A stretch of 24,000 nucleotides of DNA from Clostridiales bacterium (lineage in GTDB: Bacteria > Bacillota > Clostridia > Christensenellales > Aristaeellaceae): positions 1 through 24,000 of the forward strand of contig SVGP01000023.1 in the NCBI GenBank assembly GCA_015056255.1. The letters are read 5' to 3'. The position numbers were made by a program, and so were the translations under genes. The notes under the pieces were generated by a model. The model worked only from the letters and a program-made list of their open reading frames with translations. It did not search any database and was not told the origin of the DNA. Positions within the stretch are counted from its first letter, which is position 1. Each line of letters starts with the position of its first letter. Below are positions 1 through 24,000 of the stretch, piece by piece.

Positions 1-169
1 CCTTTCTTCCCATGCCATACCCTTGGTTCCTTTCTCTTTTGGTTTGGCTTGAGTATATCAAAACTGTAAACCATGTCCTTGCACAATCTGTAAACTATGT
101 TACTACACTATACAGCTTGCTCCCGCCCCTTAAACAACCGTTTCATGTTTTTTCTTCTGATTTCTTCAT

Positions 170-218
170 TAAAACAAGAAAAGATGCATCAATCTGCTTG
201 ATACATCTTTTCTGTTTT
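170..218 (-). terminator. Putative intrinsic terminator after rplQ (end of the alpha operon)
   Basis: The minus-strand RNA reads AAAACAGAAAAGAUG, then 17 nt containing an inner AUCAA/UUGAU stem, then CAUCUUUUCUUGUUUU. This is a long A-tract/U-tract hairpin with one bulged U, directly 3' of the rplQ stop. Confidence 0.5.
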
Positions 219-233
219 ATAGAAACTTGTCTA

Positions 234-743
234 TCAGACGAGCTCCAGGATTACCATTTCAGCAGCATCGCCGCGGCGCGGGCCGATTTTGATGATGCGG
301 GTGTAGCCGCCGGCCTGGCCTTTTTCTTCGATGCGCTTCTTGTACTTGGGAGCGATTTCACGGAAGAGCTTCTCAACTACCGGGTGCTTGATGTTCTTCT
401 TGCGCTCGATAAAGTCTTCCTTTTCCTCGTCCTTGCCCTGGATAACGGGCATGTCGTACAGGTAAGCCATGATCTGACGGCGGGCAGCGAGGCGGGAGGG
501 CATATCGTTAACAACGGTAAGCTCTACGGTCTGGCCCTTGTCATTATTGGTGGTCTTTTTGACCTCTACGGTGTTGTCGCACTCGCGAATAGCCATATGA
601 ATATAGTGTTCAGCTACAGAGCTGACTTCCTTGGCGCGCTGCAGAGTAGTCTCGATCTTGCCGTACCAGATCAGGTTGGTAACCTGGTTACGGAGAAGAG
701 CCTTTCTCTGGTCTGCCGGACGGCCCAGCTTACGATTGGCCAT
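234..743 (-). CDS. rplQ: 50S ribosomal protein L17 (expanded, 169 aa)
   Basis: N-terminus [19 protein letters not shown] and C-terminus [25 protein letters not shown] match conserved L17 blocks. A GGAGG ribosome-binding site sits upstream. It is the last gene after rpoA, as in the canonical alpha operon. Confidence 0.95.
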
Positions 744-784
744 TGTCGGTTCCTCCTTGATTGCTTATGTCATAAGGTCGGCGC

Positions 785-1756
785 TTATTCGTCGCTGGTT
801 TTCAGAGAAAGACCAAGCGCTACGAGCTTCTGCTCAACCTCTTCAAGCGATTTCTTTCCGAGATTGCGTACTTTCATCATATCTTCCTGATTGCGCTGTA
901 CGAGCTCGGCAACAGTGTTGATGCCAGCGCGCTTCAAGCAGTTGAAGGCGCGGACGGAGAGATCAAGCTCTTCGATGGTCATCTCGAGTACCTTGTCGCG
1001 ATTGTCGCTTTCAGGCTCGTTGTAATCCACGCGAACGACGTTCACAGTCAGATCGATGAACAGCTTCATGTTGTTCGTAAGAATCTGGGCTGCAGAGGCA
1101 AGCGCTTCCTTGGGAAGAATGGAGCCATTGGTCCAAACTTCGATGGTAAGCTTGTCATAGTCGGTCACCTGGCCAACGCGGGTATCCTCAACGGAATAGC
1201 TGACCTTGCGGATGGGCGTAAAGATGGAGTCCATCGGGATTACGCCGATGGGCATGCCACCCATCTTGTTGCGCTCGTTCGCCAGCTGCTTGTTGCGCTC
1301 GGCGGAAACGTAGCCGCGGCCCTTTTCGAGGGTAACCTGCATCTGAAGATGGGCGCCCTGGGAAAGAGTAGCGATGTGAAGCTCGGGGTTAACGATTTCA
1401 ACCTCGTCGTCGCACTTGAAGTCGGCGGCGGTTACTTCACATGCATCGCGCACGTCAATCGTGAGGATTTTGGGCTGATCCGTGAAAAGTTTTGCGCTTA
1501 AAAGCTTCAGGTTTAAAATGATTTCTGCGACGTCTTCCTTAACACCGGGAATGGTCGAGAACTCATGCTGAACGCCTTCAATGCGAACGGACGTTACCGC
1601 AACTCCGGGAAGGGAATTCAGAAGTACACGACGCAGCGCATTGCCCAGCGTCTGTCCGAATCCACGCTCCAGCGGATTTACGATGAACTTGCCATATTTG
1701 CTGCTTTCACCGATTTCCACTCGCTCAATTTTGGGTTTTTCTATCTGATCGATCAC
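785..1756 (-). CDS. rpoA: DNA-directed RNA polymerase alpha subunit
   Basis: [11 protein letters not shown]...[20 protein letters not shown]-like N-terminal domain, and a C-terminal domain with [25 protein letters not shown] chose the GTG start at 1756 (VIDQIEKPK) because GGAGAGGAGG lies 9 nt upstream. The longer ORF to 1825 adds a non-conserved extension. Confidence 0.92.
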
Positions 1757-1883
1757 TCGGCGAATCCTCCTCTCCATCGCGAAAGCTTTTCTTGCTTTCG
1801 ACGGTGCATTTGTCTCTTTTATCAAGCGGCTCGATCGAACTTAGGCCGCCAGCAAGAGACTTCTATCAAACTCAGTCGCTTGA

Positions 1884-2510
1884 TTAACGGGAGTACAGCT
1901 CGACGATAAGGTTTTCCTGAATCGTAAGATCGATATCATCGCGGGCGGGCTTGTCAGTGATCGTGGCCTTGAGGTTCTCGCTGTCAAGCGCGATCCACTT
2001 GGGAACGATGCGGCTGGTGCCTTCGCGAAGCGCCTTGAAGTGCTCGGCTTCAGCGCTCTTCTCACGAATGGTGATAACATCATTGACTTCCACAAGGAAG
2101 GAGGGGATGTTGACCTTCTTGCCGTTTACGCGAATGTGACCGTGGCGAACCAGCTGACGGGCCTGGGCGCGGGAAGCGCCGAAGCCTGCGCGGTACACGA
2201 CGTTGTCAAGGCGACGCTCGAGGAGAACGAGGAGGTTCTCGCCGGTGATGCCCTTTTCGCGAGCAGCAGACTCAAAATAACGATGGAACTGGGTTTCGAG
2301 AACGCCATAGGCGCGCTTTGCCTTCTGCTTTTCGCGCAGCTGCATGCCGTACTCGCTCATTTTGCGCTGGCGAGCCTGACCGTGCTCACCGGGCGGGGTG
2401 GGACGCTTGCCAACGGCGCAGTTGGGGCCGTAGCAACGATCGCCCTTCAGGAAAAGCTTGCAGCCCTCGCGACGGCAGAGGCGGCAAACGGAACCAGTAT
2501 ATCTAGCCAT
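1884..2510 (-). CDS. rpsD: 30S ribosomal protein S4
   Basis: [16 protein letters not shown]...KLFLKGDRC zinc-ribbon-like N-terminus and an S4 RNA-binding domain ([31 protein letters not shown]). GGAGG ribosome-binding site. Confidence 0.95.
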
Positions 2511-2525
2511 GATTTGTTCCTCCTA

Positions 2526-2924
2526 CTACACTCTTCTGCGCTTGGGCGGGCGGCATCCGTTGTGGGGGATGGGCGTCACGTCCTTGATCATGGTAACCTC
2601 GAGACCAGCGGTCTGCAGCGAACGGATCGCAGCTTCACGGCCGGCGCCGGGGCCCTTTACGAACACTTCAACAGTCTTCAGGCCATATTCCATAGCGGCC
2701 TTGGCAGCGGTTTCAGCGGCAGACTGTGCAGCGAAGGGAGTGGACTTCTTGCTTCCACGGAAGCCGAGTCCGCCAGCGGAAGCCCAGGACAGGGCGTTGC
2801 CGTTGGTATCGGTGATCGTTACGATCGTATTGTTAAAAGAAGAGCGGATATGGGCCGCGCCACGCTCGACGAGTTTCTTCTCGCGGCGCTTACGGACGAC
2901 CTTTTTCAGCTTCGGCTTAGCCAT
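2526..2924 (-). CDS. rpsK: 30S ribosomal protein S11
   Basis: [46 protein letters not shown] is the classic S11 core. The protein ends with [11 protein letters not shown]. Confidence 0.95.
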
Positions 2925-2968
2925 AAACGTATTTCCTCCTATTTCACATCAATTCCGGGCACTGGAAA

Positions 2969-3346
2969 TTACTTTCCAGCCTTCTTCTTGCCGGCTACCT
3001 GCTTCTTCGGGCCCTTGCGGGTACGCGCATTCTGCTTGGTGTTCTGACCGCGGACGGGCAGACCCTTGCGATGGCGAAGGCCGCGATAGCAGCCGATTTC
3101 CATCAGGCGCTTGATGTTCATGGAAACTTCACGGCGGAGGTCACCCTCTACCTTGAGGTTGTGGTCGATATAGTCACGCAGCTTACCGATATCAGACTCG
3201 GTAAGATCCTTGACGCGGGTATCGGGGTTGATGCCGGTACCATCGATGATTTCGTTGGCAATGTTCGGGCCGATGCCGTAGATATACGTCAGAGCGACCT
3301 CGATTCTCTTCTCTCTGGGAAGGTCCACACCTGCGATACGTGCCAT
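2969..3346 (-). CDS. rpsM: 30S ribosomal protein S13
   Basis: [26 protein letters not shown]...[35 protein letters not shown] ribosome-binding site 9 nt upstream. Confidence 0.95.
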
Positions 3347-3524
3347 CTGTGTAAAGCACCTCCAAAATAGTCGTGCCGGATAGCCGGCTCTTCCGTTTCC
3401 GCCTATACGCGATTGGCGTCACGCATGAGCTTTGACGGTATATAGAAAGGCAACCGAAAACCATTTTCGATGGTCAGCCGCATCGGCGCCGTTTCTTCAT
3501 AAGTACAAACCGTACCAATATAGT

Positions 3525-3553
3525 ATTATAGACCCCGAGGGGTTAAATGTCAA
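3525..3553 (-). promoter_or_regulatory. Near-consensus sigma-A promoter for the rpsM-rpsK-rpsD-rpoA-rplQ operon
   Basis: The minus strand reads TTGACA (3553-3548), a 17-nt spacer, then TATAAT (3530-3525). This leaves a leader of about 170 nt before the rpsM ATG. Confidence 0.7.
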
Positions 3554-3631
3554 TGAATTCATTCAATTTTTACACAAGAATTTCCAACATCCCGCACAAA
3601 AATCAGGTGATATGAAAGAAATTAATTCTCA

Positions 3632-3657
3632 AATCGGATTTTTAGCATAATCCGATT
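3632..3657 (-). terminator. Weak hairpin after mnmA
   Basis: AAUCGGAUU, an 8-nt loop, then AAUCCGAUU followed by UGAG on the minus strand. The stem is AT-rich and the U-tract is short, so it may be only a partial terminator. Confidence 0.3.
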
Positions 3658-3660
3658 CAT

Positions 3661-4674
3661 TTACATCCATCCATCAATGGTTCCGCCGCCGATCAGGCGC
3701 GATGCGATATAAAACGCCGCCGTCTGACCCTTGGCGGGCGCGCGGAGCTTGTCTTTCGTTTTAACCTTCACGCGTCCGTCCTCCTCTTGCGTAATCAAAC
3801 ATTCGGGCATTTCCCACCTCGTGTGGCGCGCGCGAACAACGCCTTCAATCGGGAAAACAAGATCGTCCGAAAGCCACACAACGTCTCGCACAAAGATTTC
3901 ATCCTTGAATAAATCCTCCCAAAGCGCAAGGACAAGCGTGTTGGTTTCAGCGATAATCTCGGAAACGTAGAGTCTCCTGCCCGTCTCCGTTTCGCCGAAA
4001 CGCTGACCGACGGTGTATCTGTGAATGCCGTCGTGCTTTGAAAAGACATTTCTATTATATACCGCATCGCCTTCGCCCGGCGTGTTCTCCCTTTTTTCAA
4101 GCCAGCTTGCATACGTTTCGCCCGATATAAAGCAGATCTCGCGGCTGTCCGGCTTTTCGGAAACGCTTAAATGCATGCTTCGCGCAATGTTTCTCACGTC
4201 TTCCTTTTTCATCCCGCCAAGGGGCAAAAGAAGCCTTTCCATCTGGCTGCGTTTCAGTTTGCAAAGCATATAACTCTGATCGTTGTCCGGATGCCCGGCA
4301 TAAATTTTCCCGTCCTCAATCACGCTATAGTGTCCGGTTGCAATCCAGAAAGCCTCAATCTCGTCGGCATATCTCAAAAGCGCTTCAAACTTCATATTCC
4401 GGTTGCAGCCGATGCAGGGATTGATGGTTTCGCCCCGCAGATACCCCTCGGCAAACGGCCTGCAGACGTGCTCTTCAATTTCGGAGGAAACATCCATCGC
4501 CGAAAATGCAATGCCCAGCCTTTCCGCGCTTTTTTTAGCTTCCCTCTCCCCCGCGCCGCCGGCGATATTCAGATAAAGGCCATGAACCTCATATCCCTGA
4601 TCAAGGAGAAGTTTCGCCGCGACAGCAGAGTCAACGCCATCCGACAAGCCCAAAACCACCCTGTTTTTATGCAT
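3661..4674 (-). CDS. mnmA: tRNA 2-thiouridine(34) synthase (tRNA-specific 2-thiouridylase)
   Basis: PP-loop motif VVLGLSDGVDSAVAA, plus NPCIGCNRNMKF and WIATGHY blocks typical of MnmA. Start set at ATG 4674 (MHKNRVV), which has GGAGGAA 4 nt upstream. Confidence 0.9.
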   Translation of the reverse strand: MHKNRVVLGLSDGVDSAVAAKLLLDQGYEVHGLYLNIAGGAGEREAKKSAERLGIAFSAMDVSSEIEEHVCRPFAEGYLRGETINPCIGCNRNMKFEALLRYADEIEAFWIATGHYSVIEDGKIYAGHPDNDQSYMLCKLKRSQMERLLLPLGGMKKEDVRNIARSMHLSVSEKPDSREICFISGETYASWLEKRENTPGEGDAVYNRNVFSKHDGIHRYTVGQRFGETETGRRLYVSEIIAETNTLVLALWEDLFKDEIFVRDVVWLSDDLVFPIEGVVRARHTRWEMPECLITQEEDGRVKVKTKDKLRAPAKGQTAAFYIASRLIGGGTIDGWM

Positions 4675-4749
4675 AATTTCCTCCGTGCGCAAATTTGCCG
4701 ATTCTTACTTATTATAATCATACCACAAAACCGCTCTCATTGCAAATGC

Positions 4750-4778
4750 GTGCAATTTGATAAGATGTATGATATACT
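4750..4778 (+). promoter_or_regulatory. Possible extended -10 promoter for the sulfatase gene
   Basis: GTGCAA, a 17-nt spacer ending in TGA, then TATACT (4773-4778). The -35 element is weak. Confidence 0.35.
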
Positions 4779-4806
4779 TAAGTCACTTTCAGGAGGTGCA
4801 TTTTTC

Positions 4807-6315
4807 ATGTCCCGCCCCAACATCATTTTCATCATGACCGATCAGCAAAGGCACGACGCTATCGGCTGCGTAAACCCGCTTGTGAAAACGCCCGGCATTG
4901 ATTCGCTGGCCAAAGACGGCATACTGTTTGATCAGGCCGTCTGCCAATGCCCCATGTGCGTGCCCAGCCGAAATTCCATGATGTTCGGTCTCTACCCTTC
5001 CCAGACCGGCATTCGGACCAATTCCGGCGCGCTTTTGGACGAATCGCGCCTGCCCGCCGTTCCCCTTCCGCAGCTATTAAATGATGCGGGCTACTTTTGC
5101 GCAGGCTTTGGTAAAACGCATTGGAACAACACAATAAAGGGCGAACCCGGTTCCCGCCGCGGCTTTCACGTGCGCGCAGAAGGGCAGCCGCGCTTCAGCC
5201 TCCAGTACGAAGAGGGCGCGACGATGATGGACGACGAGGATCCCGAGGGCCTCAAAGCCTATTTTGAGGAAACCAGAGAATTCGGATCGGGCGAAGAAAC
5301 CTATTACGGGTACCTCGGAAAAGCGAGCAAACTTCCAAAGGAGCATCACCGCGACGGCTTCATTCACAAAAAGTGCATCGAATTTCTGGATTCGTATGAG
5401 CCCGACGGCCGGCCGCTGTTTTTATACCTTTCCTTTATAAAGCCCCACGCAGGCTACAACATTCCCCCGGAATTCGAAAGCCAGTATGATCTTAAGGACA
5501 TTCCCCCGCTGCCCGTTCCCCCATGGGAAAACGACCCCAGTCCTCACATTCAAAACGCTATGAACGCAAGTAGGCGCTTAAACGAAATTCACAACGCGCG
5601 AAAAGAGGTCTGGAAGACCTTGTCGGACGATGAAAAACGCTTAAGCACATTAAGATATTACGCCAACTGCACGTTTATGGATCACTTTATCGAAAGCGCC
5701 TTAACCAAAATCCGCGAAAAGGGTCTTGATAAAAACACGCTTTTCATCTTCGTGTCCGATCACGGCGAAATGATGGGCGAACGCGATTACCGCTTCAGCA
5801 AATACTGCCTGTTCGAATCGAGCGTTCGCGTCCCGATGATCTTAGCCGGCGACCGTATCGCTTCTTCCCTCAAAGGAACGCGCGACAGCCGCCCCGCCAT
5901 GCTGGTCGACCTTCTTCCAACCATCTGCGAAGCCGCCGGCATCGAGCCCGATCCGCGATATCCCGGCGAAAGCCTTTTCAAAACCGATTCCATCCGAAAA
6001 GGCGCATTTTCAGAATACCACGGAAGCGGCTCGGAAAATACGCAGATCGCCCCCGCATGGATGTGGCGAAACGAAAACTACAAGCTCATCCTCTCCCGCC
6101 CGGGCTTTTCCATCGACCAGACCGATCCCGTATGCGAACTGTACGACCTGAAACGCGATCCGAACGAATGGACAAATGTCTATAACGATCCCGCCTACCG
6201 CGATATTCGCGAACAAATGACGATCGAGCTGCTTGAAAACGCCATGTCCGCCTTTGCAAAGGGCGCAGCTTTCGGCGATTACAGAGGGCTTGATAAGCTT
6301 AAGAAGAGGGATTAA
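4807..6315 (+). CDS. Cys-type sulfatase (arylsulfatase family), with no signal peptide
   Basis: MSRPNIIFIMTDQQRHD metal-binding N-terminus. CVPSRNSMMFG matches the C-x-P-x-R formylglycine motif. FVSDHGEMMGE block. AGGAGGTG ribosome-binding site 8 nt before ATG 4807. The upstream part of the 714-aa ORF is antisense to mnmA and was discarded. Confidence 0.9.
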   Translation: MSRPNIIFIMTDQQRHDAIGCVNPLVKTPGIDSLAKDGILFDQAVCQCPMCVPSRNSMMFGLYPSQTGIRTNSGALLDESRLPAVPLPQLLNDAGYFCAGFGKTHWNNTIKGEPGSRRGFHVRAEGQPRFSLQYEEGATMMDDEDPEGLKAYFEETREFGSGEETYYGYLGKASKLPKEHHRDGFIHKKCIEFLDSYEPDGRPLFLYLSFIKPHAGYNIPPEFESQYDLKDIPPLPVPPWENDPSPHIQNAMNASRRLNEIHNARKEVWKTLSDDEKRLSTLRYYANCTFMDHFIESALTKIREKGLDKNTLFIFVSDHGEMMGERDYRFSKYCLFESSVRVPMILAGDRIASSLKGTRDSRPAMLVDLLPTICEAAGIEPDPRYPGESLFKTDSIRKGAFSEYHGSGSENTQIAPAWMWRNENYKLILSRPGFSIDQTDPVCELYDLKRDPNEWTNVYNDPAYRDIREQMTIELLENAMSAFAKGAAFGDYRGLDKLKKRD

Positions 6316-6317
6316 TC

Positions 6318-6359
6318 AAAAAATGGACTTCTGCATTCTTATGCAAAAGTCCATTTTTT
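6318..6359. terminator. Bidirectional intrinsic terminator between convergent genes
   Basis: AAAAAATGGACTT, a 16-nt segment with an inner TGCA/TGCA stem, then AAGTCCATTTTTT. The A-tract and T-tract flanks suit both strands. Confidence 0.75.
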
Positions 6360-6361
6360 GA

Positions 6362-7717
6362 TTAGCCCCCGACCGTAATCCACATCGCCGGGCGATAGCC
6401 CAAGGTATCGTGACCTACGTCGCTTCCGGACATCCATACTTTTCCGTTGCTTGAGCCGCTTGCAAACACGCATGCGGCGTTTACGTGGGTGCCGCCTCTG
6501 GTTCTAAGCCACCAGTATACAGGTTTTCCGCTGCCAAGCTGGGCTTGGGCGACGGGGGTGTTGGCGGTTTTTCTTGAATTGATGTCGGGCAGGTACCGGT
6601 TTAACTCGTTATAACTCAAGAAGAACACGTAGTCGTAGGTGTCGGGCCCGCCGTCAATGTTGGAATGACTCGGGTTTTCTTCGTTTTTGTTTCTGGTAAG
6701 GAGAATACGGGCCTTTTCATCATCTGTAAACGCGCCGTTATAGAACGTGTCATTGCACCATGAGCGGGCGTGGTAGAATTTGGTAAGATCGTCGTTTGAG
6801 ATGTAGGTGCCGTCTTTTTTTGGAACCATCACAACGCCGTTTATGGTTTTAAAGCGCATGGTGGATGCGCTCGGATACCAGTTGTTGGAGCTTCGGTAGG
6901 TGGTGATGATTGAGCCCGCCCAATTGCAGTATTTGTATTTGATCCACGCGGGATTGAAGTAGGAATCGGTTTTTAAAATGTATTTGCTTAGGACAAACGC
7001 CTTTTCCTCGTCCGCAGCCAATATGATCCACTCGACAGGATCGGCGGTTTCCGCTTTGTTGTCCTGCTCGAACAAACCAAGATACAGTTTTTCTGAAACC
7101 GCGATCTTATCCGATCTCATTGTGATCTCGTTTTGATCGTTTTTCATCGTGATTTGTATTTCGTAGTCGCCTCCGTCGGATGGCGTATGGACATATTTTT
7201 TGCTGGTCATTTCTTCGCTTGTTTCAACAAGCTCACCGTTTCTGAATACCTGATACGTGAATTTTCCGTCTTTGATATCGCAGTAGCCTTCTTCAACCGT
7301 CCATGTAATAGGAAGGCCTTTGGCGCCGTTGTTTACGGTGTTTGAATGAATTTCAAACCTGTCGAGATATCCGATTTCAAAGCCTTTTTCCTTGGCATAA
7401 GCTTCAATCGTGCTGCCTGTATAGCAGATGATACGAACATTTCCGCAGTTCAGAAACGCATCGTCCGCGACGGAAACATCCCTTGAATAGCAGAAAAATT
7501 CGCTCAGGTTTTCACAATTCGCAAACGCGAGGCTTTCAATGGTCTTTGTCGATTCGGGAATTCTTACTTCCTCTATAGAGATATCCCCATAAAACGCTTC
7601 GCGCTCAATCACCTTTATATCCGTTGGCATGATAACGCTCTCGGACTGTGCCAGCGCGCTTACACAGAAGCATGCAAGTAGCAAAGACAAACAACAAAGA
7701 ATTTTTTTTAAAAACAT
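6362..7717 (-). CDS. Secreted protein with an N-terminal BspA-type leucine-rich repeat (LRR_5-like), a central Ig-like segment and a C-terminal DUF6273-like domain
   Basis: Signal peptide MFLKKILCCLSLLLACFCVSALA. The LRR_5-like stretch is IEREAFYGDISIEEVRIPESTKTIESLAFANCENLSEF. The C-terminus has WWLRTRG and GYRPAMWI, typical of the DUF6273 family. Start at ATG 7717 with GGAGGTG upstream. Confidence 0.8.
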   Translation of the reverse strand: MFLKKILCCLSLLLACFCVSALAQSESVIMPTDIKVIEREAFYGDISIEEVRIPESTKTIESLAFANCENLSEFFCYSRDVSVADDAFLNCGNVRIICYTGSTIEAYAKEKGFEIGYLDRFEIHSNTVNNGAKGLPITWTVEEGYCDIKDGKFTYQVFRNGELVETSEEMTSKKYVHTPSDGGDYEIQITMKNDQNEITMRSDKIAVSEKLYLGLFEQDNKAETADPVEWIILAADEEKAFVLSKYILKTDSYFNPAWIKYKYCNWAGSIITTYRSSNNWYPSASTMRFKTINGVVMVPKKDGTYISNDDLTKFYHARSWCNDTFYNGAFTDDEKARILLTRNKNEENPSHSNIDGGPDTYDYVFFLSYNELNRYLPDINSRKTANTPVAQAQLGSGKPVYWWLRTRGGTHVNAACVFASGSSNGKVWMSGSDVGHDTLGYRPAMWITVGG

Positions 7718-7756
7718 ATCTTCACCTCCCGGGAAAATGCATACATACACATATAC

Positions 7757-7785
7757 ATTATACAATAAACCCGAAAAAAACACAA
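7757..7785 (-). promoter_or_regulatory. Possible extended -10 promoter for the LRR protein gene
   Basis: The minus strand reads TTGTGT, a 17-nt spacer ending in TGT, then TATAAT (7762-7757). Confidence 0.4.
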
Positions 7786-7790
7786 CACCG

Positions 7791-7835
7791 CACAAAATAA
7801 ACCCGCCGTCCGAAACATCTGCAGACGGCGGGTTT
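7791..7835 (-). terminator. Intrinsic terminator ending the long T-box-controlled operon
   Basis: The minus-strand RNA reads AAACCCGCCGUC, a 13-nt loop, then GACGGCGGGUUU followed by AUUUUGUG, starting 8 nt after the gamma-subunit stop. Confidence 0.75.
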
Positions 7836-7842
7836 GTGCTTT

Positions 7843-8376
7843 TTACAGCTCGTATCCAAGCGAAATCGCTTTTTTATTAAGCTCAATCAGGTTCTGTCTC
7901 TTTGCGGAAACGACCTTCTGGATGGTTTTGTCGATGGCTTCTACCGGGAACATGCTTGTTTCCTTGAGCATTTTGCCCATGATGATCATGTTTGCCAAGG
8001 TCGCCATGCCCTCTTCGCCCGCAATTTTGGTGGCGGGGATGCCGAAGGCCTTTACGTCTTCGCGCTTGACCTCGCGGTCAATCAGTGAGGAATCGTAGAA
8101 GATCATGCCGCCGGGCGTGACCGCGTCTTCAAACTTATCGAGCGAGGGAAGGTTCATCGCGATCAGCACGTCCGGATTCGGAACGAGGGGCGAGCCGATG
8201 GGGGTATCCGAAATGATGACGGAGCAGGAAGCCGTGCCGCCGCGCATTTCGGGGCCGTAGGAGGGAAGCCATGTGACTTCCTTGTTTTCAAGAAGGCCCT
8301 CATAGGCCAAGAATTTTCCGGTAAACAGAACGCCCTGTCCGCCGAAGCCGGAGATTAAGATATTCACTTGTTTCAT
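7843..8376 (-). CDS. 2-oxoacid:ferredoxin oxidoreductase, gamma subunit (VOR/KOR family)
   Basis: [19 protein letters not shown]...[16 protein letters not shown] is the characteristic gamma-subunit signature. A 4-nt ATGA overlap with the beta subunit indicates translational coupling. Confidence 0.9.
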
Positions 8377-9125
8377 TTTCCGGCCTCCTCCGCGTACTTA
8401 TCCTTGTAAACGCCTAAAGGATAATACGGCATCATGTTTTCCTCCAGCCACTTAAGCGCCTTATCGGGCGTAAGACCCCAATTGGTGGGGCAGGTAGAAA
8501 GAACCTCGATCAGGGAAAAGCCCTTGCCCTCAAGCTGATACCGGAAGGCCTTTTTGATGGCGCGGGCGGCGTTTTTAACGTTCTTGACGTCGTTTACAGC
8601 AACGCGCTCAAGGTAAGCAGCGCCGGTAACATTGCTTAAAAGCTCGCAGACCTTTACAGGATAGCCGACGGATTCAACCTGTCTTCCATAAGGAGAGGTC
8701 TGGGTGACCTGTCCGGGCAGCGTGGTCGGGGCCATCTGACCGCCAGTCATGCCGTAAATGGCGTTGTTTACGAAGATAACGGTGATGTTTTCGCCTCTGG
8801 CTGCGCTGTGCACGGTTTCTGCAGTGCCGATGGCGGCAAGGTCGCCATCACCCTGATAGGTGAAGACGATGTTATTGGGATCAGCGCGCTTTACGCCGGT
8901 GGCGACTGCGGGCGCGCGGCCATGAGCGGCCTGAACCATGTCGCAGTTGAAATAATTATAGGCAAATACAGAGCAGCCGACGGGGGCCACGCCGATGGTT
9001 CTGCCTTCGATGCCCAGTTCGTCAATGGCCTCGGCAACCAGGCGATGAATGATGCCGTGGGTGCAGCCGGGGCAATAGTGAAGTTTTACATCCGCAAGCG
9101 CTTTCGGCTTTTCAAATACGATCAT
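8373..9125 (-). CDS. 2-oxoacid:ferredoxin oxidoreductase, beta subunit (TPP-binding)
   Basis: YCPGCTHG Cys motif and GDGD...AIG...N TPP/Mg-binding block (YQGDGDLAAIGTAETVHSAARGENITVIFVNNAIYGMTGGQ). Confidence 0.92.
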   Translation of the reverse strand: MIVFEKPKALADVKLHYCPGCTHGIIHRLVAEAIDELGIEGRTIGVAPVGCSVFAYNYFNCDMVQAAHGRAPAVATGVKRADPNNIVFTYQGDGDLAAIGTAETVHSAARGENITVIFVNNAIYGMTGGQMAPTTLPGQVTQTSPYGRQVESVGYPVKVCELLSNVTGAAYLERVAVNDVKNVKNAARAIKKAFRYQLEGKGFSLIEVLSTCPTNWGLTPDKALKWLEENMMPYYPLGVYKDKYAEEAGK

Positions 9126-10196
9126 TTACTTATCGCCTCCATTCTTGGCTGCTGCTTCTTCAATGGACTGAAGTACCTGTTCGGGAGTGGGGATCATGCC
9201 GCCGGTACGGGAGCAGAGGGTCACGGGGCGCGAGCAGCGGATGGCAAGCTCGACATCCTCAATCATCTGGCCCATGTTAAGCTCGACCGAAATAAACGCC
9301 TTTGCGGTCTTGGCCTTTTCGAAAAGAACCTTCTTCGGGAACGGCCAAAGGGTGATCGGGCGGATCATACCGGCCTTGATGCCCTTTTCGCGCGCAGCGA
9401 CGATGGCGTTTCTGGCAACACGGGCAGCCACGCCGAAGGCGACGACCACGATGTCCGCGTCATCCGCCATGAATTCTTCGTACATCGCTTCGTTTTCTTC
9501 GATTTCCTTGTACATGGCATATCTTTTGATATTCCACTGCTCAAGCTCTTCCGGAAGCAGCGACAGGGAGTTTACGATGTTGTGGGTTCTTTCTCCCTTG
9601 GTGCCGGTGACCGCCCAGGGCTTATCGTACGCCTTGACTTCGCCCATGTCGAGGGAAACCGGCTCCATCATCTGACCCATAGTGCCGTCAGCAAGGATCA
9701 TGGTGGTCATGCGGTATTTGTCGGCAAGGTCAAAGCCCTTGAACACCAGGCTCGCCATTTCCTGAACGGATGCGGGCGCGAGCACCAGCATTCTGAAGTC
9801 GCCGTGTCCTGCGCCGCGGGTGGCCTGAAAATAGTCGGACTGGCTGGGCTGAATGCCGCCAAGGCCGGGCCCGCCCCTCTGTACGTTTACAATCAGCGCG
9901 GGAAGATCGCAGCCGGCCAAGTAGCTGATGCCTTCGCTTTTTAAGGAAATTCCGGGGCTGGAGGAGGAGGTCATAACGCGCTTGCCGGCGGAGGCAACGC
10001 CGATGACCATATTGATGGCGGCGACTTCGCTTTCCGCCTGAAGGAAGGTTCCGCCGATCTGGGGCATGCGCTTGGCCAGATACGCCGCAACCTCCGTCTG
10101 AGGCGTGATGGGATAGCCGAAATAATGGCGGCAGCCGGCCATGATGGCGGCTTCAGCCAGGGCTTCGTTGCCCTTCATAAGCACTTTATCTGCCAT
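9126..10196 (-). CDS. 2-oxoacid:ferredoxin oxidoreductase, alpha subunit
   Basis: MKGNEALAEAAIMAGCRHYFGYPITPQTE is the conserved alpha N-terminus. Start set at ATG 10196 (MADKVLMKG). The longer ORF would overlap the delta gene. Confidence 0.9.
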   Translation of the reverse strand: MADKVLMKGNEALAEAAIMAGCRHYFGYPITPQTEVAAYLAKRMPQIGGTFLQAESEVAAINMVIGVASAGKRVMTSSSSPGISLKSEGISYLAGCDLPALIVNVQRGGPGLGGIQPSQSDYFQATRGAGHGDFRMLVLAPASVQEMASLVFKGFDLADKYRMTTMILADGTMGQMMEPVSLDMGEVKAYDKPWAVTGTKGERTHNIVNSLSLLPEELEQWNIKRYAMYKEIEENEAMYEEFMADDADIVVVAFGVAARVARNAIVAAREKGIKAGMIRPITLWPFPKKVLFEKAKTAKAFISVELNMGQMIEDVELAIRCSRPVTLCSRTGGMIPTPEQVLQSIEEAAAKNGGDK

Positions 10197-10207
10197 AATC
10201 TTGTTTC

Positions 10208-10414
10208 CTACCTTTCCACAGTGATCACGCAGTCCGGGCACATGGTGGCGCAGAAAGCGCAGCCGATGCACTTTTCAGGTTCCGTGACCTTTGCCGGGTG
10301 ATGTCCCTGCTGGTTTAATTTCGTTTCGTCGAGCGCGACGATTTTCTTGGGGCATGCGCCCACGCAAAGGCCGCAGCCCTTGCATCTTTCCTCGCGGAAC
10401 GTTACTTTTGCCAT
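10208..10414 (-). CDS. 2-oxoacid:ferredoxin oxidoreductase, delta subunit (2x[4Fe-4S] ferredoxin)
   Basis: Two CxxCxxCxxxCP motifs: CKGCGLCVGACP and CIGCAFCATMCP. 68 aa. GGAGGAA ribosome-binding site. Confidence 0.9.
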   Translation of the reverse strand: MAKVTFREERCKGCGLCVGACPKKIVALDETKLNQQGHHPAKVTEPEKCIGCAFCATMCPDCVITVER

Positions 10415-10432
10415 TTATTTTTCCTCCGTTTA

Positions 10433-11101
10433 TCAATAGATCGCCCATTCGTCGCGGAAATGGAGCCGGATGGGCATGGGATGAACCACTTTGCCTTTGA
10501 TTTCGTTTATCAAATCCTCGCGGACGGTCGTGCCCAGAAGCGGAAGATTTGTTTTTTCGGAAACCTCTCTTGCAAGCGCGTCCGTTTCTGCGATATCCGA
10601 AACCGCAGTCATTTGTCCGAGATTGGAATTGTTGAGAAGGGCCGTAACTTTCATGCCGGAAGCGGTTTCCACTTCCCGAAGCACGCTGATCAATTGATCC
10701 GCCGTCCTCGTAAGCGGACGATAGAAGTTCATCACGAACACCATTTCGTAATCGTCCTCCGCCATTAAGGAAGGCGCGAGCCGTCCAAGCGCAAGCGCGC
10801 CTCTGTCGTCACCGCCAACGTCCACAACCGCGTGCGTTTGCTTGTCGTCGATGATCCTGTACATCTCTTCGGGCAGCGCGGGCACGTCCACATTGGTGTT
10901 TGCGTAGCTTGAAACCACGATTTCCACGCCCGCATCCTTCAGCGCCTTTTCGCTGTCTCTCGTTCTGAAATACGGGTTAACGATGTCAAGATCCGCTATC
11001 AGCGTTTTAAGGCCTTCTTTTTTGAGTCCCAGCGCGTAATTGACCGCGATATTGGTTTTGCCGCTTCCGTAGTGGCCTGAAAAAAGCGTTACTCTTTTCA
11101 C
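10433..11101 (-). CDS. P-loop NTPase of unknown function (MinD/ParA/CooC-like SIMIBI fold)
   Basis: The Walker A-like motif is FSGHYGSGKTNIAVNYA, followed by LIADLDIVNP and VVDVGGDDRG (Walker B-like). The GTG start abuts the ilvE stop (TAAGTG). No closer family is recognisable by eye. Confidence 0.7.
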   Translation of the reverse strand: MKRVTLFSGHYGSGKTNIAVNYALGLKKEGLKTLIADLDIVNPYFRTRDSEKALKDAGVEIVVSSYANTNVDVPALPEEMYRIIDDKQTHAVVDVGGDDRGALALGRLAPSLMAEDDYEMVFVMNFYRPLTRTADQLISVLREVETASGMKVTALLNNSNLGQMTAVSDIAETDALAREVSEKTNLPLLGTTVREDLINEIKGKVVHPMPIRLHFRDEWAIY

Positions 11102-12166
11102 TTATATTTTCTCCGTCCAGCCGAATGCGTCTTCCTTCTTGCCCCACTGGATGCCGGTGAGCTCGTCATACAGCTTCTGGGTGAGCTCGCCGATGTTCCC
11201 GCCGTTTACGACATAAGGAACGTCGTCCACGGACAATTCGCCGATGGGAGACACGACAGCCGCCGTTCCGCAGCCAAACGCCTCTTCAAGCGCGCCCGTT
11301 TTAACCGCCTCGGCCAATTCGTCCACGGAAAGGAGCCTTTCCTCTACCGGGACGCCCCACTTTTCAAGAAGCGCGATACAGCTTCTTCTGGTGATGCCGG
11401 GAAGAACGGATCCTGTGAGCTTCGGGGTAACGACGGTTCCGTTAATTTTGAACATGACGTTCATGGAGCCGACCTCTTCGACATATTTGCGCTCTACGCC
11501 GTCCAGCCACAGAACCTGGGCAAAGCCTTTCTTTTCGGCCTTTTCGCCGGCGCGCATGGAGGCTGCGTAGTTGCCGCCGCACTTGGCATAGCCGGTGCCG
11601 CCGCGAACCGCGCGAACGTCCTCGGTTTCGATCATAATACGGACGGGGTTTACGCCTTCCTTATAATAAGAACCGGAAGGCGAAAGAATGATGATGAAGG
11701 TGGCGTTGTTTACAGTGTGAACGCCCAGGAACGGGTCGTTTCCGAACAGGAAGGGGCGGATATAAAGGGACGCGCCTTCCGCGGAAGGAACCCAGTCGCG
11801 GTCGATATCGATCAGGGTTTTTAAAGCCTTTAAGCAGAATTCGCCGTCGATTCTGGGAAGGCAGAGGCGGTCGGCGGAATCGTTCATGCGGTCAAAGTTG
11901 TCCATGGGGCGGAACAGCTGAATTTCGCCGTCCGGACGGCGGTAGGCCTTCATGCCCTCGAAAATCTCCGCGCCGTAGTGAAGCACGGTAGACGCAGGCG
12001 AGATGGAAATGTTGCCGTAGGGAACGATTCTTGCGTCGTGCCAGCCGTTTTCGCGGTCAAACTCCATCACAAACATGTGATCAGTAAAAACTTTTCCAAA
12101 GCCCAGTTTGCTTGCGTCGGCGGGCTTTACTTTGGGATTCATATTTTTTTCAATACGGATTTCCAT
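11102..12166 (-). CDS. ilvE: Branched-chain amino acid aminotransferase (class IV PLP enzyme)
   Basis: LGFGKVFTDHMF, HYGAEIFEGMKAYR, GTGYAKCGGNYAAS, PGITRRS and GTAAVVSPIG blocks are typical of long-form IlvE. Confidence 0.93.
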   Translation of the reverse strand: MEIRIEKNMNPKVKPADASKLGFGKVFTDHMFVMEFDRENGWHDARIVPYGNISISPASTVLHYGAEIFEGMKAYRRPDGEIQLFRPMDNFDRMNDSADRLCLPRIDGEFCLKALKTLIDIDRDWVPSAEGASLYIRPFLFGNDPFLGVHTVNNATFIIILSPSGSYYKEGVNPVRIMIETEDVRAVRGGTGYAKCGGNYAASMRAGEKAEKKGFAQVLWLDGVERKYVEEVGSMNVMFKINGTVVTPKLTGSVLPGITRRSCIALLEKWGVPVEERLLSVDELAEAVKTGALEEAFGCGTAAVVSPIGELSVDDVPYVVNGGNIGELTQKLYDELTGIQWGKKEDAFGWTEKI

Positions 12167-12215
12167 TTGTCCATCCTCCGTTTTTTCTTTATTATACTAC
12201 ACTTATGTTATATCA

Positions 12216-14729
12216 TTATTGATTTGAAAGGCCAAATATTTCCGCAGCTTTTTCGCGCATCTTGTATTTTTGAATTTTGCCTGCGTCGTTCATGATGAAT
12301 TTGTCTACAAACCACACGTACTTGGGCACCTTGTGGCGAGCCATATTGGCGCGGACATAAGCCTTTACGTCCTCTTCCGTCATTTCCTCGCCCTCGCGGA
12401 CAATGACGCAGGCCATAATTTCTTCGCCGTACTGCTTATCGGGAACGCCGATGACCTGAACGTCGGAAATTTTGTCATGCGTAATTAGGAATTCCTCAAT
12501 CTCGCGCGGATAAATGTTTTCGCCGCCTCTGATGATCATGTCCTTGAGTCTGCCCGTCACGCGGTAGTTTCCGTCCTTGTCGCGGATGCAAAGGTCGCCG
12601 GTGTGCAGCCACCCTTCCCTGTCGATGGCTTCGTATGTTGCGGAGGGCATTTTGTAGTAGCCCTTCATGATGTTGTAGCCTCTGGCTACGAATTCGCCCT
12701 GCTCGCCGTCGGGCAGCTCCTTTCCGGTTGCGGGATCGATGATCCTGCATTCGATTTCGGGAAGCGCGCAGCCCACGGTCTGGGTGCGAACGTCCAGAGA
12801 ATCCTCATAGCATCTGCTCATCGTGCAGCCGGGCGCGGCCTCCGTCTGACCATAGACGGATACGATGCCGGTCATGTTCATGCGCTTGGCCGCTTCCCGC
12901 ATGACGCTTTCGGGGCAGTTTGCGCCGGCCATGATGCCGGTTCGCATGTGGGAAAAATCGGTCTTTTCAAAGTCCGGATGCGAAAGCATGGCGATAAACA
13001 TCGTGGGAACGCCATTAAAGCAGGTGATTTTTTCGCGGTTCACGCAGTCCAGCGCGGGCTTGGGCGAAAAGTACGGAAGCGGGCACATGGTGCTTCCGTG
13101 CGTCATGGACGCAGTCATGGAAAGTACCATGCCGAAGCAGTGGAACATGGGCACCTGGATCATCATGCGGTCAGCGGTGGAAAGATCCATTCGGTCGCCG
13201 ATGCATTTTCCGTTGTTGACAACTCCCCTGTGCGTGAGCATGACGCCCTTGGGAAAGCCGGTGGTGCCGGAGGTATACTGCATGTTGGCAACGTCGTCGC
13301 CCTTGATTTCGCTTGCGCGCCTGTATACTTCCTCCAGAGGAACCATGGGCGCACGGTCCATCATTTCATCAAACGTTAAGCATCCTTCCATTTTAAAGCC
13401 GACTGTAACGACGTTTCTTAAGAATGGAAGCCTTTGGGCGTGCAGTGGCTGGCCGGGCTCGGTGTGTTCAAGCTCCGGGCAAAGGCGTTTGATGGTGTCT
13501 ACATAGTTGGAATCGCGGAAGCCGTCCACCATGATAAGCGTGTGGGTATCGGACTGACGCAAAAGGTATTCCGCCTCGGCAATTTTGTAGGCGGTGTTCA
13601 TGGTGACGAGCGTCGCGCCGATTTTTGTAGTCGCCCAGAAGGCGATGTACCACGCGGGCACGTTGGTTGCCCACACGGTTACGTGGCTGTCTCGCTTGAC
13701 GCCCAGAGAAATGAGCGCACGGGCGCAGGCGTCCACATCGTCCCTAAACTGGGAATAGGTGCGCGTGTAGTCGAGGGTGGTGTATTTAAAGCACAATTGA
13801 TCCGGGAATTCCTTGACCATTCTGTCCAGCACCTGCGGGAAAGTCATGTCGATCAAGCTGTCGTGCTTCCAGACATATTTTCCGGTGCCCGCTTTATTGA
13901 GATACAATCCCTGCTCCCATGCGGGCGCGGGCTCAAAGTTTTTGACAAAGGAGGCAAAGTGCGCATACACTACGCCCGGGTCGTCCACTTCCTTAAGCCA
14001 CTCGGGATCCCATTCGAGGGAATAAAAGCCGTCGTAGCTGACGCTTCTTAACGCGCCGAAGATTTCCTTCATCGGAAGCGTGCCTTCGCCGAGCAGGCAG
14101 TATTCTGATTTTCCATCCTTAACGACCGAATCCTTCAGGTGCACATGCTTTACATATGCGCCGAGATTGGTGATCGTCTTTTCGGGCTTTTCGCCCATCA
14201 GGCGGTATGGATGGTGCACATCCCACAAAGCCGCCAGATGATCGCAGGCAAATTCATTTAAAATGCCGACCAGGCGCGAAGTATCGGCAAATATGCCGCA
14301 GGTTTCAATAAGCAAGGTAACGTCCGCCTTTTCAGCAAGCGGCAGAACTTTTTTAACCAGTTCCTTTACGTTTTCGTTTTCCTTTTCCTCGCCCTCGCCT
14401 GTTGAAAGCGCGCGCAGGCGTACAAAGGGAGCGTTTACCTTATCTGCAAAGGCGATGAGGTTTTTAATTTCCTCAGCTCTTTTGCCGTCTTCATCGTTTT
14501 CTGCGGGGTTCATGCGCGCATCAAGGCAGGTGATCGTGAGCCCCAGCGCTTTTAAGGATCGAACGGTGTGGTCGATTTCACCCTTTTGAAACGGCGCGCC
14601 AACGCCCGTAAACCGGCTTTCGCCGATATCGTGAATCTCGATGCCGTCAAGGCGCATTTCCCTTGCCACCGACACAAAATCGGCAAAGGAAAAGCTGTTC
14701 CAGCCGTAGGTGGATACGGAAAGCTTCAT
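12216..14729 (-). CDS. Fusion protein with an N-terminal xylose-isomerase-like TIM barrel (sugar phosphate isomerase/epimerase family) and a C-terminal AMP-forming acyl-CoA ligase
   Basis: Residues 1 to about 265 show TIM-barrel features (LDGIEIH, LLIETC, HLKD, SLEW). From about residue 290 the sequence is FadD-like, with YTSGTTGFPKGVMLTH (A3/P-loop), GQTE, WLHTGDL, RLKDMIIRGGENIYPREIE and a C-terminal GKIQK lysine motif. It overlaps the upstream gene by 4 nt (ATGA). Confidence 0.85.
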   Translation of the reverse strand: MKLSVSTYGWNSFSFADFVSVAREMRLDGIEIHDIGESRFTGVGAPFQKGEIDHTVRSLKALGLTITCLDARMNPAENDEDGKRAEEIKNLIAFADKVNAPFVRLRALSTGEGEEKENENVKELVKKVLPLAEKADVTLLIETCGIFADTSRLVGILNEFACDHLAALWDVHHPYRLMGEKPEKTITNLGAYVKHVHLKDSVVKDGKSEYCLLGEGTLPMKEIFGALRSVSYDGFYSLEWDPEWLKEVDDPGVVYAHFASFVKNFEPAPAWEQGLYLNKAGTGKYVWKHDSLIDMTFPQVLDRMVKEFPDQLCFKYTTLDYTRTYSQFRDDVDACARALISLGVKRDSHVTVWATNVPAWYIAFWATTKIGATLVTMNTAYKIAEAEYLLRQSDTHTLIMVDGFRDSNYVDTIKRLCPELEHTEPGQPLHAQRLPFLRNVVTVGFKMEGCLTFDEMMDRAPMVPLEEVYRRASEIKGDDVANMQYTSGTTGFPKGVMLTHRGVVNNGKCIGDRMDLSTADRMMIQVPMFHCFGMVLSMTASMTHGSTMCPLPYFSPKPALDCVNREKITCFNGVPTMFIAMLSHPDFEKTDFSHMRTGIMAGANCPESVMREAAKRMNMTGIVSVYGQTEAAPGCTMSRCYEDSLDVRTQTVGCALPEIECRIIDPATGKELPDGEQGEFVARGYNIMKGYYKMPSATYEAIDREGWLHTGDLCIRDKDGNYRVTGRLKDMIIRGGENIYPREIEEFLITHDKISDVQVIGVPDKQYGEEIMACVIVREGEEMTEEDVKAYVRANMARHKVPKYVWFVDKFIMNDAGKIQKYKMREKAAEIFGLSNQ

Positions 14730-16120
14730 ACATTGGCCTCCCTGTAAACGATCTTGTTAAGGGCGTTTAAGTACGCGCGGATGGACGCTCCGATAATATC
14801 TGTGGAAATGCCGCGCCCGGAATAGAGCTTGCCGCCGTCGCGCAGCTTTACCAGCGCTTCGCCCATGGCCTCGCGACCGCTGGTTACGGACTGAATTTCA
14901 AAATCGTCCAATTCGTAGTGGTGACCGACGACATTTTCAATCGCCATGAACGCCGCGTCGATCGGGCCATCGCCTGCGGAGAGACCCTGAACGGTCTCGC
15001 CCAGCTTATCAAGAACGATATGCGCGGTGGCGCTGATAATATTTCCGCTGTTGACCACGTAGCTTGAAAGCTTGTAGGTCGGGGGTACCTGAAGGGCGAC
15101 GGATGCGATGATCGCATCGAGCTCTCTTGCATCCACAGGCTTTTTGAGGGACATATTCTGAAACGCCTCAAACACCTTGGCAAGGTCTTCGCTGGAAAGA
15201 TCGTAGCCTAAGAGGGATGCGGCTCTTGCGACGGACGCGATGTCCGCGTTTTTATCGAGTTCCTTTTTGGGCTGCGCAGGAACGGCCAATTCTGCGCCGT
15301 TTAACGATTCCTTGGGCATGGCGCGGTCGAATCTTGCAATCAGGCTGACGGCTCGCTTCAGTGCAGTTTTGTCCACGTTGATCGCGGCTCCGACCTTTTC
15401 ACCCCTTGCGCTTAAGATATTGGTCATCTCTTCAAGGCCAGGCTGATCGCCAGAGGCGCAAACCGTGATCTGGTTGGCTCCGGCGCGGACTGCTTCAAAC
15501 GCGCAGGCGCAGGCCATGGAGATGGCGTTTCCGGTCTTTACGCCCACGTTTCTTTCGTGAAGCTCGGGAACGGATACATAAAGGCCCTTGATGAACGCGC
15601 CGAATTCGTCCGGCAGCATTTCGCCTGCGTCGTCCGAAACGGTGATCGTTTTTGCGCCTGCGTTCACTGCGGTTTCAACCGCTTTCGCAAGGAAGCTTTC
15701 CTCAGCGCGGGTAGCGTCAAGGGCGGTGAATTCAACATCCTCAATATAAGCCGCAGCGGTTTTTACCATCTGCTCAATCATTTCAAGCATGGCAGCCGGC
15801 TTCTTTTTATACATATACTCCATCTGAACGATGGAAACGGGCAGTTTTACGTTCAGGCGCGCTTTTTTTGCGTCCTTTACCGCATTGTAGGCCGCTTCCA
15901 CTTCTTCCATATTGAGAACCGGGCAGGAAACAATGCTGTTTACGGTCTGCTGCGCAACGGACTTGATCAGAATTTCATTGGCCTTTGCGCCTGCGATTGC
16001 GCTGGTTTCGATCACGTCCACATGAACGCCGTCCAAAATGCGCGCAGTTTCCAGCTTTTCTTTGAAGCTCATACCCTGTTTCGCCGAAAGCGTCGTTTCA
16101 ACAAGTCTGATGGTTTTCAT
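14726..16120 (-). CDS. 2-isopropylmalate synthase-like protein with degenerate catalytic motifs and an intact LeuA-type C-terminal regulatory domain
   Basis: The HMGL-like barrel aligns by eye to LeuA. DTTLRDGEQ is replaced by ETTLSAKQG, the metal-binding HxH(NDLG) by VKTGNAIS, and no HESGIH block is present. The C-terminus (GDGPIDAAFMAIENV...GRGISTDIIGASIRAYLNALNKI) is a good LeuA dimerisation/allosteric domain. Start set at the second ATG (16120), 8 nt after AAGGAG. Confidence 0.85.
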   Translation of the reverse strand: MKTIRLVETTLSAKQGMSFKEKLETARILDGVHVDVIETSAIAGAKANEILIKSVAQQTVNSIVSCPVLNMEEVEAAYNAVKDAKKARLNVKLPVSIVQMEYMYKKKPAAMLEMIEQMVKTAAAYIEDVEFTALDATRAEESFLAKAVETAVNAGAKTITVSDDAGEMLPDEFGAFIKGLYVSVPELHERNVGVKTGNAISMACACAFEAVRAGANQITVCASGDQPGLEEMTNILSARGEKVGAAINVDKTALKRAVSLIARFDRAMPKESLNGAELAVPAQPKKELDKNADIASVARAASLLGYDLSSEDLAKVFEAFQNMSLKKPVDARELDAIIASVALQVPPTYKLSSYVVNSGNIISATAHIVLDKLGETVQGLSAGDGPIDAAFMAIENVVGHHYELDDFEIQSVTSGREAMGEALVKLRDGGKLYSGRGISTDIIGASIRAYLNALNKIVYREANV

Positions 16121-16162
16121 ATTCATATCTCCTTTGGCTCAATATGCGCTTGAATCAATGTT

Positions 16163-16461
16163 TTTCAAAAAAACACGCCCCGGAAACACCTGTTTCCGGG
16201 GCGACAATTTTATTATCGCGGTACCACCCGAATTGATTGCCGAAAAAGCAACCCTCTCATTTAAGGTTCCAATAAACCCTGCGCCAAGATAACGGGGCGA
16301 ACCGTGACGCCTTACTGAAGAAGTTTTTGAAATTCTCCGTTCAGGCATCCTGCTCGAGAAGGAGATGATTCCAATCACTCTGCGCCGCCTCGCACCAAAC
16401 ACGGCTCTCTTCAGCAGGTTGGAAAGGAACCTGGTTCCGTCATAGCATTTGATTTTGCAAT
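16163..16461 (-). promoter_or_regulatory. T-box riboswitch leader 1 (inferred specifier CUC, Leu) with terminator/antiterminator
   Basis: The minus-strand RNA has a K-turn (UGCUAUGAC GGAA ... UUCU CGAGCA), an AG bulge (AGAGAG) and a distal loop (UUUGGUGCGA). The T-box sequence AAUUCGGGUGGUACCGCG lies at 16234-16217. The antiterminator CGGG[UGGUACC]GCGA...UCGC-CCCG competes with the terminator GCCCCGGAAACA-GG-UGUUUCCGGGGC plus a U7 run (16203-16163). The codon at the canonical position is CUC (16364-16362). Confidence 0.88.
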
Positions 16462-16467
16462 GGAGAA

Positions 16468-16496
16468 ACTATACCATTTCAAGCGCAATTTGTCAA
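16468..16496 (-). promoter_or_regulatory. Sigma-A promoter of T-box unit 1
   Basis: TTGACA (16496-16491), a 17-nt spacer ending in TGG (extended -10), then TATAGT (16473-16468). Confidence 0.7.
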
Positions 16497-16508
16497 TGCA
16501 CATTCTTG

Positions 16509-16534
16509 CAAAAATGATACTTTTAACATATCAT
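16509..16534 (-). terminator. Weak hairpin after the unit-2 ligase gene
   Basis: AUGAUA, a 9-nt loop, then UAUCAU followed by UUUUG. The stem is only 6 AT-rich bp, so read-through toward unit 1 is plausible. Confidence 0.25.
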
Positions 16535-16554
16535 CCTGCAAATCGCCCCATTTT

Positions 16555-18876
16555 TTAGAGCTTGTTTCTCTGAATCTTGCCGCTTGTGGTCTTGGGCAAT
16601 TCATCACGGAAGACGACAATGCGCGGATATTTATAAGGCGCGGTCTTCTTCTTGACGTAATTCTGGATTTCCTTTTTAAGTTCCTCCGTAGGCTCCGTTC
16701 CCTTGGTAAGGACGATGCTCGCCTTGACCACCTGACCGCGGATTTCATCCGGCGCAGCGGATACGCCGCACTCAATAACATAGGGAAGCTCCATAATGAC
16801 GGATTCGATTTCAAACGGCCCGATTCGGTAACCGGAGGACTTGATCACGTCGTCCACGCGGCCCACATACCAGAAGTAGCCGTCTTCGTCCATCCACGCG
16901 GTATCGCCCGTGTGGTACATGCCATCGGAAACATCCAGAACCGGCTTTTTGAGCGTATTATCGTAGTATCCGCGCGTAAGGCCGCAGGGCAGGCCGTCTT
17001 CCACATGGATGACGATTTCGCCCGTTTCGCCGACGCCCACGCTCTTGCCCTCCGGATTTACAATGTCCACATCGTACAGCGGCACGGGTTTTCCCATGGA
17101 ACCGACCTTGGGCGTCATGCCGACGGTGTTTCCGATCATCATAGTGGTTTCCGACTGGCCGAAGCCCTCCATGAGGGATAAGCCCGTGGCCTTCTTGAAC
17201 TGGTGGAACACCTCGGGGTTCAGGGCCTCGCCCGCGATGGTCGCATGCTTGATGGAGGAAAGATCGAACTTCGAAAGATCCTCCTTGATCATGAAGCGAT
17301 ACATGGTGGGCGGCGCGCAGAAGGTGGTGATGTTGTATTTTTTGAACATCGGAAGGATATCGTTGGCGTCGAAGCGATCAAAGTCGTATACGAAAATCGC
17401 GCCTTCGCTCAGCCACTGACCGTAGAGCTTGCCCCACATGCTCTTGGCCCAGCCGGTGTCGGAAATGGTGTAGTGAAGGCCGTTGGGGTCGACGGTATGC
17501 CAGTAGTGGGCGGTAATGAAGTGGCCCAGCGGGTAGGTATATGTGTGGGATGCGATCTTGGGATAGCCGGTTGTTCCGCTGGTAAAGAACATGAGCATAA
17601 GGTCCTCGCCCTCGGGGCGTTTTTCGCCTTCCGGCACGGTGAGGGTAGATCTGAACATGCGGTATTCCGTGTCAAAGCTTCTCCAGCCATCGCGTTCGCC
17701 CTCAACCACGATGCGGTTACCAACAAACGGACACTCCTCAAGCGCAAGCTCCGCCTGATTGATGCAGTCGCCGACGCCGGTCACGATGACGGTGGAGACG
17801 CCGGCGGCAGTAAATCTGTAGGAAAGATCCTTTTTCAGAAGCTGGTTGGGTGCGAGGATTGCGATTGCGCCGATTTTCTGAAGCGCCATCATGATGATCC
17901 AGAACTGATAATGACGGCGGAGCATCAGAAGCACCTTGTCGCCCTTTTTGACGCCGATGGATCTGAAGTAGTTGGCGGCGCGGTTGGAAAGGCGCGAAAT
18001 ATCGGCAAAGGTGAAGCGGTTTTCCACGCCGTCGCGCGAAATGTGCATCATGGCCAGCTTTTCAGGGTTGTTCTTACCCAGCTCGTCCACAATGTCAAAG
18101 GCAAAGTTGAACTTTTCAGGATTTTTGAAGGAAATGGCTTTCAAAGAGCCATCGGGATTTTCAACCGCGTCCACCCACTTCGACCAGATGTGCTCGCCCT
18201 CGGGCGCAGTATGCACGGGCGCGGGCGCAATTTCGACCTTGGGAAGGGTCATCATGGGCTCTTTGACGGTGAGCTCCGGAATCGCATCGCCCGACGGATT
18301 TAAAACAATCGCGTAAAACAGGCAGTTTTCGCCGCCCACCGCGATCATGCCGTGGGGCTTGGAGGAGTCGTAATAGATGCTGTCGCCGGGGCCCAGAATC
18401 TCCCAGTGCGTTCCGACCTGCACCTTGAGCTTACCGGAAATAACGATATCGCATTCCTGGCCCTCGTGGCTGGTCAGTTCAATGTCCTGATACTGCGCCT
18501 CCTCGGAATAGGCGGCGTTTACGTACAAAGGCTCAGCGATTCGGTTTTTGAACTGCGCAGCGAGGTTATAGTACACCATGCCGTGCGCCTGCTCTATCCT
18601 CTGCCCCATGCCGTTTCTGGTTACGGTGTAGCCGGAAAGACGGGGGCTCGCGCCCTCGATAATATCGGTAACGTCAACATTCAAAACCAGCGCGCAGCGG
18701 TAAATAAAGGCGAAGTTCAGATCCGCCTTGCCCGCCTCGCAAAGTCTGTATTCCTCAATCGTAACGCCCGTCTTTTTGGCCATGCTCTCTTCGGAAATAC
18801 CCTCGATTTCACGAAGCTCCTTAATACGGCCTGCCATCTCCTGAAGCTTGAATTCCAGACCCGTCGTCTGATTCAT
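16555..18876 (-). CDS. HTH(XRE)-cupin-acyl-CoA synthetase fusion (AMP-forming, medium/short-chain ACS-like), paralog A
   Basis: Residues 12-72 form a Cro/C1-type HTH (RIKELREIEGISEESMAKKTGVTIEEYRLCEAGK). Residues around 105-195 form a cupin (SHEGQECDIVISGKLKVQVG...GDSIYYDSSKPHG). The remainder is an AMP-binding enzyme (FTSGTTGYPKIASHT, GFGQSETT, YHTGDTA, DDVIKSSGYRIGPFEIES, SGKIQRN). Start at ATG 18876, with AAAGGGGG 9 nt upstream. Confidence 0.9.
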   Translation of the reverse strand: MNQTTGLEFKLQEMAGRIKELREIEGISEESMAKKTGVTIEEYRLCEAGKADLNFAFIYRCALVLNVDVTDIIEGASPRLSGYTVTRNGMGQRIEQAHGMVYYNLAAQFKNRIAEPLYVNAAYSEEAQYQDIELTSHEGQECDIVISGKLKVQVGTHWEILGPGDSIYYDSSKPHGMIAVGGENCLFYAIVLNPSGDAIPELTVKEPMMTLPKVEIAPAPVHTAPEGEHIWSKWVDAVENPDGSLKAISFKNPEKFNFAFDIVDELGKNNPEKLAMMHISRDGVENRFTFADISRLSNRAANYFRSIGVKKGDKVLLMLRRHYQFWIIMMALQKIGAIAILAPNQLLKKDLSYRFTAAGVSTVIVTGVGDCINQAELALEECPFVGNRIVVEGERDGWRSFDTEYRMFRSTLTVPEGEKRPEGEDLMLMFFTSGTTGYPKIASHTYTYPLGHFITAHYWHTVDPNGLHYTISDTGWAKSMWGKLYGQWLSEGAIFVYDFDRFDANDILPMFKKYNITTFCAPPTMYRFMIKEDLSKFDLSSIKHATIAGEALNPEVFHQFKKATGLSLMEGFGQSETTMMIGNTVGMTPKVGSMGKPVPLYDVDIVNPEGKSVGVGETGEIVIHVEDGLPCGLTRGYYDNTLKKPVLDVSDGMYHTGDTAWMDEDGYFWYVGRVDDVIKSSGYRIGPFEIESVIMELPYVIECGVSAAPDEIRGQVVKASIVLTKGTEPTEELKKEIQNYVKKKTAPYKYPRIVVFRDELPKTTSGKIQRNKL

Positions 18877-18895
18877 GAATAAAAGCCCCCTTTCA

Positions 18896-19192
18896 GTCAA
18901 AAAAATCCGCCTCAAAGAAACATATCGTCTTTGAGGCGAATGAAAAAATCTTTCACACGCGGTACCACTCAAATTCACGCATTTTGAAAATGCGCCTCAC
19001 GGCTCCATCAAGCCGTTCTCCCTTTTCGCAGGCTCACGGGAGGCTCTACTGATTTCGGTCACCCGAAACGTTCTGCCGTCCGGCTCGGAAGCGACAAATT
19101 CTGCCTTCTCGTTACCGGCTCGCACCAAGCGCCGGCTCTCTGAAACGATTTTCCGTCAGAATCCTCTTCGTCATCGCCAATGATATGAAATT
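18896..19192 (-). promoter_or_regulatory. T-box riboswitch leader 2 (inferred specifier GUC, Val)
   Basis: The minus-strand RNA has a K-turn (GGCGAUGAC GAAG ... CUUC CGAGCC) and an AG bulge plus distal loop (AGAGAGCCGGCGCUUGGUGCGAGCCGG). The T-box sequence AAUUUGAGUGGUACCGCG lies at 18975-18958. The antiterminator is UUGAG[UGGUACC]GCG...CGC-CUCAA. The terminator is CGCCUCAAAGA, 9 nt, UCUUUGAGGCG, then GAUUUUUUU (18938-18896). The codon at the canonical position is GUC (19095-19093), followed by G. Confidence 0.88.
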
Positions 19193-19198
19193 AGAGAT

Positions 19199-19227
19199 AT
19201 GATACCACGAAGGGCGGAATCTGTCAA
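19199..19227 (-). promoter_or_regulatory. Sigma-A promoter of T-box unit 2
   Basis: TTGACA (19227-19222), a 17-nt spacer ending in TGG, then TATCAT (19204-19199), preceded by a T-rich UP-like tract. Confidence 0.7.
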
Positions 19228-19275
19228 TGAAAAAAACAGAAATCCTCACCGAACATGCAAATTTTCCTGCATTGC

Positions 19276-19304
19276 TTGATATGACATCAAAAAACTGTTA
19301 TACT
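19276..19304 (+). promoter_or_regulatory. Probable promoter of the DUF4160/DUF2442 pair
   Basis: TTGATA (19276-19281), a 17-nt spacer ending in TGT, then TATACT (19299-19304). Confidence 0.5.
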
Positions 19305-19327
19305 AAAAATATAAGGAGGCGATGTGC

Positions 19328-19594
19328 ATGCCAGAACTAAGCAGGTTTGCCGGAATCATTGTCAAAATGATTTTCAACGATACCGTTCAACATAATAAAC
19401 CCCACGTTCACGTATATTACGGTGAATATCAGGCCTCCATCGGCATTGATGGCGAATTATTGGCAGGTTCACTGCCTGTAAAGCAGCTAAAAATGGTTGT
19501 TGGATGGCTGGCACTTCACGAAGAAGAGGCCTATGCTGCATGGAATAAGGCTGTACGCGGCGAACGCTTCGACAAGATCAAACCCCTGATTTAA
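19328..19594 (+). CDS. DUF4160-family small protein
   Basis: MPELSRFAGIIVKMIFND..HNKPHVHVYYGEYQASIGIDGELLAGSLP matches the DUF4160 pattern (MP.ISRF.GI.I.MY..DH.PPHFH). Start taken at ATG 19328, 8 nt after AAGGAGG. Confidence 0.8.
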   Translation: MPELSRFAGIIVKMIFNDTVQHNKPHVHVYYGEYQASIGIDGELLAGSLPVKQLKMVVGWLALHEEEAYAAWNKAVRGERFDKIKPLI

Positions 19595-19605
19595 GGAGAT
19601 ATGCT

Positions 19606-19890
19606 ATGTATATTATTGACGGAATCGCATATGCATCCCAAAAAATGCAGGAAACATTCGTAACGGCAGTTAAACCGCTTGACGATATGATGATGATCGT
19701 CACATTCGGATCCGGCGAAAAACGATTGTATGACGCCTCTCAACTTCTCGATTTCCCAGCATTTCAACCCCTTAAAGATGAAACTGTTTTCATGAATGCA
19801 AAGGTGGAATATGGCGTCGTCACATGGGCGGACGGTGAAATCGACATTGCGCCGGAAACCATGTACGAAAACAGCTACGAATATCAATAA
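19606..19890 (+). CDS. DUF2442-family small protein
   Basis: The pattern (V.PLDD..L.V.F..GE.R..D...LLD.P.F.PL.D...F..V.V..G.V.W..GEIDIAPE.LYE) is typical of DUF2442. AAGGAG lies 7 nt upstream. The start is 11 nt after the DUF4160 stop. Confidence 0.8.
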   Translation: MYIIDGIAYASQKMQETFVTAVKPLDDMMMIVTFGSGEKRLYDASQLLDFPAFQPLKDETVFMNAKVEYGVVTWADGEIDIAPETMYENSYEYQ

Positions 19891-19902
19891 AGAATATATC
19901 AA

Positions 19903-19940
19903 GGCAGCGCACGGCCTGTGCGCTGCCTGACTTTTCTATT
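19903..19940 (+). terminator. Intrinsic terminator after the DUF2442 gene
   Basis: GGCAGCGCAC, a 5-nt loop, GTGCGCTGCC, then TGACTTTTCTATTT. It may also serve the convergent minus-strand gene. Confidence 0.7.
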
Positions 19941-19984
19941 TGCAAGAATTGTAATTACGGAAGATTCCTCTATATTTTTCTCCC

Positions 19985-20995
19985 TCATTCCCCAAAGAAC
20001 ACTCTGGGCGTATTGATGATACAAAATGCAATAACATCCTTATAGCGTTTGGTTTTCCCTGTTTCCAATGATACACAGTATGCATCCGCGCCGTATAAGG
20101 CGCGCATCCTAAAATAAACAAGTTCCTTTCCGGCTTTCGATACGGCGATACCCGTTTCCGGCTCCAGCAAGGACAAAGTAATCGTTTTCCCTTTTCTTGT
20201 CTTATAGTCTTCAATTGTATTTTCCTGAACGGAATACATTTTGAGAACTCCGTCTTTGTCAATAAACAAAAGCGTATCGTCATTCAGCCATGCGGGCGCT
20301 TCCCCTTCGCCGATATCTCTGACATTTCCGTCTGAATCGATTATAACAATCCTGTCAGGCAGGATAATATACGGGAATGCAAAGGAATCCTTGGTTTCAT
20401 CAAGGATTGTTTCGTAATAGCTGAATGCAATCCTGCCGCTTGACGAAACCGTATTTGAAGTCGTGTAAGTGTATCCGCGATTATCCGCCGGCGAAACAGC
20501 CCCATTTAACATCGCCCATTCCGGCGGGCAAAAACACATCTGGTAATCAACATGCGGATAAACGAATGTATCTCCGTTTTTGTTTAAGCGAACATACTCG
20601 CAGCAATATTCCTTGTTTTCCGCCAATCGGCAATAGTAGTAATCATCTCCATGCGCCGCAAATACATGCAGAAGGTTCGGATCCTTTATGATGCAGTCCG
20701 TTTGGATGTTTCCGTCTTCATGGACAGTGAGGATTTCCGTTTCACCGATCTCAATATGTTCACGCGCAGCACGCACACCCACTTCTTCAGTAAAGCCCTC
20801 AATCAGATAAAAATCCGCAGGACATACATCCTCGGCATGCTTTTTCGAAAGATCCTGTTTTCTGAACAACTGCGGATGATCGTCATCATCATACTCCACA
20901 AAGAAAACAGTACCGGATATCCCTGACGCAGCACACGCAGGGAACATTGAAGTAAAAATCACCATGATCAAAAGCAGGCAGAATTTCTTTTTCAT
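19985..20995 (-). CDS. Secreted Cys-rich hypothetical protein
   Basis: Signal peptide MKKKFCLLLIMVIFTSMFPACA with an A-x-A cleavage site. GGAGGAA ribosome-binding site. The C-terminal half has beta-propeller-like repeats (IIDSDGNVRDIG, LFIDKDGVLKMY). No recognisable enzyme motifs. Confidence 0.7.
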   Translation of the reverse strand: MKKKFCLLLIMVIFTSMFPACAASGISGTVFFVEYDDDDHPQLFRKQDLSKKHAEDVCPADFYLIEGFTEEVGVRAAREHIEIGETEILTVHEDGNIQTDCIIKDPNLLHVFAAHGDDYYYCRLAENKEYCCEYVRLNKNGDTFVYPHVDYQMCFCPPEWAMLNGAVSPADNRGYTYTTSNTVSSSGRIAFSYYETILDETKDSFAFPYIILPDRIVIIDSDGNVRDIGEGEAPAWLNDDTLLFIDKDGVLKMYSVQENTIEDYKTRKGKTITLSLLEPETGIAVSKAGKELVYFRMRALYGADAYCVSLETGKTKRYKDVIAFCIINTPRVFFGE

Positions 20996-21036
20996 ATTTC
21001 CTCCGTACCATTCTCTGATTGTAATGTTGTACTTTC

Positions 21037-21065
21037 AGTATATCATCCTTTCCTATTTGTGTCTA
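21037..21065 (-). promoter_or_regulatory. Possible promoter of the secreted hypothetical gene
   Basis: TAGACA, a 17-nt spacer ending in TGA, then TATACT, read on the minus strand. Confidence 0.45.
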
Positions 21066-21073
21066 CCGCACAT

Positions 21074-21108
21074 ATAAAATACCGCCGCAGGGCAATTCCT
21101 GCGGCGGC
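21074..21108 (-). terminator. Intrinsic terminator after the unit-3 ligase gene
   Basis: The minus-strand RNA reads CCGCCGCAGG, a 6-nt loop, CCUGCGGCGG, then UAUUUUAUAU, starting 6 nt after the stop. Confidence 0.75.
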
Positions 21109-21113
21109 ATTCT

Positions 21114-23390
21114 TTACAGAAGATTCCTCTGGATCTTTCCGCTGATGGTTTTGGGAAGCTCATCCTTGAAGACGACGATTCTCGGATACTTGTAGGGCGC
21201 GGTTTTGTGCTTTACGTATTCCTGAATTTCCTTTTTGAGTTCCTCGGTGGGTTCGGTGCCCTTGGTTAAGACGATGCTCGCCTTGACCACCTGGCCGCGG
21301 ATCTCGTCGGGGGCTGCGGAAACGCCGCACTCGAGGACGTAGGGAAGCTCCATGATGACGGATTCGATTTCAAACGGCCCAATGCGGTAGCCGGAGGACT
21401 TGATCAGATCGTCCACGCGGCCTACATACCAGAAGTAGCCGTCTTCGTCCTTCCATGCGGTATCGCCGGTGTGGTACATGCCGTCCGAAAGGTCGATTTC
21501 AGGAACGCCCTTTTCGTTGTTGTAATAGCCGAGAGTAAGACCCATCGGGGGCTTGCCGTCCTTAAGGCGCACGACGATTTCGCCGGTTTCGCCCTGCTGG
21601 ACGCTGTTGCCGTCGTGATCGACGATGTCGATGTCGTAATTGGGAACGGGCTTGCCCATGGAGCCGACCTTCGGGCGCATACCGACGAGATTGGCGATGG
21701 TAAGGGTGGTTTCGGTCTGACCGAAGCCTTCCATAAGGGAGATGCCCGTGGCTTTTCTGAACTGATAGAAGACCTCGGGGTTCAAAGCTTCGCCTGCGAT
21801 GGTGGCATGCTCAATGGAAGAAAGATCGTATTTGGAAAGATCTTCCTTGATCATGAAGCGATACATGGTGGGCGGCGCGCAGAAGGTTGTGATGTGATAC
21901 TTTTTGAACATCGGCAGAATGACAGAGGCGTCGAAGCGGTCAAAGTCGTATACGAACGTCGCCGCCTCGCACATCCACTGGCCGTAAAGCTTGCCCCACA
22001 GCGCCTTGCCCCAGCCGGTGTCGGAGATAGTGAAGTGAAGGCCATCTGGGTTGACGTTGTGCCAATATTTGGCGGTAGCAAAATGCGCAAGCACGTATTT
22101 ACAGGAGTGAGTTGCGATCTTGGGATAGCCCGTCGTTCCGCTTGTAAAGAGCATGAGCATGGGATCGTCGCCCTTGATGGAATCCTCCGTTCTCGGGAAG
22201 GTGGAGGAGAACATGCGGGCTTCGGTGTCAAAGTCGCGCCAGCCCTCGCGAACGCCGTCGACGATGATTCTGTGTTTTAAAGTCGGGCTGTCCTTAAGCG
22301 CCTTGTCTACTTCTTCTGCAACCTTTCCCGTGCCCGTACAGATGATAGCGGAAACGCCGGCGGCATTGAAGCGGTAGGTAAGGTCGTGTTCGACCAGAAG
22401 GTTGGTTGCGGGGATGACGATTGCACCCAGCTTATGAAGCGCAAGAATGGCCTGCCAGAACTGATAATGGCGGCGCAGAATCAGCATGACTCTGTCGCCC
22501 TTTTTGATGCCGAGGGATTTAAAATAGTTGGCAACGCGGGAGGAAGAGCGGGAAAGCTCGCGGAAAGTGAACTTTCTTTCCTCCATATTGCGGCTTACGT
22601 GAACCATTGCAACCTTATCGGGCTTCTTTTCGGCGATGGCGTCCACGATATCGAAGGCAAAGTTGAACTCGTCCGCGTTTTTGTATTTGATCTCCTTGAC
22701 AAGGCCGTTTTCGTCCTCAACGCCCTCGACGAATTTTTCATAAATTCTGCCCTCAGTGCGCTTGGCGGCGACGATGGTGTCCCTGATTTCGAGCTCCTCC
22801 GTCTCCTCGCCCGGCAGTACCACCGCGCAGAAATAGCAGTCCTGACCTTCCACCGCGATCATGCCGTGGGGCGTTGAGGAGTCGTAATAGATGCTGTCGC
22901 CTTCATGCAGGATCTCGGTATGCTCGCCCACCTGCACCTTCAGTGCGCCGGACATGATCAGGTCAAATTCCTGACCGCTGTGGCGGGTCAGATGGATGGG
23001 GCTTTTCTGCTGCTCGGGCGAATATTCGTATTTTACAAAATAAGGCTCGGCAATCTTCTTTTTGAAAAGCGGCGCAAGGGACCTGATTTCAAGGCCTACT
23101 TCGCGCGCGGTAACCGTGCCCTGGCCTTTTCTGGTAACGGTGTACTGGGTCAGGCGCGCGGATTTACCTTCCATAAGGTCGGTGATTTCAACGCCCAGTT
23201 CCAGCGCGCATTTGTGGATGAAGCTGAAGGGGAAGTCCAGCTGGCCGTCCTCGTACTGCACATACATTTCGAGGCTCACTTCCGTGCGCTCGGCCATTTC
23301 CTCCCTTGAAAAACCAGCGATTTCACGCAGCTCACGAATTCGGGCCGCCACCTCGAAGATTTTATTGGTCGCGTTGTTTGTCGCCTGCAT
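21114..23390 (-). CDS. HTH(XRE)-cupin-acyl-CoA synthetase fusion, paralog B
   Basis: Same three-domain layout as 16555-18876: RIRELREIAGFSREEMAERTEVSLEMYVQYEDGQ, then RHSGQEFDLIMSGALKVQVG...GDSIYYDSSTPHG, then FTSGTTGYPKIATHS...SGKIQRN. The C-terminal 90 aa are nearly identical to paralog A. Start at ATG 23390, with GGAGGG upstream. Confidence 0.9.
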   Translation of the reverse strand: MQATNNATNKIFEVAARIRELREIAGFSREEMAERTEVSLEMYVQYEDGQLDFPFSFIHKCALELGVEITDLMEGKSARLTQYTVTRKGQGTVTAREVGLEIRSLAPLFKKKIAEPYFVKYEYSPEQQKSPIHLTRHSGQEFDLIMSGALKVQVGEHTEILHEGDSIYYDSSTPHGMIAVEGQDCYFCAVVLPGEETEELEIRDTIVAAKRTEGRIYEKFVEGVEDENGLVKEIKYKNADEFNFAFDIVDAIAEKKPDKVAMVHVSRNMEERKFTFRELSRSSSRVANYFKSLGIKKGDRVMLILRRHYQFWQAILALHKLGAIVIPATNLLVEHDLTYRFNAAGVSAIICTGTGKVAEEVDKALKDSPTLKHRIIVDGVREGWRDFDTEARMFSSTFPRTEDSIKGDDPMLMLFTSGTTGYPKIATHSCKYVLAHFATAKYWHNVNPDGLHFTISDTGWGKALWGKLYGQWMCEAATFVYDFDRFDASVILPMFKKYHITTFCAPPTMYRFMIKEDLSKYDLSSIEHATIAGEALNPEVFYQFRKATGISLMEGFGQTETTLTIANLVGMRPKVGSMGKPVPNYDIDIVDHDGNSVQQGETGEIVVRLKDGKPPMGLTLGYYNNEKGVPEIDLSDGMYHTGDTAWKDEDGYFWYVGRVDDLIKSSGYRIGPFEIESVIMELPYVLECGVSAAPDEIRGQVVKASIVLTKGTEPTEELKKEIQEYVKHKTAPYKYPRIVVFKDELPKTISGKIQRNLL

Positions 23391-23417
23391 GAAAATCCCT
23401 CCTTTGAAATGAATTTT

Positions 23418-23707
23418 GAAAATAAAAAAACGCCCCAAAGAAACCACTGTTTCTTTGAGACGAAAATCACTTTATAGATTTCCGCGGTACCACTCAAATT
23501 GCGTTTGTCAAAAACGCCCCTTAACAGGCTCCATCAAGCCCTGCGCCTGTAACGCTGCGCCAGCGGGAAGAGACTACTGGAAAAATTTCATCCTTCCGGC
23601 TCGGGAGTGATGGGCACATTGACCATATGCTTTCGCCGGCTTTCACCAAGCGCCGGCTCTCTGTGGAAATGCATTTTGATCTGCCGTCTCCGTCATTGCT
23701 TTTCTTG
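23418..23707 (-). promoter_or_regulatory. T-box riboswitch leader 3 (inferred specifier AUC, Ile)
   Basis: The minus-strand RNA has a K-turn (AGCAAUGAC GGAG ... CUCC CGAGCC) and an AG bulge plus distal loop (AGAGAGCCGGCGCUUGGUGAAAGCCGGCG). The T-box sequence AAUUUGAGUGGUACCGCG lies at 23500-23483. The terminator is CGUCUCAAAGAAAC, 4 nt, GUUUCUUUGGGGCG, then a U7 run (23462-23418). The codon at the canonical position is AUC (23611-23609), followed by A. Confidence 0.88.
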
Positions 23708-23713
23708 GAAGAT

Positions 23714-23742
23714 ATATTACCACCGATCGCCACGTTTGTCAA
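23714..23742 (-). promoter_or_regulatory. Sigma-A promoter of T-box unit 3
   Basis: TTGACA (23742-23737), a 17-nt spacer ending in TGG, then TAATAT (23719-23714), with an A/T-rich UP-like tract upstream. Confidence 0.7.
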
Positions 23743-23874
23743 TTCCTTTTTTCAAAAAAATCTGAATTTTTCATATTTCAATTATGCATAAAAATTTACA
23801 CACTTTTATTCCCCCAAGTGCGCACGGGCGGTAAAAAACGTGTATAATACCCATATTCTCAAAGGAGTGAGACC

Positions 23875-24000
23875 ATGTACGAAATTTATGACGCGCATAC
23901 GCATATTTATCCAGATAAAATAGCTCAGAAGGCCAGTAAAACCATCGGCGAATTCTATGACATCCATATGCATTTTGACGGAACAGTCGATGCGCTTTTG
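23875..24000 (+). CDS. Partial CDS (5' end only), probably a metal-dependent amidohydrolase-fold (TIM barrel) hydrolase
   Basis: MYEIYDAHTHIYPDKIAQKA...: the D/H-x-H motif right at the N-terminus is typical of amidohydrolase_2-type proteins. AAAGGAG lies 8 nt upstream, and TGTATAAT (extended -10) is at 23841-23848. Only 42 codons are visible. Confidence 0.5.
   Translation, partial: MYEIYDAHTHIYPDKIAQKASKTIGEFYDIHMHFDGTVDALL

Follow-up and report, generated by a model that had tools for sequence, protein, structure and literature searches.

A candidate tRNA-gated gene cluster for salvage of branched-chain carboxylic acids into branched-chain amino acids in a gut Clostridia bacterium

Why would three acyl-CoA ligase genes of a gut Clostridia bacterium each lie behind a T-box leader, and each behind a leader with the codon of a different amino acid? 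The cluster in question spans positions 7843-23742 of the window (the whole stretch of 24,000 nucleotides analysed), an extent that the sequence-only reading had given accurately, and all of its units are on the minus strand. Three leaders, each composed of a promoter, a T-box and a terminator, stand upstream of one AMP-forming CoA ligase gene apiece. T-boxes switch genes on when the cognate tRNA is uncharged, and AMP-forming ligases are in effect irreversible; starvation gating and irreversible ligases together argue for a route from acid to acyl-CoA to 2-oxoacid to amino acid. The cluster is probably, in our judgement, a three-branch, tRNA-gated salvage system that turns exogenous branched-chain carboxylic acids into branched-chain amino acids (BCAAs). 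Rumen organisms are known to make isoleucine and leucine from 2-methylbutyrate and isovalerate (PMC10658910), and the gene set is most likely the long-sought basis for Ile, Val and Leu synthesis from branched short-chain fatty acids in rumen and gut anaerobes. The genes and regulation of the reductive carboxylation route in gut Firmicutes are unassigned in the literature found, and the literature searched holds no description of a T-box regulon of this kind.

The leaders were searched for with the Rfam covariance model RF00230, whose gathering score is 93 bits. Leader 3, of the Ile unit (23453..23705, minus strand), scores 102.2 bits (E 7.6e-22), and leader 1, of the Leu unit (16194..16452, minus strand), scores 101.8 bits (E 9.5e-22). 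Leader 2, of the Val unit (18929..19183, minus strand), is below the gathering score at 75.4 bits (E 1.8e-16), yet it covers the full length of the model and has conserved orthologues; its low score was counted against the salvage interpretation. The three promoters share the pattern TTGACA-17-TGnTAnnnT, starting at 23742, 19227 and 16496, and are, on the minus strand, TTGACA-17-TAATAT for the Ile unit (23714..23742), TTGACA-17-TATCAT for the Val unit (19199..19227) and TTGACA-17-TATAGT for the Leu unit (16468..16496), each with a TG extension. GC-rich hairpins followed by U tracts terminate leader 3 (23462..23431, minus strand, overlapping the 3' end of the leader) and leader 1 (16203..16176, minus strand). 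The terminator of leader 2 (18899..18938, minus strand), an 11-bp stem (cgcctcaaaga/tctttgaggcg) with a U tract, whose hairpin occupies 18938..18908, was missed by the hairpin scan that gave the other two and was read by eye. A further hairpin (21082..21107, minus strand), with an 11-bp stem containing nine GC pairs and, on the minus strand, a T-rich tail, closes the single-gene Ile unit; the scan had listed it for the plus strand. These positions bear out the earlier claim of three minus-strand promoter/T-box/terminator leaders.

The alignments contain the Stem I elements of a T-box, namely the K-turn halves GC..UGA/GAGC, AGAGAG and UUGGUG. All three leaders have the conserved T-box sequence in the form GGGUGGUACCGCG or GAGUGGUACCGCG, and the terminator hairpins with their U tracts overlap the 3' arm. 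With their scores (leaders 3 and 1), Stem I with K-turn, specifier loop, AG bulge and distal loop, and a UGGN bulge with a competing terminator, the leaders belong by sequence to the T-box class. The specifiers lie in all three leaders immediately 5' of the 4-bp helix above the K-turn. Read from the alignment columns of the covariance model, a check named beforehand, they are AUC (Ile) in leader 3, GUC (Val) in leader 2 and CUC (Leu) in leader 1, the same codons that had been picked out by inspection; non-BCAA codons are absent. The residue after the specifier is A in leader 3, G in leader 2 and C in leader 1, so that the usual purine after the codon is absent from leader 1, as it is from some orthologous leaders. 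The bulge reads UGGU in all three alignments, again as first proposed, and is complementary to the A73 and following CCA of one tRNA-Leu, from the relative L041.

What is directly observed comprises the leaders and specifiers, the families of the genes and a conserved association of codon with gene, which extends well beyond the window. Of 80 species-level genomes from Oscillospirales and related orders, about 60 have the gene set, and the relatives are overwhelmingly metagenome-assembled genomes from ruminant and other animal guts. Leaders before the clade of the Ile-unit ligase (LigI) carry ATC in 68 of 69 confident calls, those before the clade of the Val-unit ligase (LigV) carry GTA or GTC in 38 of 39, and those before the LeuA-like/TIM-ligase pair of the Leu unit carry CTC or CTG in all 18. 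Synonymous changes of codon (GUA/GUC; CUC/CUG) are seen inside the ligase groups, and five orthologous leaders aligned to the covariance model confirmed the specifier readings. The claim that each ligase is tied to the codon of one amino acid therefore holds across relatives by this clade-codon link. The genes for the oxidoreductase and the aminotransferase (the VOR/IlvE block) are always downstream of some BCAA T-box and adjoin a ligase, and in at least 37 genomes block and ligase share one transcription unit behind such a T-box. The block is behind the Leu T-box in the window, as the sequence-only reading had it, but this placement is confined to the window's lineage; 27 relatives have it after the Val T-box and 10 after the Ile T-box. 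In each genome the block is under a single T-box of the three, and this too was counted against salvage.

LigI (21114..23390, minus strand) and LigV (16555..18876, minus strand) are paralogues with 63% identity; in each, a single polypeptide joins an XRE-type HTH and a cupin domain to an AMP-forming acyl-CoA ligase resembling Macs and MbcS (Pfam). Matches to the AMP-binding and AMP-binding_C domains of the ANL-superfamily fold have E values of 8e-70 and 1e-20 for LigI, and of 3e-58 and 2e-21 for LigV. The two form separate clades, with no nearest-neighbour mismatch among 119. MbcS is the best NCBIfam family for both (443 and 426 bits), and its cut-off of 850 is not reached, which makes the two proteins relatives, not equivalogs; the distance from the equivalog cut-off was entered against the salvage route. 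MacsMa, the Macs of M. acetivorans (PDB 3ETC), is nearer than MbcS to both proteins, each of which is 53% identical to it (LigI over the ligase domain, with E 8e-184). The MacsMa pocket residue Trp259 is conserved as W443 of LigI. Eight positions separate the LigI and LigV clades, seven of them inside the HTH-cupin module; the sole one in the ligase domain adjoins the DTGW motif and is Gly461 in LigI, as in MacsMa, and Ala in LigV. The preferred substrate of MacsMa is 2-methylbutyrate (PMC10455477), and MbcS of S. aureus takes 2-methylbutyrate and isobutyrate with Km values of 5-10 uM, isovalerate being a poor substrate (PMC10026030, PMC13584741); both enzymes prefer alpha-branched short acids. 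By these homologies LigI is predicted to be a 2-methylbutyrate-CoA ligase and LigV an isobutyrate-CoA ligase. Unlike MacsMa and MbcS, LigI and LigV begin with an HTH-cupin module some 215 aa long and lie behind Ile and Val T-boxes.

The kinship with MbcS raises another use for the ligases, namely that they serve mostly to turn exogenous acids into branched acyl-CoA primers for the synthesis of branched-chain fatty acids and not into amino acids, with the benefit that scarce BCAAs are spared from breakdown into lipid primers. MbcS, the best family match of both proteins, has this documented role in S. aureus, notably under limitation of Ile, Leu and Val (PMC10026030, PMC13584741), and LigI is alone in its unit with its own terminator. 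Feeding lipid synthesis, as MbcS does, would differ from the role predicted for LigI and LigV. In the window and 37 relatives, however, a BCAA T-box precedes a ligase that is co-transcribed with IlvE and the oxidoreductase genes (VorDABG), and under starvation IlvE and the oxidoreductase would be of use in the synthetic direction only, because the oxidative direction would consume the limiting amino acid. We consider primer supply an unlikely main function. Primer supply and amino acid salvage could also coexist.

A different start for the Ile branch has LigI making propionyl-CoA, which the oxidoreductase would convert to 2-oxobutyrate and IlvBCD then to isoleucine; the branch would then do no more than bypass threonine deaminase or citramalate in part. 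Some anaerobes are known to reach isoleucine by reductive carboxylation of propionyl-CoA, which was counted in favour of this start. Propionate is also among the C3 to C8 acids that MacsMa adenylates, but the productive CoA step of that enzyme is with its preferred 2-methylbutyrate (PMC10455477). The glycine after DTGW in LigI and MacsMa, against the bulkier alanine in LigV, is the reverse of the pattern expected if LigI took a smaller, C3 substrate. In addition, ilvBCD genes do not recur near the cluster in the 80 loci, and no shortcut of this sort exists for the Val and Leu branches. A propionate start therefore seems very unlikely, and 2-methylbutyrate remains the predicted substrate of LigI.

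The Leu unit uses a ligase of another kind. Its TIM-ligase (12216..14729, minus strand) combines a degenerate xylose-isomerase-like TIM domain, in which the metal ligands are not conserved, with a FadD/PRK12583-like AMP-forming acyl-CoA ligase (Pfam, NCBIfam and PDB comparisons). It is predicted to be an isovalerate-CoA ligase, and the poor use of isovalerate by MbcS fits, by analogy, with the Leu unit having another ligase family. Among homologues of the TIM-ligase in the PDB comparison, none is known to use isovalerate, which was weighed against salvage. The sequence-only reading was right that all three ligases are AMP-forming (Pfam, NCBIfam), one after each leader; as a correction to it, they fall into two different families. 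Immediately before the TIM-ligase is the gene for a LeuA-like protein (14726..16126, minus strand), an HMGL-like barrel that lacks the catalytic motifs and retains the LeuA allosteric (dimerisation) domain (Pfam). Every NCBIfam LeuA model is under its cut-off (best 281 versus 532 bits), and in an alignment to PDB 3RMJ the H-x-H metal ligands are replaced by K-T-G. The motifs RDGxQ, HxH, HSSGIHQDG and GERAGN, for which an E. coli LeuA sequence was the reference, are missing from the window protein and from 30 orthologues. An active 2-isopropylmalate synthase was considered for this gene and rejected: the catalytic motifs are gone, the models are below cut-off and only the LeuA_dimer domain is intact.

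Downstream in the same unit are, all on the minus strand, the branched-chain aminotransferase IlvE (11102..12166; NCBIfam PRK13357, 483 bits for a cut-off of 307, and TIGR01123, 400 for one of 250), a P-loop NTPase (10433..11101) and four subunits of a 2-oxoacid:ferredoxin oxidoreductase. The latter are delta (10208..10414), which is 2x[4Fe-4S] ferredoxin-like with two Cys clusters; alpha (9126..10196), of VorB type (Pfam POR_N and PFOR_II; NCBIfam PRK07119 VorB, 531.5 bits where the cut-off is 399); beta (8373..9125), the TPP-binding subunit (Pfam TPP_enzyme_C, NCBIfam); and gamma (7843..8376; Pfam POR, NCBIfam). IlvE and the delta-alpha-beta-gamma enzyme had been named in the first reading, and the IlvE and VorB models, both above cut-off, uphold this. 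Beta, gamma and delta match generic OFOR models only, below cut-off; a four-subunit OFOR with its alpha above the VorB cut-off qualifies as a VOR by sequence, and activity on branched 2-oxoacids is predicted. Methanogens have an anabolic 2-oxoisovalerate:ferredoxin oxidoreductase (VOR), which the cluster enzyme resembles in its VorB-type alpha, its delta/alpha/beta/gamma make-up and its TPP-binding and 2x[4Fe-4S] subunits; in contrast, the cluster enzyme is bacterial, shares its T-box operons with a ligase and IlvE, and has a dedicated P-loop NTPase gene always immediately 5' of its delta gene. This NTPase is of the SIMIBI class and cysteine-free, and its AF2 model (pLDDT 86) resembles SRP-GTPase and ATPase-type HypB folds in Foldseek.

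VOR-type enzymes are reversible and are catabolic in peptide fermenters, so IlvE and VOR might instead degrade BCAAs to acyl-CoAs, with the ligases running in reverse or acting on unrelated acids. T-box gating, however, turns the genes on under amino acid scarcity, and AMP-forming ligases in reverse conserve no energy. Moreover, no genes for an ADP-forming acyl-CoA synthetase or for phosphotransacylase/kinase recur in the cluster neighbourhood, and such oxidative fermentation appears highly improbable. The earlier interpretation as salvage is, at the level of sequence, supported by the recurrence of the cluster, the codon-ligase linkage and the branched-chain carboxylate ligases homologous to LigI and LigV.

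For salvage we infer which acids are used, that carboxylation is the working direction and what the accessory parts do, as follows. Uncharged tRNA-Ile, -Val or -Leu would pair with the AUC, GUC or CUC specifier of the matching leader and, through its free NCCA end, with that leader's UGGU bulge, stabilising the antiterminator so that transcription reads on. The induced ligases would spend ATP to make branched acyl-CoAs, with LigI yielding 2-methylbutyryl-CoA, LigV isobutyryl-CoA and the TIM-ligase isovaleryl-CoA. The common VorDABG would convert these with reduced ferredoxin to 2-oxoacids by reductive carboxylation, from which IlvE would make Ile, Val and Leu by transamination. Product sensing at the first committed step may be the task of the dead LeuA and of the HTH-cupin domains, and the P-loop NTPase may be an oxidoreductase helper. 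Five conserved components have no role in a simple pathway, a point entered against salvage. A joint reading of these parts, in which each ligase has its own product sensor, amino-acid sensing is laid atop tRNA sensing and the SIMIBI NTPase is an obligatory oxidoreductase partner, is offered as a tentative and rather doubtful proposal. In the Ile and Val ligases the sensor would be a whole one-component regulator of HTH-cupin type, joined to the enzyme in one chain, and for the Leu ligase it would be a dead LeuA left with its leucine-binding allosteric domain alone and paired with the degenerate TIM domain; the NTPase might serve in maturation or even in nucleotide-assisted carboxylation. If true, free amino acid would be sensed in addition to tRNA charging, and the cluster, with two layers of control besides the T-boxes, would amount to more than salvage enzymes under regulation.

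T-boxes on BCAA supply are familiar in Firmicutes; examples are those of the B. subtilis ilv-leu operon (Leu, CUC), of ileS/valS/leuS and of BCAA transporters. The cluster leaders are like them in having Stem I with a K-turn, a specifier loop, a UGGN bulge and a terminator/antiterminator, in the CUC specifier for Leu and in the logic that uncharged tRNA raises the supply of the cognate amino acid. They differ in governing acyl-CoA ligases and a ferredoxin oxidoreductase instead of aminoacyl-tRNA synthetases, de novo ilv/leu genes or transporters, and in splitting one pathway among three amino-acid-specific leaders. Two T-box surveys (PMC2494555, PMC3766115) mention no ligases, ferredoxin or oxidoreductases. 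Tracer work on rumen bacteria and methanogens, as summarised in PMC10658910 and PMC7356843, follows isovalerate, isobutyrate and 2-methylbutyrate into Leu, Val and Ile; the proposed chemistry and the habitat of the cluster carriers agree with this classical route, which was defined by labelling.

The genes listed in the sequence-only reading all stand, but its inventory missed the dead LeuA homologue, the degenerate TIM domain, the HTH-cupin domains of two ligases, the P-loop NTPase and an amidohydrolase gene. The last, an Amidohydro_2 gene that is divergent from the Ile unit and encodes 263 aa on a fuller contig, has its 5' end in the window (23875..24000, plus strand). In at least 12 relatives this gene is located 3' of the TIM-ligase within the Leu unit.

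Three T-box leaders lie on the minus strand of the window. A whole-window Rfam scan returns the Ile leader (23705..23453, 102.2 bits) and the Leu leader (16452..16194, 101.8 bits), and a relaxed scan of 18700..19400 returns the Val leader (19183..18929, 75.4 bits, E 1.8e-16), which scores below the gathering score of 93 yet covers the full model length. Extended -10 promoters, with TTGACA, 17 nt, TG and then a TAnnnT hexamer, are located directly upstream of the Ile, Val and Leu leaders (23742, 19227 and 16496, respectively). Every leader ends in a GC-rich hairpin and U tract overlapping the 3' arm of the antiterminator, i.e., 23462..23431 (Ile), 16203..16176 (Leu) and, read off the sequence, 18938..18908 (Val), so that the Rfam matches, promoters and hairpins together bear out the three promoter/T-box/terminator leaders proposed from sequence alone. 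In the covariance-model alignments, the codon columns directly 5' of the 4-bp helix above the K-turn are AUC-A (Ile), GUC-G (Val) and CUC-C (Leu), and the T-box bulge is UGGU in all three leaders, the same codons and bulges as had been claimed. A tRNA-Leu from one relative carries an A73-CCA end, which is complementary to UGGU.

We note that the specifier loop of the Leu leader (16357-16372, minus strand; AAUCAUCUCC) contains two AUC (Ile) triplets directly 5' of CUC, and that the base following CUC is C, not a purine. When the Stem I regions of the three leaders are folded by minimum free energy (MFE), the result is uninformative (z-scores of -0.06, 0.18 and -0.79), and the register of the Leu leader shifts towards AUC; orthologues give no support to this shifted register, which was rejected. 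The double AUC is not seen in orthologous Leu leaders, and may be due to chance or may hint at dual reading. In the lineage of the window, this leader is the gate of the shared oxidoreductase and aminotransferase block.

The gene calls place an AMP-forming acyl-CoA ligase behind each leader, and the branched-chain aminotransferase IlvE and the oxidoreductase in the Leu unit, as expected from the sequence-only reading, which proved right wherever it could be checked. The genes of the three units are all on the minus strand. The Ile T-box precedes LigI (21114..23390), comprising an XRE helix-turn-helix (HTH), a cupin, an AMP-binding and an AMP-binding_C domain, and the unit is closed by a hairpin terminator (21107..21082). 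The Val T-box precedes LigV (16555..18876), which has the same domain architecture and is 63% identical to LigI. The Leu unit begins with a LeuA-like protein (14726..16126), followed by an 837-residue TIM-domain/AMP-ligase fusion (TIM-ligase, 12216..14729), IlvE (11102..12166, above the cut-offs of equivalog models), a P-loop NTPase annotated only as 'hypothetical protein' (10433..11101), and the delta (10208..10414), alpha (9126..10196), beta (8373..9125) and gamma (7843..8376) subunits of a four-subunit 2-oxoacid:ferredoxin oxidoreductase (VOR, or VorDABG), of which alpha matches NCBIfam VorB with 531.5 bits against a cut-off of 399. The remaining genes of the window are rpoA, rpsD, rpsK, rpsM, mnmA, a sulfatase and an LRR/DUF6273 surface protein, which places the locus on the chromosome. 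Between the Ile and Val units lies an unrelated insertion (19322-20995), absent in relatives, that holds a 336-residue lipoprotein-like open reading frame (19985..20995) with its own promoter and terminator and no Pfam match, and a DUF4160/DUF2442 gene pair on the opposite strand to it.

A profile search of species-representative genomes gave at least 571 pattern matches to LigI-type relatives. The best 80 of these are nearly all metagenome-assembled genomes, assigned to Acutalibacteraceae, Ruminococcaceae, Oscillospiraceae, Christensenellaceae and unclassified Clostridia, and were recovered from the guts of cattle, goats, sheep, yaks, deer, buffalo, chickens, mice and humans. Specifiers in the 80 loci were read by a script anchored on the K-turn and 4-bp helix, and compared with Rfam alignments; a custom Stem I covariance model was dropped, as MAFFT shifted the 3' strand by one base. 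Among the confident calls, those before LigI are 66 ATC, two spurious GCT and one exception; those before LigV are 34 GTA, 4 GTC and one miscall; and those before the LeuA-like gene are 14 CTC and 4 CTG. The two GCT (Ala) calls, in L030 and L032, are artefacts in which the script took a Stem II look-alike: direct reading of L030 gives ATC, and the identical script call implies ATC for L032. The codon columns in the Rfam alignments of five orthologous leaders likewise hold AUC, AUC, GUA, CUC and CUC. The loop around the specifier is not conserved and the codon varies only synonymously, a pattern that marks a genuine specifier. The ligases LigI and LigV separate cleanly into two clades, with no nearest-neighbour mismatch among 119. 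On the short contig L055, the T-boxes at positions 21 and 2704 both carry GTA (Val) and share the same Stem I 3' strand, one of them preceding a gene best matching LigI; either a recent duplication or a repeat in the assembly could account for the pair.

By tblastn of the window proteins, the same gene set is present in about 60 of the best 80 loci, in variable order. In the most common layout, LigI follows the Ile T-box; LigV, the P-loop NTPase, VorDABG and IlvE follow the Val T-box; and the LeuA-like gene and TIM-ligase follow the Leu T-box. Of the relatives, 27 carry the oxidoreductase block behind the Val T-box and 10 behind the Ile T-box, the latter mostly at loci without LigV; none has it behind the Leu T-box, which makes the arrangement of the window a rarer permutation. 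About ten genomes (L024, L037, L041, L042, L052, L069, L072, L074 and others) have no Val-linked ligase on the retrieved DNA, and their P-loop NTPase, VorDABG and IlvE genes are directly behind the Ile T-box and LigI, which suggests either a two-branch system or a LigI serving both alpha-branched acids. Tandem TPP riboswitch aptamers occur in L030 (807-915 and 962-1067), just downstream of an rRNA/tRNA cluster.

T-box leaders induce their genes in response to uncharged cognate tRNA, and the activation of acids by AMP-forming ligases is irreversible. Together with the co-transcription of a ligase with the oxidoreductase and IlvE, found in at least 37 genomes in addition to the window, these properties make a flow from acid to amino acid the only sensible one under starvation. 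The AMP-forming ligase would convert the branched-chain acid to its acyl-CoA, the oxidoreductase would carboxylate the acyl-CoA reductively to the 2-oxoacid with reduced ferredoxin, and the amino acid would be formed from the 2-oxoacid in the last step. The opposite direction, oxidative fermentation of branched-chain amino acids (BCAAs), is contradicted by the T-box logic and by the ligase type alike. Supply of primers for branched-chain lipids, the role of the S. aureus ligase MbcS, could coexist with tRNA-gated salvage of acids to BCAAs, but does not account for why VOR and IlvE belong to these starvation-induced operons. The general salvage reading is held with considerable confidence. The same route was established for rumen organisms by classical labelling, as PMC10658910 and PMC7356843 summarise. 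Under limitation for a single BCAA, branches that have no VOR and IlvE of their own might possibly be served by basal read-through, by the usual co-limitation of BCAAs, or by further genomic copies.

The ligase domain of LigI is 53% identical to M. acetivorans Macs (MacsMa, PDB 3ETC; E 8e-184), and the pocket residue Trp259 of MacsMa aligns with the invariant Trp443 of LigI. MacsMa prefers 2-methylbutyrate, the only substrate reported to be taken to the CoA ester, others being released or broken down at the adenylate (PMC10455477). MbcS is the top NCBIfam model for both LigI and LigV, each well under the equivalog cut-off; it is selective for 2-methylbutyrate and isobutyrate (Km 5-10 uM), uses isovalerate poorly, and has little or no activity on acetate (PMC10026030, PMC13584741). 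The TIM-ligase belongs to a distinct, FadD/PRK12583-like family. The preferences of MbcS would explain this otherwise puzzling division, with Macs/MbcS-type paralogues for the two alpha-branched acids (Ile and Val) and another family for the beta-branched acid (Leu). An Ile branch starting from propionate, via 2-oxobutyrate, is disfavoured, as the MacsMa-like pocket of LigI speaks against it and ilvBCD genes are not recurrent neighbours in the 80 loci. Eight fixed differences separate the LigI and LigV clades, seven of them within the HTH-cupin module and one in the ligase domain. This last position, which immediately follows the DTGW motif, is Gly461 in LigI (Gly also in MacsMa) and Ala in LigV, and lines the acyl pocket in the S. 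enterica Acs structure; a larger C5 acid would be expected to go with the smaller residue, which is a hint from sequence comparison. The specific assignment of 2-methylbutyrate to LigI, isobutyrate to LigV and isovalerate to the TIM-ligase is fairly probable, somewhat less so than the general salvage reading.

Many anaerobes of the rumen and gut have been known since the 1960s to require branched-chain volatile fatty acids, which are therefore added to feed. In line with the claim that a T-box regulon for this pathway is undescribed, full-text literature yielded no description of one, no paper in which acyl-CoA ligases, VOR or branched-chain volatile fatty acids are connected with T-boxes (a passing listing elsewhere is possible), and no paper assigning bacterial genes or regulation to the acid-to-amino-acid route; the genome-wide T-box surveys PMC2494555 and PMC3766115 are silent on such genes. 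Neither the riboswitch class nor the pathway chemistry is new in itself; the novelty lies in assigning genes to the pathway, in its division among three T-boxes that are each specific for one amino acid, and in the unusual domain fusions. The cluster provides a concrete and widely distributed candidate gene set for the route, and would improve predictions of auxotrophy and cross-feeding for uncultured Oscillospirales. The specifiers act as built-in substrate labels that predict which ligase serves which amino acid, and each step is therefore directly testable. Whereas known T-box regulons comprise synthetases, de novo pathways and transporters, those of the cluster would extend the reach of T-boxes to a ferredoxin-dependent salvage pathway.

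The earlier gene inventory stands as far as it went, but overlooked five components: the LeuA-like protein, the TIM domain, the HTH-cupin modules, the NTPase and an amidohydrolase-type gene. The LeuA-like gene, found in 31 species, always follows a Leu T-box and immediately precedes the TIM-ligase. Its product keeps the LeuA allosteric/dimerisation domain (Pfam E 1.5e-30), and the RDGxQ, HxH, HSSGIHQDG and GERAGN motifs are absent from the window protein and all 30 orthologues examined; judged by these motifs, it is a conserved pseudoenzyme, and may sense leucine. The N-terminal TIM domain of the TIM-ligase (13860-14729, minus strand; Pfam AP_endonuc_2, xylose-isomerase-like) is only remotely related to sugar epimerases, a class-level result of sequence and fold searches, and is probably non-catalytic, the Asp/His/Glu metal ligands of the family not being conserved in 28 orthologues. 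The N-terminal XRE-HTH and cupin modules of LigI (22746-23390) and LigV (18230-18876), both on the minus strand, each amount to a complete regulator, with the free-standing HTH_3/cupin regulator 1Y9Q as nearest solved structure. As a working idea, these three parts are putative product sensors on the committed, ATP-consuming step. The P-loop NTPase, directly upstream of the delta subunit in essentially every oxidoreductase-bearing locus, is cysteine-free and of the SIMIBI class, the searches by sequence and fold resolving it to class level; its AF2 model (pLDDT 86) best matches SRP GTPase domains and ATPase-type HypB (TM 0.5-0.6), and our working idea is a putative maturation factor for the oxidoreductase. 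Within 10 kb flanks of the 80 loci, no ilv/leu or transporter gene recurs, and the sole recurrent neighbour is an Amidohydro_2 (PF04909) gene. In the window, this gene (23875-24000, plus strand) is divergent from the Ile unit and extends beyond the window end; in at least 12 genomes (e.g., L061 8739-9587) it comes after the TIM-ligase; it is also present in L084 (8725-9516), and has the uncharacterised protein 3IRS and reversible decarboxylases as its nearest solved relatives.

Follow-up and report, generated by a model that had tools for sequence, protein, structure and literature searches.

What is a leucine biosynthetic enzyme for once its active site has been lost? The question is raised by a gene in a 24,000-nucleotide stretch of Clostridiales DNA (the window) that encodes a LeuA-like protein. 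Domain order and scores agree on homology to LeuA (2-isopropylmalate synthase, IPMS) over the full length: Pfam places HMGL-like at residues 15–226 (3e-30) and LeuA_dimer at residues 332–459 (1.5e-30), and the protein scores 281 bits against the best NCBIfam LeuA equivalog (cutoff 532), with 45–49 bits against CimA models as compared to 281 bits for the bacterial IPMS model. The start had been placed at 16120, which is the second in-frame Met; we took the ATG at 16126, preceded by AAAGGAG, as the start instead. The evolutionary parent, the bacterial short form of LeuA (PRK00915/TIGR00973), has the same domain order (HMGL-like barrel, subdomain II, PF08502). The reading frame divides as follows:

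14726..16126, minus strand: LeuA-like ORF, 466 aa, full-length LeuA homologue
15332..16126, minus strand: residues 1–265, HMGL-like TIM barrel whose active site is dead; ligands D/H/H/N and substrate Arg replaced
15242..15331, minus strand: residues 266–295, remnant of accessory subdomain I; HxxGIHQDG deleted, predicted disordered
15092..15241, minus strand: residues 296–345, accessory subdomain II, kept; helices predicted, 41% within-family identity
14726..15091, minus strand: residues 346–466 plus stop, allosteric/dimerisation domain PF08502; Pfam 1.5e-30, the most conserved part
14954..14974, minus strand: GDGPIDA of the regulatory domain

The initial annotation took this protein for a pseudoenzyme descended from LeuA in which the allosteric domain is conserved; this holds, and every motif change that it listed is found. 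DTTLRDGEQ of LeuA reads ETTLSAKQG (16073..16099), (x)HxHND reads VKTGN (15527..15541) with loss of the metal-binding HxH, PDTVG has become SDDAG (15623..15637), and the HESGIH block is absent, HxxGIHQDG falling inside a 27-residue deletion. In addition, GIGERAGN is replaced by ASGDQPG, which removes the metal-binding Asn. The window's protein thus retains none of the four metal ligands, nor the substrate Arg or the HxxGIHQDG block, and phmmer against the PDB, MAFFT and L-INS-i place the motifs identically. We then aligned the family with L-INS-i (n = 106, the query and 105 representatives of 50%-identity clusters). By E. coli numbering, H202, H204 and N238 are essentially never retained, H295 and H300 are deleted in all 106 sequences, as is the 27-residue segment, and D14 and R13 persist in 9 and 34 sequences, respectively. 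Loss of catalytic residues therefore extends across the whole family: the same losses occur in about 105 clusters at 50% identity, and relatives are encoded in at least 587 species-level genomes. Judged from its sequence, the 466-residue protein is a LeuA paralogue without Claisen-condensation chemistry.

The fold, as modelled, is intact. The AF2 model has a pLDDT of 89, dropping below 50 at residues 270–287; its top fold match, 6e1j, comes from the plant methylthioalkylmalate synthase/IBMS group, and the predicted barrel fits the N-domain of Listeria LeuA (3ewb) with an rmsd of 1.6 Å over 268 columns. The strongest constraint in the family falls on the regulatory domain, with a mean pairwise identity of 58% as compared to 33% for the barrel and 14% for the subdomain I remnant. 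The segment at 14753..15079 is indeed the regulatory domain and is as well conserved as had been claimed: it shares 37% identity with true LeuA, and GxGPxDA, G422, STDI and AY..A.N are conserved at 93–100% within the family. The signature residues shared with true LeuA include the one at E. coli G462, where a mutation reportedly confers feedback resistance. The family also departs from true LeuA at conserved positions, with Gly in place of E. coli E486 (88 of 106 sequences) and an HYELDDF motif. Second-shell LeuA motifs persist in the barrel (D137, R140, D165, S98 and MEY..KKP), whose moderate constraint (33%; D137, R140, D165, MEY..KKP) could mean a ligand site or an interface and not scaffolding alone. 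In true IPMS the leucine site lies within the regulatory domain, and inhibition operates through restricted interdomain flexibility (PMC9860122). An isolated PF08502 domain is a stand-alone amino-acid recognition module (PMC13381585), with Leu as its ligand in IPMS and Ile in CimA (PMC9860122, PMC13381585). All solved structures are too distant in sequence from the LeuA-like regulatory domain for ligand contacts to be mapped.

The genetic context points to leucine as well. The features of the operon are:

16468..16496, minus strand: promoter-like site of the Leu unit, TTGACA, 17 nt, TG-TATAGT; 11 of 12 consensus positions matched with an extended -10, a consensus match only
16194..16452, minus strand: Leu T-box leader, RF00230, 101.8 bits (gathering score 93); specifier CUC at 16362..16364
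13875..14729, minus strand: fusion protein residues 1–285, xylose-isomerase-like TIM barrel (XylTIM; AP_endonuc_2); its start ATG overlaps the LeuA-like stop
12216..13874, minus strand: fusion protein residues 286–837, AMP-forming acyl-CoA ligase of PRK12583 type; AMP-binding 2.5e-90, NF009233 at 660 bits
11102..12166, minus strand: IlvE, branched-chain amino acid aminotransferase; NF009897, 483 bits (cutoff 307)
10433..11101, minus strand: P-loop ATPase (CbiA/ParA-like), weak Pfam matches
10208..10414, minus strand: 68-aa ferredoxin-like protein, probable VOR delta subunit; two CxxCxxCxxxCP motifs read from the translation
7843..10196, minus strand: subunits of VOR (2-oxoisovalerate:ferredoxin oxidoreductase); POR_N, PFOR_II, TPP_enzyme_C, POR
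9126..10196, minus strand: VorB; NF005507, 531 bits (cutoff 399)
8373..9125, minus strand: VOR TPP-binding subunit
7843..8376, minus strand: VOR gamma subunit

The LeuA-like gene is the first of a T-box operon, as annotated, and the T-box can be further defined as Leu-specific from its specifier, which is CUC or CUG at the aligned position in all 55 readable orthologous leaders. The promoter-like site sits between the stop of the upstream Val ligase (16555) and the T-box, whose terminator stem (16176..16203) is a 12-bp hairpin followed by a T-run. VOR, IlvE and the P-loop gene share the operon in the window, and about half of the loci have them no more than 10 kb away. In other loci too the P-loop gene directly precedes the VOR genes, and its place ahead of VorB is kept in about 40.

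The ATGA stop/start overlap between the LeuA-like and ligase genes (14726..14729) is real, and adjacency of the two genes is near-obligate. In all 79 genomic loci the next gene downstream is that of the fusion ligase, after a gap of 0–209 nt that is mostly below 30, and the pairing holds in relatives down to 32–38% identity with the window's protein. A reciprocal search of metagenomes from the XylTIM domain found the LeuA-like gene directly upstream in 62 of 66 loci and within 2.3 kb in 65; the sole exception (L165) has the fusion without it. In 1.88 Mb of flanking DNA we found no leuB, leuC, leuD or true leuA. The acyl-CoA ligase portion shares about 70% identity across loci. The XylTIM metal-ligand positions E142, D170, H197 and E239 are present in the window's fusion; positions 142 and 170 are K and N in 18 of 71 orthologues, and the E/D/H/E set is retained in about 75%. 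Because these ligands are intact in most orthologues, the XylTIM domain may catalyse a genuine reaction that the pathway proposed below leaves out.

Two further T-box units lie upstream in the window:

16555..19227, minus strand: Val unit, promoter-like site at 19199..19227
18929..19183, minus strand: Val T-box, 75 bits with E 1e-15, short of the Rfam gathering score; specifier GUC at 19093..19095
16555..18876, minus strand: HTH-cupin-MbcS-like ligase of the Val unit; NF047394 MbcS, 426 bits, below its cutoff
21114..23742, minus strand: Ile unit, promoter-like site at 23714..23742
23453..23705, minus strand: Ile T-box, 102 bits; specifier AUC at 23609..23611
21114..23390, minus strand: HTH-cupin-AMP ligase (MbcS-like) of the Ile unit

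Each of these T-boxes has its own promoter-like site and precedes an MbcS-like ligase, an assignment that recurs in other genomes, where the specifiers of orthologues are GUA, GUC or GUU for the Val unit and AUC for the Ile unit. Both ligases are homologous to S. aureus MbcS (methylbutyryl-CoA synthetase), a characterised short branched-chain acid ligase that, unlike them, is without the HTH-cupin extension and feeds lipid synthesis. Characterised MbcS activates 2-methylbutyrate and isobutyrate but isovalerate poorly (PMC10026030), which explains why the Leu arm has a third ligase, of another type: the fusion belongs to another subfamily (PRK12583) and carries the XylTIM domain. From the Leu T-box and the specificity of MbcS, we propose that it is an isovalerate-CoA ligase.

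These observations suggest a system in which branched-chain fatty acids are salvaged to branched-chain amino acids under three T-boxes, with the dead LeuA as leucine-sensing regulatory partner of the isovalerate-CoA ligase, a reading to which we assign a probability of about 0.5. We infer a substrate for the ligase, a direction for VOR and a leucine-binding, inhibitory complex as follows. Uncharged tRNA-Leu would open the T-box; the fusion ligase would convert isovalerate to isovaleryl-CoA, VOR would reductively carboxylate this to 4-methyl-2-oxopentanoate, and IlvE would transaminate the product to leucine. The dead LeuA would act as a partner dedicated to the fusion, the two forming the leucine arm; it would dimerise through its regulatory domains, bind leucine there and inhibit the ATP-consuming ligase when leucine is sufficient. 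Most likely, then, it is the leucine sensor of an isovalerate-to-leucine pathway in gut and rumen Clostridia. A regulatory or scaffolding subunit with amino-acid feedback, as the initial annotation proposed, fits the evidence and is our best reading, although the feedback ligand would narrow from branched-chain amino acids in general to leucine. Evidence favours the ligase over VOR as the target, since the ligase gene adjoins in 79 of 79 loci whereas VOR is near in only about half. The window's VOR and IlvE genes are preceded by the Leu T-box alone, an arrangement that fits the Ile and Val arms poorly.

The near-obligate adjacency would also suit a purely structural or assembly role in which no ligand is sensed: a scaffold or chaperone-like subunit that the fusion ligase needs in order to fold, oligomerise or be active (compare MbtH-like proteins and adenylation domains). 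The regulatory domain, which in LeuA is also the dimerisation domain, would then be conserved only as a dimerisation module. We consider this unlikely, if not strongly so: the most conserved residues are those common to feedback-regulated LeuA (the GxGPxDA loop, the E. coli G462 position and STDI), constraint on the domain far exceeds that on the barrel, and the exclusive association with a Leu T-box fits a Leu-specific role, the Ile and Val ligases carrying another N-terminal module. Somewhat less probable again is a new function of the barrel, which alone or with XylTIM might bind or transform isovaleryl-CoA, isovaleryl-AMP or 4-methyl-2-oxopentanoate, channel acyl-CoA to VOR or perform metal-independent chemistry, and so not be a pure pseudoenzyme. 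The retained second-shell motifs and XylTIM ligands are in keeping with such a role, as are the binding of ketoisocaproate in the Mtb LeuA active site (3hps) and the channelling of DRE-TIM barrels with partner enzymes (aldolase-dehydrogenase fold matches 1nvm and 4jn6). However, the metal and 2-oxoacid positions of characterised DRE-TIM enzymes are unconserved within the family, which argues against a conserved replacement chemistry at that site, and the deleted subdomain I is the element that in IPMS caps the active site and supplies the catalytic His and Tyr (PMC9860122).

The regulatory domain might instead sense an effector other than leucine, such as Ile, Val, 4-methyl-2-oxopentanoate or isovalerate, and the effect might be activation of the ligase rather than inhibition. 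The binding of Ile by PF08502 of CimA and the family-specific differences (E486 to Gly, HYELDDF) leave this an outside chance, against which the 55 Leu-codon leaders tie the unit to leucine supply and the scores place its ancestry with bacterial IPMS, not CimA. Full-length LeuA homology might further suggest an IPMS or citramalate synthase that has diverged yet stays active, its catalytic residues shifted in register, or a decaying pseudogene. This we regard as highly improbable: three independent alignments agree on motif placement, the barrel superposition at 1.6 Å leaves no room for a register shift, the score falls far under every equivalog cutoff, and linkage to leuBCD is absent. Intact ORFs in hundreds of species, together with the 58% identity of the C-terminal domain, rule out pseudogene decay.

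Rumen anaerobes reportedly carboxylate isovalerate, isobutyrate and 2-methylbutyrate reductively to Leu, Val and Ile, as described by Allison and co-workers. The proposed route shares with this classical one the rumen/gut habitat and the path from acyl-CoA to 2-oxoacid, by a ferredoxin-dependent oxidoreductase, to amino acid; as far as it could be searched, that literature defines no genes, T-box control or LeuA-like component, and we found no paper describing the dead LeuA, fusion ligase and T-box system. The closest functional analogy is HisZ-HisG, the short-form ATP phosphoribosyltransferase. HisZ is a catalytically dead paralogue of HisRS, itself an enzyme of histidine metabolism, that serves as a regulatory subunit and conveys histidine feedback to the first committed enzyme, HisG, and both their complex and histidine binding are experimentally established. 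Folds and ancestry differ from those of the dead LeuA, for which complex and ligand binding are predicted. IlvH/IlvN, the regulatory subunit of acetohydroxyacid synthase (PMC13381585), is likewise a small polypeptide of its own; it takes a branched-chain amino acid (Val) as ligand and passes feedback on to a catalytic partner encoded by the neighbouring gene. Unlike the dead LeuA, it has an ACT-domain fold, is no pseudoenzyme and regulates the de novo pathway. Compared with LeuA itself, the protein shares the barrel fold and the regulatory signature motifs but lacks the metal ligands, the substrate Arg (in the window's protein) and that part of subdomain I which contributes to catalysis, is about 50 residues shorter, and is encoded next to the ligase fusion, never leuBCD. 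Plant methylthioalkylmalate synthase (MAM) and IBMS are also LeuA paralogues that gained new roles by domain-level loss, and they form the mirror image of the dead LeuA, having kept catalysis and lost the regulatory domain.

The LeuA-like gene (14726..16126, minus strand; 466 aa) begins with an ATG preceded by AAAGGAG. Pfam places an HMGL-like (DRE-TIM) barrel (PF00682, 3e-30) at residues 15–226 and the LeuA allosteric/dimerisation domain (PF08502, 1.5e-30) at residues 332–459, the latter match covering profile positions 3–130 of 131. Bacterial LeuA equivalogs are its top NCBIfam matches, the best of them, NF002086, reaching 281 bits where its cutoff is 532; it scores far under the cutoffs of all six PRK00915/TIGR00973-type LeuA models (five equivalogs and one subfamily model), and the CimA and NifV models give much lower scores than these. 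Judged from its sequence, the protein is a LeuA paralogue by descent.

The catalytic motifs were checked by three alignments: a residue-level alignment against the solved LeuA catalytic domains 3rmj, 3ewb and 3eeg, and two MAFFT alignments that both include E. coli LeuA from NC_000913. The three agree on motif placement, and they bear out the initial annotation, which had proposed that R-D-G-E-Q is lost, that HxH and PDTVG are replaced and that the HESGIH-type block is missing. In coordinates checked by re-translation, ETTLSAKQG stands in place of DTTLRDGEQ at 16073..16099, KTGNA lies within 15524..15541 where LeuA has HxHND, SDDAG replaces PDTVG at 15623..15637, and the HxxGIHQDG block is absent owing to a 27-residue deletion. 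The LeuA GIGERAGN motif aligns with ASGDQPG, which has no Asn. The positions of the LeuA divalent-metal ligands are occupied by A15, K197 and G199, with the Asn of GIGERAGN deleted or replaced, and the substrate-binding Arg of DTTLRDGEQ is S14.

An AlphaFold (AF2) model of the protein is confident (pLDDT 89.2), with disorder confined to residues 270–287, the remnant of accessory subdomain I. The modeled barrel superposes on the Listeria LeuA N-domain (3ewb) with an rmsd of 1.6 Å over 268 columns (TM 0.93). Over its whole chain the model matches M. tuberculosis LeuA at full length, with the leucine-bound form 3fig among the matches. A phmmer search of the PDB with the regulatory domain alone returned no significant match (top hit 3f6g, E 1.7). 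The superposition and the alignments therefore show a LeuA fold whose register is unshifted and whose active site is gone. A true synthase with its catalytic residues in a shifted register is excluded by this concurrence and, because it lacks the defining catalytic features, the protein should not be annotated as 2-isopropylmalate synthase (IPMS).

We found at least 120 full-length relatives (460–470 aa, 50–99% identity) from Clostridia metagenome-assembled genomes (MAGs) in a search of 5.8 billion proteins, where their annotation is "hypothetical" or "alpha-isopropylmalate synthase regulatory domain-containing". When 50%-identity representatives were searched exhaustively with HMMER, about 105 full-length clusters emerged, with identities from 81% down to 32%; true LeuAs (about 505 aa, all motifs kept) rank beneath almost all of them. 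A scan of one genome per species located at least 587 stretches that encode relatives; since the search patterns were derived from the regulatory domain, true LeuA may account for some of them. The best 80 of these come mostly from gut and rumen Acutalibacteraceae, Oscillospiraceae, Lachnospiraceae, Faecousia, Blautia and Ruminococcus, together with a few MAGs labelled Synergistaceae, Coriobacteriaceae or Eggerthellaceae.

We aligned the query with 105 representatives (106 sequences; positions in E. coli numbering). The metal ligands H202, H204 and N238 are essentially never kept and the positions themselves are unconserved, while H295 and H300, in the catalytic block of subdomain I, are deleted in every sequence by a 27-residue deletion common to all 106. 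Metal ligand D14 is retained in 9/106 and the substrate Arg R13 in 34/106. The initial annotation had also called the C-terminal regulatory domain well conserved, and the family agrees: the GxGPxDA loop (G385, G387, P388, D390, A391) and residues G422, S441, T442, D443, A451, Y452, A455 and N457 are 93–100% conserved, in motifs that feedback-regulated LeuA has as well. G422 aligns with E. coli LeuA G462, which we take to be the site of the feedback-resistance substitution G462D. Identity is distributed over the chain as follows.

Mean pairwise identity by region, within the family and between the family and true LeuA
Regulatory domain: 58% within the family, 37% against true LeuA
Subdomain II: 41% within the family, 27% against true LeuA
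Barrel: 33% within the family, 26% against true LeuA
Subdomain I remnant: 14% within the family, 12% against true LeuA

The catalytic residues are gone, yet the fold and the open reading frame are maintained under selection. A decaying pseudogene is thus excluded by both the size of the family and the degree of constraint.

The gene lies in a transcription unit with the following elements.

16468..16496, minus strand: promoter-like site of the Leu unit, a consensus match
16194..16452, minus strand: T-box leader of the LeuA-like gene (RF00230, 101.8 bits against a gathering score of 93)
16362..16364, minus strand: Leu specifier CUC, from the aligned column
14726..16126, minus strand: LeuA-like gene
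13875..14729, minus strand: xylose-isomerase-like TIM barrel (XylTIM) domain of the fusion ligase
10433..11101, minus strand: P-loop ATPase, 222 aa, weakly CbiA/ParA/ApbC-like

The T-box sits directly upstream of the LeuA-like gene, which is, as initially annotated, the first gene of a T-box operon; a 12-bp terminator hairpin belongs to this leader. Because the Rfam alignment is ambiguous in the specifier loop, we aligned 55 orthologous leaders. The column holding the codon lies three bases ahead of the lower Stem I helix and the K-turn; most leaders have CUC there, about a dozen have CUG, and no non-Leu codon occurs there in any of the 55 leaders upstream of LeuA-like genes. Synonymous switching of Leu codons is the signature expected of a genuine specifier, and control of the unit is Leu-specific. 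Downstream of the T-box the genes are tightly packed, with overlaps or gaps of 0–49 nt, in the order LeuA-like, fusion ligase, branched-chain amino acid aminotransferase (IlvE), P-loop ATPase, ferredoxin, and the VorB, TPP-binding and gamma subunits of 2-oxoisovalerate:ferredoxin oxidoreductase (VOR). The fusion (837 aa) joins the XylTIM barrel (AP_endonuc_2) to an AMP-forming acyl-CoA ligase of the PRK12583 type, and the predicted ATGA stop/start overlap between it and the LeuA-like gene was recovered by re-translation at 14726..14729. IlvE and VorB both score above their NCBIfam cutoffs, that of IlvE being an equivalog cutoff. The ferredoxin, encoded between the P-loop ATPase gene and VorB, has 68 aa and two [4Fe-4S] cysteine motifs. 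The P-loop gene stands immediately upstream of VOR genes in about 40 loci (for example, 11716..12354 in comparison locus L009); its product might be a factor that matures the oxidoreductase or inserts its clusters.

The LeuA-like gene is near-obligately paired with the fusion ligase. The XylTIM-ligase fusion follows it directly in 79/79 genomic loci with at least 1.5 kb of downstream sequence, at a gap of 0–209 nt (mostly <30), and the pairing is kept in relatives merely 32–38% identical to the window protein. A reciprocal test took XylTIM domains from an independent metagenome collection as its starting point. There the domain was fused to the ligase in 53/53 cases, and the LeuA-like gene lay immediately upstream of the fusion in 62 of 66 loci. 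Three further loci (L119, L129 and L130) have the LeuA-like gene within 0.9 kb with an extra small ORF between (3134..3928 in L119); this ORF encodes about 264 aa with no Pfam match. The sole XylTIM-ligase fusion found without an upstream LeuA-like gene (1/66; L165, 53..6538) is preceded by two plain AMP-ligase genes without HTH-cupin. Within 10 kb, about half of the genomic loci also contain HTH-cupin ligases (often two), the P-loop gene, VorB/A/C and IlvE, in varying order. No leuB, leuC, leuD or true leuA was found in 1.88 Mb of flanks around 168 loci, and, as far as linkage goes, we reject membership in the isopropylmalate pathway.

The E/D/H/E metal positions of XylTIM are intact in the window fusion. 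Among 71 orthologues (loci L002–L087), with each position counted on its own, position 142 has K for E in 18, position 170 has N for D in 18, and H197 is kept in 68. Depending on the lineage, XylTIM may act as an enzyme or as a docking module.

Two further T-box units lie upstream of the Leu unit.

23453..23705, minus strand: Ile T-box, specifier AUC followed by A
21114..23390, minus strand: MbcS-like ligase
18929..19183, minus strand: Val T-box, specifier GUC followed by G (75 bits, E 1e-15)
16555..18876, minus strand: MbcS-like ligase

Both T-boxes have a strong promoter-like site and precede an acyl-CoA ligase related to methylbutyryl-CoA synthetase (MbcS) that carries an N-terminal module of about 250 aa comprising an XRE-type HTH and a cupin. 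This module may serve either as an autoregulator that binds DNA or as an appendage that senses amino acids, a counterpart to the dead LeuA in the Leu arm. At 75 bits the Val leader is under the gathering score of 93 and would escape default Rfam annotation. In other genomes, leaders before HTH-cupin ligases specify AUC (15) or GUA/GUC/GUU (11), counting only those with canonical codon-N-stem-NGAG geometry since the parser misreads about one third of leaders; the two classes sort with two paralogue groups. The window thus has three T-boxes (Ile, Val and Leu), each ahead of a different acyl-CoA ligase, in what looks like one switch per branched-chain acid/amino acid pair. In the window, VOR and IlvE lie behind the Leu T-box only (7843..16452), whereas in L009, L012 and L023 they follow the Ile-type ligase. 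Hence the wiring varies between genomes, and the shared downstream enzymes are tied to different amino-acid signals in different lineages.

T-boxes turn on genes that supply the cognate amino acid, and classical physiology established that anaerobes of the rumen obtain branched-chain amino acids by reductively carboxylating the corresponding acids. In IPMS, Leu bound in the PF08502 domain dimer inhibits by rigidifying the accessory and regulatory domains (PMC9860122), and a PF08502 domain cut out of CimA goes on recognising amino acids specifically as a module (PMC13381585). Purified MbcS from S. aureus is active on 2-methylbutyrate and isobutyrate and uses isovalerate poorly (PMC10026030). 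From this background and the layout of the locus, we propose that the dead LeuA is a leucine-sensing regulatory subunit of an isovalerate-CoA ligase. The locus would provide three starvation-induced entry points, one per acid/amino-acid pair, into a common VOR and IlvE; the Leu entry point would need a different type of ligase, and it is that ligase alone that the dead LeuA accompanies. Such a subunit would add fast allosteric feedback on the ATP-consuming first step to the slower control by the T-box, the same two-tier arrangement (allosteric and T-box) as in canonical leuA. Here we infer the substrate of the ligase, formation of a complex, Leu binding and inhibition.

A true synthase and a pseudogene are excluded, but as rivals to this proposal the protein may be a pure scaffold, or it may have taken on a new binding or channelling role. 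The dead barrel keeps the second-shell LeuA motifs D137, R140, D165 and MEY..KKP, which could mark either an interface or a residual ligand site. We assign a probability of about 0.4 to a fuller reading of the proposal, in which a LeuA-derived pseudoenzyme is a trans-acting leucine sensor that docks on XylTIM and gates isovalerate-CoA ligase. It would form one arm of an undescribed, widespread module of gut and rumen Clostridia, with three T-boxes (Ile, Val, Leu) and three ligases, that converts branched-chain fatty acids to branched-chain amino acids, with an amino-acid-sensing appendage for each ligase (HTH-cupin in the Ile and Val arms, the dead LeuA in the Leu arm).

Functionally, a leucine-sensing subunit of this kind would come closest to HisZ, the dead paralogue of HisRS through which HisG receives histidine feedback. 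As a separate subunit binding a branched-chain amino acid, it has its nearest precedent in IlvH/IlvN. Plant MAM synthases show the mirror image, having kept catalysis and lost the sensor. A full-text literature search found no description of the LeuA-like family, the fusion ligase or the T-box triad; a pseudoenzyme as regulatory subunit is of a known kind, and the surrounding gene system appears undescribed. If the proposal is true, the protein would be a clear HisZ-like example of a pseudoenzyme put to new use as an allosteric subunit, and a natural instance in which the LeuA regulatory domain serves as a portable leucine sensor, a goal of current biosensor engineering.

Many anaerobes of the rumen and gut require or use up isovalerate, isobutyrate and 2-methylbutyrate, and their carboxylation of these acids to leucine, valine and isoleucine was shown decades ago; to our knowledge, the genes and control of this route have so far been poorly defined. 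The locus offers a complete, testable gene set for it (three ligases, VOR with its ferredoxin and P-loop factor, and IlvE) with a regulatory logic legible from sequence, one T-box per amino acid, making an old reductive-carboxylation route genetically tractable. In hundreds of genomes the LeuA-like proteins are named "hypothetical", "regulatory domain-containing" or, wrongly, "2-isopropylmalate synthase", and such misnaming could lead metabolic models of gut Clostridia to call leucine prototrophy falsely.

Several minor observations concern the window and the searches. The ORF-finder GTG starts of both MbcS-like ligases run into the T-boxes, and the true starts are probably the Met codons further in, at 18876 and 23390. 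Between the Ile and Val ligase units, on the opposite strand (19322..19890, plus strand), sits a DUF4160/DUF2442 gene pair that looks like a small inserted two-gene cassette. Four LeuA-like representatives of 497–516 aa (database proteins P0251, P0257, P0258 and P0265) are in an intermediate state: all four are without the HxxGIHQDG block, HxH and GIGERAGN-like motifs are kept in P0251, P0257 and P0258, and P0265 has neither HxH nor the terminal Asn. They possibly represent another partially degenerate or re-functionalised LeuA lineage. Finally, six short "proteins" (P0224, P0236, P0243, P0249, P0250 and P0262) carry a PF08502 domain 57–82% identical to that of the LeuA-like protein behind unrelated, partial N-termini (DctM, TGT, MFS, MBOAT, 7TMR, Laminin_G). 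We reject natural domain shuffling for these, which are probably assembly chimeras joined inside the IIAS.ALQVPPTY region; at L088 (2079..2882) the junction falls inside the stretch coding for this motif, and the native fusion ligase follows.

Follow-up and report, generated by a model that had tools for sequence, protein, structure and literature searches.

The window, that is the whole 24,000-nucleotide stretch of Clostridiales bacterium DNA analysed here (SVGP01000023.1:1-24000), carries on its minus strand two genes, units 3 and 2, whose products display the same four-domain architecture and are assigned by Pfam to an HTH and a cupin domain joined to an AMP-forming acyl-CoA synthetase. The true coding regions run from 23390 to 21114 in unit 3 (758 aa; Ile class, a predicted 2-methylbutyrate-CoA ligase) and from 18876 to 16555 in unit 2 (773 aa; Val class, a predicted isobutyrate-CoA ligase). 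A lineage-specific insertion (19228..21113) separates the two modules and contains a 336-aa ORF on the minus strand, for which no family match was found, and a DUF4160/DUF2442 pair on the plus strand. The inter-module gap in relatives is about 390 nt, and an 87%-identical relative has a different insert of 7.7 kb between its modules. Also on the minus strand, a third module (16194..16496) consists of a promoter (16468-16496), a Leu T-box leader (16194-16452) with the specifier CUC (16364..16362) and a terminator (16203..16176). Further along the same strand lie a gene for a LeuA-like protein without catalytic motifs that keeps the LeuA_dimer regulatory domain (14726..16126), a conserved adjoining gene for an 837-aa fusion of a xylose-isomerase-like TIM barrel and an AMP-forming acyl-CoA ligase (12216..14729), and the gene of the branched-chain amino acid aminotransferase IlvE (11102..12166; NCBIfam NF009897, 483 bits, cut-off 307). 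They are followed by a P-loop NTPase gene with a weak ParA/NUBPL-like match (10433..11101) and by the genes of a 2-oxoisovalerate:ferredoxin oxidoreductase (7843..10414), identified from Pfam matches and ORFs as ferredoxin/delta (10208-10414), VorB alpha (9126-10196; NCBIfam VorB, 531 bits, cut-off 399), beta (8373-9125) and gamma (7843-8376). For comparison we used 83 related loci from rumen and gut metagenomes, with about 120 modules, in which the paralogues usually stand in tandem.

Each of the two units is headed by its own promoter of the layout TTGACA-N14-TGG-TAnnnT, with the -35 element at 23742 in unit 3 (23714..23742, minus strand; TTGACA-17-TAATAT with TG extension) and at 19227 in unit 2 (19199..19227, minus strand; TTGACA-17-TATCAT with TG extension). 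Unit 2 scores 11/12 and unit 3 10/12, both with an extended -10, and the corresponding architecture precedes 52 of 72 Ile-class and 45 of 49 Val-class leaders in the relatives. An initial sequence-only reading of the window had counted this common layout among the signs of a whole-module duplication. The layout is indeed present in both units, but the Leu unit carries an identical one at 16496; it is thus generic and provides no evidence of homology.

Between promoter and gene both units contain a full-length T-box leader with a terminator. The Ile-class leader (23453..23705, minus strand) matches Rfam RF00230 with 102.2 bits (E 7.6e-22) and the Val-class leader (18929..19183, minus strand) with 75.4 bits (E 2.3e-16), both over the complete model (1-219 of 219), the former above and the latter below the gathering score of 93. 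Orthologous leaders score between 71 and 111 bits overall, those of the Val class between 71 and 85, and most leaders of the HTH-cupin-synthetase group fall below the Rfam threshold (71-86 bits). As in the RF00230 leaders of Bacillus subtilis tyrS, ileS, valS and ilv-leu, a Stem I with K-turn, specifier loop and distal AGAGA/GGUG elements is found together with Stem II, IIA/B and III, a T-box sequence with its UGGN bulge and competing antiterminator and terminator. The specifiers were read from the covariance-model alignment and the K-turn/helix geometry, in unit 3 also from the MFE fold. Unit 3 has AUC (Ile; 23609..23611, minus strand), followed by A and by the CUCC strand of the helix above the K-turn (GGAG...AUC-A-CUCC-CGAGC), and unit 2 has GUC (Val; 19093..19095, minus strand), followed by G and CUUC (GAAG...GUC-G-CUUC-CGAGC); in both cases the codon forms the 3' side of its loop, immediately above the K-turn helix. 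AUC, GUA or GUC, and CUC are the usual T-box specifiers for Ile, Val and Leu, respectively.

The T-box sequence, AAUUUGAGUGGUACCGCG, is identical in the Ile (23483..23500) and the Val leader (18958..18975), both on the minus strand. Its UGGU bulge would pair with the ACCA end of the tRNA, the variable position, U, facing the discriminator A73 that is usual for tRNA-Ile and tRNA-Val; no tRNA genes are present in the window. The intrinsic terminators, again on the minus strand, have a 14 bp stem and a U run in the Ile leader (23431..23462; z = -4.05) and a 14 bp stem, a 9-nt loop and a U run in the Val leader (18908..18938; z = -2.18). The 5' strand of the Ile terminator, CUCAAAG, doubles as the 3' strand of the antiterminator, and since the 5' strands of both terminators include this antiterminator-closing CUCAAAG, the antiterminator and the terminator are mutually exclusive in both leaders.

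Alignment of the two units, with identity taken per domain and dN/dS, showed the proteins to be 63% identical overall. The HTH and cupin domains reach 45-50% and the linker 22%; the final stretch of about 120 residues reaches 88-96%, which bears out the near-identical C terminus proposed from the sequence. Likewise, all six identical strings quoted in support of the duplication occur exactly twice, once per unit, where they had been placed. Because dS is close to 1 throughout the coding regions and the tandem pair is kept in 44 loci, the duplication is old and not recent. Recent gene conversion could also have produced the near-identical C terminus and the long identical runs, in which case the modules would be less independent than they look. 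Paralogues from one locus do resemble each other more than paralogues from different loci, and the difference is greatest in the C-terminal domain (0.895 vs 0.866, z = 10.6); the leaders behave likewise (0.646 same-locus, 0.613 cross-locus), and the excess in third-position identity is 0.21 in the C-terminal domain vs 0.11 in HTH/cupin. However, shared codon usage accounts for some of this excess within loci, and the C-terminal domain in this window has a dS of 1.0 with a dN/dS of 0.06 (range 0.04-0.06). Where the residues are identical, third positions match at the same rate, 0.63, in all four regions, and at a nucleotide identity of 83-91% chance would be expected to give exact runs of 24-27 nt. 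We therefore regard recent conversion as very unlikely, and purifying selection appears to account for the conserved C terminus.

In the gene phylogeny onto which the specifier codons were mapped, the Ile|Val bipartition is recovered in 50 of 50 bootstraps, and the genes of units 2 and 3 fall as paralogues into two sister clades. The specifier follows the clade without exception: 69-73 AUC and no GUN in the Ile clade, 36-48 GUA/GUC (about 40 GUA and 7 GUC) and no AUC in the Val clade, with no cross-assignment among the approximately 120 modules of the 83 loci. The few deviating calls made by regular expression were false picks for which the second candidate was correct. Within each class the codon columns show no variation among the approximately 120 leaders. 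In 29 of 73 Ile leaders, the specifier is followed by C and not by a purine. The claim that the aligned specifiers differ solely at codon position 1 (GUC vs AUC) is literally true here and in a few other lineages; since most relatives have GUA, and not GUC, as Val specifier, the historical path of this change is one that we can only infer. Conservation of the codon preferences of T-box specifiers has been described (Wels et al.). Altogether, the comparative data support and strengthen the core of the sequence-only reading, a duplication of the whole module with co-diversification of riboswitch and enzyme, and make that duplication ancient.

A duplicated gene is not necessarily accompanied by a duplicated leader, and in the third mode described by Wels et al. 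each copy would have gained its T-box independently, for example by copying an ileS or valS leader. Transporter genes that duplicated recently have been shown to gain T-boxes independently (PMC2494555), and the likeness between our leaders lies largely within family-wide motifs. The leader blocks reported as identical are a case in point: all are present in both units, but two of the three are motifs of the T-box family at large (the AGAGA/GGUG region and the T-box sequence). On the other hand, identity between the Ile and Val leaders is 61%, near the 66% found within a class, vs 50-51% for either against the adjacent Leu leader, the sole outgroup of this comparison and, as a T-box for a class II tRNA, one that may differ for functional reasons. 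Their lengths and codon offsets match, and they have derived features in common across about 120 leaders, namely a UUUGAG...CUCAAA antiterminator stem in place of the consensus GGG and a stem IIA/B block. No more than two leader columns distinguish the classes consistently, and the first position of the specifier is one of the two. These observations argue for homologous leaders and make independent acquisition quite improbable.

Regarding the enzymes, Pfam identifies AMP-binding and AMP-binding_C domains in the synthetases, whose best PDB match is the medium-chain acyl-CoA synthetase MacsMa (3ETC; E 7.9e-184 for the Ile class), with an identity over some 520 residues of 52.6% for the Ile class (blastp) and 49.4% for the Val class. 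The best NCBIfam model of both paralogues is MbcS (NF047394) with 426-443 bits, the Ile class scoring 443; as neither reaches the equivalog cut-off of 850 bits, and by a wide gap, they are relatives of MbcS and not equivalogs. The earlier proposal that the paralogues diverge in the cupin and N-terminal synthetase regions needs a qualification, 10 of the 11 class-fixed protein differences lying in the HTH/cupin part and not in the N-terminal synthetase region. The one class-fixed difference of the synthetase domain is Gly461 in the Ile class (codon GGC, 22008..22010, minus strand; motif TGWGK) and Ala477 in the Val class (codon GCC, 17446..17448, minus strand; motif TGWAK), their codons differing by one nucleotide; MacsMa has Gly, as in the Ile class. 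In a sequence alignment this position falls on what we take to be Val310 of the acetate pocket of Acs, a mapping that presumes the E. coli Acs sequence and pocket residue numbers used here. This Acs sequence has the expected length, with V310, T311, V386, W414 and K609 at the expected positions. The motif GFGQ[T/S]ET aligns with TWWQTET, so that in both paralogues Gly replaces Acs Trp414 in what would be the alternate pocket, and the equivalent of MacsMa Trp259 is present (KYW in the Ile class and HYW in the Val class, AKYW in MacsMa). In agreement with this alignment, Acs W414 corresponds to Gly in MacsMa (PMC10455477), and that source also gives the roles of the MacsMa alternate-pocket residues and 2-methylbutyrate as the preferred substrate. 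MbcS is a 2-methylbutyrate/isobutyrate-CoA synthetase that uses isovalerate poorly (PMC10026030). Judging from homology and gene context, the Ile-class enzyme is thus predicted to be a 2-methylbutyrate-CoA ligase and the Val-class enzyme an isobutyrate-CoA ligase, the smaller side chain going with the larger predicted substrate; the assignment by homology is soft, because MacsMa and MbcS are not strictly selective. Two leader columns and a single synthetase-domain position, mapped to the acyl pocket, that differ by class make this an unusually clean matched pair.

The genes around the modules point to a pathway. In 26 loci the P-loop gene begins 6-35 nt after the Val-class gene, and the Vor genes and IlvE come next wherever the locus reaches that far; in 13 loci the P-loop gene directly follows the Ile-class gene, its place between synthetase and Vor genes being conserved. 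The Vor and IlvE genes stand behind the Val module only in most relatives and behind the Leu module in this window, a point against the salvage model as far as their supply under Ile starvation is concerned. In rumen bacteria, carboxylation and amination turn isobutyrate, 2-methylbutyrate and isovalerate into Val, Ile and Leu, respectively (PMC7356843). This reductive carboxylation involves the same three precursor-product pairs, and the cluster described here has a Vor-type oxidoreductase and IlvE; the classical studies by Allison, Bryant and Robinson in the 1960s, summarised in PMC7356843, were physiological. The synthetases could instead make branched acyl-CoA primers for membrane fatty acids, with T-box control making up for the primers that amino acids no longer supply under Ile or Val shortage. 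Their best NCBIfam model is indeed that of MbcS, whose shown role in Staphylococcus aureus is the supply of such primers (PMC10026030), and IlvE and Vor working oxidatively would also yield branched acyl-CoA. Yet T-boxes turn on genes that raise the charged tRNA pool, and oxidative IlvE and Vor would use up the scarce amino acid under starvation. Besides, three amino-acid-specific switches on three ligases reproduce the three known rumen pairs (PMC7356843), and the close linkage with Vor and IlvE is conserved. On balance we consider primer supply unlikely.

We therefore favour, as probable, a model in which two ancient paralogous modules, those of units 2 and 3, sense tRNA, were re-specified after duplication of the whole module and serve the salvage of branched acids into Ile and Val. 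Each comprises a sigma-70-type promoter, a transcription-terminating T-box leader and an HTH-cupin-acyl-CoA synthetase gene. As their anatomy suggests, the AUC specifier of unit 3 would pair with uncharged tRNA-Ile and the GUC specifier of unit 2 with uncharged tRNA-Val; binding of the acceptor end to the UGGU bulge would stabilise the antiterminator and let RNA polymerase read through into the synthetase gene. The ligases would then activate the branched short-chain acid that needs only one carboxylation on the way to the missing amino acid (2-methylbutyrate in the case of Ile, isobutyrate in that of Val). The linked ketoisovalerate:ferredoxin oxidoreductase would carboxylate the acyl-CoA reductively, and the linked IlvE would transaminate the resulting keto acid. 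The logic of T-box control, taken by itself, would predict that the net flux runs from the acid towards the amino acid. The third, unrelated ligase behind the Leu (CUC) T-box, the TIM barrel-ligase fusion, would serve the step from isovalerate to Leu as the isovalerate-activating enzyme of that branch. After the module had been duplicated whole, a change in the specifier codon would have given the leader its new specificity, and the enzyme would have been re-specified through the pocket residue (Gly vs Ala) and its N-terminal HTH/cupin part.

Duplication with re-specification is an already described mode of T-box evolution. In mode ii of Wels et al. (2008), gene and leader are co-duplicated, the specifier changes and the product diverges to match; co-duplication with a change in specificity is also attributed to Vitreschak et al. 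(2008) in PMC3766115, and a one-nucleotide specifier change that switches specificity to Grundy et al. in PMC2494555. The modules resemble mode ii in that leader and gene were probably duplicated together, the leader would have changed at the specifier codon and the product would have diverged to match. In contrast to those examples, the tandem arrangement of the pair has become fixed in several families of gut Clostridia and, unlike the known T-box targets (aminoacyl-tRNA synthetases, de novo biosynthetic enzymes and transporters), acyl-CoA synthetases are regulated. The closest characterised enzymes differ as well: MacsMa, from the archaeon Methanosarcina acetivorans, has neither the HTH-cupin extension nor a T-box, while MbcS is one enzyme that takes both acids, where we predict two specialised paralogues, supplies primers for fatty acids and is not known as T-box-controlled. 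Its weak activity on isovalerate parallels the unrelated ligase of the Leu branch. In the limited literature searched we found no paper on these ligase genes or their T-boxes as the activation step of branched-acid salvage, nor a report of the regulon. Gut bacteria that carry the cluster probably rebuild Ile and Val from branched short-chain fatty acids.

All the relevant elements of the window lie on the minus strand, and each of the three modules has a T-box leader. Rfam recovered the leaders of the isoleucine-class module (unit 3; 23453-23705, 102.2 bits) and of the leucine module (unit 1; 16194-16452, 101.8 bits), while that of the valine-class module (unit 2; 18929-19183) scores 75.4 bits, below the Rfam T-box gathering score of 93, and was detected in E-value mode only (E 2.3e-16, full model covered). 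Most leaders of the family are likewise full-length T-box matches at 71-86 bits (18929-19183 in the window; related loci L006, L011, L024 and L081), and at the gathering threshold Rfam returned just 4 of the leaders expected across six related loci, the rest being recovered in E-value mode. Since most leaders fall below the gathering score, they would be missed by routine annotation. Covariance-model alignment places the specifier AUC of unit 3 at 23611..23609, followed by A, and the specifier GUC of unit 2 at 19095..19093, followed by G; that of unit 1 is CUC (16364..16362). The codon lies immediately 5' of the strand CUCC (unit 3) or CUUC (unit 2), whose pairing partner above the K-turn is GGAG or GAAG, and the K-turn of both leaders reads GC-N-AUGAC ... 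CGAGC. In the minimum free energy (MFE) fold of unit 3 stem I, CAUCA is single-stranded at the specifier site; stem I is absent from the MFE folds of the unit 1 and unit 2 leaders on their own, and unaided folding commonly misses such an element. The T-box sequence AAUUUGAGUGGUACCGCG is the same in units 2 and 3, both leaders end in a 14-bp terminator and a U run, and CUCAAAG, which closes the antiterminator, falls within the 5' strand of each terminator. This is the anatomy of a canonical transcriptional T-box, which predicts a canonical riboswitch mechanism. Directly 3' of the Ile specifier, 42 leaders have A, 29 have C and 2 have G (loci L001-L083, the related loci compared, and 23608 in the window), and in the window the Leu codon is followed by C. 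The 'conserved purine' behind the specifier is not conserved in this leader group. We found no tRNA genes in the window.

The sequence-only reading had proposed that units 2 and 3 are copies of one module, duplicated with promoter, T-box and gene. The six shared strings that it quoted are each present exactly once per unit. The promoter layout TTGACA-N14-TGG-TAnnnT is also present in both, but its use as a mark of homology does not hold, because the unit 1 promoter has the same layout, which is thus that of a generic strong extended -10 promoter. The coding regions start at ATG 23390 (unit 3, minus strand, 758 aa) and ATG 18876 (unit 2, minus strand, 773 aa), the longer mechanically listed ORFs extending into the leaders, and the two proteins share the architecture HTH_3/HTH_19, Cupin_2, AMP-binding and AMP-binding_C. 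Aligned and scored in 50-column blocks, they are 63% identical overall, with 46-64% in the HTH and cupin, 22% in the linker, 48-90% in the N-terminal synthetase domain and 88-96% over the last ~120 residues. The near-identical C-terminus and the long shared nucleotide runs noticed earlier are real, although the runs, at 24-27 nt, do not exceed what is expected at 83-91% nucleotide identity. The Nei-Gojobori method gives a dS of ~1 for each region (C-terminal domain: dS 1.02, dN 0.063, dN/dS 0.06), and where the residues are identical, the third codon positions agree to the same extent (0.63) in each of the four regions, which together indicate an old duplication. On these substitution rates the C-terminal near-identity is attributable to purifying selection. 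Recent gene conversion was considered as its source in the window and ruled out by the dS of 1.0 and the flat third-position identity. A milder form of the idea, that tandem copies convert occasionally in some lineages, draws on Ile/Val paralogue pairs from 39-44 loci: pairs within one genome resemble each other more than pairs across genomes do, both in their leaders (0.646 versus 0.613 +/- 0.004) and in the C-terminal synthetase domain (0.895 versus 0.866), where the excess is largest. Shared codon usage accounts for part of this excess, which could reflect codon usage together with some concerted evolution.

Uncultured Clostridia of gut and rumen carry the HTH-cupin-synthetase family in abundance. 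Scanning one genome for each species yielded 80 loci, 64-70% identical to unit 3 and labelled Acutalibacteraceae, Oscillospiraceae, Ruminococcaceae, Christensenellaceae and similar; with 3 further loci from one close relative (87% identity), this made 83 loci, which together with the window hold 124 family genes. An Ile-type gene is followed by a Val-type gene on the same strand in 44 loci, with a median gap of ~390 nt, which is space for a promoter and a leader, and most modules of the relatives have their own promoter (52 of 72 Ile, 45 of 49 Val). Upstream of these promoters we did not find a conserved operator-like motif that might serve as an HTH target, only the promoter hexamers. Specifiers in the relatives were read by a rule on the K-turn and its flanking helix, giving AUC for 69-73 Ile-type genes, and GUA for about 30-40 and GUC for 5-7 Val-type genes. 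Across the 83 loci and the window no Ile-type gene carries a Val codon and no Val-type gene carries AUC; in the few calls that deviated, the first pick was false and the second candidate was the expected codon, and a MAFFT alignment of 127 leaders independently gave the same codon columns. With specifiers mapped onto the phylogeny, the check suggested along with the duplication, the specifier tracks the gene clade without exception, and the Ile/Val split of the full-length proteins is recovered in 50 of 50 neighbour-joining bootstraps. A neighbour-joining tree of the synthetase domain only, with the very distant ligase of unit 1 as root, did not resolve the classes and placed some Val-class among Ile-class sequences; it was set aside, the full-length alignment without the unit 1 outgroup giving a clean split.

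The proposed retuning by one first-position change describes the window (AUC versus GUC), but not most relatives, whose GUA is two positions off AUC. In the rooted Val-type tree, GUC occurs in early branches (the window, L080 and L010) as well as in nested ones (L031 and L038), so the ancestral Val codon may have been either GUC or GUA. A one-step switch between AUC and GUC followed by synonymous drift is a plausible course, and a single-nucleotide specifier change has been shown experimentally to switch specificity, according to the work of Grundy et al. as cited in PMC2494555. For the leaders themselves, mean pairwise identity is 0.66 for Ile-Ile and for Val-Val leaders and 0.61 for Ile-Val, against 0.51 for Ile-Leu and 0.50 for Val-Leu. 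The Ile and Val consensus sequences share the antiterminator stem UUUGAG...CUCAAA, absent from the Leu leaders and replaced by GGG in the Rfam consensus, and a CCGUGAuUGCUGCGUaAa.GCAUAGGG block absent from both the Leu leaders and the Rfam consensus. Only 2 columns among ~120 leaders are class-fixed (at least 90% in each class and different between classes). One is specifier position 1 (A versus G), and the second lies on the 5' side of the specifier loop, C in Ile (GAAGA-C-GG) and G in Val (GAAGA-G-GG), at about 23688 in unit 3 and 19166 in unit 2. As the Ile and Val enzymes are sisters and the Leu ligase is only ~25% identical to them, the leader similarities mirror the gene tree, a pattern that, with the Leu leader as sole outgroup, supports a joint duplication of leader and gene.

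Comparison of 80 Ile-type with 40 Val-type proteins returned 11 class-fixed positions, ten of which lie in the HTH/cupin part (11, 59, 60, 72, 73, 97, 100, 102, 112 and 117). The sole one in the synthetase domain is Gly461 (Ile) versus Ala477 (Val) in the motif TGW[G/A]K, invariant in both classes (100%), the codons GGC and GCC being one nucleotide apart. This position aligns with Val310 of E. coli Acs, which we take to be an acetate-pocket residue; the Acs acetate pocket consists of Val310, Thr311, Val386 and Trp414. The Acs sequence of the alignment has the right length, 652 residues, with V310, T311, V386, W414 and K609 at the expected positions. By this sequence alignment, residue 461/477 is a putative acyl-pocket position, and Acs W414 aligns to Gly in MacsMa, consistent with PMC10455477. 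MacsMa of Methanosarcina acetivorans (3ETC), whose favoured substrate is 2-methylbutyrate (PMC10455477), is the best solved relative (E 7.9e-184), with 52.6% identity to the Ile enzyme and 49.4% to the Val enzyme. Its alternate acyl pocket, centred on Trp259 and with Gly in place of the acetyl-CoA synthetase pocket Trp (PMC10455477), is kept in both features by the Ile and Val enzymes, and at the class-discriminating position it has Gly, as the Ile class does. An extra methyl on the Val-class pocket wall would fit a predicted acid with one carbon fewer, which is the expected direction. The best NCBIfam model is MbcS, at 426-443 bits and below its cut-off of 850; the S. aureus enzyme activates 2-methylbutyrate and isobutyrate, isovalerate being a poor substrate (PMC10026030). 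Among solved structures, the HTH-cupin part gave only a weak match, to an uncharacterised HTH_3/cupin regulator from Vibrio (1Y9Q, E 0.0025).

Unit 1 consists, in order, of the Leu (CUC) T-box, a LeuA-like gene, a TIM-barrel/acyl-CoA ligase fusion, IlvE (483 bits, cut-off 307), a P-loop NTPase, a 2x[4Fe-4S] ferredoxin, VorB (531 bits, cut-off 399), Vor beta and gamma. The LeuA-like protein (14726-16126, minus strand) has lost the catalytic and metal-binding motifs of solved LeuA (ETTLSAKQG for DTTLRDGEQ, VKTGNA for SHCHDD) and kept the leucine-binding regulatory domain LeuA_dimer; it is a candidate pseudoenzyme with a possible role in sensing leucine. In relatives its gene always adjoins the fusion of a xylose-isomerase-like TIM barrel (AP_endonuc_2) with an AMP-forming ligase (12216-14729, minus strand, 837 aa), which is 48-63% identical among relatives and which we assign by position to the Leu branch. 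Ahead of the LeuA-like gene, the leader specifier is CUC in four cases, the window included, and CUG in one. In relatives the unit 1 genes flank the Ile/Val pair: the LeuA-like and fusion genes lie upstream of it, sharing its strand in 16 loci and divergently in 6. In 26 loci the P-loop gene starts 6-35 nt after the Val-type gene and, wherever the locus reaches that far, the Vor genes and IlvE come next; in 13 loci it follows the Ile-type gene with no Val-type gene between. The Vor genes and IlvE are positioned behind the Val or the Leu module. The P-loop NTPase (10433-11101, minus strand), with weak ParA/NUBPL-like matches only and no NCBIfam model, is conserved between ligase and Vor genes in 46 loci and may serve Vor in iron-sulfur maturation.

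In the window the tandem pair is split by a 1.9 kb insertion (19228-21113) with a DUF4160/DUF2442 gene pair (19322-19890, plus strand; promoter-like site at 19276, terminator-like hairpin at 19902-19928) and a 336-aa ORF with no family match (19985-20995, minus strand). A weak CRISPR-DR4 match (19467-19494; 20 bits, E 0.17) falls within the DUF4160 ORF and was treated as chance. The 87%-identical relative has a different insert at the Ile/Val junction, a 7.7 kb sugar-utilisation cassette, and the two inserts suggest that the junction is an insertion hotspot. Directly downstream of Vor gamma, a 477-aa ORF (6362-7795, minus strand) carries DUF6273 and a BspA-type leucine-rich repeat region and has no relation to the cluster. 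Further minus-strand ORFs resemble by eye RpoA and ribosomal protein S4 in translation (785-1825 and 1884-2510) or match an MnmA-type tRNA methyltransferase in Pfam (3661-4692), neighbours that place the cluster in ordinary chromosomal surroundings.

In the rumen, isobutyrate, 2-methylbutyrate and isovalerate are converted to Val, Ile and Leu by carboxylation and amination (PMC7356843). We tentatively propose, at somewhat less than even confidence, that the window holds a dedicated T-box-partitioned regulon which rebuilds Ile, Val and Leu from gut branched short-chain fatty acids under two-layer control. The salvage route itself is the likely role: shortage of an amino acid would open its T-box, the induced ligase would form the matching branched acyl-CoA, Vor would turn this into the 2-oxo acid by reductive carboxylation, and IlvE would catalyse the last step to the amino acid; the direction of flux, from acid to amino acid, we infer from T-box logic. 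In the wider proposal, three amino-acid-specific RNA switches would act on three acyl-CoA ligases with a shared Vor/IlvE back end, and each ligase may have an end-product sensor, the HTH-cupin domain for Ile and Val and the dead LeuA with its intact regulatory domain for Leu. Of the two layers, one would read tRNA charging to control transcription, and the other would act on the enzyme by allosteric feedback. The physiology of branched-acid salvage is already known. Wels et al. 2008 describe T-boxes that evolve by duplication along with the gene they regulate, followed by altered specificity, and many T-box duplications with specificity change are credited to Vitreschak et al. 2008 in the citing text of PMC3766115. 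In the literature searched we found nothing on T-box control of branched-acid CoA ligases, on the HTH-cupin-ligase family or on a gene-level assignment of the branched-acid activation step, and the T-box regulon for these ligases is a plausible new prediction. The Ile/Val pair amounts to a natural experiment in T-box re-specification, replicated across the phylogeny in ~120 leaders, in which the specifier and putative pocket-residue switches are one nucleotide each and open to direct swapping. The specifiers act as built-in labels that give predicted substrates to anonymous 'AMP-binding proteins', and they point to the genes through which isobutyrate, 2-methylbutyrate and isovalerate would be activated on the way to amino acids. 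If the prediction is true, it would assign genes to the rumen branched-acid activation step, first described physiologically in the 1960s, in a pathway relevant to branched-chain fatty acid supplementation of ruminants.

Follow-up and report, generated by a model that had tools for sequence, protein, structure and literature searches.

Introduction

The transcriptional T-boxes of Firmicutes (RF00230), e.g., those of Bacillus subtilis tyrS, glyQS, valS and ilv-leu, are the closest described counterparts of the leader studied here. They share with it the K-turn context of Stem I, a specifier codon followed by a purine, the AG bulge and distal loop, Stem II, Stem III, a UGGNACC bulge, and a competing terminator with U-run. 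The leader differs from them by a score below the Rfam threshold, a U-rich specifier loop without GAA, and an additional conserved hairpin. The usual targets of T-boxes are aminoacyl-tRNA synthetases, classical biosynthetic enzymes or transporters, while here the gene downstream encodes an acyl-CoA ligase fusion.

For the ligase, two characterized enzymes are relevant. MacsMa from Methanosarcina acetivorans prefers 2-methylbutyrate (PMC10455477). MbcS from Staphylococcus aureus is selective for 2-methylbutyrate and isobutyrate and supplies FabH primers (PMC10026030). That is, both favor alpha-branched C4/C5 acids. The protein studied here has the acyl-pocket tryptophan in common with them and is matched by MacsMa (PDB 3ETC) over the full length of its ligase domain. 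In contrast to both, it carries an N-terminal HTH-cupin module of about 250 residues, is under T-box control, and is linked to genes for 2-oxoisovalerate:ferredoxin oxidoreductase (VOR) and an aminotransferase.

Such a neighborhood recalls a route known from physiology. According to works that PMC7356843 gives among its references (Allison & Peel 1971, Robinson & Allison 1969, Allison et al. 1966), rumen anaerobes make valine, isoleucine and leucine by carboxylating isobutyrate, 2-methylbutyrate and isovalerate, respectively. The chemistry matches what we propose below, i.e., activation of the acid to its acyl-CoA, ferredoxin-dependent carboxylation to the 2-oxo acid, and transamination, and so does the habitat. 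The classical work is physiological, while the link to genes suggested here is putative.

Results

Location and fold of the leader

We analyzed a stretch of 24,000 nt from a Clostridiales bacterium, in the following called the window. From the sequence alone, a complete transcriptional T-box had been predicted at 18896-19227, comprising a K-turn, AGAGAG, a distal loop, Stem II, Stem III, UGGUACC, and a terminator with U-run. All these motifs are present on the minus strand, and the span is borne out, reaching from the -35 hexamer through the end of the U-run. The elements are as follows.

19199..19227, minus strand: promoter-like site (TTGACA, 17-nt spacer, TATCAT; TG precedes the -10 hexamer)
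18929..19183, minus strand: T-box leader, match to RF00230 model positions 1-219, i.e., the full model
19082..19178, minus strand: Stem I with base helix GGC/GCC, K-turn-like GAUGAC...CGA, helix GAAG/CUUC, and specifier loop
within 19082..19178, minus strand: upper part of Stem I with helices UUCUG/CAGAA and UCGUU/AACGA and distal helix CCGGC/GCCGG
19141..19136, minus strand: AG bulge AGAGAG of Stem I
19130..19120, minus strand: distal loop GCUUGGUGCGA of Stem I, which contains UUGGUGCGA
19095..19093, minus strand: specifier GUC, followed by purine G at 19092 (covariance model and comparison)
19039..19081, minus strand: Stem II, GGA-(C)-GGC / GCC-UCC with internal loop AGAAC / CAGUAGA
19027..19038, minus strand: putative Stem IIA element CGU...GCG (covariance-model alignment)
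18999..19016, minus strand: extra hairpin ACGGCU-UGAUGG-AGCCGU between Stem IIA/B and Stem III
18977..18995, minus strand: Stem III, 8 bp with 3-nt loop
18931..18972, minus strand: T-box sequence and antiterminator, helix A1 UUGAG/CUCAA, 7-nt bulge UGGUACC (18967..18961), and helix A2
18899..18941, minus strand: intrinsic terminator and U-run, 14-bp stem AUUCGCCUCAAAGA / UCUUUGAGGCGGAU with 9-nt loop

The promoter-like site agrees with 11 of 12 consensus positions, which is a consensus match only. At the base of Stem I, GGC-GAUGAC-GAAG pairs with CUUC-CGA-GCC in a K-turn context. The proposed helix UUCUG/CAGAA can form and leaves a specifier loop with AGGA on its 5' side and UUU-GUC-G on its 3' side, as anticipated. 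The upper helix of Stem II comprises 7 bp closed by a GUGA loop, and the letters of its S-turn (GAA...AGUAGA) are present. The extra hairpin before Stem III is an insertion with respect to the Rfam T-box consensus. The other two T-boxes of the window have inserted stretches as well, and a putative hairpin can be read there at the equivalent position.

Within the bulge, UGGU implies A as the discriminator base of the tRNA. Both the minimum-free-energy and the centroid structure contain the terminator stem (18941..18905) followed by U6. Its 5' arm shares positions 18941..18931 with the 3' arm of the antiterminator. Since the two structures are mutually exclusive and conserved (see below), the label 'transcriptional T-box' is right. 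No tRNA genes, and hence no cognate tRNA-Val(GAC), were found within the window.

Conservation and covariation

Next, we compared the leader with its orthologs, i.e., with a set of 78 orthologous leaders from Oscillospirales genomes. Wherever a related locus provides enough upstream sequence, the orthologous gene is preceded by the leader (77/77). RNAalifold, applied to the 78-sequence alignment, predicted Stem II, Stem III, the extra hairpin, the terminator and, of Stem I, the distal but not the lower helices; in addition, it spuriously joined columns 149-152 to 401-404 as a long-range helix. We replaced this output by an explicit T-box structure for which pairs were counted directly.

The explicit structure is 81% paired over the 78 sequences compared to 33-48% in slid controls. 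For 48 of its 66 pairs, changes are observed on both sides, and its covariation score of 0.384 contrasts with values of at most 0.142 in slid controls. The leader is thus a T-box conserved far beyond chance.

With regard to the individual elements, the base and lower helices of Stem I are 99-100% paired and include covarying pairs, while the distal helix reaches 97.9% with all 5 pairs covarying. The AGAGA and GGUG..A columns, which belong to the AG bulge and distal loop and hence to the platform for the tRNA elbow, are invariant, and so is UAGA of Stem II. Helices 6 and 7 of Stem II are paired in 77% and 86% of cases, and all 7 upper pairs covary. Stem IIA as drawn is paired in only 43.6% across the alignment, which we attribute to a one-column MAFFT shift between lineages. 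The extra hairpin (helix 9) is 83.5% paired with covariation in 5/6 pairs. UGGUACC is found in 78/78 leaders. Antiterminator helix A1 is 100% and A2 84.7% paired, the latter with 5 covarying pairs; for the terminator, 96.5% pairing and 6 covarying pairs are observed, followed by a median of 7 U within the next 12 nt.

Rfam score and specifier assignment

An alignment to RF00230 had been suggested as a check. The covariance model scores the leader with 75.4 bits (E 1.8e-16, 701-nt search) and puts GUC followed by G, and no other codon, at the specifier position. This score is below the Rfam gathering score of 93 bits, i.e., the leader is not reported at that threshold. The same holds for its orthologs: at the gathering threshold, none of the Val leaders was reported in 10 loci, and the leader of locus L011 scores 92.7 bits. 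The gathering score is a cutoff and not a feature of structure, and the leader has Stem I, AG bulge, distal loop, Stem II, Stem III, antiterminator, and terminator of a T-box, with a putative Stem IIA/B. Its specifier loop is unusual on the 3' side, which is U-rich across orthologs, shows no consensus S-turn GAA, and holds two inserted bases relative to the model.

Low score and non-consensus loop, together with its two inserted bases, are what one would cite for a decaying or non-functional relic, or for a specifier read in another register than valine (UUG, UGU, or UCG). The orthologs tell otherwise. All T-box elements are kept in the 78 leaders with compensatory changes. The specifier triplet is GUA in 65, GUC in 12 and GUG in 1 of them, such that the columns of its G and U (G109, T110) are invariant and only the third codon base varies, which makes the Val assignment firm. 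The next base is always a purine (G in 68, A in 10 leaders). Registers UUG and UGU are not conserved because the codon is preceded by varying bases (UUU, CUU, GCG, UCG, CAU), and shifting the frame by +1 yields the stop codon UAG in 65 sequences; only GUN is conserved. Furthermore, the register is fixed by the helix directly below the specifier loop, which is 100% paired with covariation in 3/4 pairs. We consider a relic or a non-Val specifier so improbable that, for practical purposes, the comparative data refute it. An apparent 'AUC' before one Val-type gene (L009) was a false match to the 5' strand; the true specifier is GUG. The presence of the T-box leader is confirmed, and its reading as Val-specific is supported.

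The regulated ligase and its Ile-type paralog

The leader precedes a single large gene.

16555..18876, minus strand: regulated gene, 773 aa, predicted isobutyrate--CoA ligase (Pfam, PDB, NCBIfam)

The original prediction of an HTH-cupin-acyl-CoA synthetase fusion agrees with the Pfam domains found (HTH_3/HTH_19, Cupin_2, AMP-binding, AMP-binding_C). These cover residues ~17-76 (HTH), ~133-190 (Cupin_2), 268-638 (AMP-binding), and 689-767 (AMP-binding_C), with a linker between the cupin and AMP-binding domains. The exact 773-aa protein is also called as a gene on metagenome contigs, and in public records such a protein is named only 'AMP-binding protein' or 'cupin domain-containing protein'.

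Residues 251-771 match MacsMa (PDB 3ETC) with 592 bits (E 2.7e-176). Within the ligase domain, the YHTGD motif and the acyl-pocket tryptophan are conserved, where W481 aligns with Trp259 of MacsMa (PMC10455477). The best NCBIfam model is MbcS with 426 bits, which leaves the equivalog cutoff of 850 unreached; family membership hence does not fix the identity of the substrate. We file the protein as a relative of MbcS and MacsMa, not as MbcS itself.

The window harbors a second unit of the same build upstream of the Val unit.

23453..23705, minus strand: paralogous T-box, Ile specifier AUC followed by A (RF00230, 102.2 bits)
21114..23390, minus strand: paralogous HTH-cupin-ligase, predicted 2-methylbutyrate--CoA ligase (gene call, 758 aa)

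Both ligases are 63% identical. We found that Val-type genes are preceded by GUN specifiers only and Ile-type genes by AUC only (50/50 plus the window); no discordant pair of specifier and paralog was observed among the Val-type and Ile-type loci compared. Many Ile-type leaders have GCUG or GAUG instead of GGUG in the distal loop, with AUC in all of them. On the protein level, 16 positions separate the Val-type from the Ile-type sequences. Three of these are within the ligase domain, of which two (A477/G, M480/L) flank W481.

Gene neighborhood

Downstream of the Val unit, the following features are found.

16194..16452, minus strand: Leu T-box (CUC) with its own promoter-like site at 16496..16468
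16126..14726, minus strand: LeuA-like protein, overlaps the next gene
14729..12216, minus strand: TIM-barrel (AP_endonuc_2) - acyl-CoA ligase fusion (Pfam/NCBIfam)
11102..12166, minus strand: branched-chain amino acid aminotransferase (NF009897, 483 bits, cutoff of 307 passed)
11101..10433, minus strand: P-loop ParA/Mrp-like protein
10414..10208, minus strand: 2x[4Fe-4S] ferredoxin subunit (VorD)
10193..9126, minus strand: VOR alpha
9125..8373, minus strand: VOR beta
8376..7843, minus strand: VOR gamma

The assignment of VOR is supported by the VorB model NF005507 (531 bits, cutoff 399). With the ligase, the four VOR subunits VorD/A/B/G (10414..7843) and the aminotransferase, the window holds genes for all steps of the proposed valine route. 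The overlap of stop and start between the LeuA-like and fusion genes recurs in two further loci (L040 and L071).

The ligase had been predicted to form a single-gene unit. This holds for the window and its closest relatives, where the Leu T-box with its own promoter follows and bounds the Val unit downstream, but not for most species, in which the ligase heads a VOR operon. Within the 72 related loci that offer at least 1.5 kb of downstream sequence, the ligase is followed by the P-loop gene and then VOR in 49 (median gap 28 nt) and by the aminotransferase and then VOR in another 5, i.e., VOR is found downstream in 54/72 loci. A branched-chain aminotransferase comes after the VOR genes in most of those loci whose sequence extends that far. 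The cluster occurs in at least 599 matched stretches of species-representative genomes, the closest of which are ruminant-gut Clostridia (sheep, goat, and buffalo gut).

Proposed mechanism and pathway

Our preferred reading, which we judge likely, is a Val-specific, transcription-attenuating T-box that controls a ligase taking isobutyrate toward valine via VOR and aminotransferase. RNA polymerase would start at the promoter near 19199-19227, and in the nascent leader the tRNA-Val anticodon would meet codon GUC of Stem I. As long as this tRNA carries no amino acid, its free NCCA 3' end would pair with UGGU of the UGGUACC bulge, which would stabilize the antiterminator and block the 14-bp terminator such that the downstream gene is transcribed. 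With charged tRNA-Val, the terminator would form and transcription would stop before the gene.

The product, an AMP-forming short branched-chain acyl-CoA synthetase, would convert isobutyrate into isobutyryl-CoA. The cluster-encoded VOR would carboxylate the latter reductively to 2-oxoisovalerate, which the neighboring branched-chain aminotransferase would turn into valine. In this way, a lack of valine would induce its synthesis from an acid that gut fermentation provides abundantly. Given this pathway, the target hardly lies outside the usual T-box logic, as had been suggested, and its best reading is that of a gene for amino-acid supply.

Our data show the RNA anatomy with its conservation and covariation, the Val specifier, the domains of the protein and its closest characterized relatives, and the gene neighborhood. 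From these, we infer that read-through depends on tRNA, which acid is activated, and that the flux runs toward valine. Isobutyrate is the probable substrate of the 773-aa ligase, as is 2-methylbutyrate for its paralog, given the characterized relatives, the T-box specifier, the VOR/aminotransferase neighborhood, and the discriminating residues next to the pocket tryptophan. A flux from isobutyrate to valine is suggested by the T-box logic (induction by uncharged tRNA-Val) and by the AMP-forming, i.e., activating, type of the ligase. Several findings count against this explanation. For the leader, these are the score below the Rfam gathering threshold and the U-rich specifier loop without GAA, and for the ligase, the score well below the MbcS cutoff. 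The VOR and aminotransferase genes of the window are located behind the Leu T-box and not behind the Val T-box, and a scan for promoters before the aminotransferase/VOR block yielded no promoter-like site on the minus strand, such that valine limitation alone has no evident means of raising VOR here. Furthermore, 13/72 loci have no cluster gene downstream of the ligase, and the scheme leaves the conserved HTH-cupin domain without a function.

The 13 loci without VOR or aminotransferase would suit another use of a genuine, Val-specific T-box, namely that the ligase serves lipid synthesis like MbcS in Staphylococcus aureus. A scarcity of valine would lower the amount of isobutyryl-CoA that arises from its breakdown, and external isobutyrate would be salvaged to prime iso-even branched-chain fatty acids. 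That MbcS is the top NCBIfam model and provides FabH primers (PMC10026030) fits as well. We nevertheless regard this as improbable. T-boxes read tRNA charging and thus translation demand. The ligase is directly before VOR in 54/72 loci, usually along with an aminotransferase, which are needed for amino-acid synthesis but not for primers. Finally, each of the three ligase units has a T-box of its own, and these T-boxes correspond to one amino acid each (Val, Ile, and Leu).

The N-terminal HTH-cupin module

The module itself could be the important product. That is, it could act as a one-component regulator, or it could gate the enzyme allosterically. Its cupin would bind valine or a related ligand and control other branched-chain amino-acid genes, while the T-box would merely raise the level of the regulator in valine shortage. 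In a variant, the cupin is an HppE-type metal enzyme domain. The distribution of the discriminating positions speaks for such a role, since 13 of the 16 that tell Val-type from Ile-type proteins are in the N-terminal domain, and so does the invariance of H137, E141 and H175 over 57 sequences.

The closest PDB relative by sequence is the XRE-cupin regulator 1Y9Q (E 8e-9), and the fold also matches HppE, Psf4, and HEPD. Like all of these, the module folds into two domains, namely five helices and, behind them, a cupin barrel, and a His/Glu/His trio is conserved as in HTH-cupin regulators and iron enzymes. In contrast to proteins of the 1Y9Q/HppE type, it is fused to an enzyme, and superposition is poor over the whole module, with Foldseek TM-scores of only 0.33-0.43. 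The Pfam HTH match is weak, too (22.9 bits, at or below cutoffs), and the homologs retrieved with the N-terminal domain as query were mostly fragmentary and generically named. An HppE-like iron enzyme is set back by the sequence being nearer to regulator 1Y9Q, and we keep it as a possibility.

Within the protein, conservation is highest in the ligase domain (mean column identity of 0.83 vs. 0.69-0.74 for the N-terminal domains), which also matches an active synthetase with a high score over its full length. We thus deem it unlikely that the module is the main product. As such a role is compatible with a ligase acting in valine synthesis, it is more an addition to the preferred reading than an alternative.

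Discussion

The mechanism of the leader is that of an ordinary T-box, and what is new is the regulon member. The T-box surveys PMC2494555 and PMC3766115 as well as the TBDB preprint do not mention acyl-CoA, and the two surveys also do not mention CoA, oxidoreductase, or CoA ligase/synthetase. Within the searchable full-text literature, we found no link of T-boxes to acyl-CoA ligases, VOR or isobutyrate, which does not disprove a prior description. Likewise, no assignment of the acid-activation step to such genes and no tRNA-sensing control of the rumen route was found in the searchable literature. Since the Val subgroup lies just under the Rfam gathering score, threshold-based pipelines miss these leaders and with them the clue to gene function.

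More tentatively, and with considerable doubt, we suggest that the Val (GUN), Ile (AUC), and Leu (CUC) T-boxes could form one unannotated regulon in which the HTH-cupin module of the Val and Ile ligases would be a second, protein-level sensor. The sensor idea draws on the invariant His/Glu/His site and on the module holding most of the residues that distinguish the paralogs. If true, the sensor would act by end-product feedback or DNA binding, i.e., the enzyme would have a built-in one-component regulator layered on tRNA sensing at the RNA level. The specifier of each T-box would indicate which acid is activated by the ligase behind it, and the regulon would be the genetic basis of a 60-year-old observation, namely that rumen and hindgut Clostridia turn branched-chain volatile fatty acids into amino acids.

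The specifier codon serves as a built-in functional label, as it assigns an amino acid to an anonymously annotated protein. Taken together with the neighboring genes, it allows a testable pathway to be proposed for a cluster that was anonymous before, namely from isobutyrate, 2-methylbutyrate and isovalerate to valine, isoleucine and leucine, respectively. This bears on the need of fiber-degrading gut anaerobes for branched-chain volatile fatty acids and on the supplementation of ruminant feed.

Detection and anatomy of the Val leader

On the minus strand, positions 19227 to 18899 hold, in this order, a promoter-like site, a T-box leader and a strong hairpin with a U-run. The T-box model RF00230 matches the leader at 19183..18929 (minus strand; 75.4 bits, E 1.8e-16, search of 701 nt) over its whole length (model positions 1-219). 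This score falls under the curated gathering score of 93, and a scan of the whole window at that threshold reports only the T-boxes at 23705..23453 and 16452..16194. Inspection of the minus strand recovered every motif named in the original prediction of a Val-type T-box where it had been placed.

Elements of the Val leader
upstream end of 19227..18899 (-): promoter-like site, TTGACA, 17 nt, TATCAT, with TG extension
19178..19082 (-): Stem I, base helix GGC/GCC, K-turn context GAUGAC...CGA
within 19178..19082 (-): Stem I above the base, GAAG/CUUC, specifier loop, UUCUG/CAGAA, UCGUU/AACGA
within 19178..19082 (-): Stem I distal helix CCGGC/GCCGG, loop GCUUGGUGCGA
19141..19136 (-): AG bulge AGAGAG of Stem I
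19095..19093 (-): specifier GUC, then G at 19092
19081..19039 (-): Stem II, internal loop AGAAC/CAGUAGA, upper helix capped by GUGA
19038..19027 (-): candidate IIA hairpin
19016..18999 (-): extra hairpin, inserted relative to the Rfam consensus (columns 275-292 of A1, the alignment of Val leaders)
18995..18977 (-): Stem III
18972..18931 (-): antiterminator, bulge UGGUACC at 18967..18961
18941..18905 (-): terminator, 14-bp stem, then U6
18876 (-): start codon of the regulated gene, preceded by GAAAGGGGG

Since the 3' arm of the antiterminator is the 5' arm of the terminator, the two structures are mutually exclusive.

Conservation and specifier identity

The exact 773-aa protein encoded downstream is also found on public metagenome contigs with identical gene order. 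A genome scan with one genome per species yielded at least 599 relatives; the 80 loci kept all belong to uncultured Oscillospiraceae, Acutalibacteraceae or other Clostridia, and many come from sheep, goat and buffalo gut. A T-box precedes the orthologous gene in all 77 loci with enough upstream sequence.

Across 78 aligned leaders, UGGUACC is invariant and the whole T-box structure pairs in 81.0% of cells, compared to 33-48% in controls with partners shifted by 1-3 columns. Changes on both sides are seen in 48/66 pairs (covariation score 0.384 vs. at most 0.142 in these controls). The terminator pairs at 96.5%, six of its pairs covary, and the 12 nt after it contain a median of 7 U. That is, the competing antiterminator and terminator as well as the U-run are conserved, in agreement with the predicted transcriptional mode of control.

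The specifier columns read GUA (65), GUC (12) or GUG (1), followed by G (68) or A (10); one further locus, L009, also carries GUG. Variation is thus confined to the synonymous third position. The helix just below the specifier loop is fully paired with 3/4 pairs covarying, which fixes the register. Conservation is absent 5' of the codon, and a shift to the +1 register would yield a stop codon in most leaders, which excludes other registers. Independently, the covariance model sets GUC+G of the window and GUA+G of the related locus L011 at the specifier, so the Val assignment of the original prediction holds. Overall, the T-box is complete, conserved, covarying and Val-specific, with competing antiterminator and terminator, and it is very probably functional.

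Compared with the RF00230 consensus, orthologous Val leaders are U-rich on the 3' side of the specifier loop (UUU-GUN-R), have no S-turn GAA there and add a covarying hairpin ahead of Stem III (helix 9 of the scored structure). This hairpin, located between Stem IIA/B and Stem III, covaries in 5/6 pairs over the 78 leaders, and its loop is conserved in part (UUGAUGG or UUGUUUG); a putative counterpart can be read at the equivalent position in inserted stretches of the window's other two T-boxes. The specifier loop and the extra hairpin are probably why Val leaders score just under the Rfam threshold. In ten related loci (L005, L011, L016, L021, L028, L040, L043, L056, L071, L082), none of the Val leaders, located near position 5700-5990, reaches the gathering score (92.7 bits in L011), while the Leu leaders present and two Ile leaders pass it. 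Threshold-based annotation would therefore systematically miss the Val subgroup.

The regulated ligase and its paralogue

The predicted HTH-cupin-acyl-CoA synthetase product was confirmed by its domains. It is one of two such fusions in a cluster of Ile, Val and Leu units, aminotransferase and 2-oxoisovalerate:ferredoxin oxidoreductase (VOR), all of whose genes are on the minus strand.

Features of the cluster
23705..23453 (-): Ile T-box (AUC then A), 102.2 bits
23390..21114 (-): Ile-type HTH-cupin-ligase paralogue, 63% identical to Val-type
18876..16555 (-): Val-type ligase, 773 aa, HTH_3/HTH_19, Cupin_2, AMP-binding and AMP-binding_C
18876..18142 (-): its N-terminal HTH-cupin module, residues 1-245
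16452..16194 (-): Leu T-box (CUC), own promoter-like site
16126..14726 (-): divergent LeuA-like protein, under all isopropylmalate-synthase cutoffs
14729..12216 (-): TIM barrel-ligase fusion, 837 aa, xylose-isomerase-like (AP_endonuc_2) plus acyl-CoA ligase of a different subfamily
11101..10433 (-): P-loop ParA/Mrp/CbiA-like protein, 222 aa, weak family matches

Public database names for the fusion are generic only. Its ligase part matches PDB 3ETC with E 2.7e-176, i.e., MacsMa of Methanosarcina acetivorans, which prefers 2-methylbutyrate (PMC10455477). The top NCBIfam model is MbcS (426 bits, under the cutoff of 850), whose Staphylococcus aureus enzyme selectively activates 2-methylbutyrate and isobutyrate and is poor on isovalerate (PMC10026030).

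We assigned every ligase gene in the loci to a type twice and independently, by similarity to the window paralogues and by the upstream specifier, and found no discordant case: Val-type genes carry GUA, GUC or GUG, and Ile-type genes AUC (50/50 and the window). In the protein alignment, 16 positions separate the two types. Three are in the ligase domain, and two of these (A477/G, M480/L) flank W481, which aligns to MacsMa Trp259, a residue critical for acyl-substrate binding (PMC10455477). At the first of them, the 2-methylbutyrate enzyme MacsMa shares the Gly of the Ile type. Paralogues that accept acids of different size would be expected to differ in this way, and the Ile unit suggests an equivalent of the Val unit that leads from 2-methylbutyrate to isoleucine.

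The other 13 positions (46, 54, 59, 60, 72, 73, 78, 97, 100, 102, 117, 193, 194) are in the HTH-cupin module, which is conserved (H137, E141 and H175 are invariant) although the pathway scheme gives it no role. Its predicted model (pLDDT 81.5) resembles in fold, with low TM-scores, the XRE-cupin regulator 1Y9Q as well as the HTH-like plus cupin iron enzymes HppE, Psf4 and HEPD; 1Y9Q is nearer by sequence. A putative second, protein-level sensor is an attractive reading.

Gene neighbourhood

All four subunits of the 2-oxoacid:ferredoxin oxidoreductase are in the window; the alpha subunit passes the NCBI VorB model (531 bits, cutoff 399), and the branched-chain aminotransferase passes its NCBIfam cutoff. 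Aminotransferase and VOR sit behind the Leu T-box, with the P-loop gene between them, and a promoter scan found no promoter-like site of their own.

We counted neighbours of the Val-type ligase in 72 related loci that extend at least 1.5 kb beyond it. The P-loop gene and then VOR follow in 49 (median gap 28 nt), aminotransferase and then VOR in 5, and the LeuA-like unit, as in the window, in another 5; 13 loci have no cluster gene there. VOR is thus downstream in 54/72, so the predicted single-gene unit is restricted to the window's lineage. In other lineages the Val T-box leads an operon of ligase and VOR, after which the aminotransferase usually comes. In those 54 loci the P-loop gene, after ligase or aminotransferase, precedes the VOR ferredoxin subunit, and its product may serve VOR in maturation or in the delivery of Fe-S clusters.

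The LeuA-like stop codon overlaps the start of the TIM barrel-ligase fusion, also in the related loci L040 and L071. This unit could serve as an isovalerate/leucine branch, in line with the poor isovalerate activity of MbcS-type enzymes.

A DUF4160/DUF2442 gene pair (19322..19594 and 19606..19890, plus strand) and a 336-aa protein without family match (20995..19985, minus strand) separate the Ile unit from the Val T-box. The Val T-box directly follows the Ile-type ligase in some relatives, for example L005 and L006, so these three genes look inserted into the cluster. The remaining stretch (785..4692 and 4171..7795) encodes rpoA, ribosomal proteins S4, S11 and S13, an MnmA-like tRNA thiolase, a sulfatase with SGSH_C domain and a BspA-type leucine-rich-repeat protein with DUF6273. 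These genes represent chromosomal housekeeping and surface functions in a genome of Clostridia type.

Proposed function

The neighbourhood explains why the T-box target is an acyl-CoA ligase: a MacsMa/MbcS-like enzyme behind a Val T-box is linked in the genome with VOR and a branched-chain aminotransferase. Following established T-box knowledge, uncharged tRNA-Val would pair with GUC through its anticodon and with UGGU through its NCCA end, stabilizing the antiterminator and allowing transcription. Judging from relatives and context, the ligase would make isobutyryl-CoA, VOR would reductively carboxylate it to 2-oxoisovalerate, and the aminotransferase would convert this to valine. Allison and co-workers reportedly demonstrated such an isobutyrate-to-valine route physiologically in rumen anaerobes (works in the reference list of PMC7356843).

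The ligase might instead supply a lipid primer, as MbcS does. This is possible, but leaves unexplained both the linkage to VOR and aminotransferase and the one-to-one pairing of three T-boxes with three amino acids. We consider the isobutyrate-to-valine role probable.

A term search of T-box regulon surveys found no mention of such targets. Full-text literature, covered in part, gave no paper joining T-boxes with isobutyrate, acyl-CoA ligases or VOR; an earlier description is possible. The RNA itself is an ordinary member of the well-known T-box class. Its target gene is new, as are the implications of the three specifiers for a widespread, unannotated cluster.

Follow-up and report, generated by a model that had tools for sequence, protein, structure and literature searches.

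Among trigger enzymes, those that carry their own DNA-binding domain include BirA, PutA, and NadR, and the concept itself is said to go back to Commichau and Stulke. BirA combines a helix-turn-helix (HTH) with a biotin-adenylate-forming ligase, and the adenylate that it makes serves as its co-repressor. Control of AMP-forming ligases by lysine acetylation is also known. Among T-boxes upstream of branched-chain amino acid (BCAA) genes, that of the Bacillus subtilis ilv-leu operon carries a CUC leucine specifier. Isobutyrate, 2-methylbutyrate, and isovalerate, the branched acids related to these amino acids, are abundant metabolites of the gut and rumen, and many fiber-degrading Clostridia require them for growth.

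XRE-cupin transcription factors, such as Escherichia coli PuuR and Pseudomonas PauR, PsdR, and ErfA, have been studied as stand-alone proteins, and all characterized members are DNA-binding repressors of neighboring genes (PMC7901475). The acyl-CoA synthetase MacsMa of Methanosarcina acetivorans (MA4008) prefers 2-methylbutyrate (PMC10455477), and carboxylation of isovalerate to leucine has been documented in rumen microbes (PMC7356843). Which genes convert branched acids back to valine, isoleucine, and leucine, and how these genes are controlled, is poorly defined, and the locus described here offers a concrete and widely conserved set. It lies within a window of 24,000 nucleotides from an uncultured gut Clostridia bacterium, the whole stretch of DNA that was analyzed, to which all positions below refer.

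Organization of the locus, T-box leaders, and ligases

Two neighboring genes on the minus strand, fusA (positions 21114 to 23390, with an ATG at 23390 and the ribosome-binding site AAAGGAGGG) and fusB (16555 to 18876), encode HTH-cupin-acyl-CoA synthetases of 758 and 773 amino acids (aa), respectively. They stand at the head of a conserved cluster containing an aminotransferase and a 2-oxoacid:ferredoxin oxidoreductase. Using Pfam, the downstream pathway genes (7843 to 16126, minus strand) were found to encode a LeuA-like synthase, a TIM-barrel-ACS fusion, a class IV (branched-chain) aminotransferase, a P-loop CbiA/ParA-like protein, and the alpha, beta, and gamma subunits of the oxidoreductase. 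This set of genes comes after the fusA/fusB pair in many species, and the cluster with the class IV aminotransferase and POR/VOR subunits is conserved in approximately 25 species loci.

Separate sigma-70-type promoters and T-box leaders, all on the minus strand, precede the two genes. For fusA, the promoter (23714 to 23742) reads TTGACA-17-TAATAT with a TG preceding the -10 box, and the leader (23453 to 23705) matches Rfam family RF00230 at 102.2 bits, where the gathering score is 93; its terminator hairpin lies at 23431 to 23462. The fusB promoter (19199 to 19227) reads TTGACA-17-TATCAT, and its leader (18929 to 19183) matches RF00230 at 75.4 bits (E value of 1e-15), which is under the gathering score of 93; the specifier GUC, the T-box sequence AGTGGTACCGCG, and a terminator are all present. 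A third T-box leader (16194 to 16452; 101.8 bits) heads the downstream operon. The first-pass annotation had placed a riboswitch above both paralogs; an RNA leader is indeed there, but it is a T-box rather than a metabolite riboswitch. Specifier codons were read from Stem I geometry as AUC (Ile, followed by A) for fusA, GUC (Val, followed by G) for fusB, and CUC (Leu) for the third leader. Across the approximately 30 species compared, AUC is the conserved codon ahead of fusA orthologues at most loci, and GUA or GUC (Val) is kept ahead of fusB orthologues; the LeuA-like operon is likewise preceded by CUC across species. Comparably strong promoters also occur upstream of the leader in the orthologous loci. 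The Ile, Val, and Leu T-boxes thus give explicit amino acid assignments to the gene set.

The ligase part of fusA is 49% identical to MacsMa (PDB 3ETC) over the whole ligase (E value of 3e-184), and residues K256, W259, and C298 of the MacsMa alternate acyl pocket are conserved in this alignment; fusB has the corresponding pocket motifs GWAKSMWGK and TTFCAPP. The catalytic lysine motif, previously noted as intact, was found in the two paralogs as PKTISGKIQRN and PKTTSGKIQRN, together with the other ANL core motifs TSGTTGYPK, GFGQTET, YHTGD, and GRVDDLIKSSGYRIGPFEIES. With no ANL motif missing, the A10 lysine included, and with the acyl-pocket residues of MacsMa in place, both ligases are predicted to be catalytically competent. 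The best NCBIfam match was MbcS (NF047394), with 443 and 426 bits, so far below the equivalog cutoff of 850 that the fusion ligases are not MbcS orthologues. They are very probably paralogous short branched-chain-acid:CoA ligases of the MacsMa/MbcS type that form an ATP-consuming, T-box-gated entry to BCAA synthesis from branched acids.

The gene context, with its aminotransferase and 2-oxoacid:ferredoxin oxidoreductase, is consistent with BCAAs being made from branched short-chain acids. We infer a route in which a branched acid would be converted to its acyl-CoA, reductively carboxylated by the 2-oxoacid:ferredoxin oxidoreductase, and transaminated to the BCAA. On this route fusA, with its Ile-tRNA-sensing leader, would probably take 2-methylbutyrate toward isoleucine, and fusB, with its Val-tRNA-sensing leader, would probably take isobutyrate toward valine.

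Architecture, distribution, and divergence of the N-terminal module

An HTH, a cupin, and a full AMP-forming synthetase were found in the same order in fusA and fusB by Pfam profile search, as the first-pass annotation had proposed; the segments that it singled out, 22791 to 23390 (minus strand) and 18292 to 18876, correspond to residues 1 to 200 of fusA and to the N terminus of fusB. In fusA, the matches were HTH_19 at residues 16 to 76 (39.4 bits; cutoff, 30.2), Cupin_2 at 122 to 189 (44.5 bits), AMP-binding (PF00501) at 251 to 623 (236 bits), and AMP-binding_C (PF13193) at 674 to 752 (74.8 bits), the last three scoring 46.8, 198, and 77.1 bits in fusB. The fusB HTH falls slightly below the curated cutoffs (22.9 versus 23.0 for HTH_3 and 22.9 versus 30.2 for HTH_19) and aligns with the fusA HTH residue for residue.

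The HTH-cupin fold was borne out by structure prediction, as the AlphaFold2 model of the fusA N terminus (pLDDT of 87) has five helices within residues 2 to 74 (2 to 25, 29 to 35, 40 to 47, 55 to 65, and 69 to 74) followed by a beta-barrel (83 to 192). The whole module (residues 13 to 193) can be aligned to the XRE-cupin structure 1Y9Q, and it also aligns to SinR and the 434 repressor. From these data the XRE-type five-helix HTH was assigned to residues 10 to 75 (23166 to 23363, minus strand), and the cupin beta-barrel, for which invariant columns and Foldseek matches were also used, to residues 83 to 193 (22812 to 23144, minus strand). The corresponding fusB domains, placed by Pfam and by alignment to fusA, lie at approximately 18649 to 18846 (HTH) and 18292 to 18627 (cupin), also on the minus strand. 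In the cupin, H137, E141, and H175 are conserved, the motifs HxGQEFD and GDSIYYxSxxPHGM are present, and these three residues are invariant or almost so from Clostridia to Bacteroidota.

A linker of about 40 residues had been suggested between module and ligase, but the unstructured, variable part amounts to only about 20 residues (195 to 212/215). The segment assigned to it (residues 194 to 215; 22746 to 22811, minus strand) has a pLDDT below 50 across residues 195 to 212, is variable in length, and shows only 29 to 41% identity within clades. The synthetase fold already begins at residues 216 to 234 or thereabouts, and the 3ETC alignment assigns residues 216 to 758 (21117 to 22745, minus strand) to the MACS-type AMP-forming acyl-CoA synthetase. 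The full-length AlphaFold2 model, in which the ACS C-domain has low confidence, is usable for domain boundaries.

A survey of how widespread the fusion is, called for in the first-pass annotation, showed that all 40 Clostridia MAG species loci found carry the HTH-cupin-ligase. Given a contig of sufficient length, it always forms one uninterrupted reading frame; 33 of the 40 genes end at their own stop codon (approximately 750 to 800 aa), and the remaining seven run off the contig. More than 100 independent full-length homologues, at 70 to 99% identity, were also identified, and with the 40 Clostridia loci these rule out an assembly artifact or frameshift as the source of the fusion. Sequence look-up found no record of the exact window protein, the closest entries being P0121 (99%) and a goat-caecum MAG, RGIG1906 (87%), and one close homologue is indexed in 238 blocks of a public assembly collection. 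No description of such an architecture was found in the literature, whether of the HTH-cupin-ligase fusion, the Bacteroides gene pair, or the T-box, VOR, and branched-acid links, and the terms "cupin" and "helix-turn-helix" are absent from the 2026 MbcS paper. The fusion is real and widespread, and it is unstudied.

In Bacteroidota, the module is a stand-alone HTH-cupin gene next to a ligase gene in 61 of the 66 evaluable loci, with the ligase starting 7 to 242 nt (mostly 7 to 40 nt) downstream on the same strand. These pairs are located in arginine/proline clusters; thus, a BCAA is not necessarily the ligand that is sensed.

Within the two paralog clades, the N-terminal module is as conserved as the catalytic domain (identities of 0.60/0.72 for the HTH, 0.72/0.76 for the cupin, and 0.70/0.75 for the ACS N-domain), which bears out the earlier suggestion of a second regulatory layer. 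Between paralogs, the ligase domains have identities of 0.67 and 0.88, compared with 0.47 for the HTH and 0.53 for the cupin. Differences that are fixed between the paralogs number 5 to 6 per 100 aa in the module, and the corresponding figure for the ACS N-domain is 0.7. At the level of sequence, divergence between the Ile and Val paralogs is concentrated in the N-terminal sensor module. Its retention in all Clostridia loci, its within-clade identity, and its linkage in Bacteroidota argue for a functional module with a firm tie to the ligase.

DNA contact and alternative roles of the module

The first-pass annotation had raised the possibility of a DNA-binding trigger enzyme; the domain order and the RNA leader stand, whereas DNA binding is disfavored by an acidic HTH, altered contact positions, and the lack of a shared operator. 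The net charge of the HTH is -9 in fusA and -5 in fusB (family means of -6.2, -6.0, and -5.0), compared with +1 to +3 for the DNA-binding XRE domains of PuuR, SinR, the 434 repressor, and 9K3W and +2 for the uncharacterized XRE-cupin structure 1Y9Q. Helix 3 reads V(S/T)xE(E/D)YxxYExG in the fusion family versus LTHSAISTIEQDK in PuuR; the equivalents of Q28 and Q33 of the 434 repressor are variable, that of Q29 is Glu, and the canonical "ERG" has lost its Arg. By charge and helix composition, which are indirect indicators, the HTH surface and recognition helix lack the polar or basic character expected for DNA contact. There are acidic XRE proteins that bind DNA. The HTH-like domain of HppE, on the other hand, does not, and HppE, with Psf4, HEPD, and MPnS of the same fold, shows that the HTH-cupin architecture can function without DNA binding.

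No operator shared by 46 orthologous promoters from approximately 30 species was found by by-eye alignment or by enumeration of dyads (4- to 6-bp arms and 0- to 14-bp spacers, compared with dinucleotide shuffles). The sole recurrent dyad was a T5-N1-3-A5 tract upstream of the -35 box, which is UP-element-like. The best inverted repeat per promoter averaged 6.59, against 6.22 ± 0.15 in shuffles (approximately 2.4 standard deviations, which is marginal), and neither position nor sequence was shared. Approximately one-quarter of the promoters have a species-specific inverted repeat across the -10 box, for example, TTAAATTTAAT-N3-ATTAAATTAAA at L010 and L039; such repeats might be operators that evolve quickly, in step with the variable residues of the recognition helix. 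Upstream of the stand-alone Bacteroidota genes, an operator search yielded the Bacteroidetes -7 promoter box and terminators belonging to the gene before. Beyond these, there was a single 7/8 inverted repeat, which was seen within a set of near-identical loci and is uninformative.

Among the three options of the first-pass annotation, allosteric gating through the cupin appears to fit the evidence better, and DNA-binding autoregulation fits it less well. We tentatively favor, at slightly below even confidence, a paralog-specific ligand sensor that gates the ligase over a DNA-binding autoregulator. The module would have descended from an XRE-cupin regulator tied genetically to the ligase since before the Bacteroidota-Clostridia split, as a separate upstream gene or as a fusion. 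We infer that its cupin may recognize a pathway-specific ligand, which could be the end product (Ile or Val) or else the corresponding acid or its acyl-CoA, and that the ligand-bound cupin may activate or shut off the ligase to which it is tethered. The HTH would have a role in structure, dimerization, or docking rather than in reading specific DNA sequences. Fast posttranslational control would in this way be added to slow T-box control; otherwise, the ligase would drain ATP and CoA. In a broader form, which is possible but somewhat doubtful, the module would be a transcription factor fold that now serves only to regulate MACS-type synthetases, as a separate cotranslated partner protein in Bacteroidota and as a fused domain in gut Clostridia, with Ile- or Val-specific gating of branched-acid assimilation arising after duplication on top of the T-boxes. 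Several points count against gating: the flexible, poorly conserved linker of variable length is what would be expected of two independently working modules; the characterized XRE-cupin proteins are all repressors, and by sequence the module is nearer to their family than to HppE; the charge and helix indicators are indirect; the repeats across some -10 boxes may be operators; and the arginine/proline context in Bacteroidota allows for a ligand other than a BCAA.

The linker and the family precedent speak for a true trigger enzyme, in which an N-terminal XRE-cupin dimer binds an operator and represses its own promoter, and perhaps others of the cluster, until the precursor acid occupies the cupin or, as in BirA, the ligase makes acyl-AMP. 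Combined with the T-box, this would yield an AND gate that permits expression only when a shortage of the amino acid coincides with a supply of the acid. By its HTH_19/HTH_3 and Cupin_2 matches and its alignment to 1Y9Q, the module belongs to the XRE-cupin family, whose characterized members all act locally by occluding the neighboring promoter (PMC7901475), and local regulators are typically linked to their targets as tightly as the two genes are in Bacteroidota. The HTH is also under purifying selection with paralog-specific fixed residues (Y46C, P54N, H59Y, and K60R), and the inverted repeats across some -10 boxes would suit an operator. This reading is nonetheless unlikely, given an acidic HTH with Glu or variable residues at canonical DNA-contact positions, the absence of a shared operator or consistently placed dyad in the 46 promoters, amino-acid-specific T-boxes that already control transcription, and the occurrence of the fold in non-DNA-binding enzymes.

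That occurrence raises a further alternative, in which His137-Glu141-His175 binds a metal and the cupin is a second, HppE/Psf4-like enzyme acting on the substrate or product of the ligase rather than a sensor. Foldseek and a profile search placed HppE, Psf4, HEPD, and MPnS among the best structural relatives of the whole two-domain module, the Foldseek E values for these enzymes and 1Y9Q being 1e-13 to 1e-9, and the triad is nearly invariant across both phyla. However, the bona fide repressor PuuR has the same H-x3-E...PH pattern; the triad does not discriminate enzyme from regulator and was dropped for this purpose. Acid activation, carboxylation, and transamination need no additional chemical step, and the sequence similarity of the module to HppE is marginal (E value of 0.03, cupin part only); a catalytic cupin is very improbable. 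An evolutionary relic, in which loss of a stop codon joined a local regulator to its target and left an N-terminal module that is now unimportant, would be easily reached, since the 7- to 40-nt gaps common in Bacteroidota put fusion one mutation away. It is extremely improbable because of the conservation data: the module is kept in 40 of 40 Clostridia species loci, at full length where the contig allows, and in both paralogs; within clades it is as conserved as the catalytic domain, and it has clade-specific fixed residues.

Whichever reading holds, an unstudied regulatory module is attached to a ligase family across two phyla, whether fused to it or encoded next to it. DNA binding by the module would make a new trigger enzyme that forms an AND gate with the T-box; gating of the enzyme would mean that a transcription factor fold has given rise to ligase regulation of a new class. 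As a dedicated regulatory domain, it would be a previously unrecognized control of AMP-forming ligases alongside lysine acetylation.

Comparison with known systems

The N-terminal module shares with PuuR, PauR, PsdR, and ErfA the five-helix HTH and a Cupin_2 domain with the H-x3-E...PH pattern, as well as genetic linkage to a metabolic gene that would be the expected target (PMC7901475). It differs in being fused to a 540-aa enzyme or, in Bacteroidota, in being the obligate upstream partner gene, and fusA and fusB accordingly exceed the stand-alone size of that family (approximately 180 to 200 aa) by a C-terminal ligase. Compared with PuuR, the fusion HTH is strongly acidic and without polar or basic recognition-helix residues, and no palindromic operator was found in the 46 promoters.

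BirA, PutA, and NadR likewise combine an HTH and an enzyme on one polypeptide, and BirA, like fusA and fusB, is an adenylate-forming ligase. In fusA and fusB, by contrast, putative DNA binding is disfavored by sequence, there is an extra cupin sensor domain, and a T-box layer is already present. The phosphonate-metabolizing Fe(II) enzymes HppE, Psf4, HEPD, and MPnS resemble the module in having an HTH-like alpha domain and a cupin, but they are stand-alone oxygenases with only 16 to 18% identity to it, and such chemistry is improbable in fusA and fusB.

MacsMa and Staphylococcus aureus MbcS are short- or medium-branched-chain acyl-CoA synthetases, of which MacsMa has all ANL core motifs in common with fusA. 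Unlike fusA and fusB, they lack an N-terminal regulatory module, and the role of fusA and fusB is probably in amino acid synthesis as opposed to fatty acid priming. Finally, the leaders resemble those of T-box-controlled BCAA genes such as B. subtilis ilv-leu in attenuation by uncharged tRNA and in amino-acid-specific specifier codons. The T-box targets here are acid-activating ligases and a reductive-carboxylation route, whereas those of the B. subtilis type belong to the classical acetolactate pathway.

Fused ligases and their T-box leaders

The two paralogous genes fusA (21114-23390, minus strand) and fusB (16555-18876, minus strand) encode proteins of 758 and 773 aa, and a good ribosome-binding site and ATG were found for both at the starts assigned by the first-pass annotation. 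Using Pfam, an identical domain order was identified in both proteins: an XRE-type helix-turn-helix (HTH; HTH_19/HTH_3), Cupin_2, AMP-binding, and AMP-binding_C. The HTH of fusA passed the curated cutoff, while that of fusB fell marginally under it (22.9 versus 23.0 bits) and aligned with the fusA HTH column for column. The XRE-cupin crystal structure 1Y9Q aligned over residues 13 to 193, which is the entire N-terminal module, and AlphaFold2 predicted five helices at 2 to 74, a short low-confidence connector, a beta-barrel at 83 to 192, a low-confidence linker at 195 to 212, and the ligase thereafter. Both proteins carry the complete set of ANL core motifs, including the C-terminal SGKIQRN lysine, which had been noted as intact. 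The proposed HTH-cupin N terminus on a complete ligase was thus borne out, with a linker of approximately 20 residues rather than the 40 previously estimated.

The RNA element earlier termed a riboswitch is a T-box leader. Three such leaders, each with a near-consensus sigma-70 promoter in front of it and a terminator at its end, are present on the minus strand, and their specifiers were taken from Stem I geometry: AUC-A (Ile) for fusA (23453-23705; 102 bits), GUC-G (Val) for fusB (18929-19183; 75 bits, E = 1e-15), and CUC-C (Leu) for the next operon (16194-16452; 102 bits). The C following the Leu specifier is atypical, as a purine is usual at this position and the other Leu leaders read have G or A. 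When the T-boxes of homologous loci were read by a fixed rule, AUC preceded fusA orthologs in approximately 28 loci, GUA or GUC preceded fusB orthologs in approximately 22, and CUC preceded the LeuA-like operon in 6 loci as well as in the window, an assignment kept across approximately 30 species. Thus, the paralogs are Ile-responsive and Val-responsive ligases, and this assignment is conserved.

By Pfam, the downstream genes encode a LeuA-like synthase, a TIM-barrel-ligase fusion, and an aminotransferase of class IV (branched-chain type), together with a P-loop protein and three subunits (alpha, beta, and gamma) of a 2-oxoacid:ferredoxin oxidoreductase. Judged from sequence, these are the enzymes required to convert a branched short-chain acid to its acyl-CoA, carboxylate it reductively to the 2-oxoacid, and transaminate the latter to the amino acid. 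This route, associated with Allison and colleagues, is reportedly long established in rumen bacteria and methanogens. Branched-acid carboxylation is also mentioned in PMC7356843.

The TIM-barrel-ligase (12216-14729, minus strand; 837 aa) represents a second type of ligase fusion, in which a xylose-isomerase-like barrel (AP_endonuc_2, residues 21 to 242) precedes a complete AMP-binding ligase. Its gene lies directly 3' of the LeuA-like synthase gene under the control of the Leu (CUC) T-box, and the pair recurs in homologous loci L020, L022, L023, L039, and L117-L119; the fusion may serve the isovalerate/Leu branch or a new activity. The P-loop protein (10433-11101, minus strand; 222 aa; CbiA/ParA/NUBPL-like) is always encoded between the ligase and oxidoreductase genes (window, L003-L039, and L117-L119), followed in L117-L119 by a 68-aa ferredoxin gene, and may deliver Fe-S clusters to the oxidoreductase. 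An insertion at 19322-20995, missing in relatives, where the gap is approximately 370 nt, separates fusA from fusB and contains paired DUF4160 (19322-19594) and DUF2442 (19606-19890) genes on the plus strand and a minus-strand ORF of 336 aa (19985-20995) that matched no Pfam family.

Distribution and the unfused form

Using the N-terminal 245 aa as a query against one genome per GTDB species, 42 loci were identified, 40 of which were from uncultured gut or rumen Clostridia (Acutalibacteraceae, Oscillospiraceae/Ruminococcaceae, Christensenellaceae, and Lachnospiraceae). The fusion is in a single frame in all 40 as far as the contigs reach, with its own stop at approximately 750 to 800 aa in 33 and a contig end interrupting the remaining 7. 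The top match, from a goat-caecum MAG, shares 87% protein identity. The gene order fusA-fusB-P-loop-oxidoreductase-aminotransferase, in some cases followed by the LeuA-like gene, was found again in approximately 25 of the loci and, in a prevalent relative that had 238 indexed blocks in the public assembly collection, on three long contigs. The survey of its spread proposed by the first-pass annotation also returned hundreds of fused homologs in protein searches, named only "AMP-binding protein," "cupin domain-containing protein," or "acetyl-CoA synthetase." At 50% clustering, the module formed 84 clusters at E values up to 1e-30 and 561 at up to 1e-10, mixing stand-alone proteins of approximately 185 aa with fusions of approximately 760 aa. 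One protein, P0377 (1,002 aa), matches the HTH portion of the query at ten separate places, an apparent tandem XRE-type HTH array.

The other two loci, from Bacteroidales, are unfused: a 185-aa HTH-cupin gene is separated by 13 nt from a ligase gene whose product shares 46% identity with the fusA ligase, and the pair sits inside an arginine/proline biosynthesis cluster. A metagenome scan with the stand-alone Bacteroidales protein gave 73 loci (31 to 77% identity), 66 of which had enough downstream sequence. In 61 of these, a few being fusions themselves, a ligase ortholog begins on the same strand 7 to 242 nt (mostly 7 to 40 nt) 3' of the HTH-cupin. This linkage, with the Clostridia fusions, indicates that module and ligase family are an old, tightly coupled pair that became fused in Clostridia, and the fusion is older than the fusA/fusB duplication, as each paralog has a module version of its own. 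Coupling does not extend to the whole of the wider family, as three Firmicutes stand-alone relatives (L103, L106, and L108; 42% identity to the Prevotella protein), located between a Mur-ligase gene and rsmE, have no adjoining ligase. In three Bacteroidota loci (L051, L053, and L054), a ligase paralog lies on either side of the HTH-cupin gene. One Bacteroidales group (L066-L078; e.g., L069 at approximately 5880-6000) has a conserved GC-rich leader with a hairpin, TTTACCGCGGAC..GCCGCTGTGGTTAGGGCGGC..GGATTTACCC, in the stretch from a Bacteroidetes-type promoter to the start codon of the stand-alone gene; this leader could be an unannotated cis-regulatory RNA.

Function of the N-terminal module

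Within the two clades, the module is conserved to the same degree as the ligase N-domain (identities of 0.60/0.72 for the HTH, 0.72/0.76 for the cupin, and 0.70/0.75 for the ligase N-domain). When the Ile clade was compared with the Val clade, identity was 0.47 for the HTH and 0.53 for the cupin, and it fell only to 0.67 and 0.88 in the domains of the ligase. In the HTH and cupin, clade-specific fixed differences numbered 5 to 6 per 100 aa (Y46C, P54N, H59Y, K60R, E97A, I102Y, Y117L, and others), compared with 0.7 per 100 aa in the ligase N-domain (G461A, L464M, and L563M). Ile/Val specialization thus resides chiefly in the module and the T-box specifier and not in the catalytic domain, as would be expected of a module that senses a pathway-specific signal. 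Our preferred, though tentative, reading is that it is a paralog-specific ligand sensor gating the ligase. It is very improbable that the cupin is catalytic, and slightly more so that the module is an inert relic.

The principal alternative, that the module is a DNA-binding autoregulator making the protein a trigger enzyme and, together with the T-box, an AND gate, is possible but rather doubtful. By sequence the module groups with XRE-cupin regulators, its HTH is under purifying selection, and the linker is flexible; all characterized XRE-cupin members are dimeric repressors that occlude a neighboring promoter until a pathway metabolite releases them (PMC7901475). However, the HTH is unusually acidic, with a net charge of -9 in fusA and -5 in fusB (clade means, -6.2 and -6.0; stand-alone mean, -5.0), compared with +1 to +3 in the DNA-binding PuuR, SinR, 434 repressor, and a PbsX-family protein and +2 in the uncharacterized 1Y9Q. 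Helix 3, V(S/T)xE(E/D)YxxYExG, is also atypical at base-contacting positions. When it was aligned to the 434 repressor via the conserved E-x-G, the equivalents of Q28 and Q33 were the most variable positions of the domain, the Q29 position was mostly Glu, and the usual "ERG" lacked its Arg, whereas PuuR carries SQRR and LTHSAISTIEQDK at equivalent positions.

A dyad search for an operator common to 46 promoters of fusA and fusB orthologs found none. The sole recurrent dyad, a T5-N1-3-A5 tract (e.g., TTTTTTTGAAAAAA) exceeding shuffles (15 versus a maximum of 11 for 4-mers), lies directly 5' of the -35 box in about one-third of promoters (window, approximately 23745-23775, minus strand) and was read as an UP element. 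Inverted repeats per promoter were marginally enriched (6.59 versus 6.22 ± 0.15) with no common position, about one-quarter overlapping the -10 box. The fold is likewise found in Fe(II) enzymes, as HppE, Psf4, HEPD, and MPnS accompanied 1Y9Q among the best whole-module Foldseek matches; the role of the HTH-like domain in the four enzymes is structural, and the XRE-type HTH of RodZ binds protein, not DNA. Together, charge, helix 3, promoters, and fold make sequence-specific DNA reading the less likely function of the HTH, short of proof.

Proposed mechanism and known systems

The ligase is 49% identical (E = 3e-184) to MacsMa of Methanosarcina acetivorans (PDB 3ETC), which prefers 2-methylbutyrate (PMC10455477), and retains Lys256, Trp259, and Cys298 of the unusual MacsMa acyl pocket. 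The top NCBIfam model was MbcS, the Staphylococcus aureus branched-chain acyl-CoA synthetase, at 443 bits; as this is far under the equivalog cutoff of 850, the ligase is a relative and not an ortholog of MbcS.

In the proposed mechanism, sequence and comparison show a first step in which uncharged tRNA-Ile or tRNA-Val stabilizes the cognate T-box antiterminator and the ligase is made. Homology and synteny suggest that the ligase would then activate 2-methylbutyrate or isobutyrate as input to reductive carboxylation and then transamination. In each paralog, the cupin may bind a pathway-specific small molecule, candidates being the end-product amino acid (feedback), the acid, or the acyl-CoA, and ligase activity would be switched via the tethered module, guarding the pools of ATP and CoA on time scales beyond the reach of the T-box. 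With this locus, the genetics of assimilating branched-chain acids are defined for abundant gut Clostridia that are uncultured.

A literature search for the HTH-cupin-ligase architecture found no paper describing it. Taken singly, the XRE-cupin module, the MACS-type ligase, and the T-box are of known kinds; as far as the searched literature shows, their combination, comprising a cross-phylum obligate module-ligase pairing, a fusion in Clostridia, and an Ile/Val duplication, is undescribed, and either DNA binding or enzyme gating by the module would be new for AMP-forming ligases.

Follow-up and report, generated by a model that had tools for sequence, protein, structure and literature searches.

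The closest described relatives of the RNA analyzed here are the class I T-box leaders of Bacillus subtilis ileS and tyrS, with which it shares the full architecture, from Stem I through a 14-nt T-box sequence with a UGGN bulge to a competing antiterminator and terminator. T-boxes of ileS genes typically use AUC as their codon. Classical T-boxes, however, control aminoacyl-tRNA synthetases, classical biosynthetic operons, or transporters, whereas the gene controlled here encodes an HTH-cupin-acyl-CoA synthetase. Two characterized enzymes are available for comparison with this protein. The archaeal enzyme MacsMa prefers 2-methylbutyrate and adenylates C3 to C8 acids (PMC10455477); it has neither the N-terminal HTH-cupin module nor known riboswitch control. 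Staphylococcus aureus MbcS acts on both 2-methylbutyrate and isobutyrate, whereas isovalerate is hardly activated (PMC10026030). MbcS is one enzyme for both acids and feeds fatty acid synthesis, whereas at the locus described here there are two specialized paralogues, placed under Ile and Val T-boxes and linked to a 2-oxoacid:ferredoxin oxidoreductase (VOR) and IlvE.

Since the 1960s, cellulolytic Clostridia of the rumen and gut have been known to need isobutyrate, 2-methylbutyrate, and isovalerate, which they convert to Val, Ile, and Leu, respectively. In the rumen branched-acid carboxylation pathway studied by Allison and co-workers (1962-1971), 2-methylbutyrate yields Ile, isobutyrate yields Val, and isovalerate yields Leu. 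The activities predicted at our locus are the same, and its relatives come from rumen and gut Clostridia; the earlier work, however, was physiological and isotopic. In the searchable literature, we found neither genes nor T-box control assigned to this pathway. A full-text search, outside which most subscription journals lie, returned no literature linking T-boxes to acyl-CoA synthetases, VOR, or branched-acid carboxylation, and the T-box regulon surveys that we examined mention neither CoA ligases nor oxidoreductases. The RNA mechanism described below is ordinary; what is new, within that searchable literature, is the class of gene regulated and the triad of Ile, Val, and Leu T-boxes beside a 2-oxoacid:ferredoxin oxidoreductase and IlvE.

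The window is the whole stretch of DNA that was analyzed, 24,000 nucleotides in length. The leader lies on its minus strand, in an interval (23418-23742) reaching from the -35 box through the U-tract. This transcription unit has the following elements.

23714..23742, minus strand: sigma-70-type promoter (TTGACA at 23742-23737, 17-nt spacer, TG-n-TAATAT, -10 box at 23719-23714)
23599..23699, minus strand: Stem I (cmscan alignment; RNAalifold of 71 orthologous Stem I sequences)
23609..23611, minus strand: specifier codon AUC (Ile; anticodon GAU), aligned to the Rfam specifier positions and found in 72/72 orthologous leaders
23501..23598, minus strand: Stem II with a GAA/AGUA S-turn, Stem IIA/B, and Stem III (cmscan; RF00230 model positions ~104-182)
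23455..23497, minus strand: antiterminator (cmscan and direct reading)
23424..23462, minus strand: intrinsic terminator (14-bp stem 23462-23449/23444-23431, loop AGUG, U7 at 23430-23424)
21114..23390, minus strand: regulated gene, 758 aa (Pfam: HTH_19 16-76, Cupin_2 122-189, AMP-binding 251-623, AMP-binding_C 674-752)

The T-box model RF00230 matched 23705..23453 (minus strand) from end to end (model positions 1-219 of 219) with a score of 102.2 bits and an E value of 7.6e-22 (cmscan, Rfam 15); the Rfam gathering score for this family is 93 bits. All of the defining RF00230 features that we checked are present in this leader. The original prediction of a T-box riboswitch is upheld by this score and by the presence of every element it listed, on the minus strand, and we regard the identity of the RNA as a T-box leader as virtually certain. 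Two leaders in the window score above the gathering threshold, this one and the leuA-like leader; a permissive scan added a third, at 19183..18929 (minus strand), with 75.4 bits. The promoter matches the consensus at 10/12 positions, has an extended -10 TG, and is the sole promoter-like site in 23300-24000. Chance alone would give about one such match in that region (mean of 1.1 in shuffles), so support for the promoter comes from its position and from the lack of an alternative site. The promoter region also holds weak inverted repeats (72-75% complementary; 23754-23847). No tRNA genes were found in the window, which therefore offers no tRNA-Ile gene for comparison.

Stem I contains, in order, closing GC/GC pairs, a K-turn (AAUGAC...CGA), the helix GGAG/CUCC, the specifier loop, the helix GGCA/UGCC, the AG bulge (AGAGA, 23662-23658), and the distal loop (GCUUGGUGAAA, 23651-23641). 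The lower helix, in which GGAG (23691-23688) pairs with CUCC (23607-23604), sits above the K-turn. The 3' side reads UGCC C AUC A CUCC CGA GC, with C23612 before the codon and A23608 after it, and in the specifier internal loop AC on the 5' side lies opposite C-AUC-A on the 3' side (2 nt versus 5 nt). The string CCC-AUC-A in front of the helix CUCC reads as had been claimed, and cmscan puts AUC-A on the specifier positions of the model. The leader departs from RF00230 members in features that are typical but not defining. Its specifier loop has no S-turn (AGUA/GAA), the place of which is taken by a Watson-Crick helix that covaries. Across the family, A or C follows the codon: the window leader has A, and about half of the orthologues have C in place of the usual purine. 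This atypical specifier loop notwithstanding, the Rfam model matches over its full length.

For comparison, we used 80 loci from GTDB species representatives encoding relatives of the downstream protein, of which at least 589 exist. In nearly all 80 loci, a T-box motif precedes the gene by about 100 nt, and in many a second one comes just after it. Specifiers were extracted by a structure-aware search that required the K-turn, both closing helices, and the AG and distal motifs, except that those of L009_5526 and L065_2871 were assigned by eye. Comparative reassignment of the codon had been set beforehand as the test that could refute an Ile specifier; what we found was AUC at the same structural position in 72/72 leaders before orthologues, in other species, of the gene at 23390..21114. 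Before the sister paralogue, the codon is GUA in 46 leaders and GUC in 4, that is, a Val specifier in 50/50, and the window's leuA leader (one sequence) has CUC.

RNAalifold analysis of 71 distinct Ile-type Stem I sequences found AUC invariant (consensus columns 96-98), with compensatory changes in 17/23 Stem I pairs. The lower helix varies across orthologues between GAAG/CUUC and the compensatory forms GGAG/CUCC and GAGG/CCUC, and the helix just above the codon (GGNN/NNCC) covaries as well, one pair being UA in 26, AU in 19, and CG in 18 sequences. Because the helices on both sides covary, the register is fixed at AUC. Paired cells make up 93.3% of Stem I, versus 78.9% in column shuffles, and 0/500 shuffles reached as high a value. 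There is little doubt that the leader is specific for Ile.

Downstream of Stem I, the F-box CGUUA lies at 23554-23550 in the Stem IIA/B region. The antiterminator is composed of UUGAG (23497-23493), the bulge UGGUACC (23492-23486), an inner helix GCGGAAAUC/GAUUUUCGU, and a closing CUCAA strand (23459-23455). The T-box sequence AAUUUGAGUGGUACCGCG occupies 23500-23483, and the UGGU of the bulge, which is complementary to the tRNA 3' end ACCA, is present in 123/123 leaders examined. The antiterminator UUGAG[UGGUACC]GCG of the original prediction was found at 23497-23483, and hand pairing reproduced the proposed 14-bp terminator stem with two G-U pairs followed by U7. The CUCAA strand is inside the 5' arm of the terminator; therefore, antiterminator and terminator exclude each other, and the sequence common to both is CGUCUCAAAG. 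The minimum free energy structure computed for the complete leader (-101.2 kcal/mol, z = -2.96) includes the terminator, and an equivalent hairpin followed by a T-run is present in 71/72 Ile-type leaders. The terminator is thus the default fold, which gives the default-off state that a T-box needs. A translational T-box was ruled out by this strong, conserved terminator with its U-tract, and the mechanism is very probably one of attenuation.

In the mechanism that we propose, transcription would start some 10 nt past the -10 box, and Stem I would dock the tRNA, with AUC (23611-23609) pairing with GAU while the AG bulge and the distal loop hold the tRNA elbow. On an uncharged tRNA, the free ACCA-3' would pair with UGGU of the T-box bulge. 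This pairing would stabilize the antiterminator (23497-23455) and keep its 3' strand from entering the 14-bp terminator, leading to read-through. With charged tRNA-Ile, the more stable terminator would form and transcription would end at U7. We infer tRNA binding and this response in vivo, along with the enzyme substrate and pathway direction discussed below. Overall, a class I, transcription-attenuating T-box that is specific for tRNA-Ile(GAU) and induces the acyl-CoA synthetase gene downstream is a highly probable explanation for this unit.

The regulated gene starts at ATG 23390, preceded by an RBS (AAAGGAGGG, 23405-23397), and its homologues are 757-758 aa long. An ORF start at GTG 23447 was rejected because it lies inside the terminator, whereas ATG 23390 gives a homologue-like length. 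Pfam confirms that this is the second HTH-cupin-acyl-CoA synthetase of the window, as predicted; the first is encoded at 18876..16555. For both paralogues, the best NCBIfam model is MbcS (NF047394). The protein studied here scores 443 bits against the MbcS equivalog cutoff of 850 bits, which makes it a relative and not an equivalog, and since 443 is far below the cutoff, the substrate is not transferable by annotation rules. The closest solved structure is that of Methanosarcina acetivorans MacsMa (PDB code 3ETC; E value of 7.9e-184, residues 234-755). The N-terminal module alone gave a weak match to the uncharacterized HTH-cupin regulator 1Y9Q (E value of 0.003).

Pocket residues were assigned by alignment with fragments of Salmonella Acs (AcsSe), the sequence being checked against the PDB. 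Gly557 aligns with Trp414 of AcsSe, and W443 lines up with the Trp of TAKYW in 3ETC, which is the alternate pocket Trp of this enzyme. In Acs, Val310 and Trp414 line the acetate pocket, Val310 being one of its four residues. The protein has in common with MacsMa a Gly at the Acs Trp414 position, the alternate Trp, and a Gly at position 461. We propose that the protein is an acyl-CoA synthetase for short branched-chain acids, akin to MacsMa and MbcS, that carries an HTH-cupin module at its N terminus. Its substrate may be 2-methylbutyrate, for which the preference of MacsMa, the MbcS match, and the residue at position 461 offer indirect support.

The two paralogues separate by specifier. AUC leaders precede the ACS2-like paralogue in 72/72 cases, and GUA or GUC leaders precede the ACS1-like paralogue in 42/43 cases with a readable ORF. 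When full-length proteins were compared, the nearest neighbor of each belonged to the same specifier group (106/106). The uniform Val specifier of the sister leaders and this grouping of the proteins bear out the suggestion that the leader and its gene form a dedicated Ile-responsive unit. Among the 106 proteins, only eight alignment positions cleanly separate the Ile type from the Val type. One is in the catalytic domain: position 461, where every Ile-type protein has Gly and every Val-type protein has Ala. This position aligns with Acs Val310, and MacsMa has Gly there. The two side chains differ by one carbon, in the sense opposite to the one-carbon difference between 2-methylbutyrate (C5) and isobutyrate (C4), as would be expected if these acids are the respective substrates and in keeping with the substrate originally proposed. 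Position 461 may not contact the substrate, however, as MacsMa reportedly uses an alternate acyl pocket. The other separating positions are 59, 60, 73, 97, 100, 102, and 117, so that the HTH-cupin module holds 7/8 of the residues distinguishing the paralogues.

The sister leaders and the genes behind the Leu T-box in the window are as follows.

18929..19183, minus strand: sister T-box, specifier GUC-G (Val), before the gene at 18876..16555 (cmscan 75.4 bits, E value of 6.1e-15, below the gathering score)
16194..16452, minus strand: third T-box, specifier CUC-C (Leu), before the leuA-like gene (cmscan 101.8 bits)
16126..14726: leuA-like gene, behind the Leu T-box (Pfam and NCBIfam)
14729..12216: TIM-barrel-acyl-CoA synthetase, behind the Leu T-box (Pfam and NCBIfam)
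12166..11102: ilvE, behind the Leu T-box (Pfam and NCBIfam)
11101..10433: P-loop protein, behind the Leu T-box (Pfam and NCBIfam)
10414..10208: ferredoxin, behind the Leu T-box (ORF reading)
about 10196..7843: VOR alpha/beta/gamma (VorB-type), behind the Leu T-box (Pfam and NCBIfam)

The gene order of this Leu operon is kept in loci L081-L083. In a relative with 82% identity, three units lie contiguously on one strand: a T-box with the Ile-type ACS, a T-box with the Val-type ACS, and a T-box with the leuA-like operon, which runs leuA-like, TIM-barrel-ACS, ilvE, P-loop protein, ferredoxin, VOR alpha, VOR beta. The same set of genes occurs in the window, where an insertion of about 2 kb separates the Ile-type ACS from the Val T-box; this insertion encodes a 336-aa protein without a Pfam match and a DUF4160/DUF2442 pair. 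No genes of the de novo branched-chain pathway (ilvBN/C/D) were found linked to these units, the leuA-like gene of the Leu operon excepted.

The three steps of branched-acid carboxylation, namely acid activation, ferredoxin-dependent 2-oxoacid synthesis, and transamination, would all be encoded at this locus. The likeliest reaction of the enzyme would be 2-methylbutyrate + ATP + CoA to 2-methylbutyryl-CoA. The neighboring four-subunit 2-oxoacid:ferredoxin oxidoreductase would then carboxylate 2-methylbutyryl-CoA reductively to 2-oxo-3-methylvalerate, which IlvE would transaminate to Ile. Rumen anaerobes make Ile from 2-methylbutyrate, according to the statement in PMC7356843 that cites Robinson and Allison (1969). 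The purpose of the unit is probably to obtain Ile from the waste acid 2-methylbutyrate in a gut or rumen Clostridium short of Ile. A role as a 2-methylbutyrate-CoA ligase feeding VOR and IlvE for Ile synthesis is the metabolic reading that we favor, with reasonable rather than strong confidence. VOR and ilvE stand behind the Leu T-box and not the Ile one, which counts against this reading, as their induction on Ile starvation alone would need a further explanation.

Several other readings of this unit were weighed. The leader could sense a different tRNA if the specifier were UCA (Ser) or CAU (His) or if the loop were read in another register, and two features speak for this: the loop has no canonical S-turn, and the +1 frame, UCN, encodes Ser whatever its last base. 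The neighboring frames vary, however. The base before AUC is C or U, giving CAU or UAU in the -1 frame, and the base after it is A, C, G, or U, giving UCN with all four third bases, which would call for different tRNA-Ser isoacceptors. The flanking helices are 93% paired in the AUC register but 48-51% paired when the partner columns are slid by one (28-51% for slides of 1-3). In addition, cmscan sets AUC on the specifier positions of the model, and the corresponding triplets of the sister leaders, near branched-chain amino acid genes, specify Val and Leu. Since only AUC is conserved, with covarying flanks, and the other frames vary, the UCN and CAU frames were dropped; AUC is therefore the specifier and tRNA-Ile(GAU) the cognate tRNA, and we consider any other specifier highly improbable.

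Other possibilities concern the enzyme and keep the same riboswitch. 2-Methylbutyryl-CoA from salvaged 2-methylbutyrate could prime FabH in the synthesis of anteiso branched-chain fatty acids, with uncharged tRNA-Ile acting as a proxy for primer shortage. In the work of Allison, rumen cocci reportedly required branched short-chain acids to make both lipids and amino acids. The best NCBIfam model, MbcS, names an enzyme that has exactly that lipid role in S. aureus (PMC10026030, PMC11167679). The conservation of the gene beside ilvE and a VorB-type oxidoreductase under a sister Leu T-box points instead to amino acid synthesis, and T-boxes otherwise control aminoacyl-tRNA synthetases and amino acid biosynthesis and transport (PMC3766115). 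The lipid role is unlikely as the main explanation, but the two roles are compatible with each other. Less likely still is activation of propionate, with propionyl-CoA passing by reductive carboxylation to 2-oxobutyrate and on into the ordinary Ile pathway. Some anaerobes are known to make Ile from propionate by way of 2-oxobutyrate synthase. Propionate also falls within the C3-C8 range that MacsMa adenylates (PMC10455477). The smaller residue at 461 (Gly) is nevertheless in the Ile type and the larger (Ala) in the Val type, the opposite of what C3 versus C4 substrates would predict; the closest characterized relatives complete the reaction best with 2-methylbutyrate; and ilvBN/C/D are not linked.

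A T-box specifier is a built-in label of the amino acid served, and here two near-identical paralogues are labeled Ile and Val and a third operon is labeled Leu. These labels give testable gene-to-substrate assignments, and position 461, with Gly in one type and Ala in the other, is the one candidate residue for specificity. In the triad we have concrete candidate genes for the classic conversion of branched short-chain acids to branched-chain amino acids in the rumen, a pathway that makes many rumen and gut Clostridia depend on these acids. A broader hypothesis, for and against which we see about equal grounds, is that the Ile/Val/Leu triad, each T-box with its own acyl-CoA synthetase beside one VOR and one IlvE, constitutes the long-missing genetic and regulatory basis of branched-acid carboxylation. 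Each acid would then be activated only when its own tRNA is uncharged, and the HTH-cupin module would act as a second sensor, specific for an amino acid or an acid, that exerts allosteric or DNA-binding feedback.

Uncultured Clostridia of the gut and rumen widely carry the HTH-cupin-acyl-CoA synthetase fusion, among them members of Oscillospiraceae, Acutalibacteraceae, and Christensenellaceae and 'Ruminococcus' MAGs. Current annotation of these enzymes goes no further than 'AMP-binding protein' or 'acetyl-CoA synthetase'. Their sister leaders score 75-85 bits against RF00230, below the Rfam gathering score, and standard pipelines consequently miss part of the system.

The Ile-type HTH-cupin-acyl-CoA synthetase (21114-23390, -) was compared with its Val-type sister (16555-18876, -) in an alignment of 106 proteins that also included relatives encoded at loci from GTDB species representatives (L001-L080). 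The two paralogues separated cleanly at only 8 alignment positions. Seven of these (59, 60, 73, 97, 100, 102, and 117) lie in the HTH/cupin module, and the catalytic domain contributes the remaining one, which is Gly461 in Ile-type and Ala461 in Val-type proteins and aligns with Val310 of Salmonella acetyl-CoA synthetase (Acs). Because seven of the eight positions fall in the N-terminal module, the alignment suggests that this module also tells Ile-related from Val-related ligands or operators. Two imperfect inverted repeats (72 to 75% complementary) were found within 23754-23847, in the intergenic stretch that separates the predicted promoter of the Ile T-box leader from a divergently oriented plus-strand ORF, which begins at 23875 (MYEIYDAHTHIYPDK...). 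These repeats might serve as operators for the HTH module, but they match poorly. Where the window carries the plus-strand ORF, relatives encode an Amidohydro_2 protein.

In the Ile leader, the AGUA/GAA S-turn that is typical of the specifier loop is absent (window 23682-23687 and 23608-23616, -; columns 14 to 19 and 91 to 99 of A2, the Stem I alignment of Ile-type leaders). Across this alignment, a covarying GGNN/NNCC helix directly abuts the specifier codon, leaving a loop in which "AC" faces "Y-AUC-N". The base 3' of the AUC codon is A or C, about equally often across the family, whereas a conserved purine is usual at this position. The Val leader of the window (18929-19183, -) scored 75.4 bits against the Rfam T-box model, and the Ile and Val leaders of the close relative L081 (9723-9953 and 12364-12600) scored 84.5 and 76.5 bits, respectively. 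Since all three fall below the gathering score of 93 bits, much of this T-box family would go unannotated at that threshold.

Among relatives, at L081 to L083 and at many GTDB loci, the Ile-type synthetase gene directly adjoins the Val T-box, whereas in the window the two are separated by an insert of ~2 kb. Within 19322-20995, this insert contains the following features:

19322-19594 and 19606-19890, plus strand, DUF4160/DUF2442 pair, oriented opposite to the ORF below
19985-20995, minus strand, ORF of 336 aa, hydrophobic at its N-terminus and without a match in a Pfam search

A further operon is headed by a T-box with a CUC specifier:

7843-16452, minus strand, Leu T-box operon
10208-10414, minus strand, 68-aa 2x[4Fe-4S] ferredoxin within this operon

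The operon also includes a leuA-like gene that scores below every IPMS equivalog cut-off, an acyl-CoA synthetase fused to a xylose-isomerase-like TIM barrel, ilvE, a MinD/ParA-like P-loop protein, and the alpha, beta, and gamma subunits of a VorB-type 2-oxoacid:ferredoxin oxidoreductase (VOR).

Lastly, a hairpin at 6309-6368 gave weak matches to microRNA families on both strands (E values of 0.04 and 0.14), far below gathering scores. It lies between the convergent sulfatase (4171-6315, +) and LRR/DUF6273 (6362-7795, -) genes and is most likely a bidirectional terminator rather than a microRNA.
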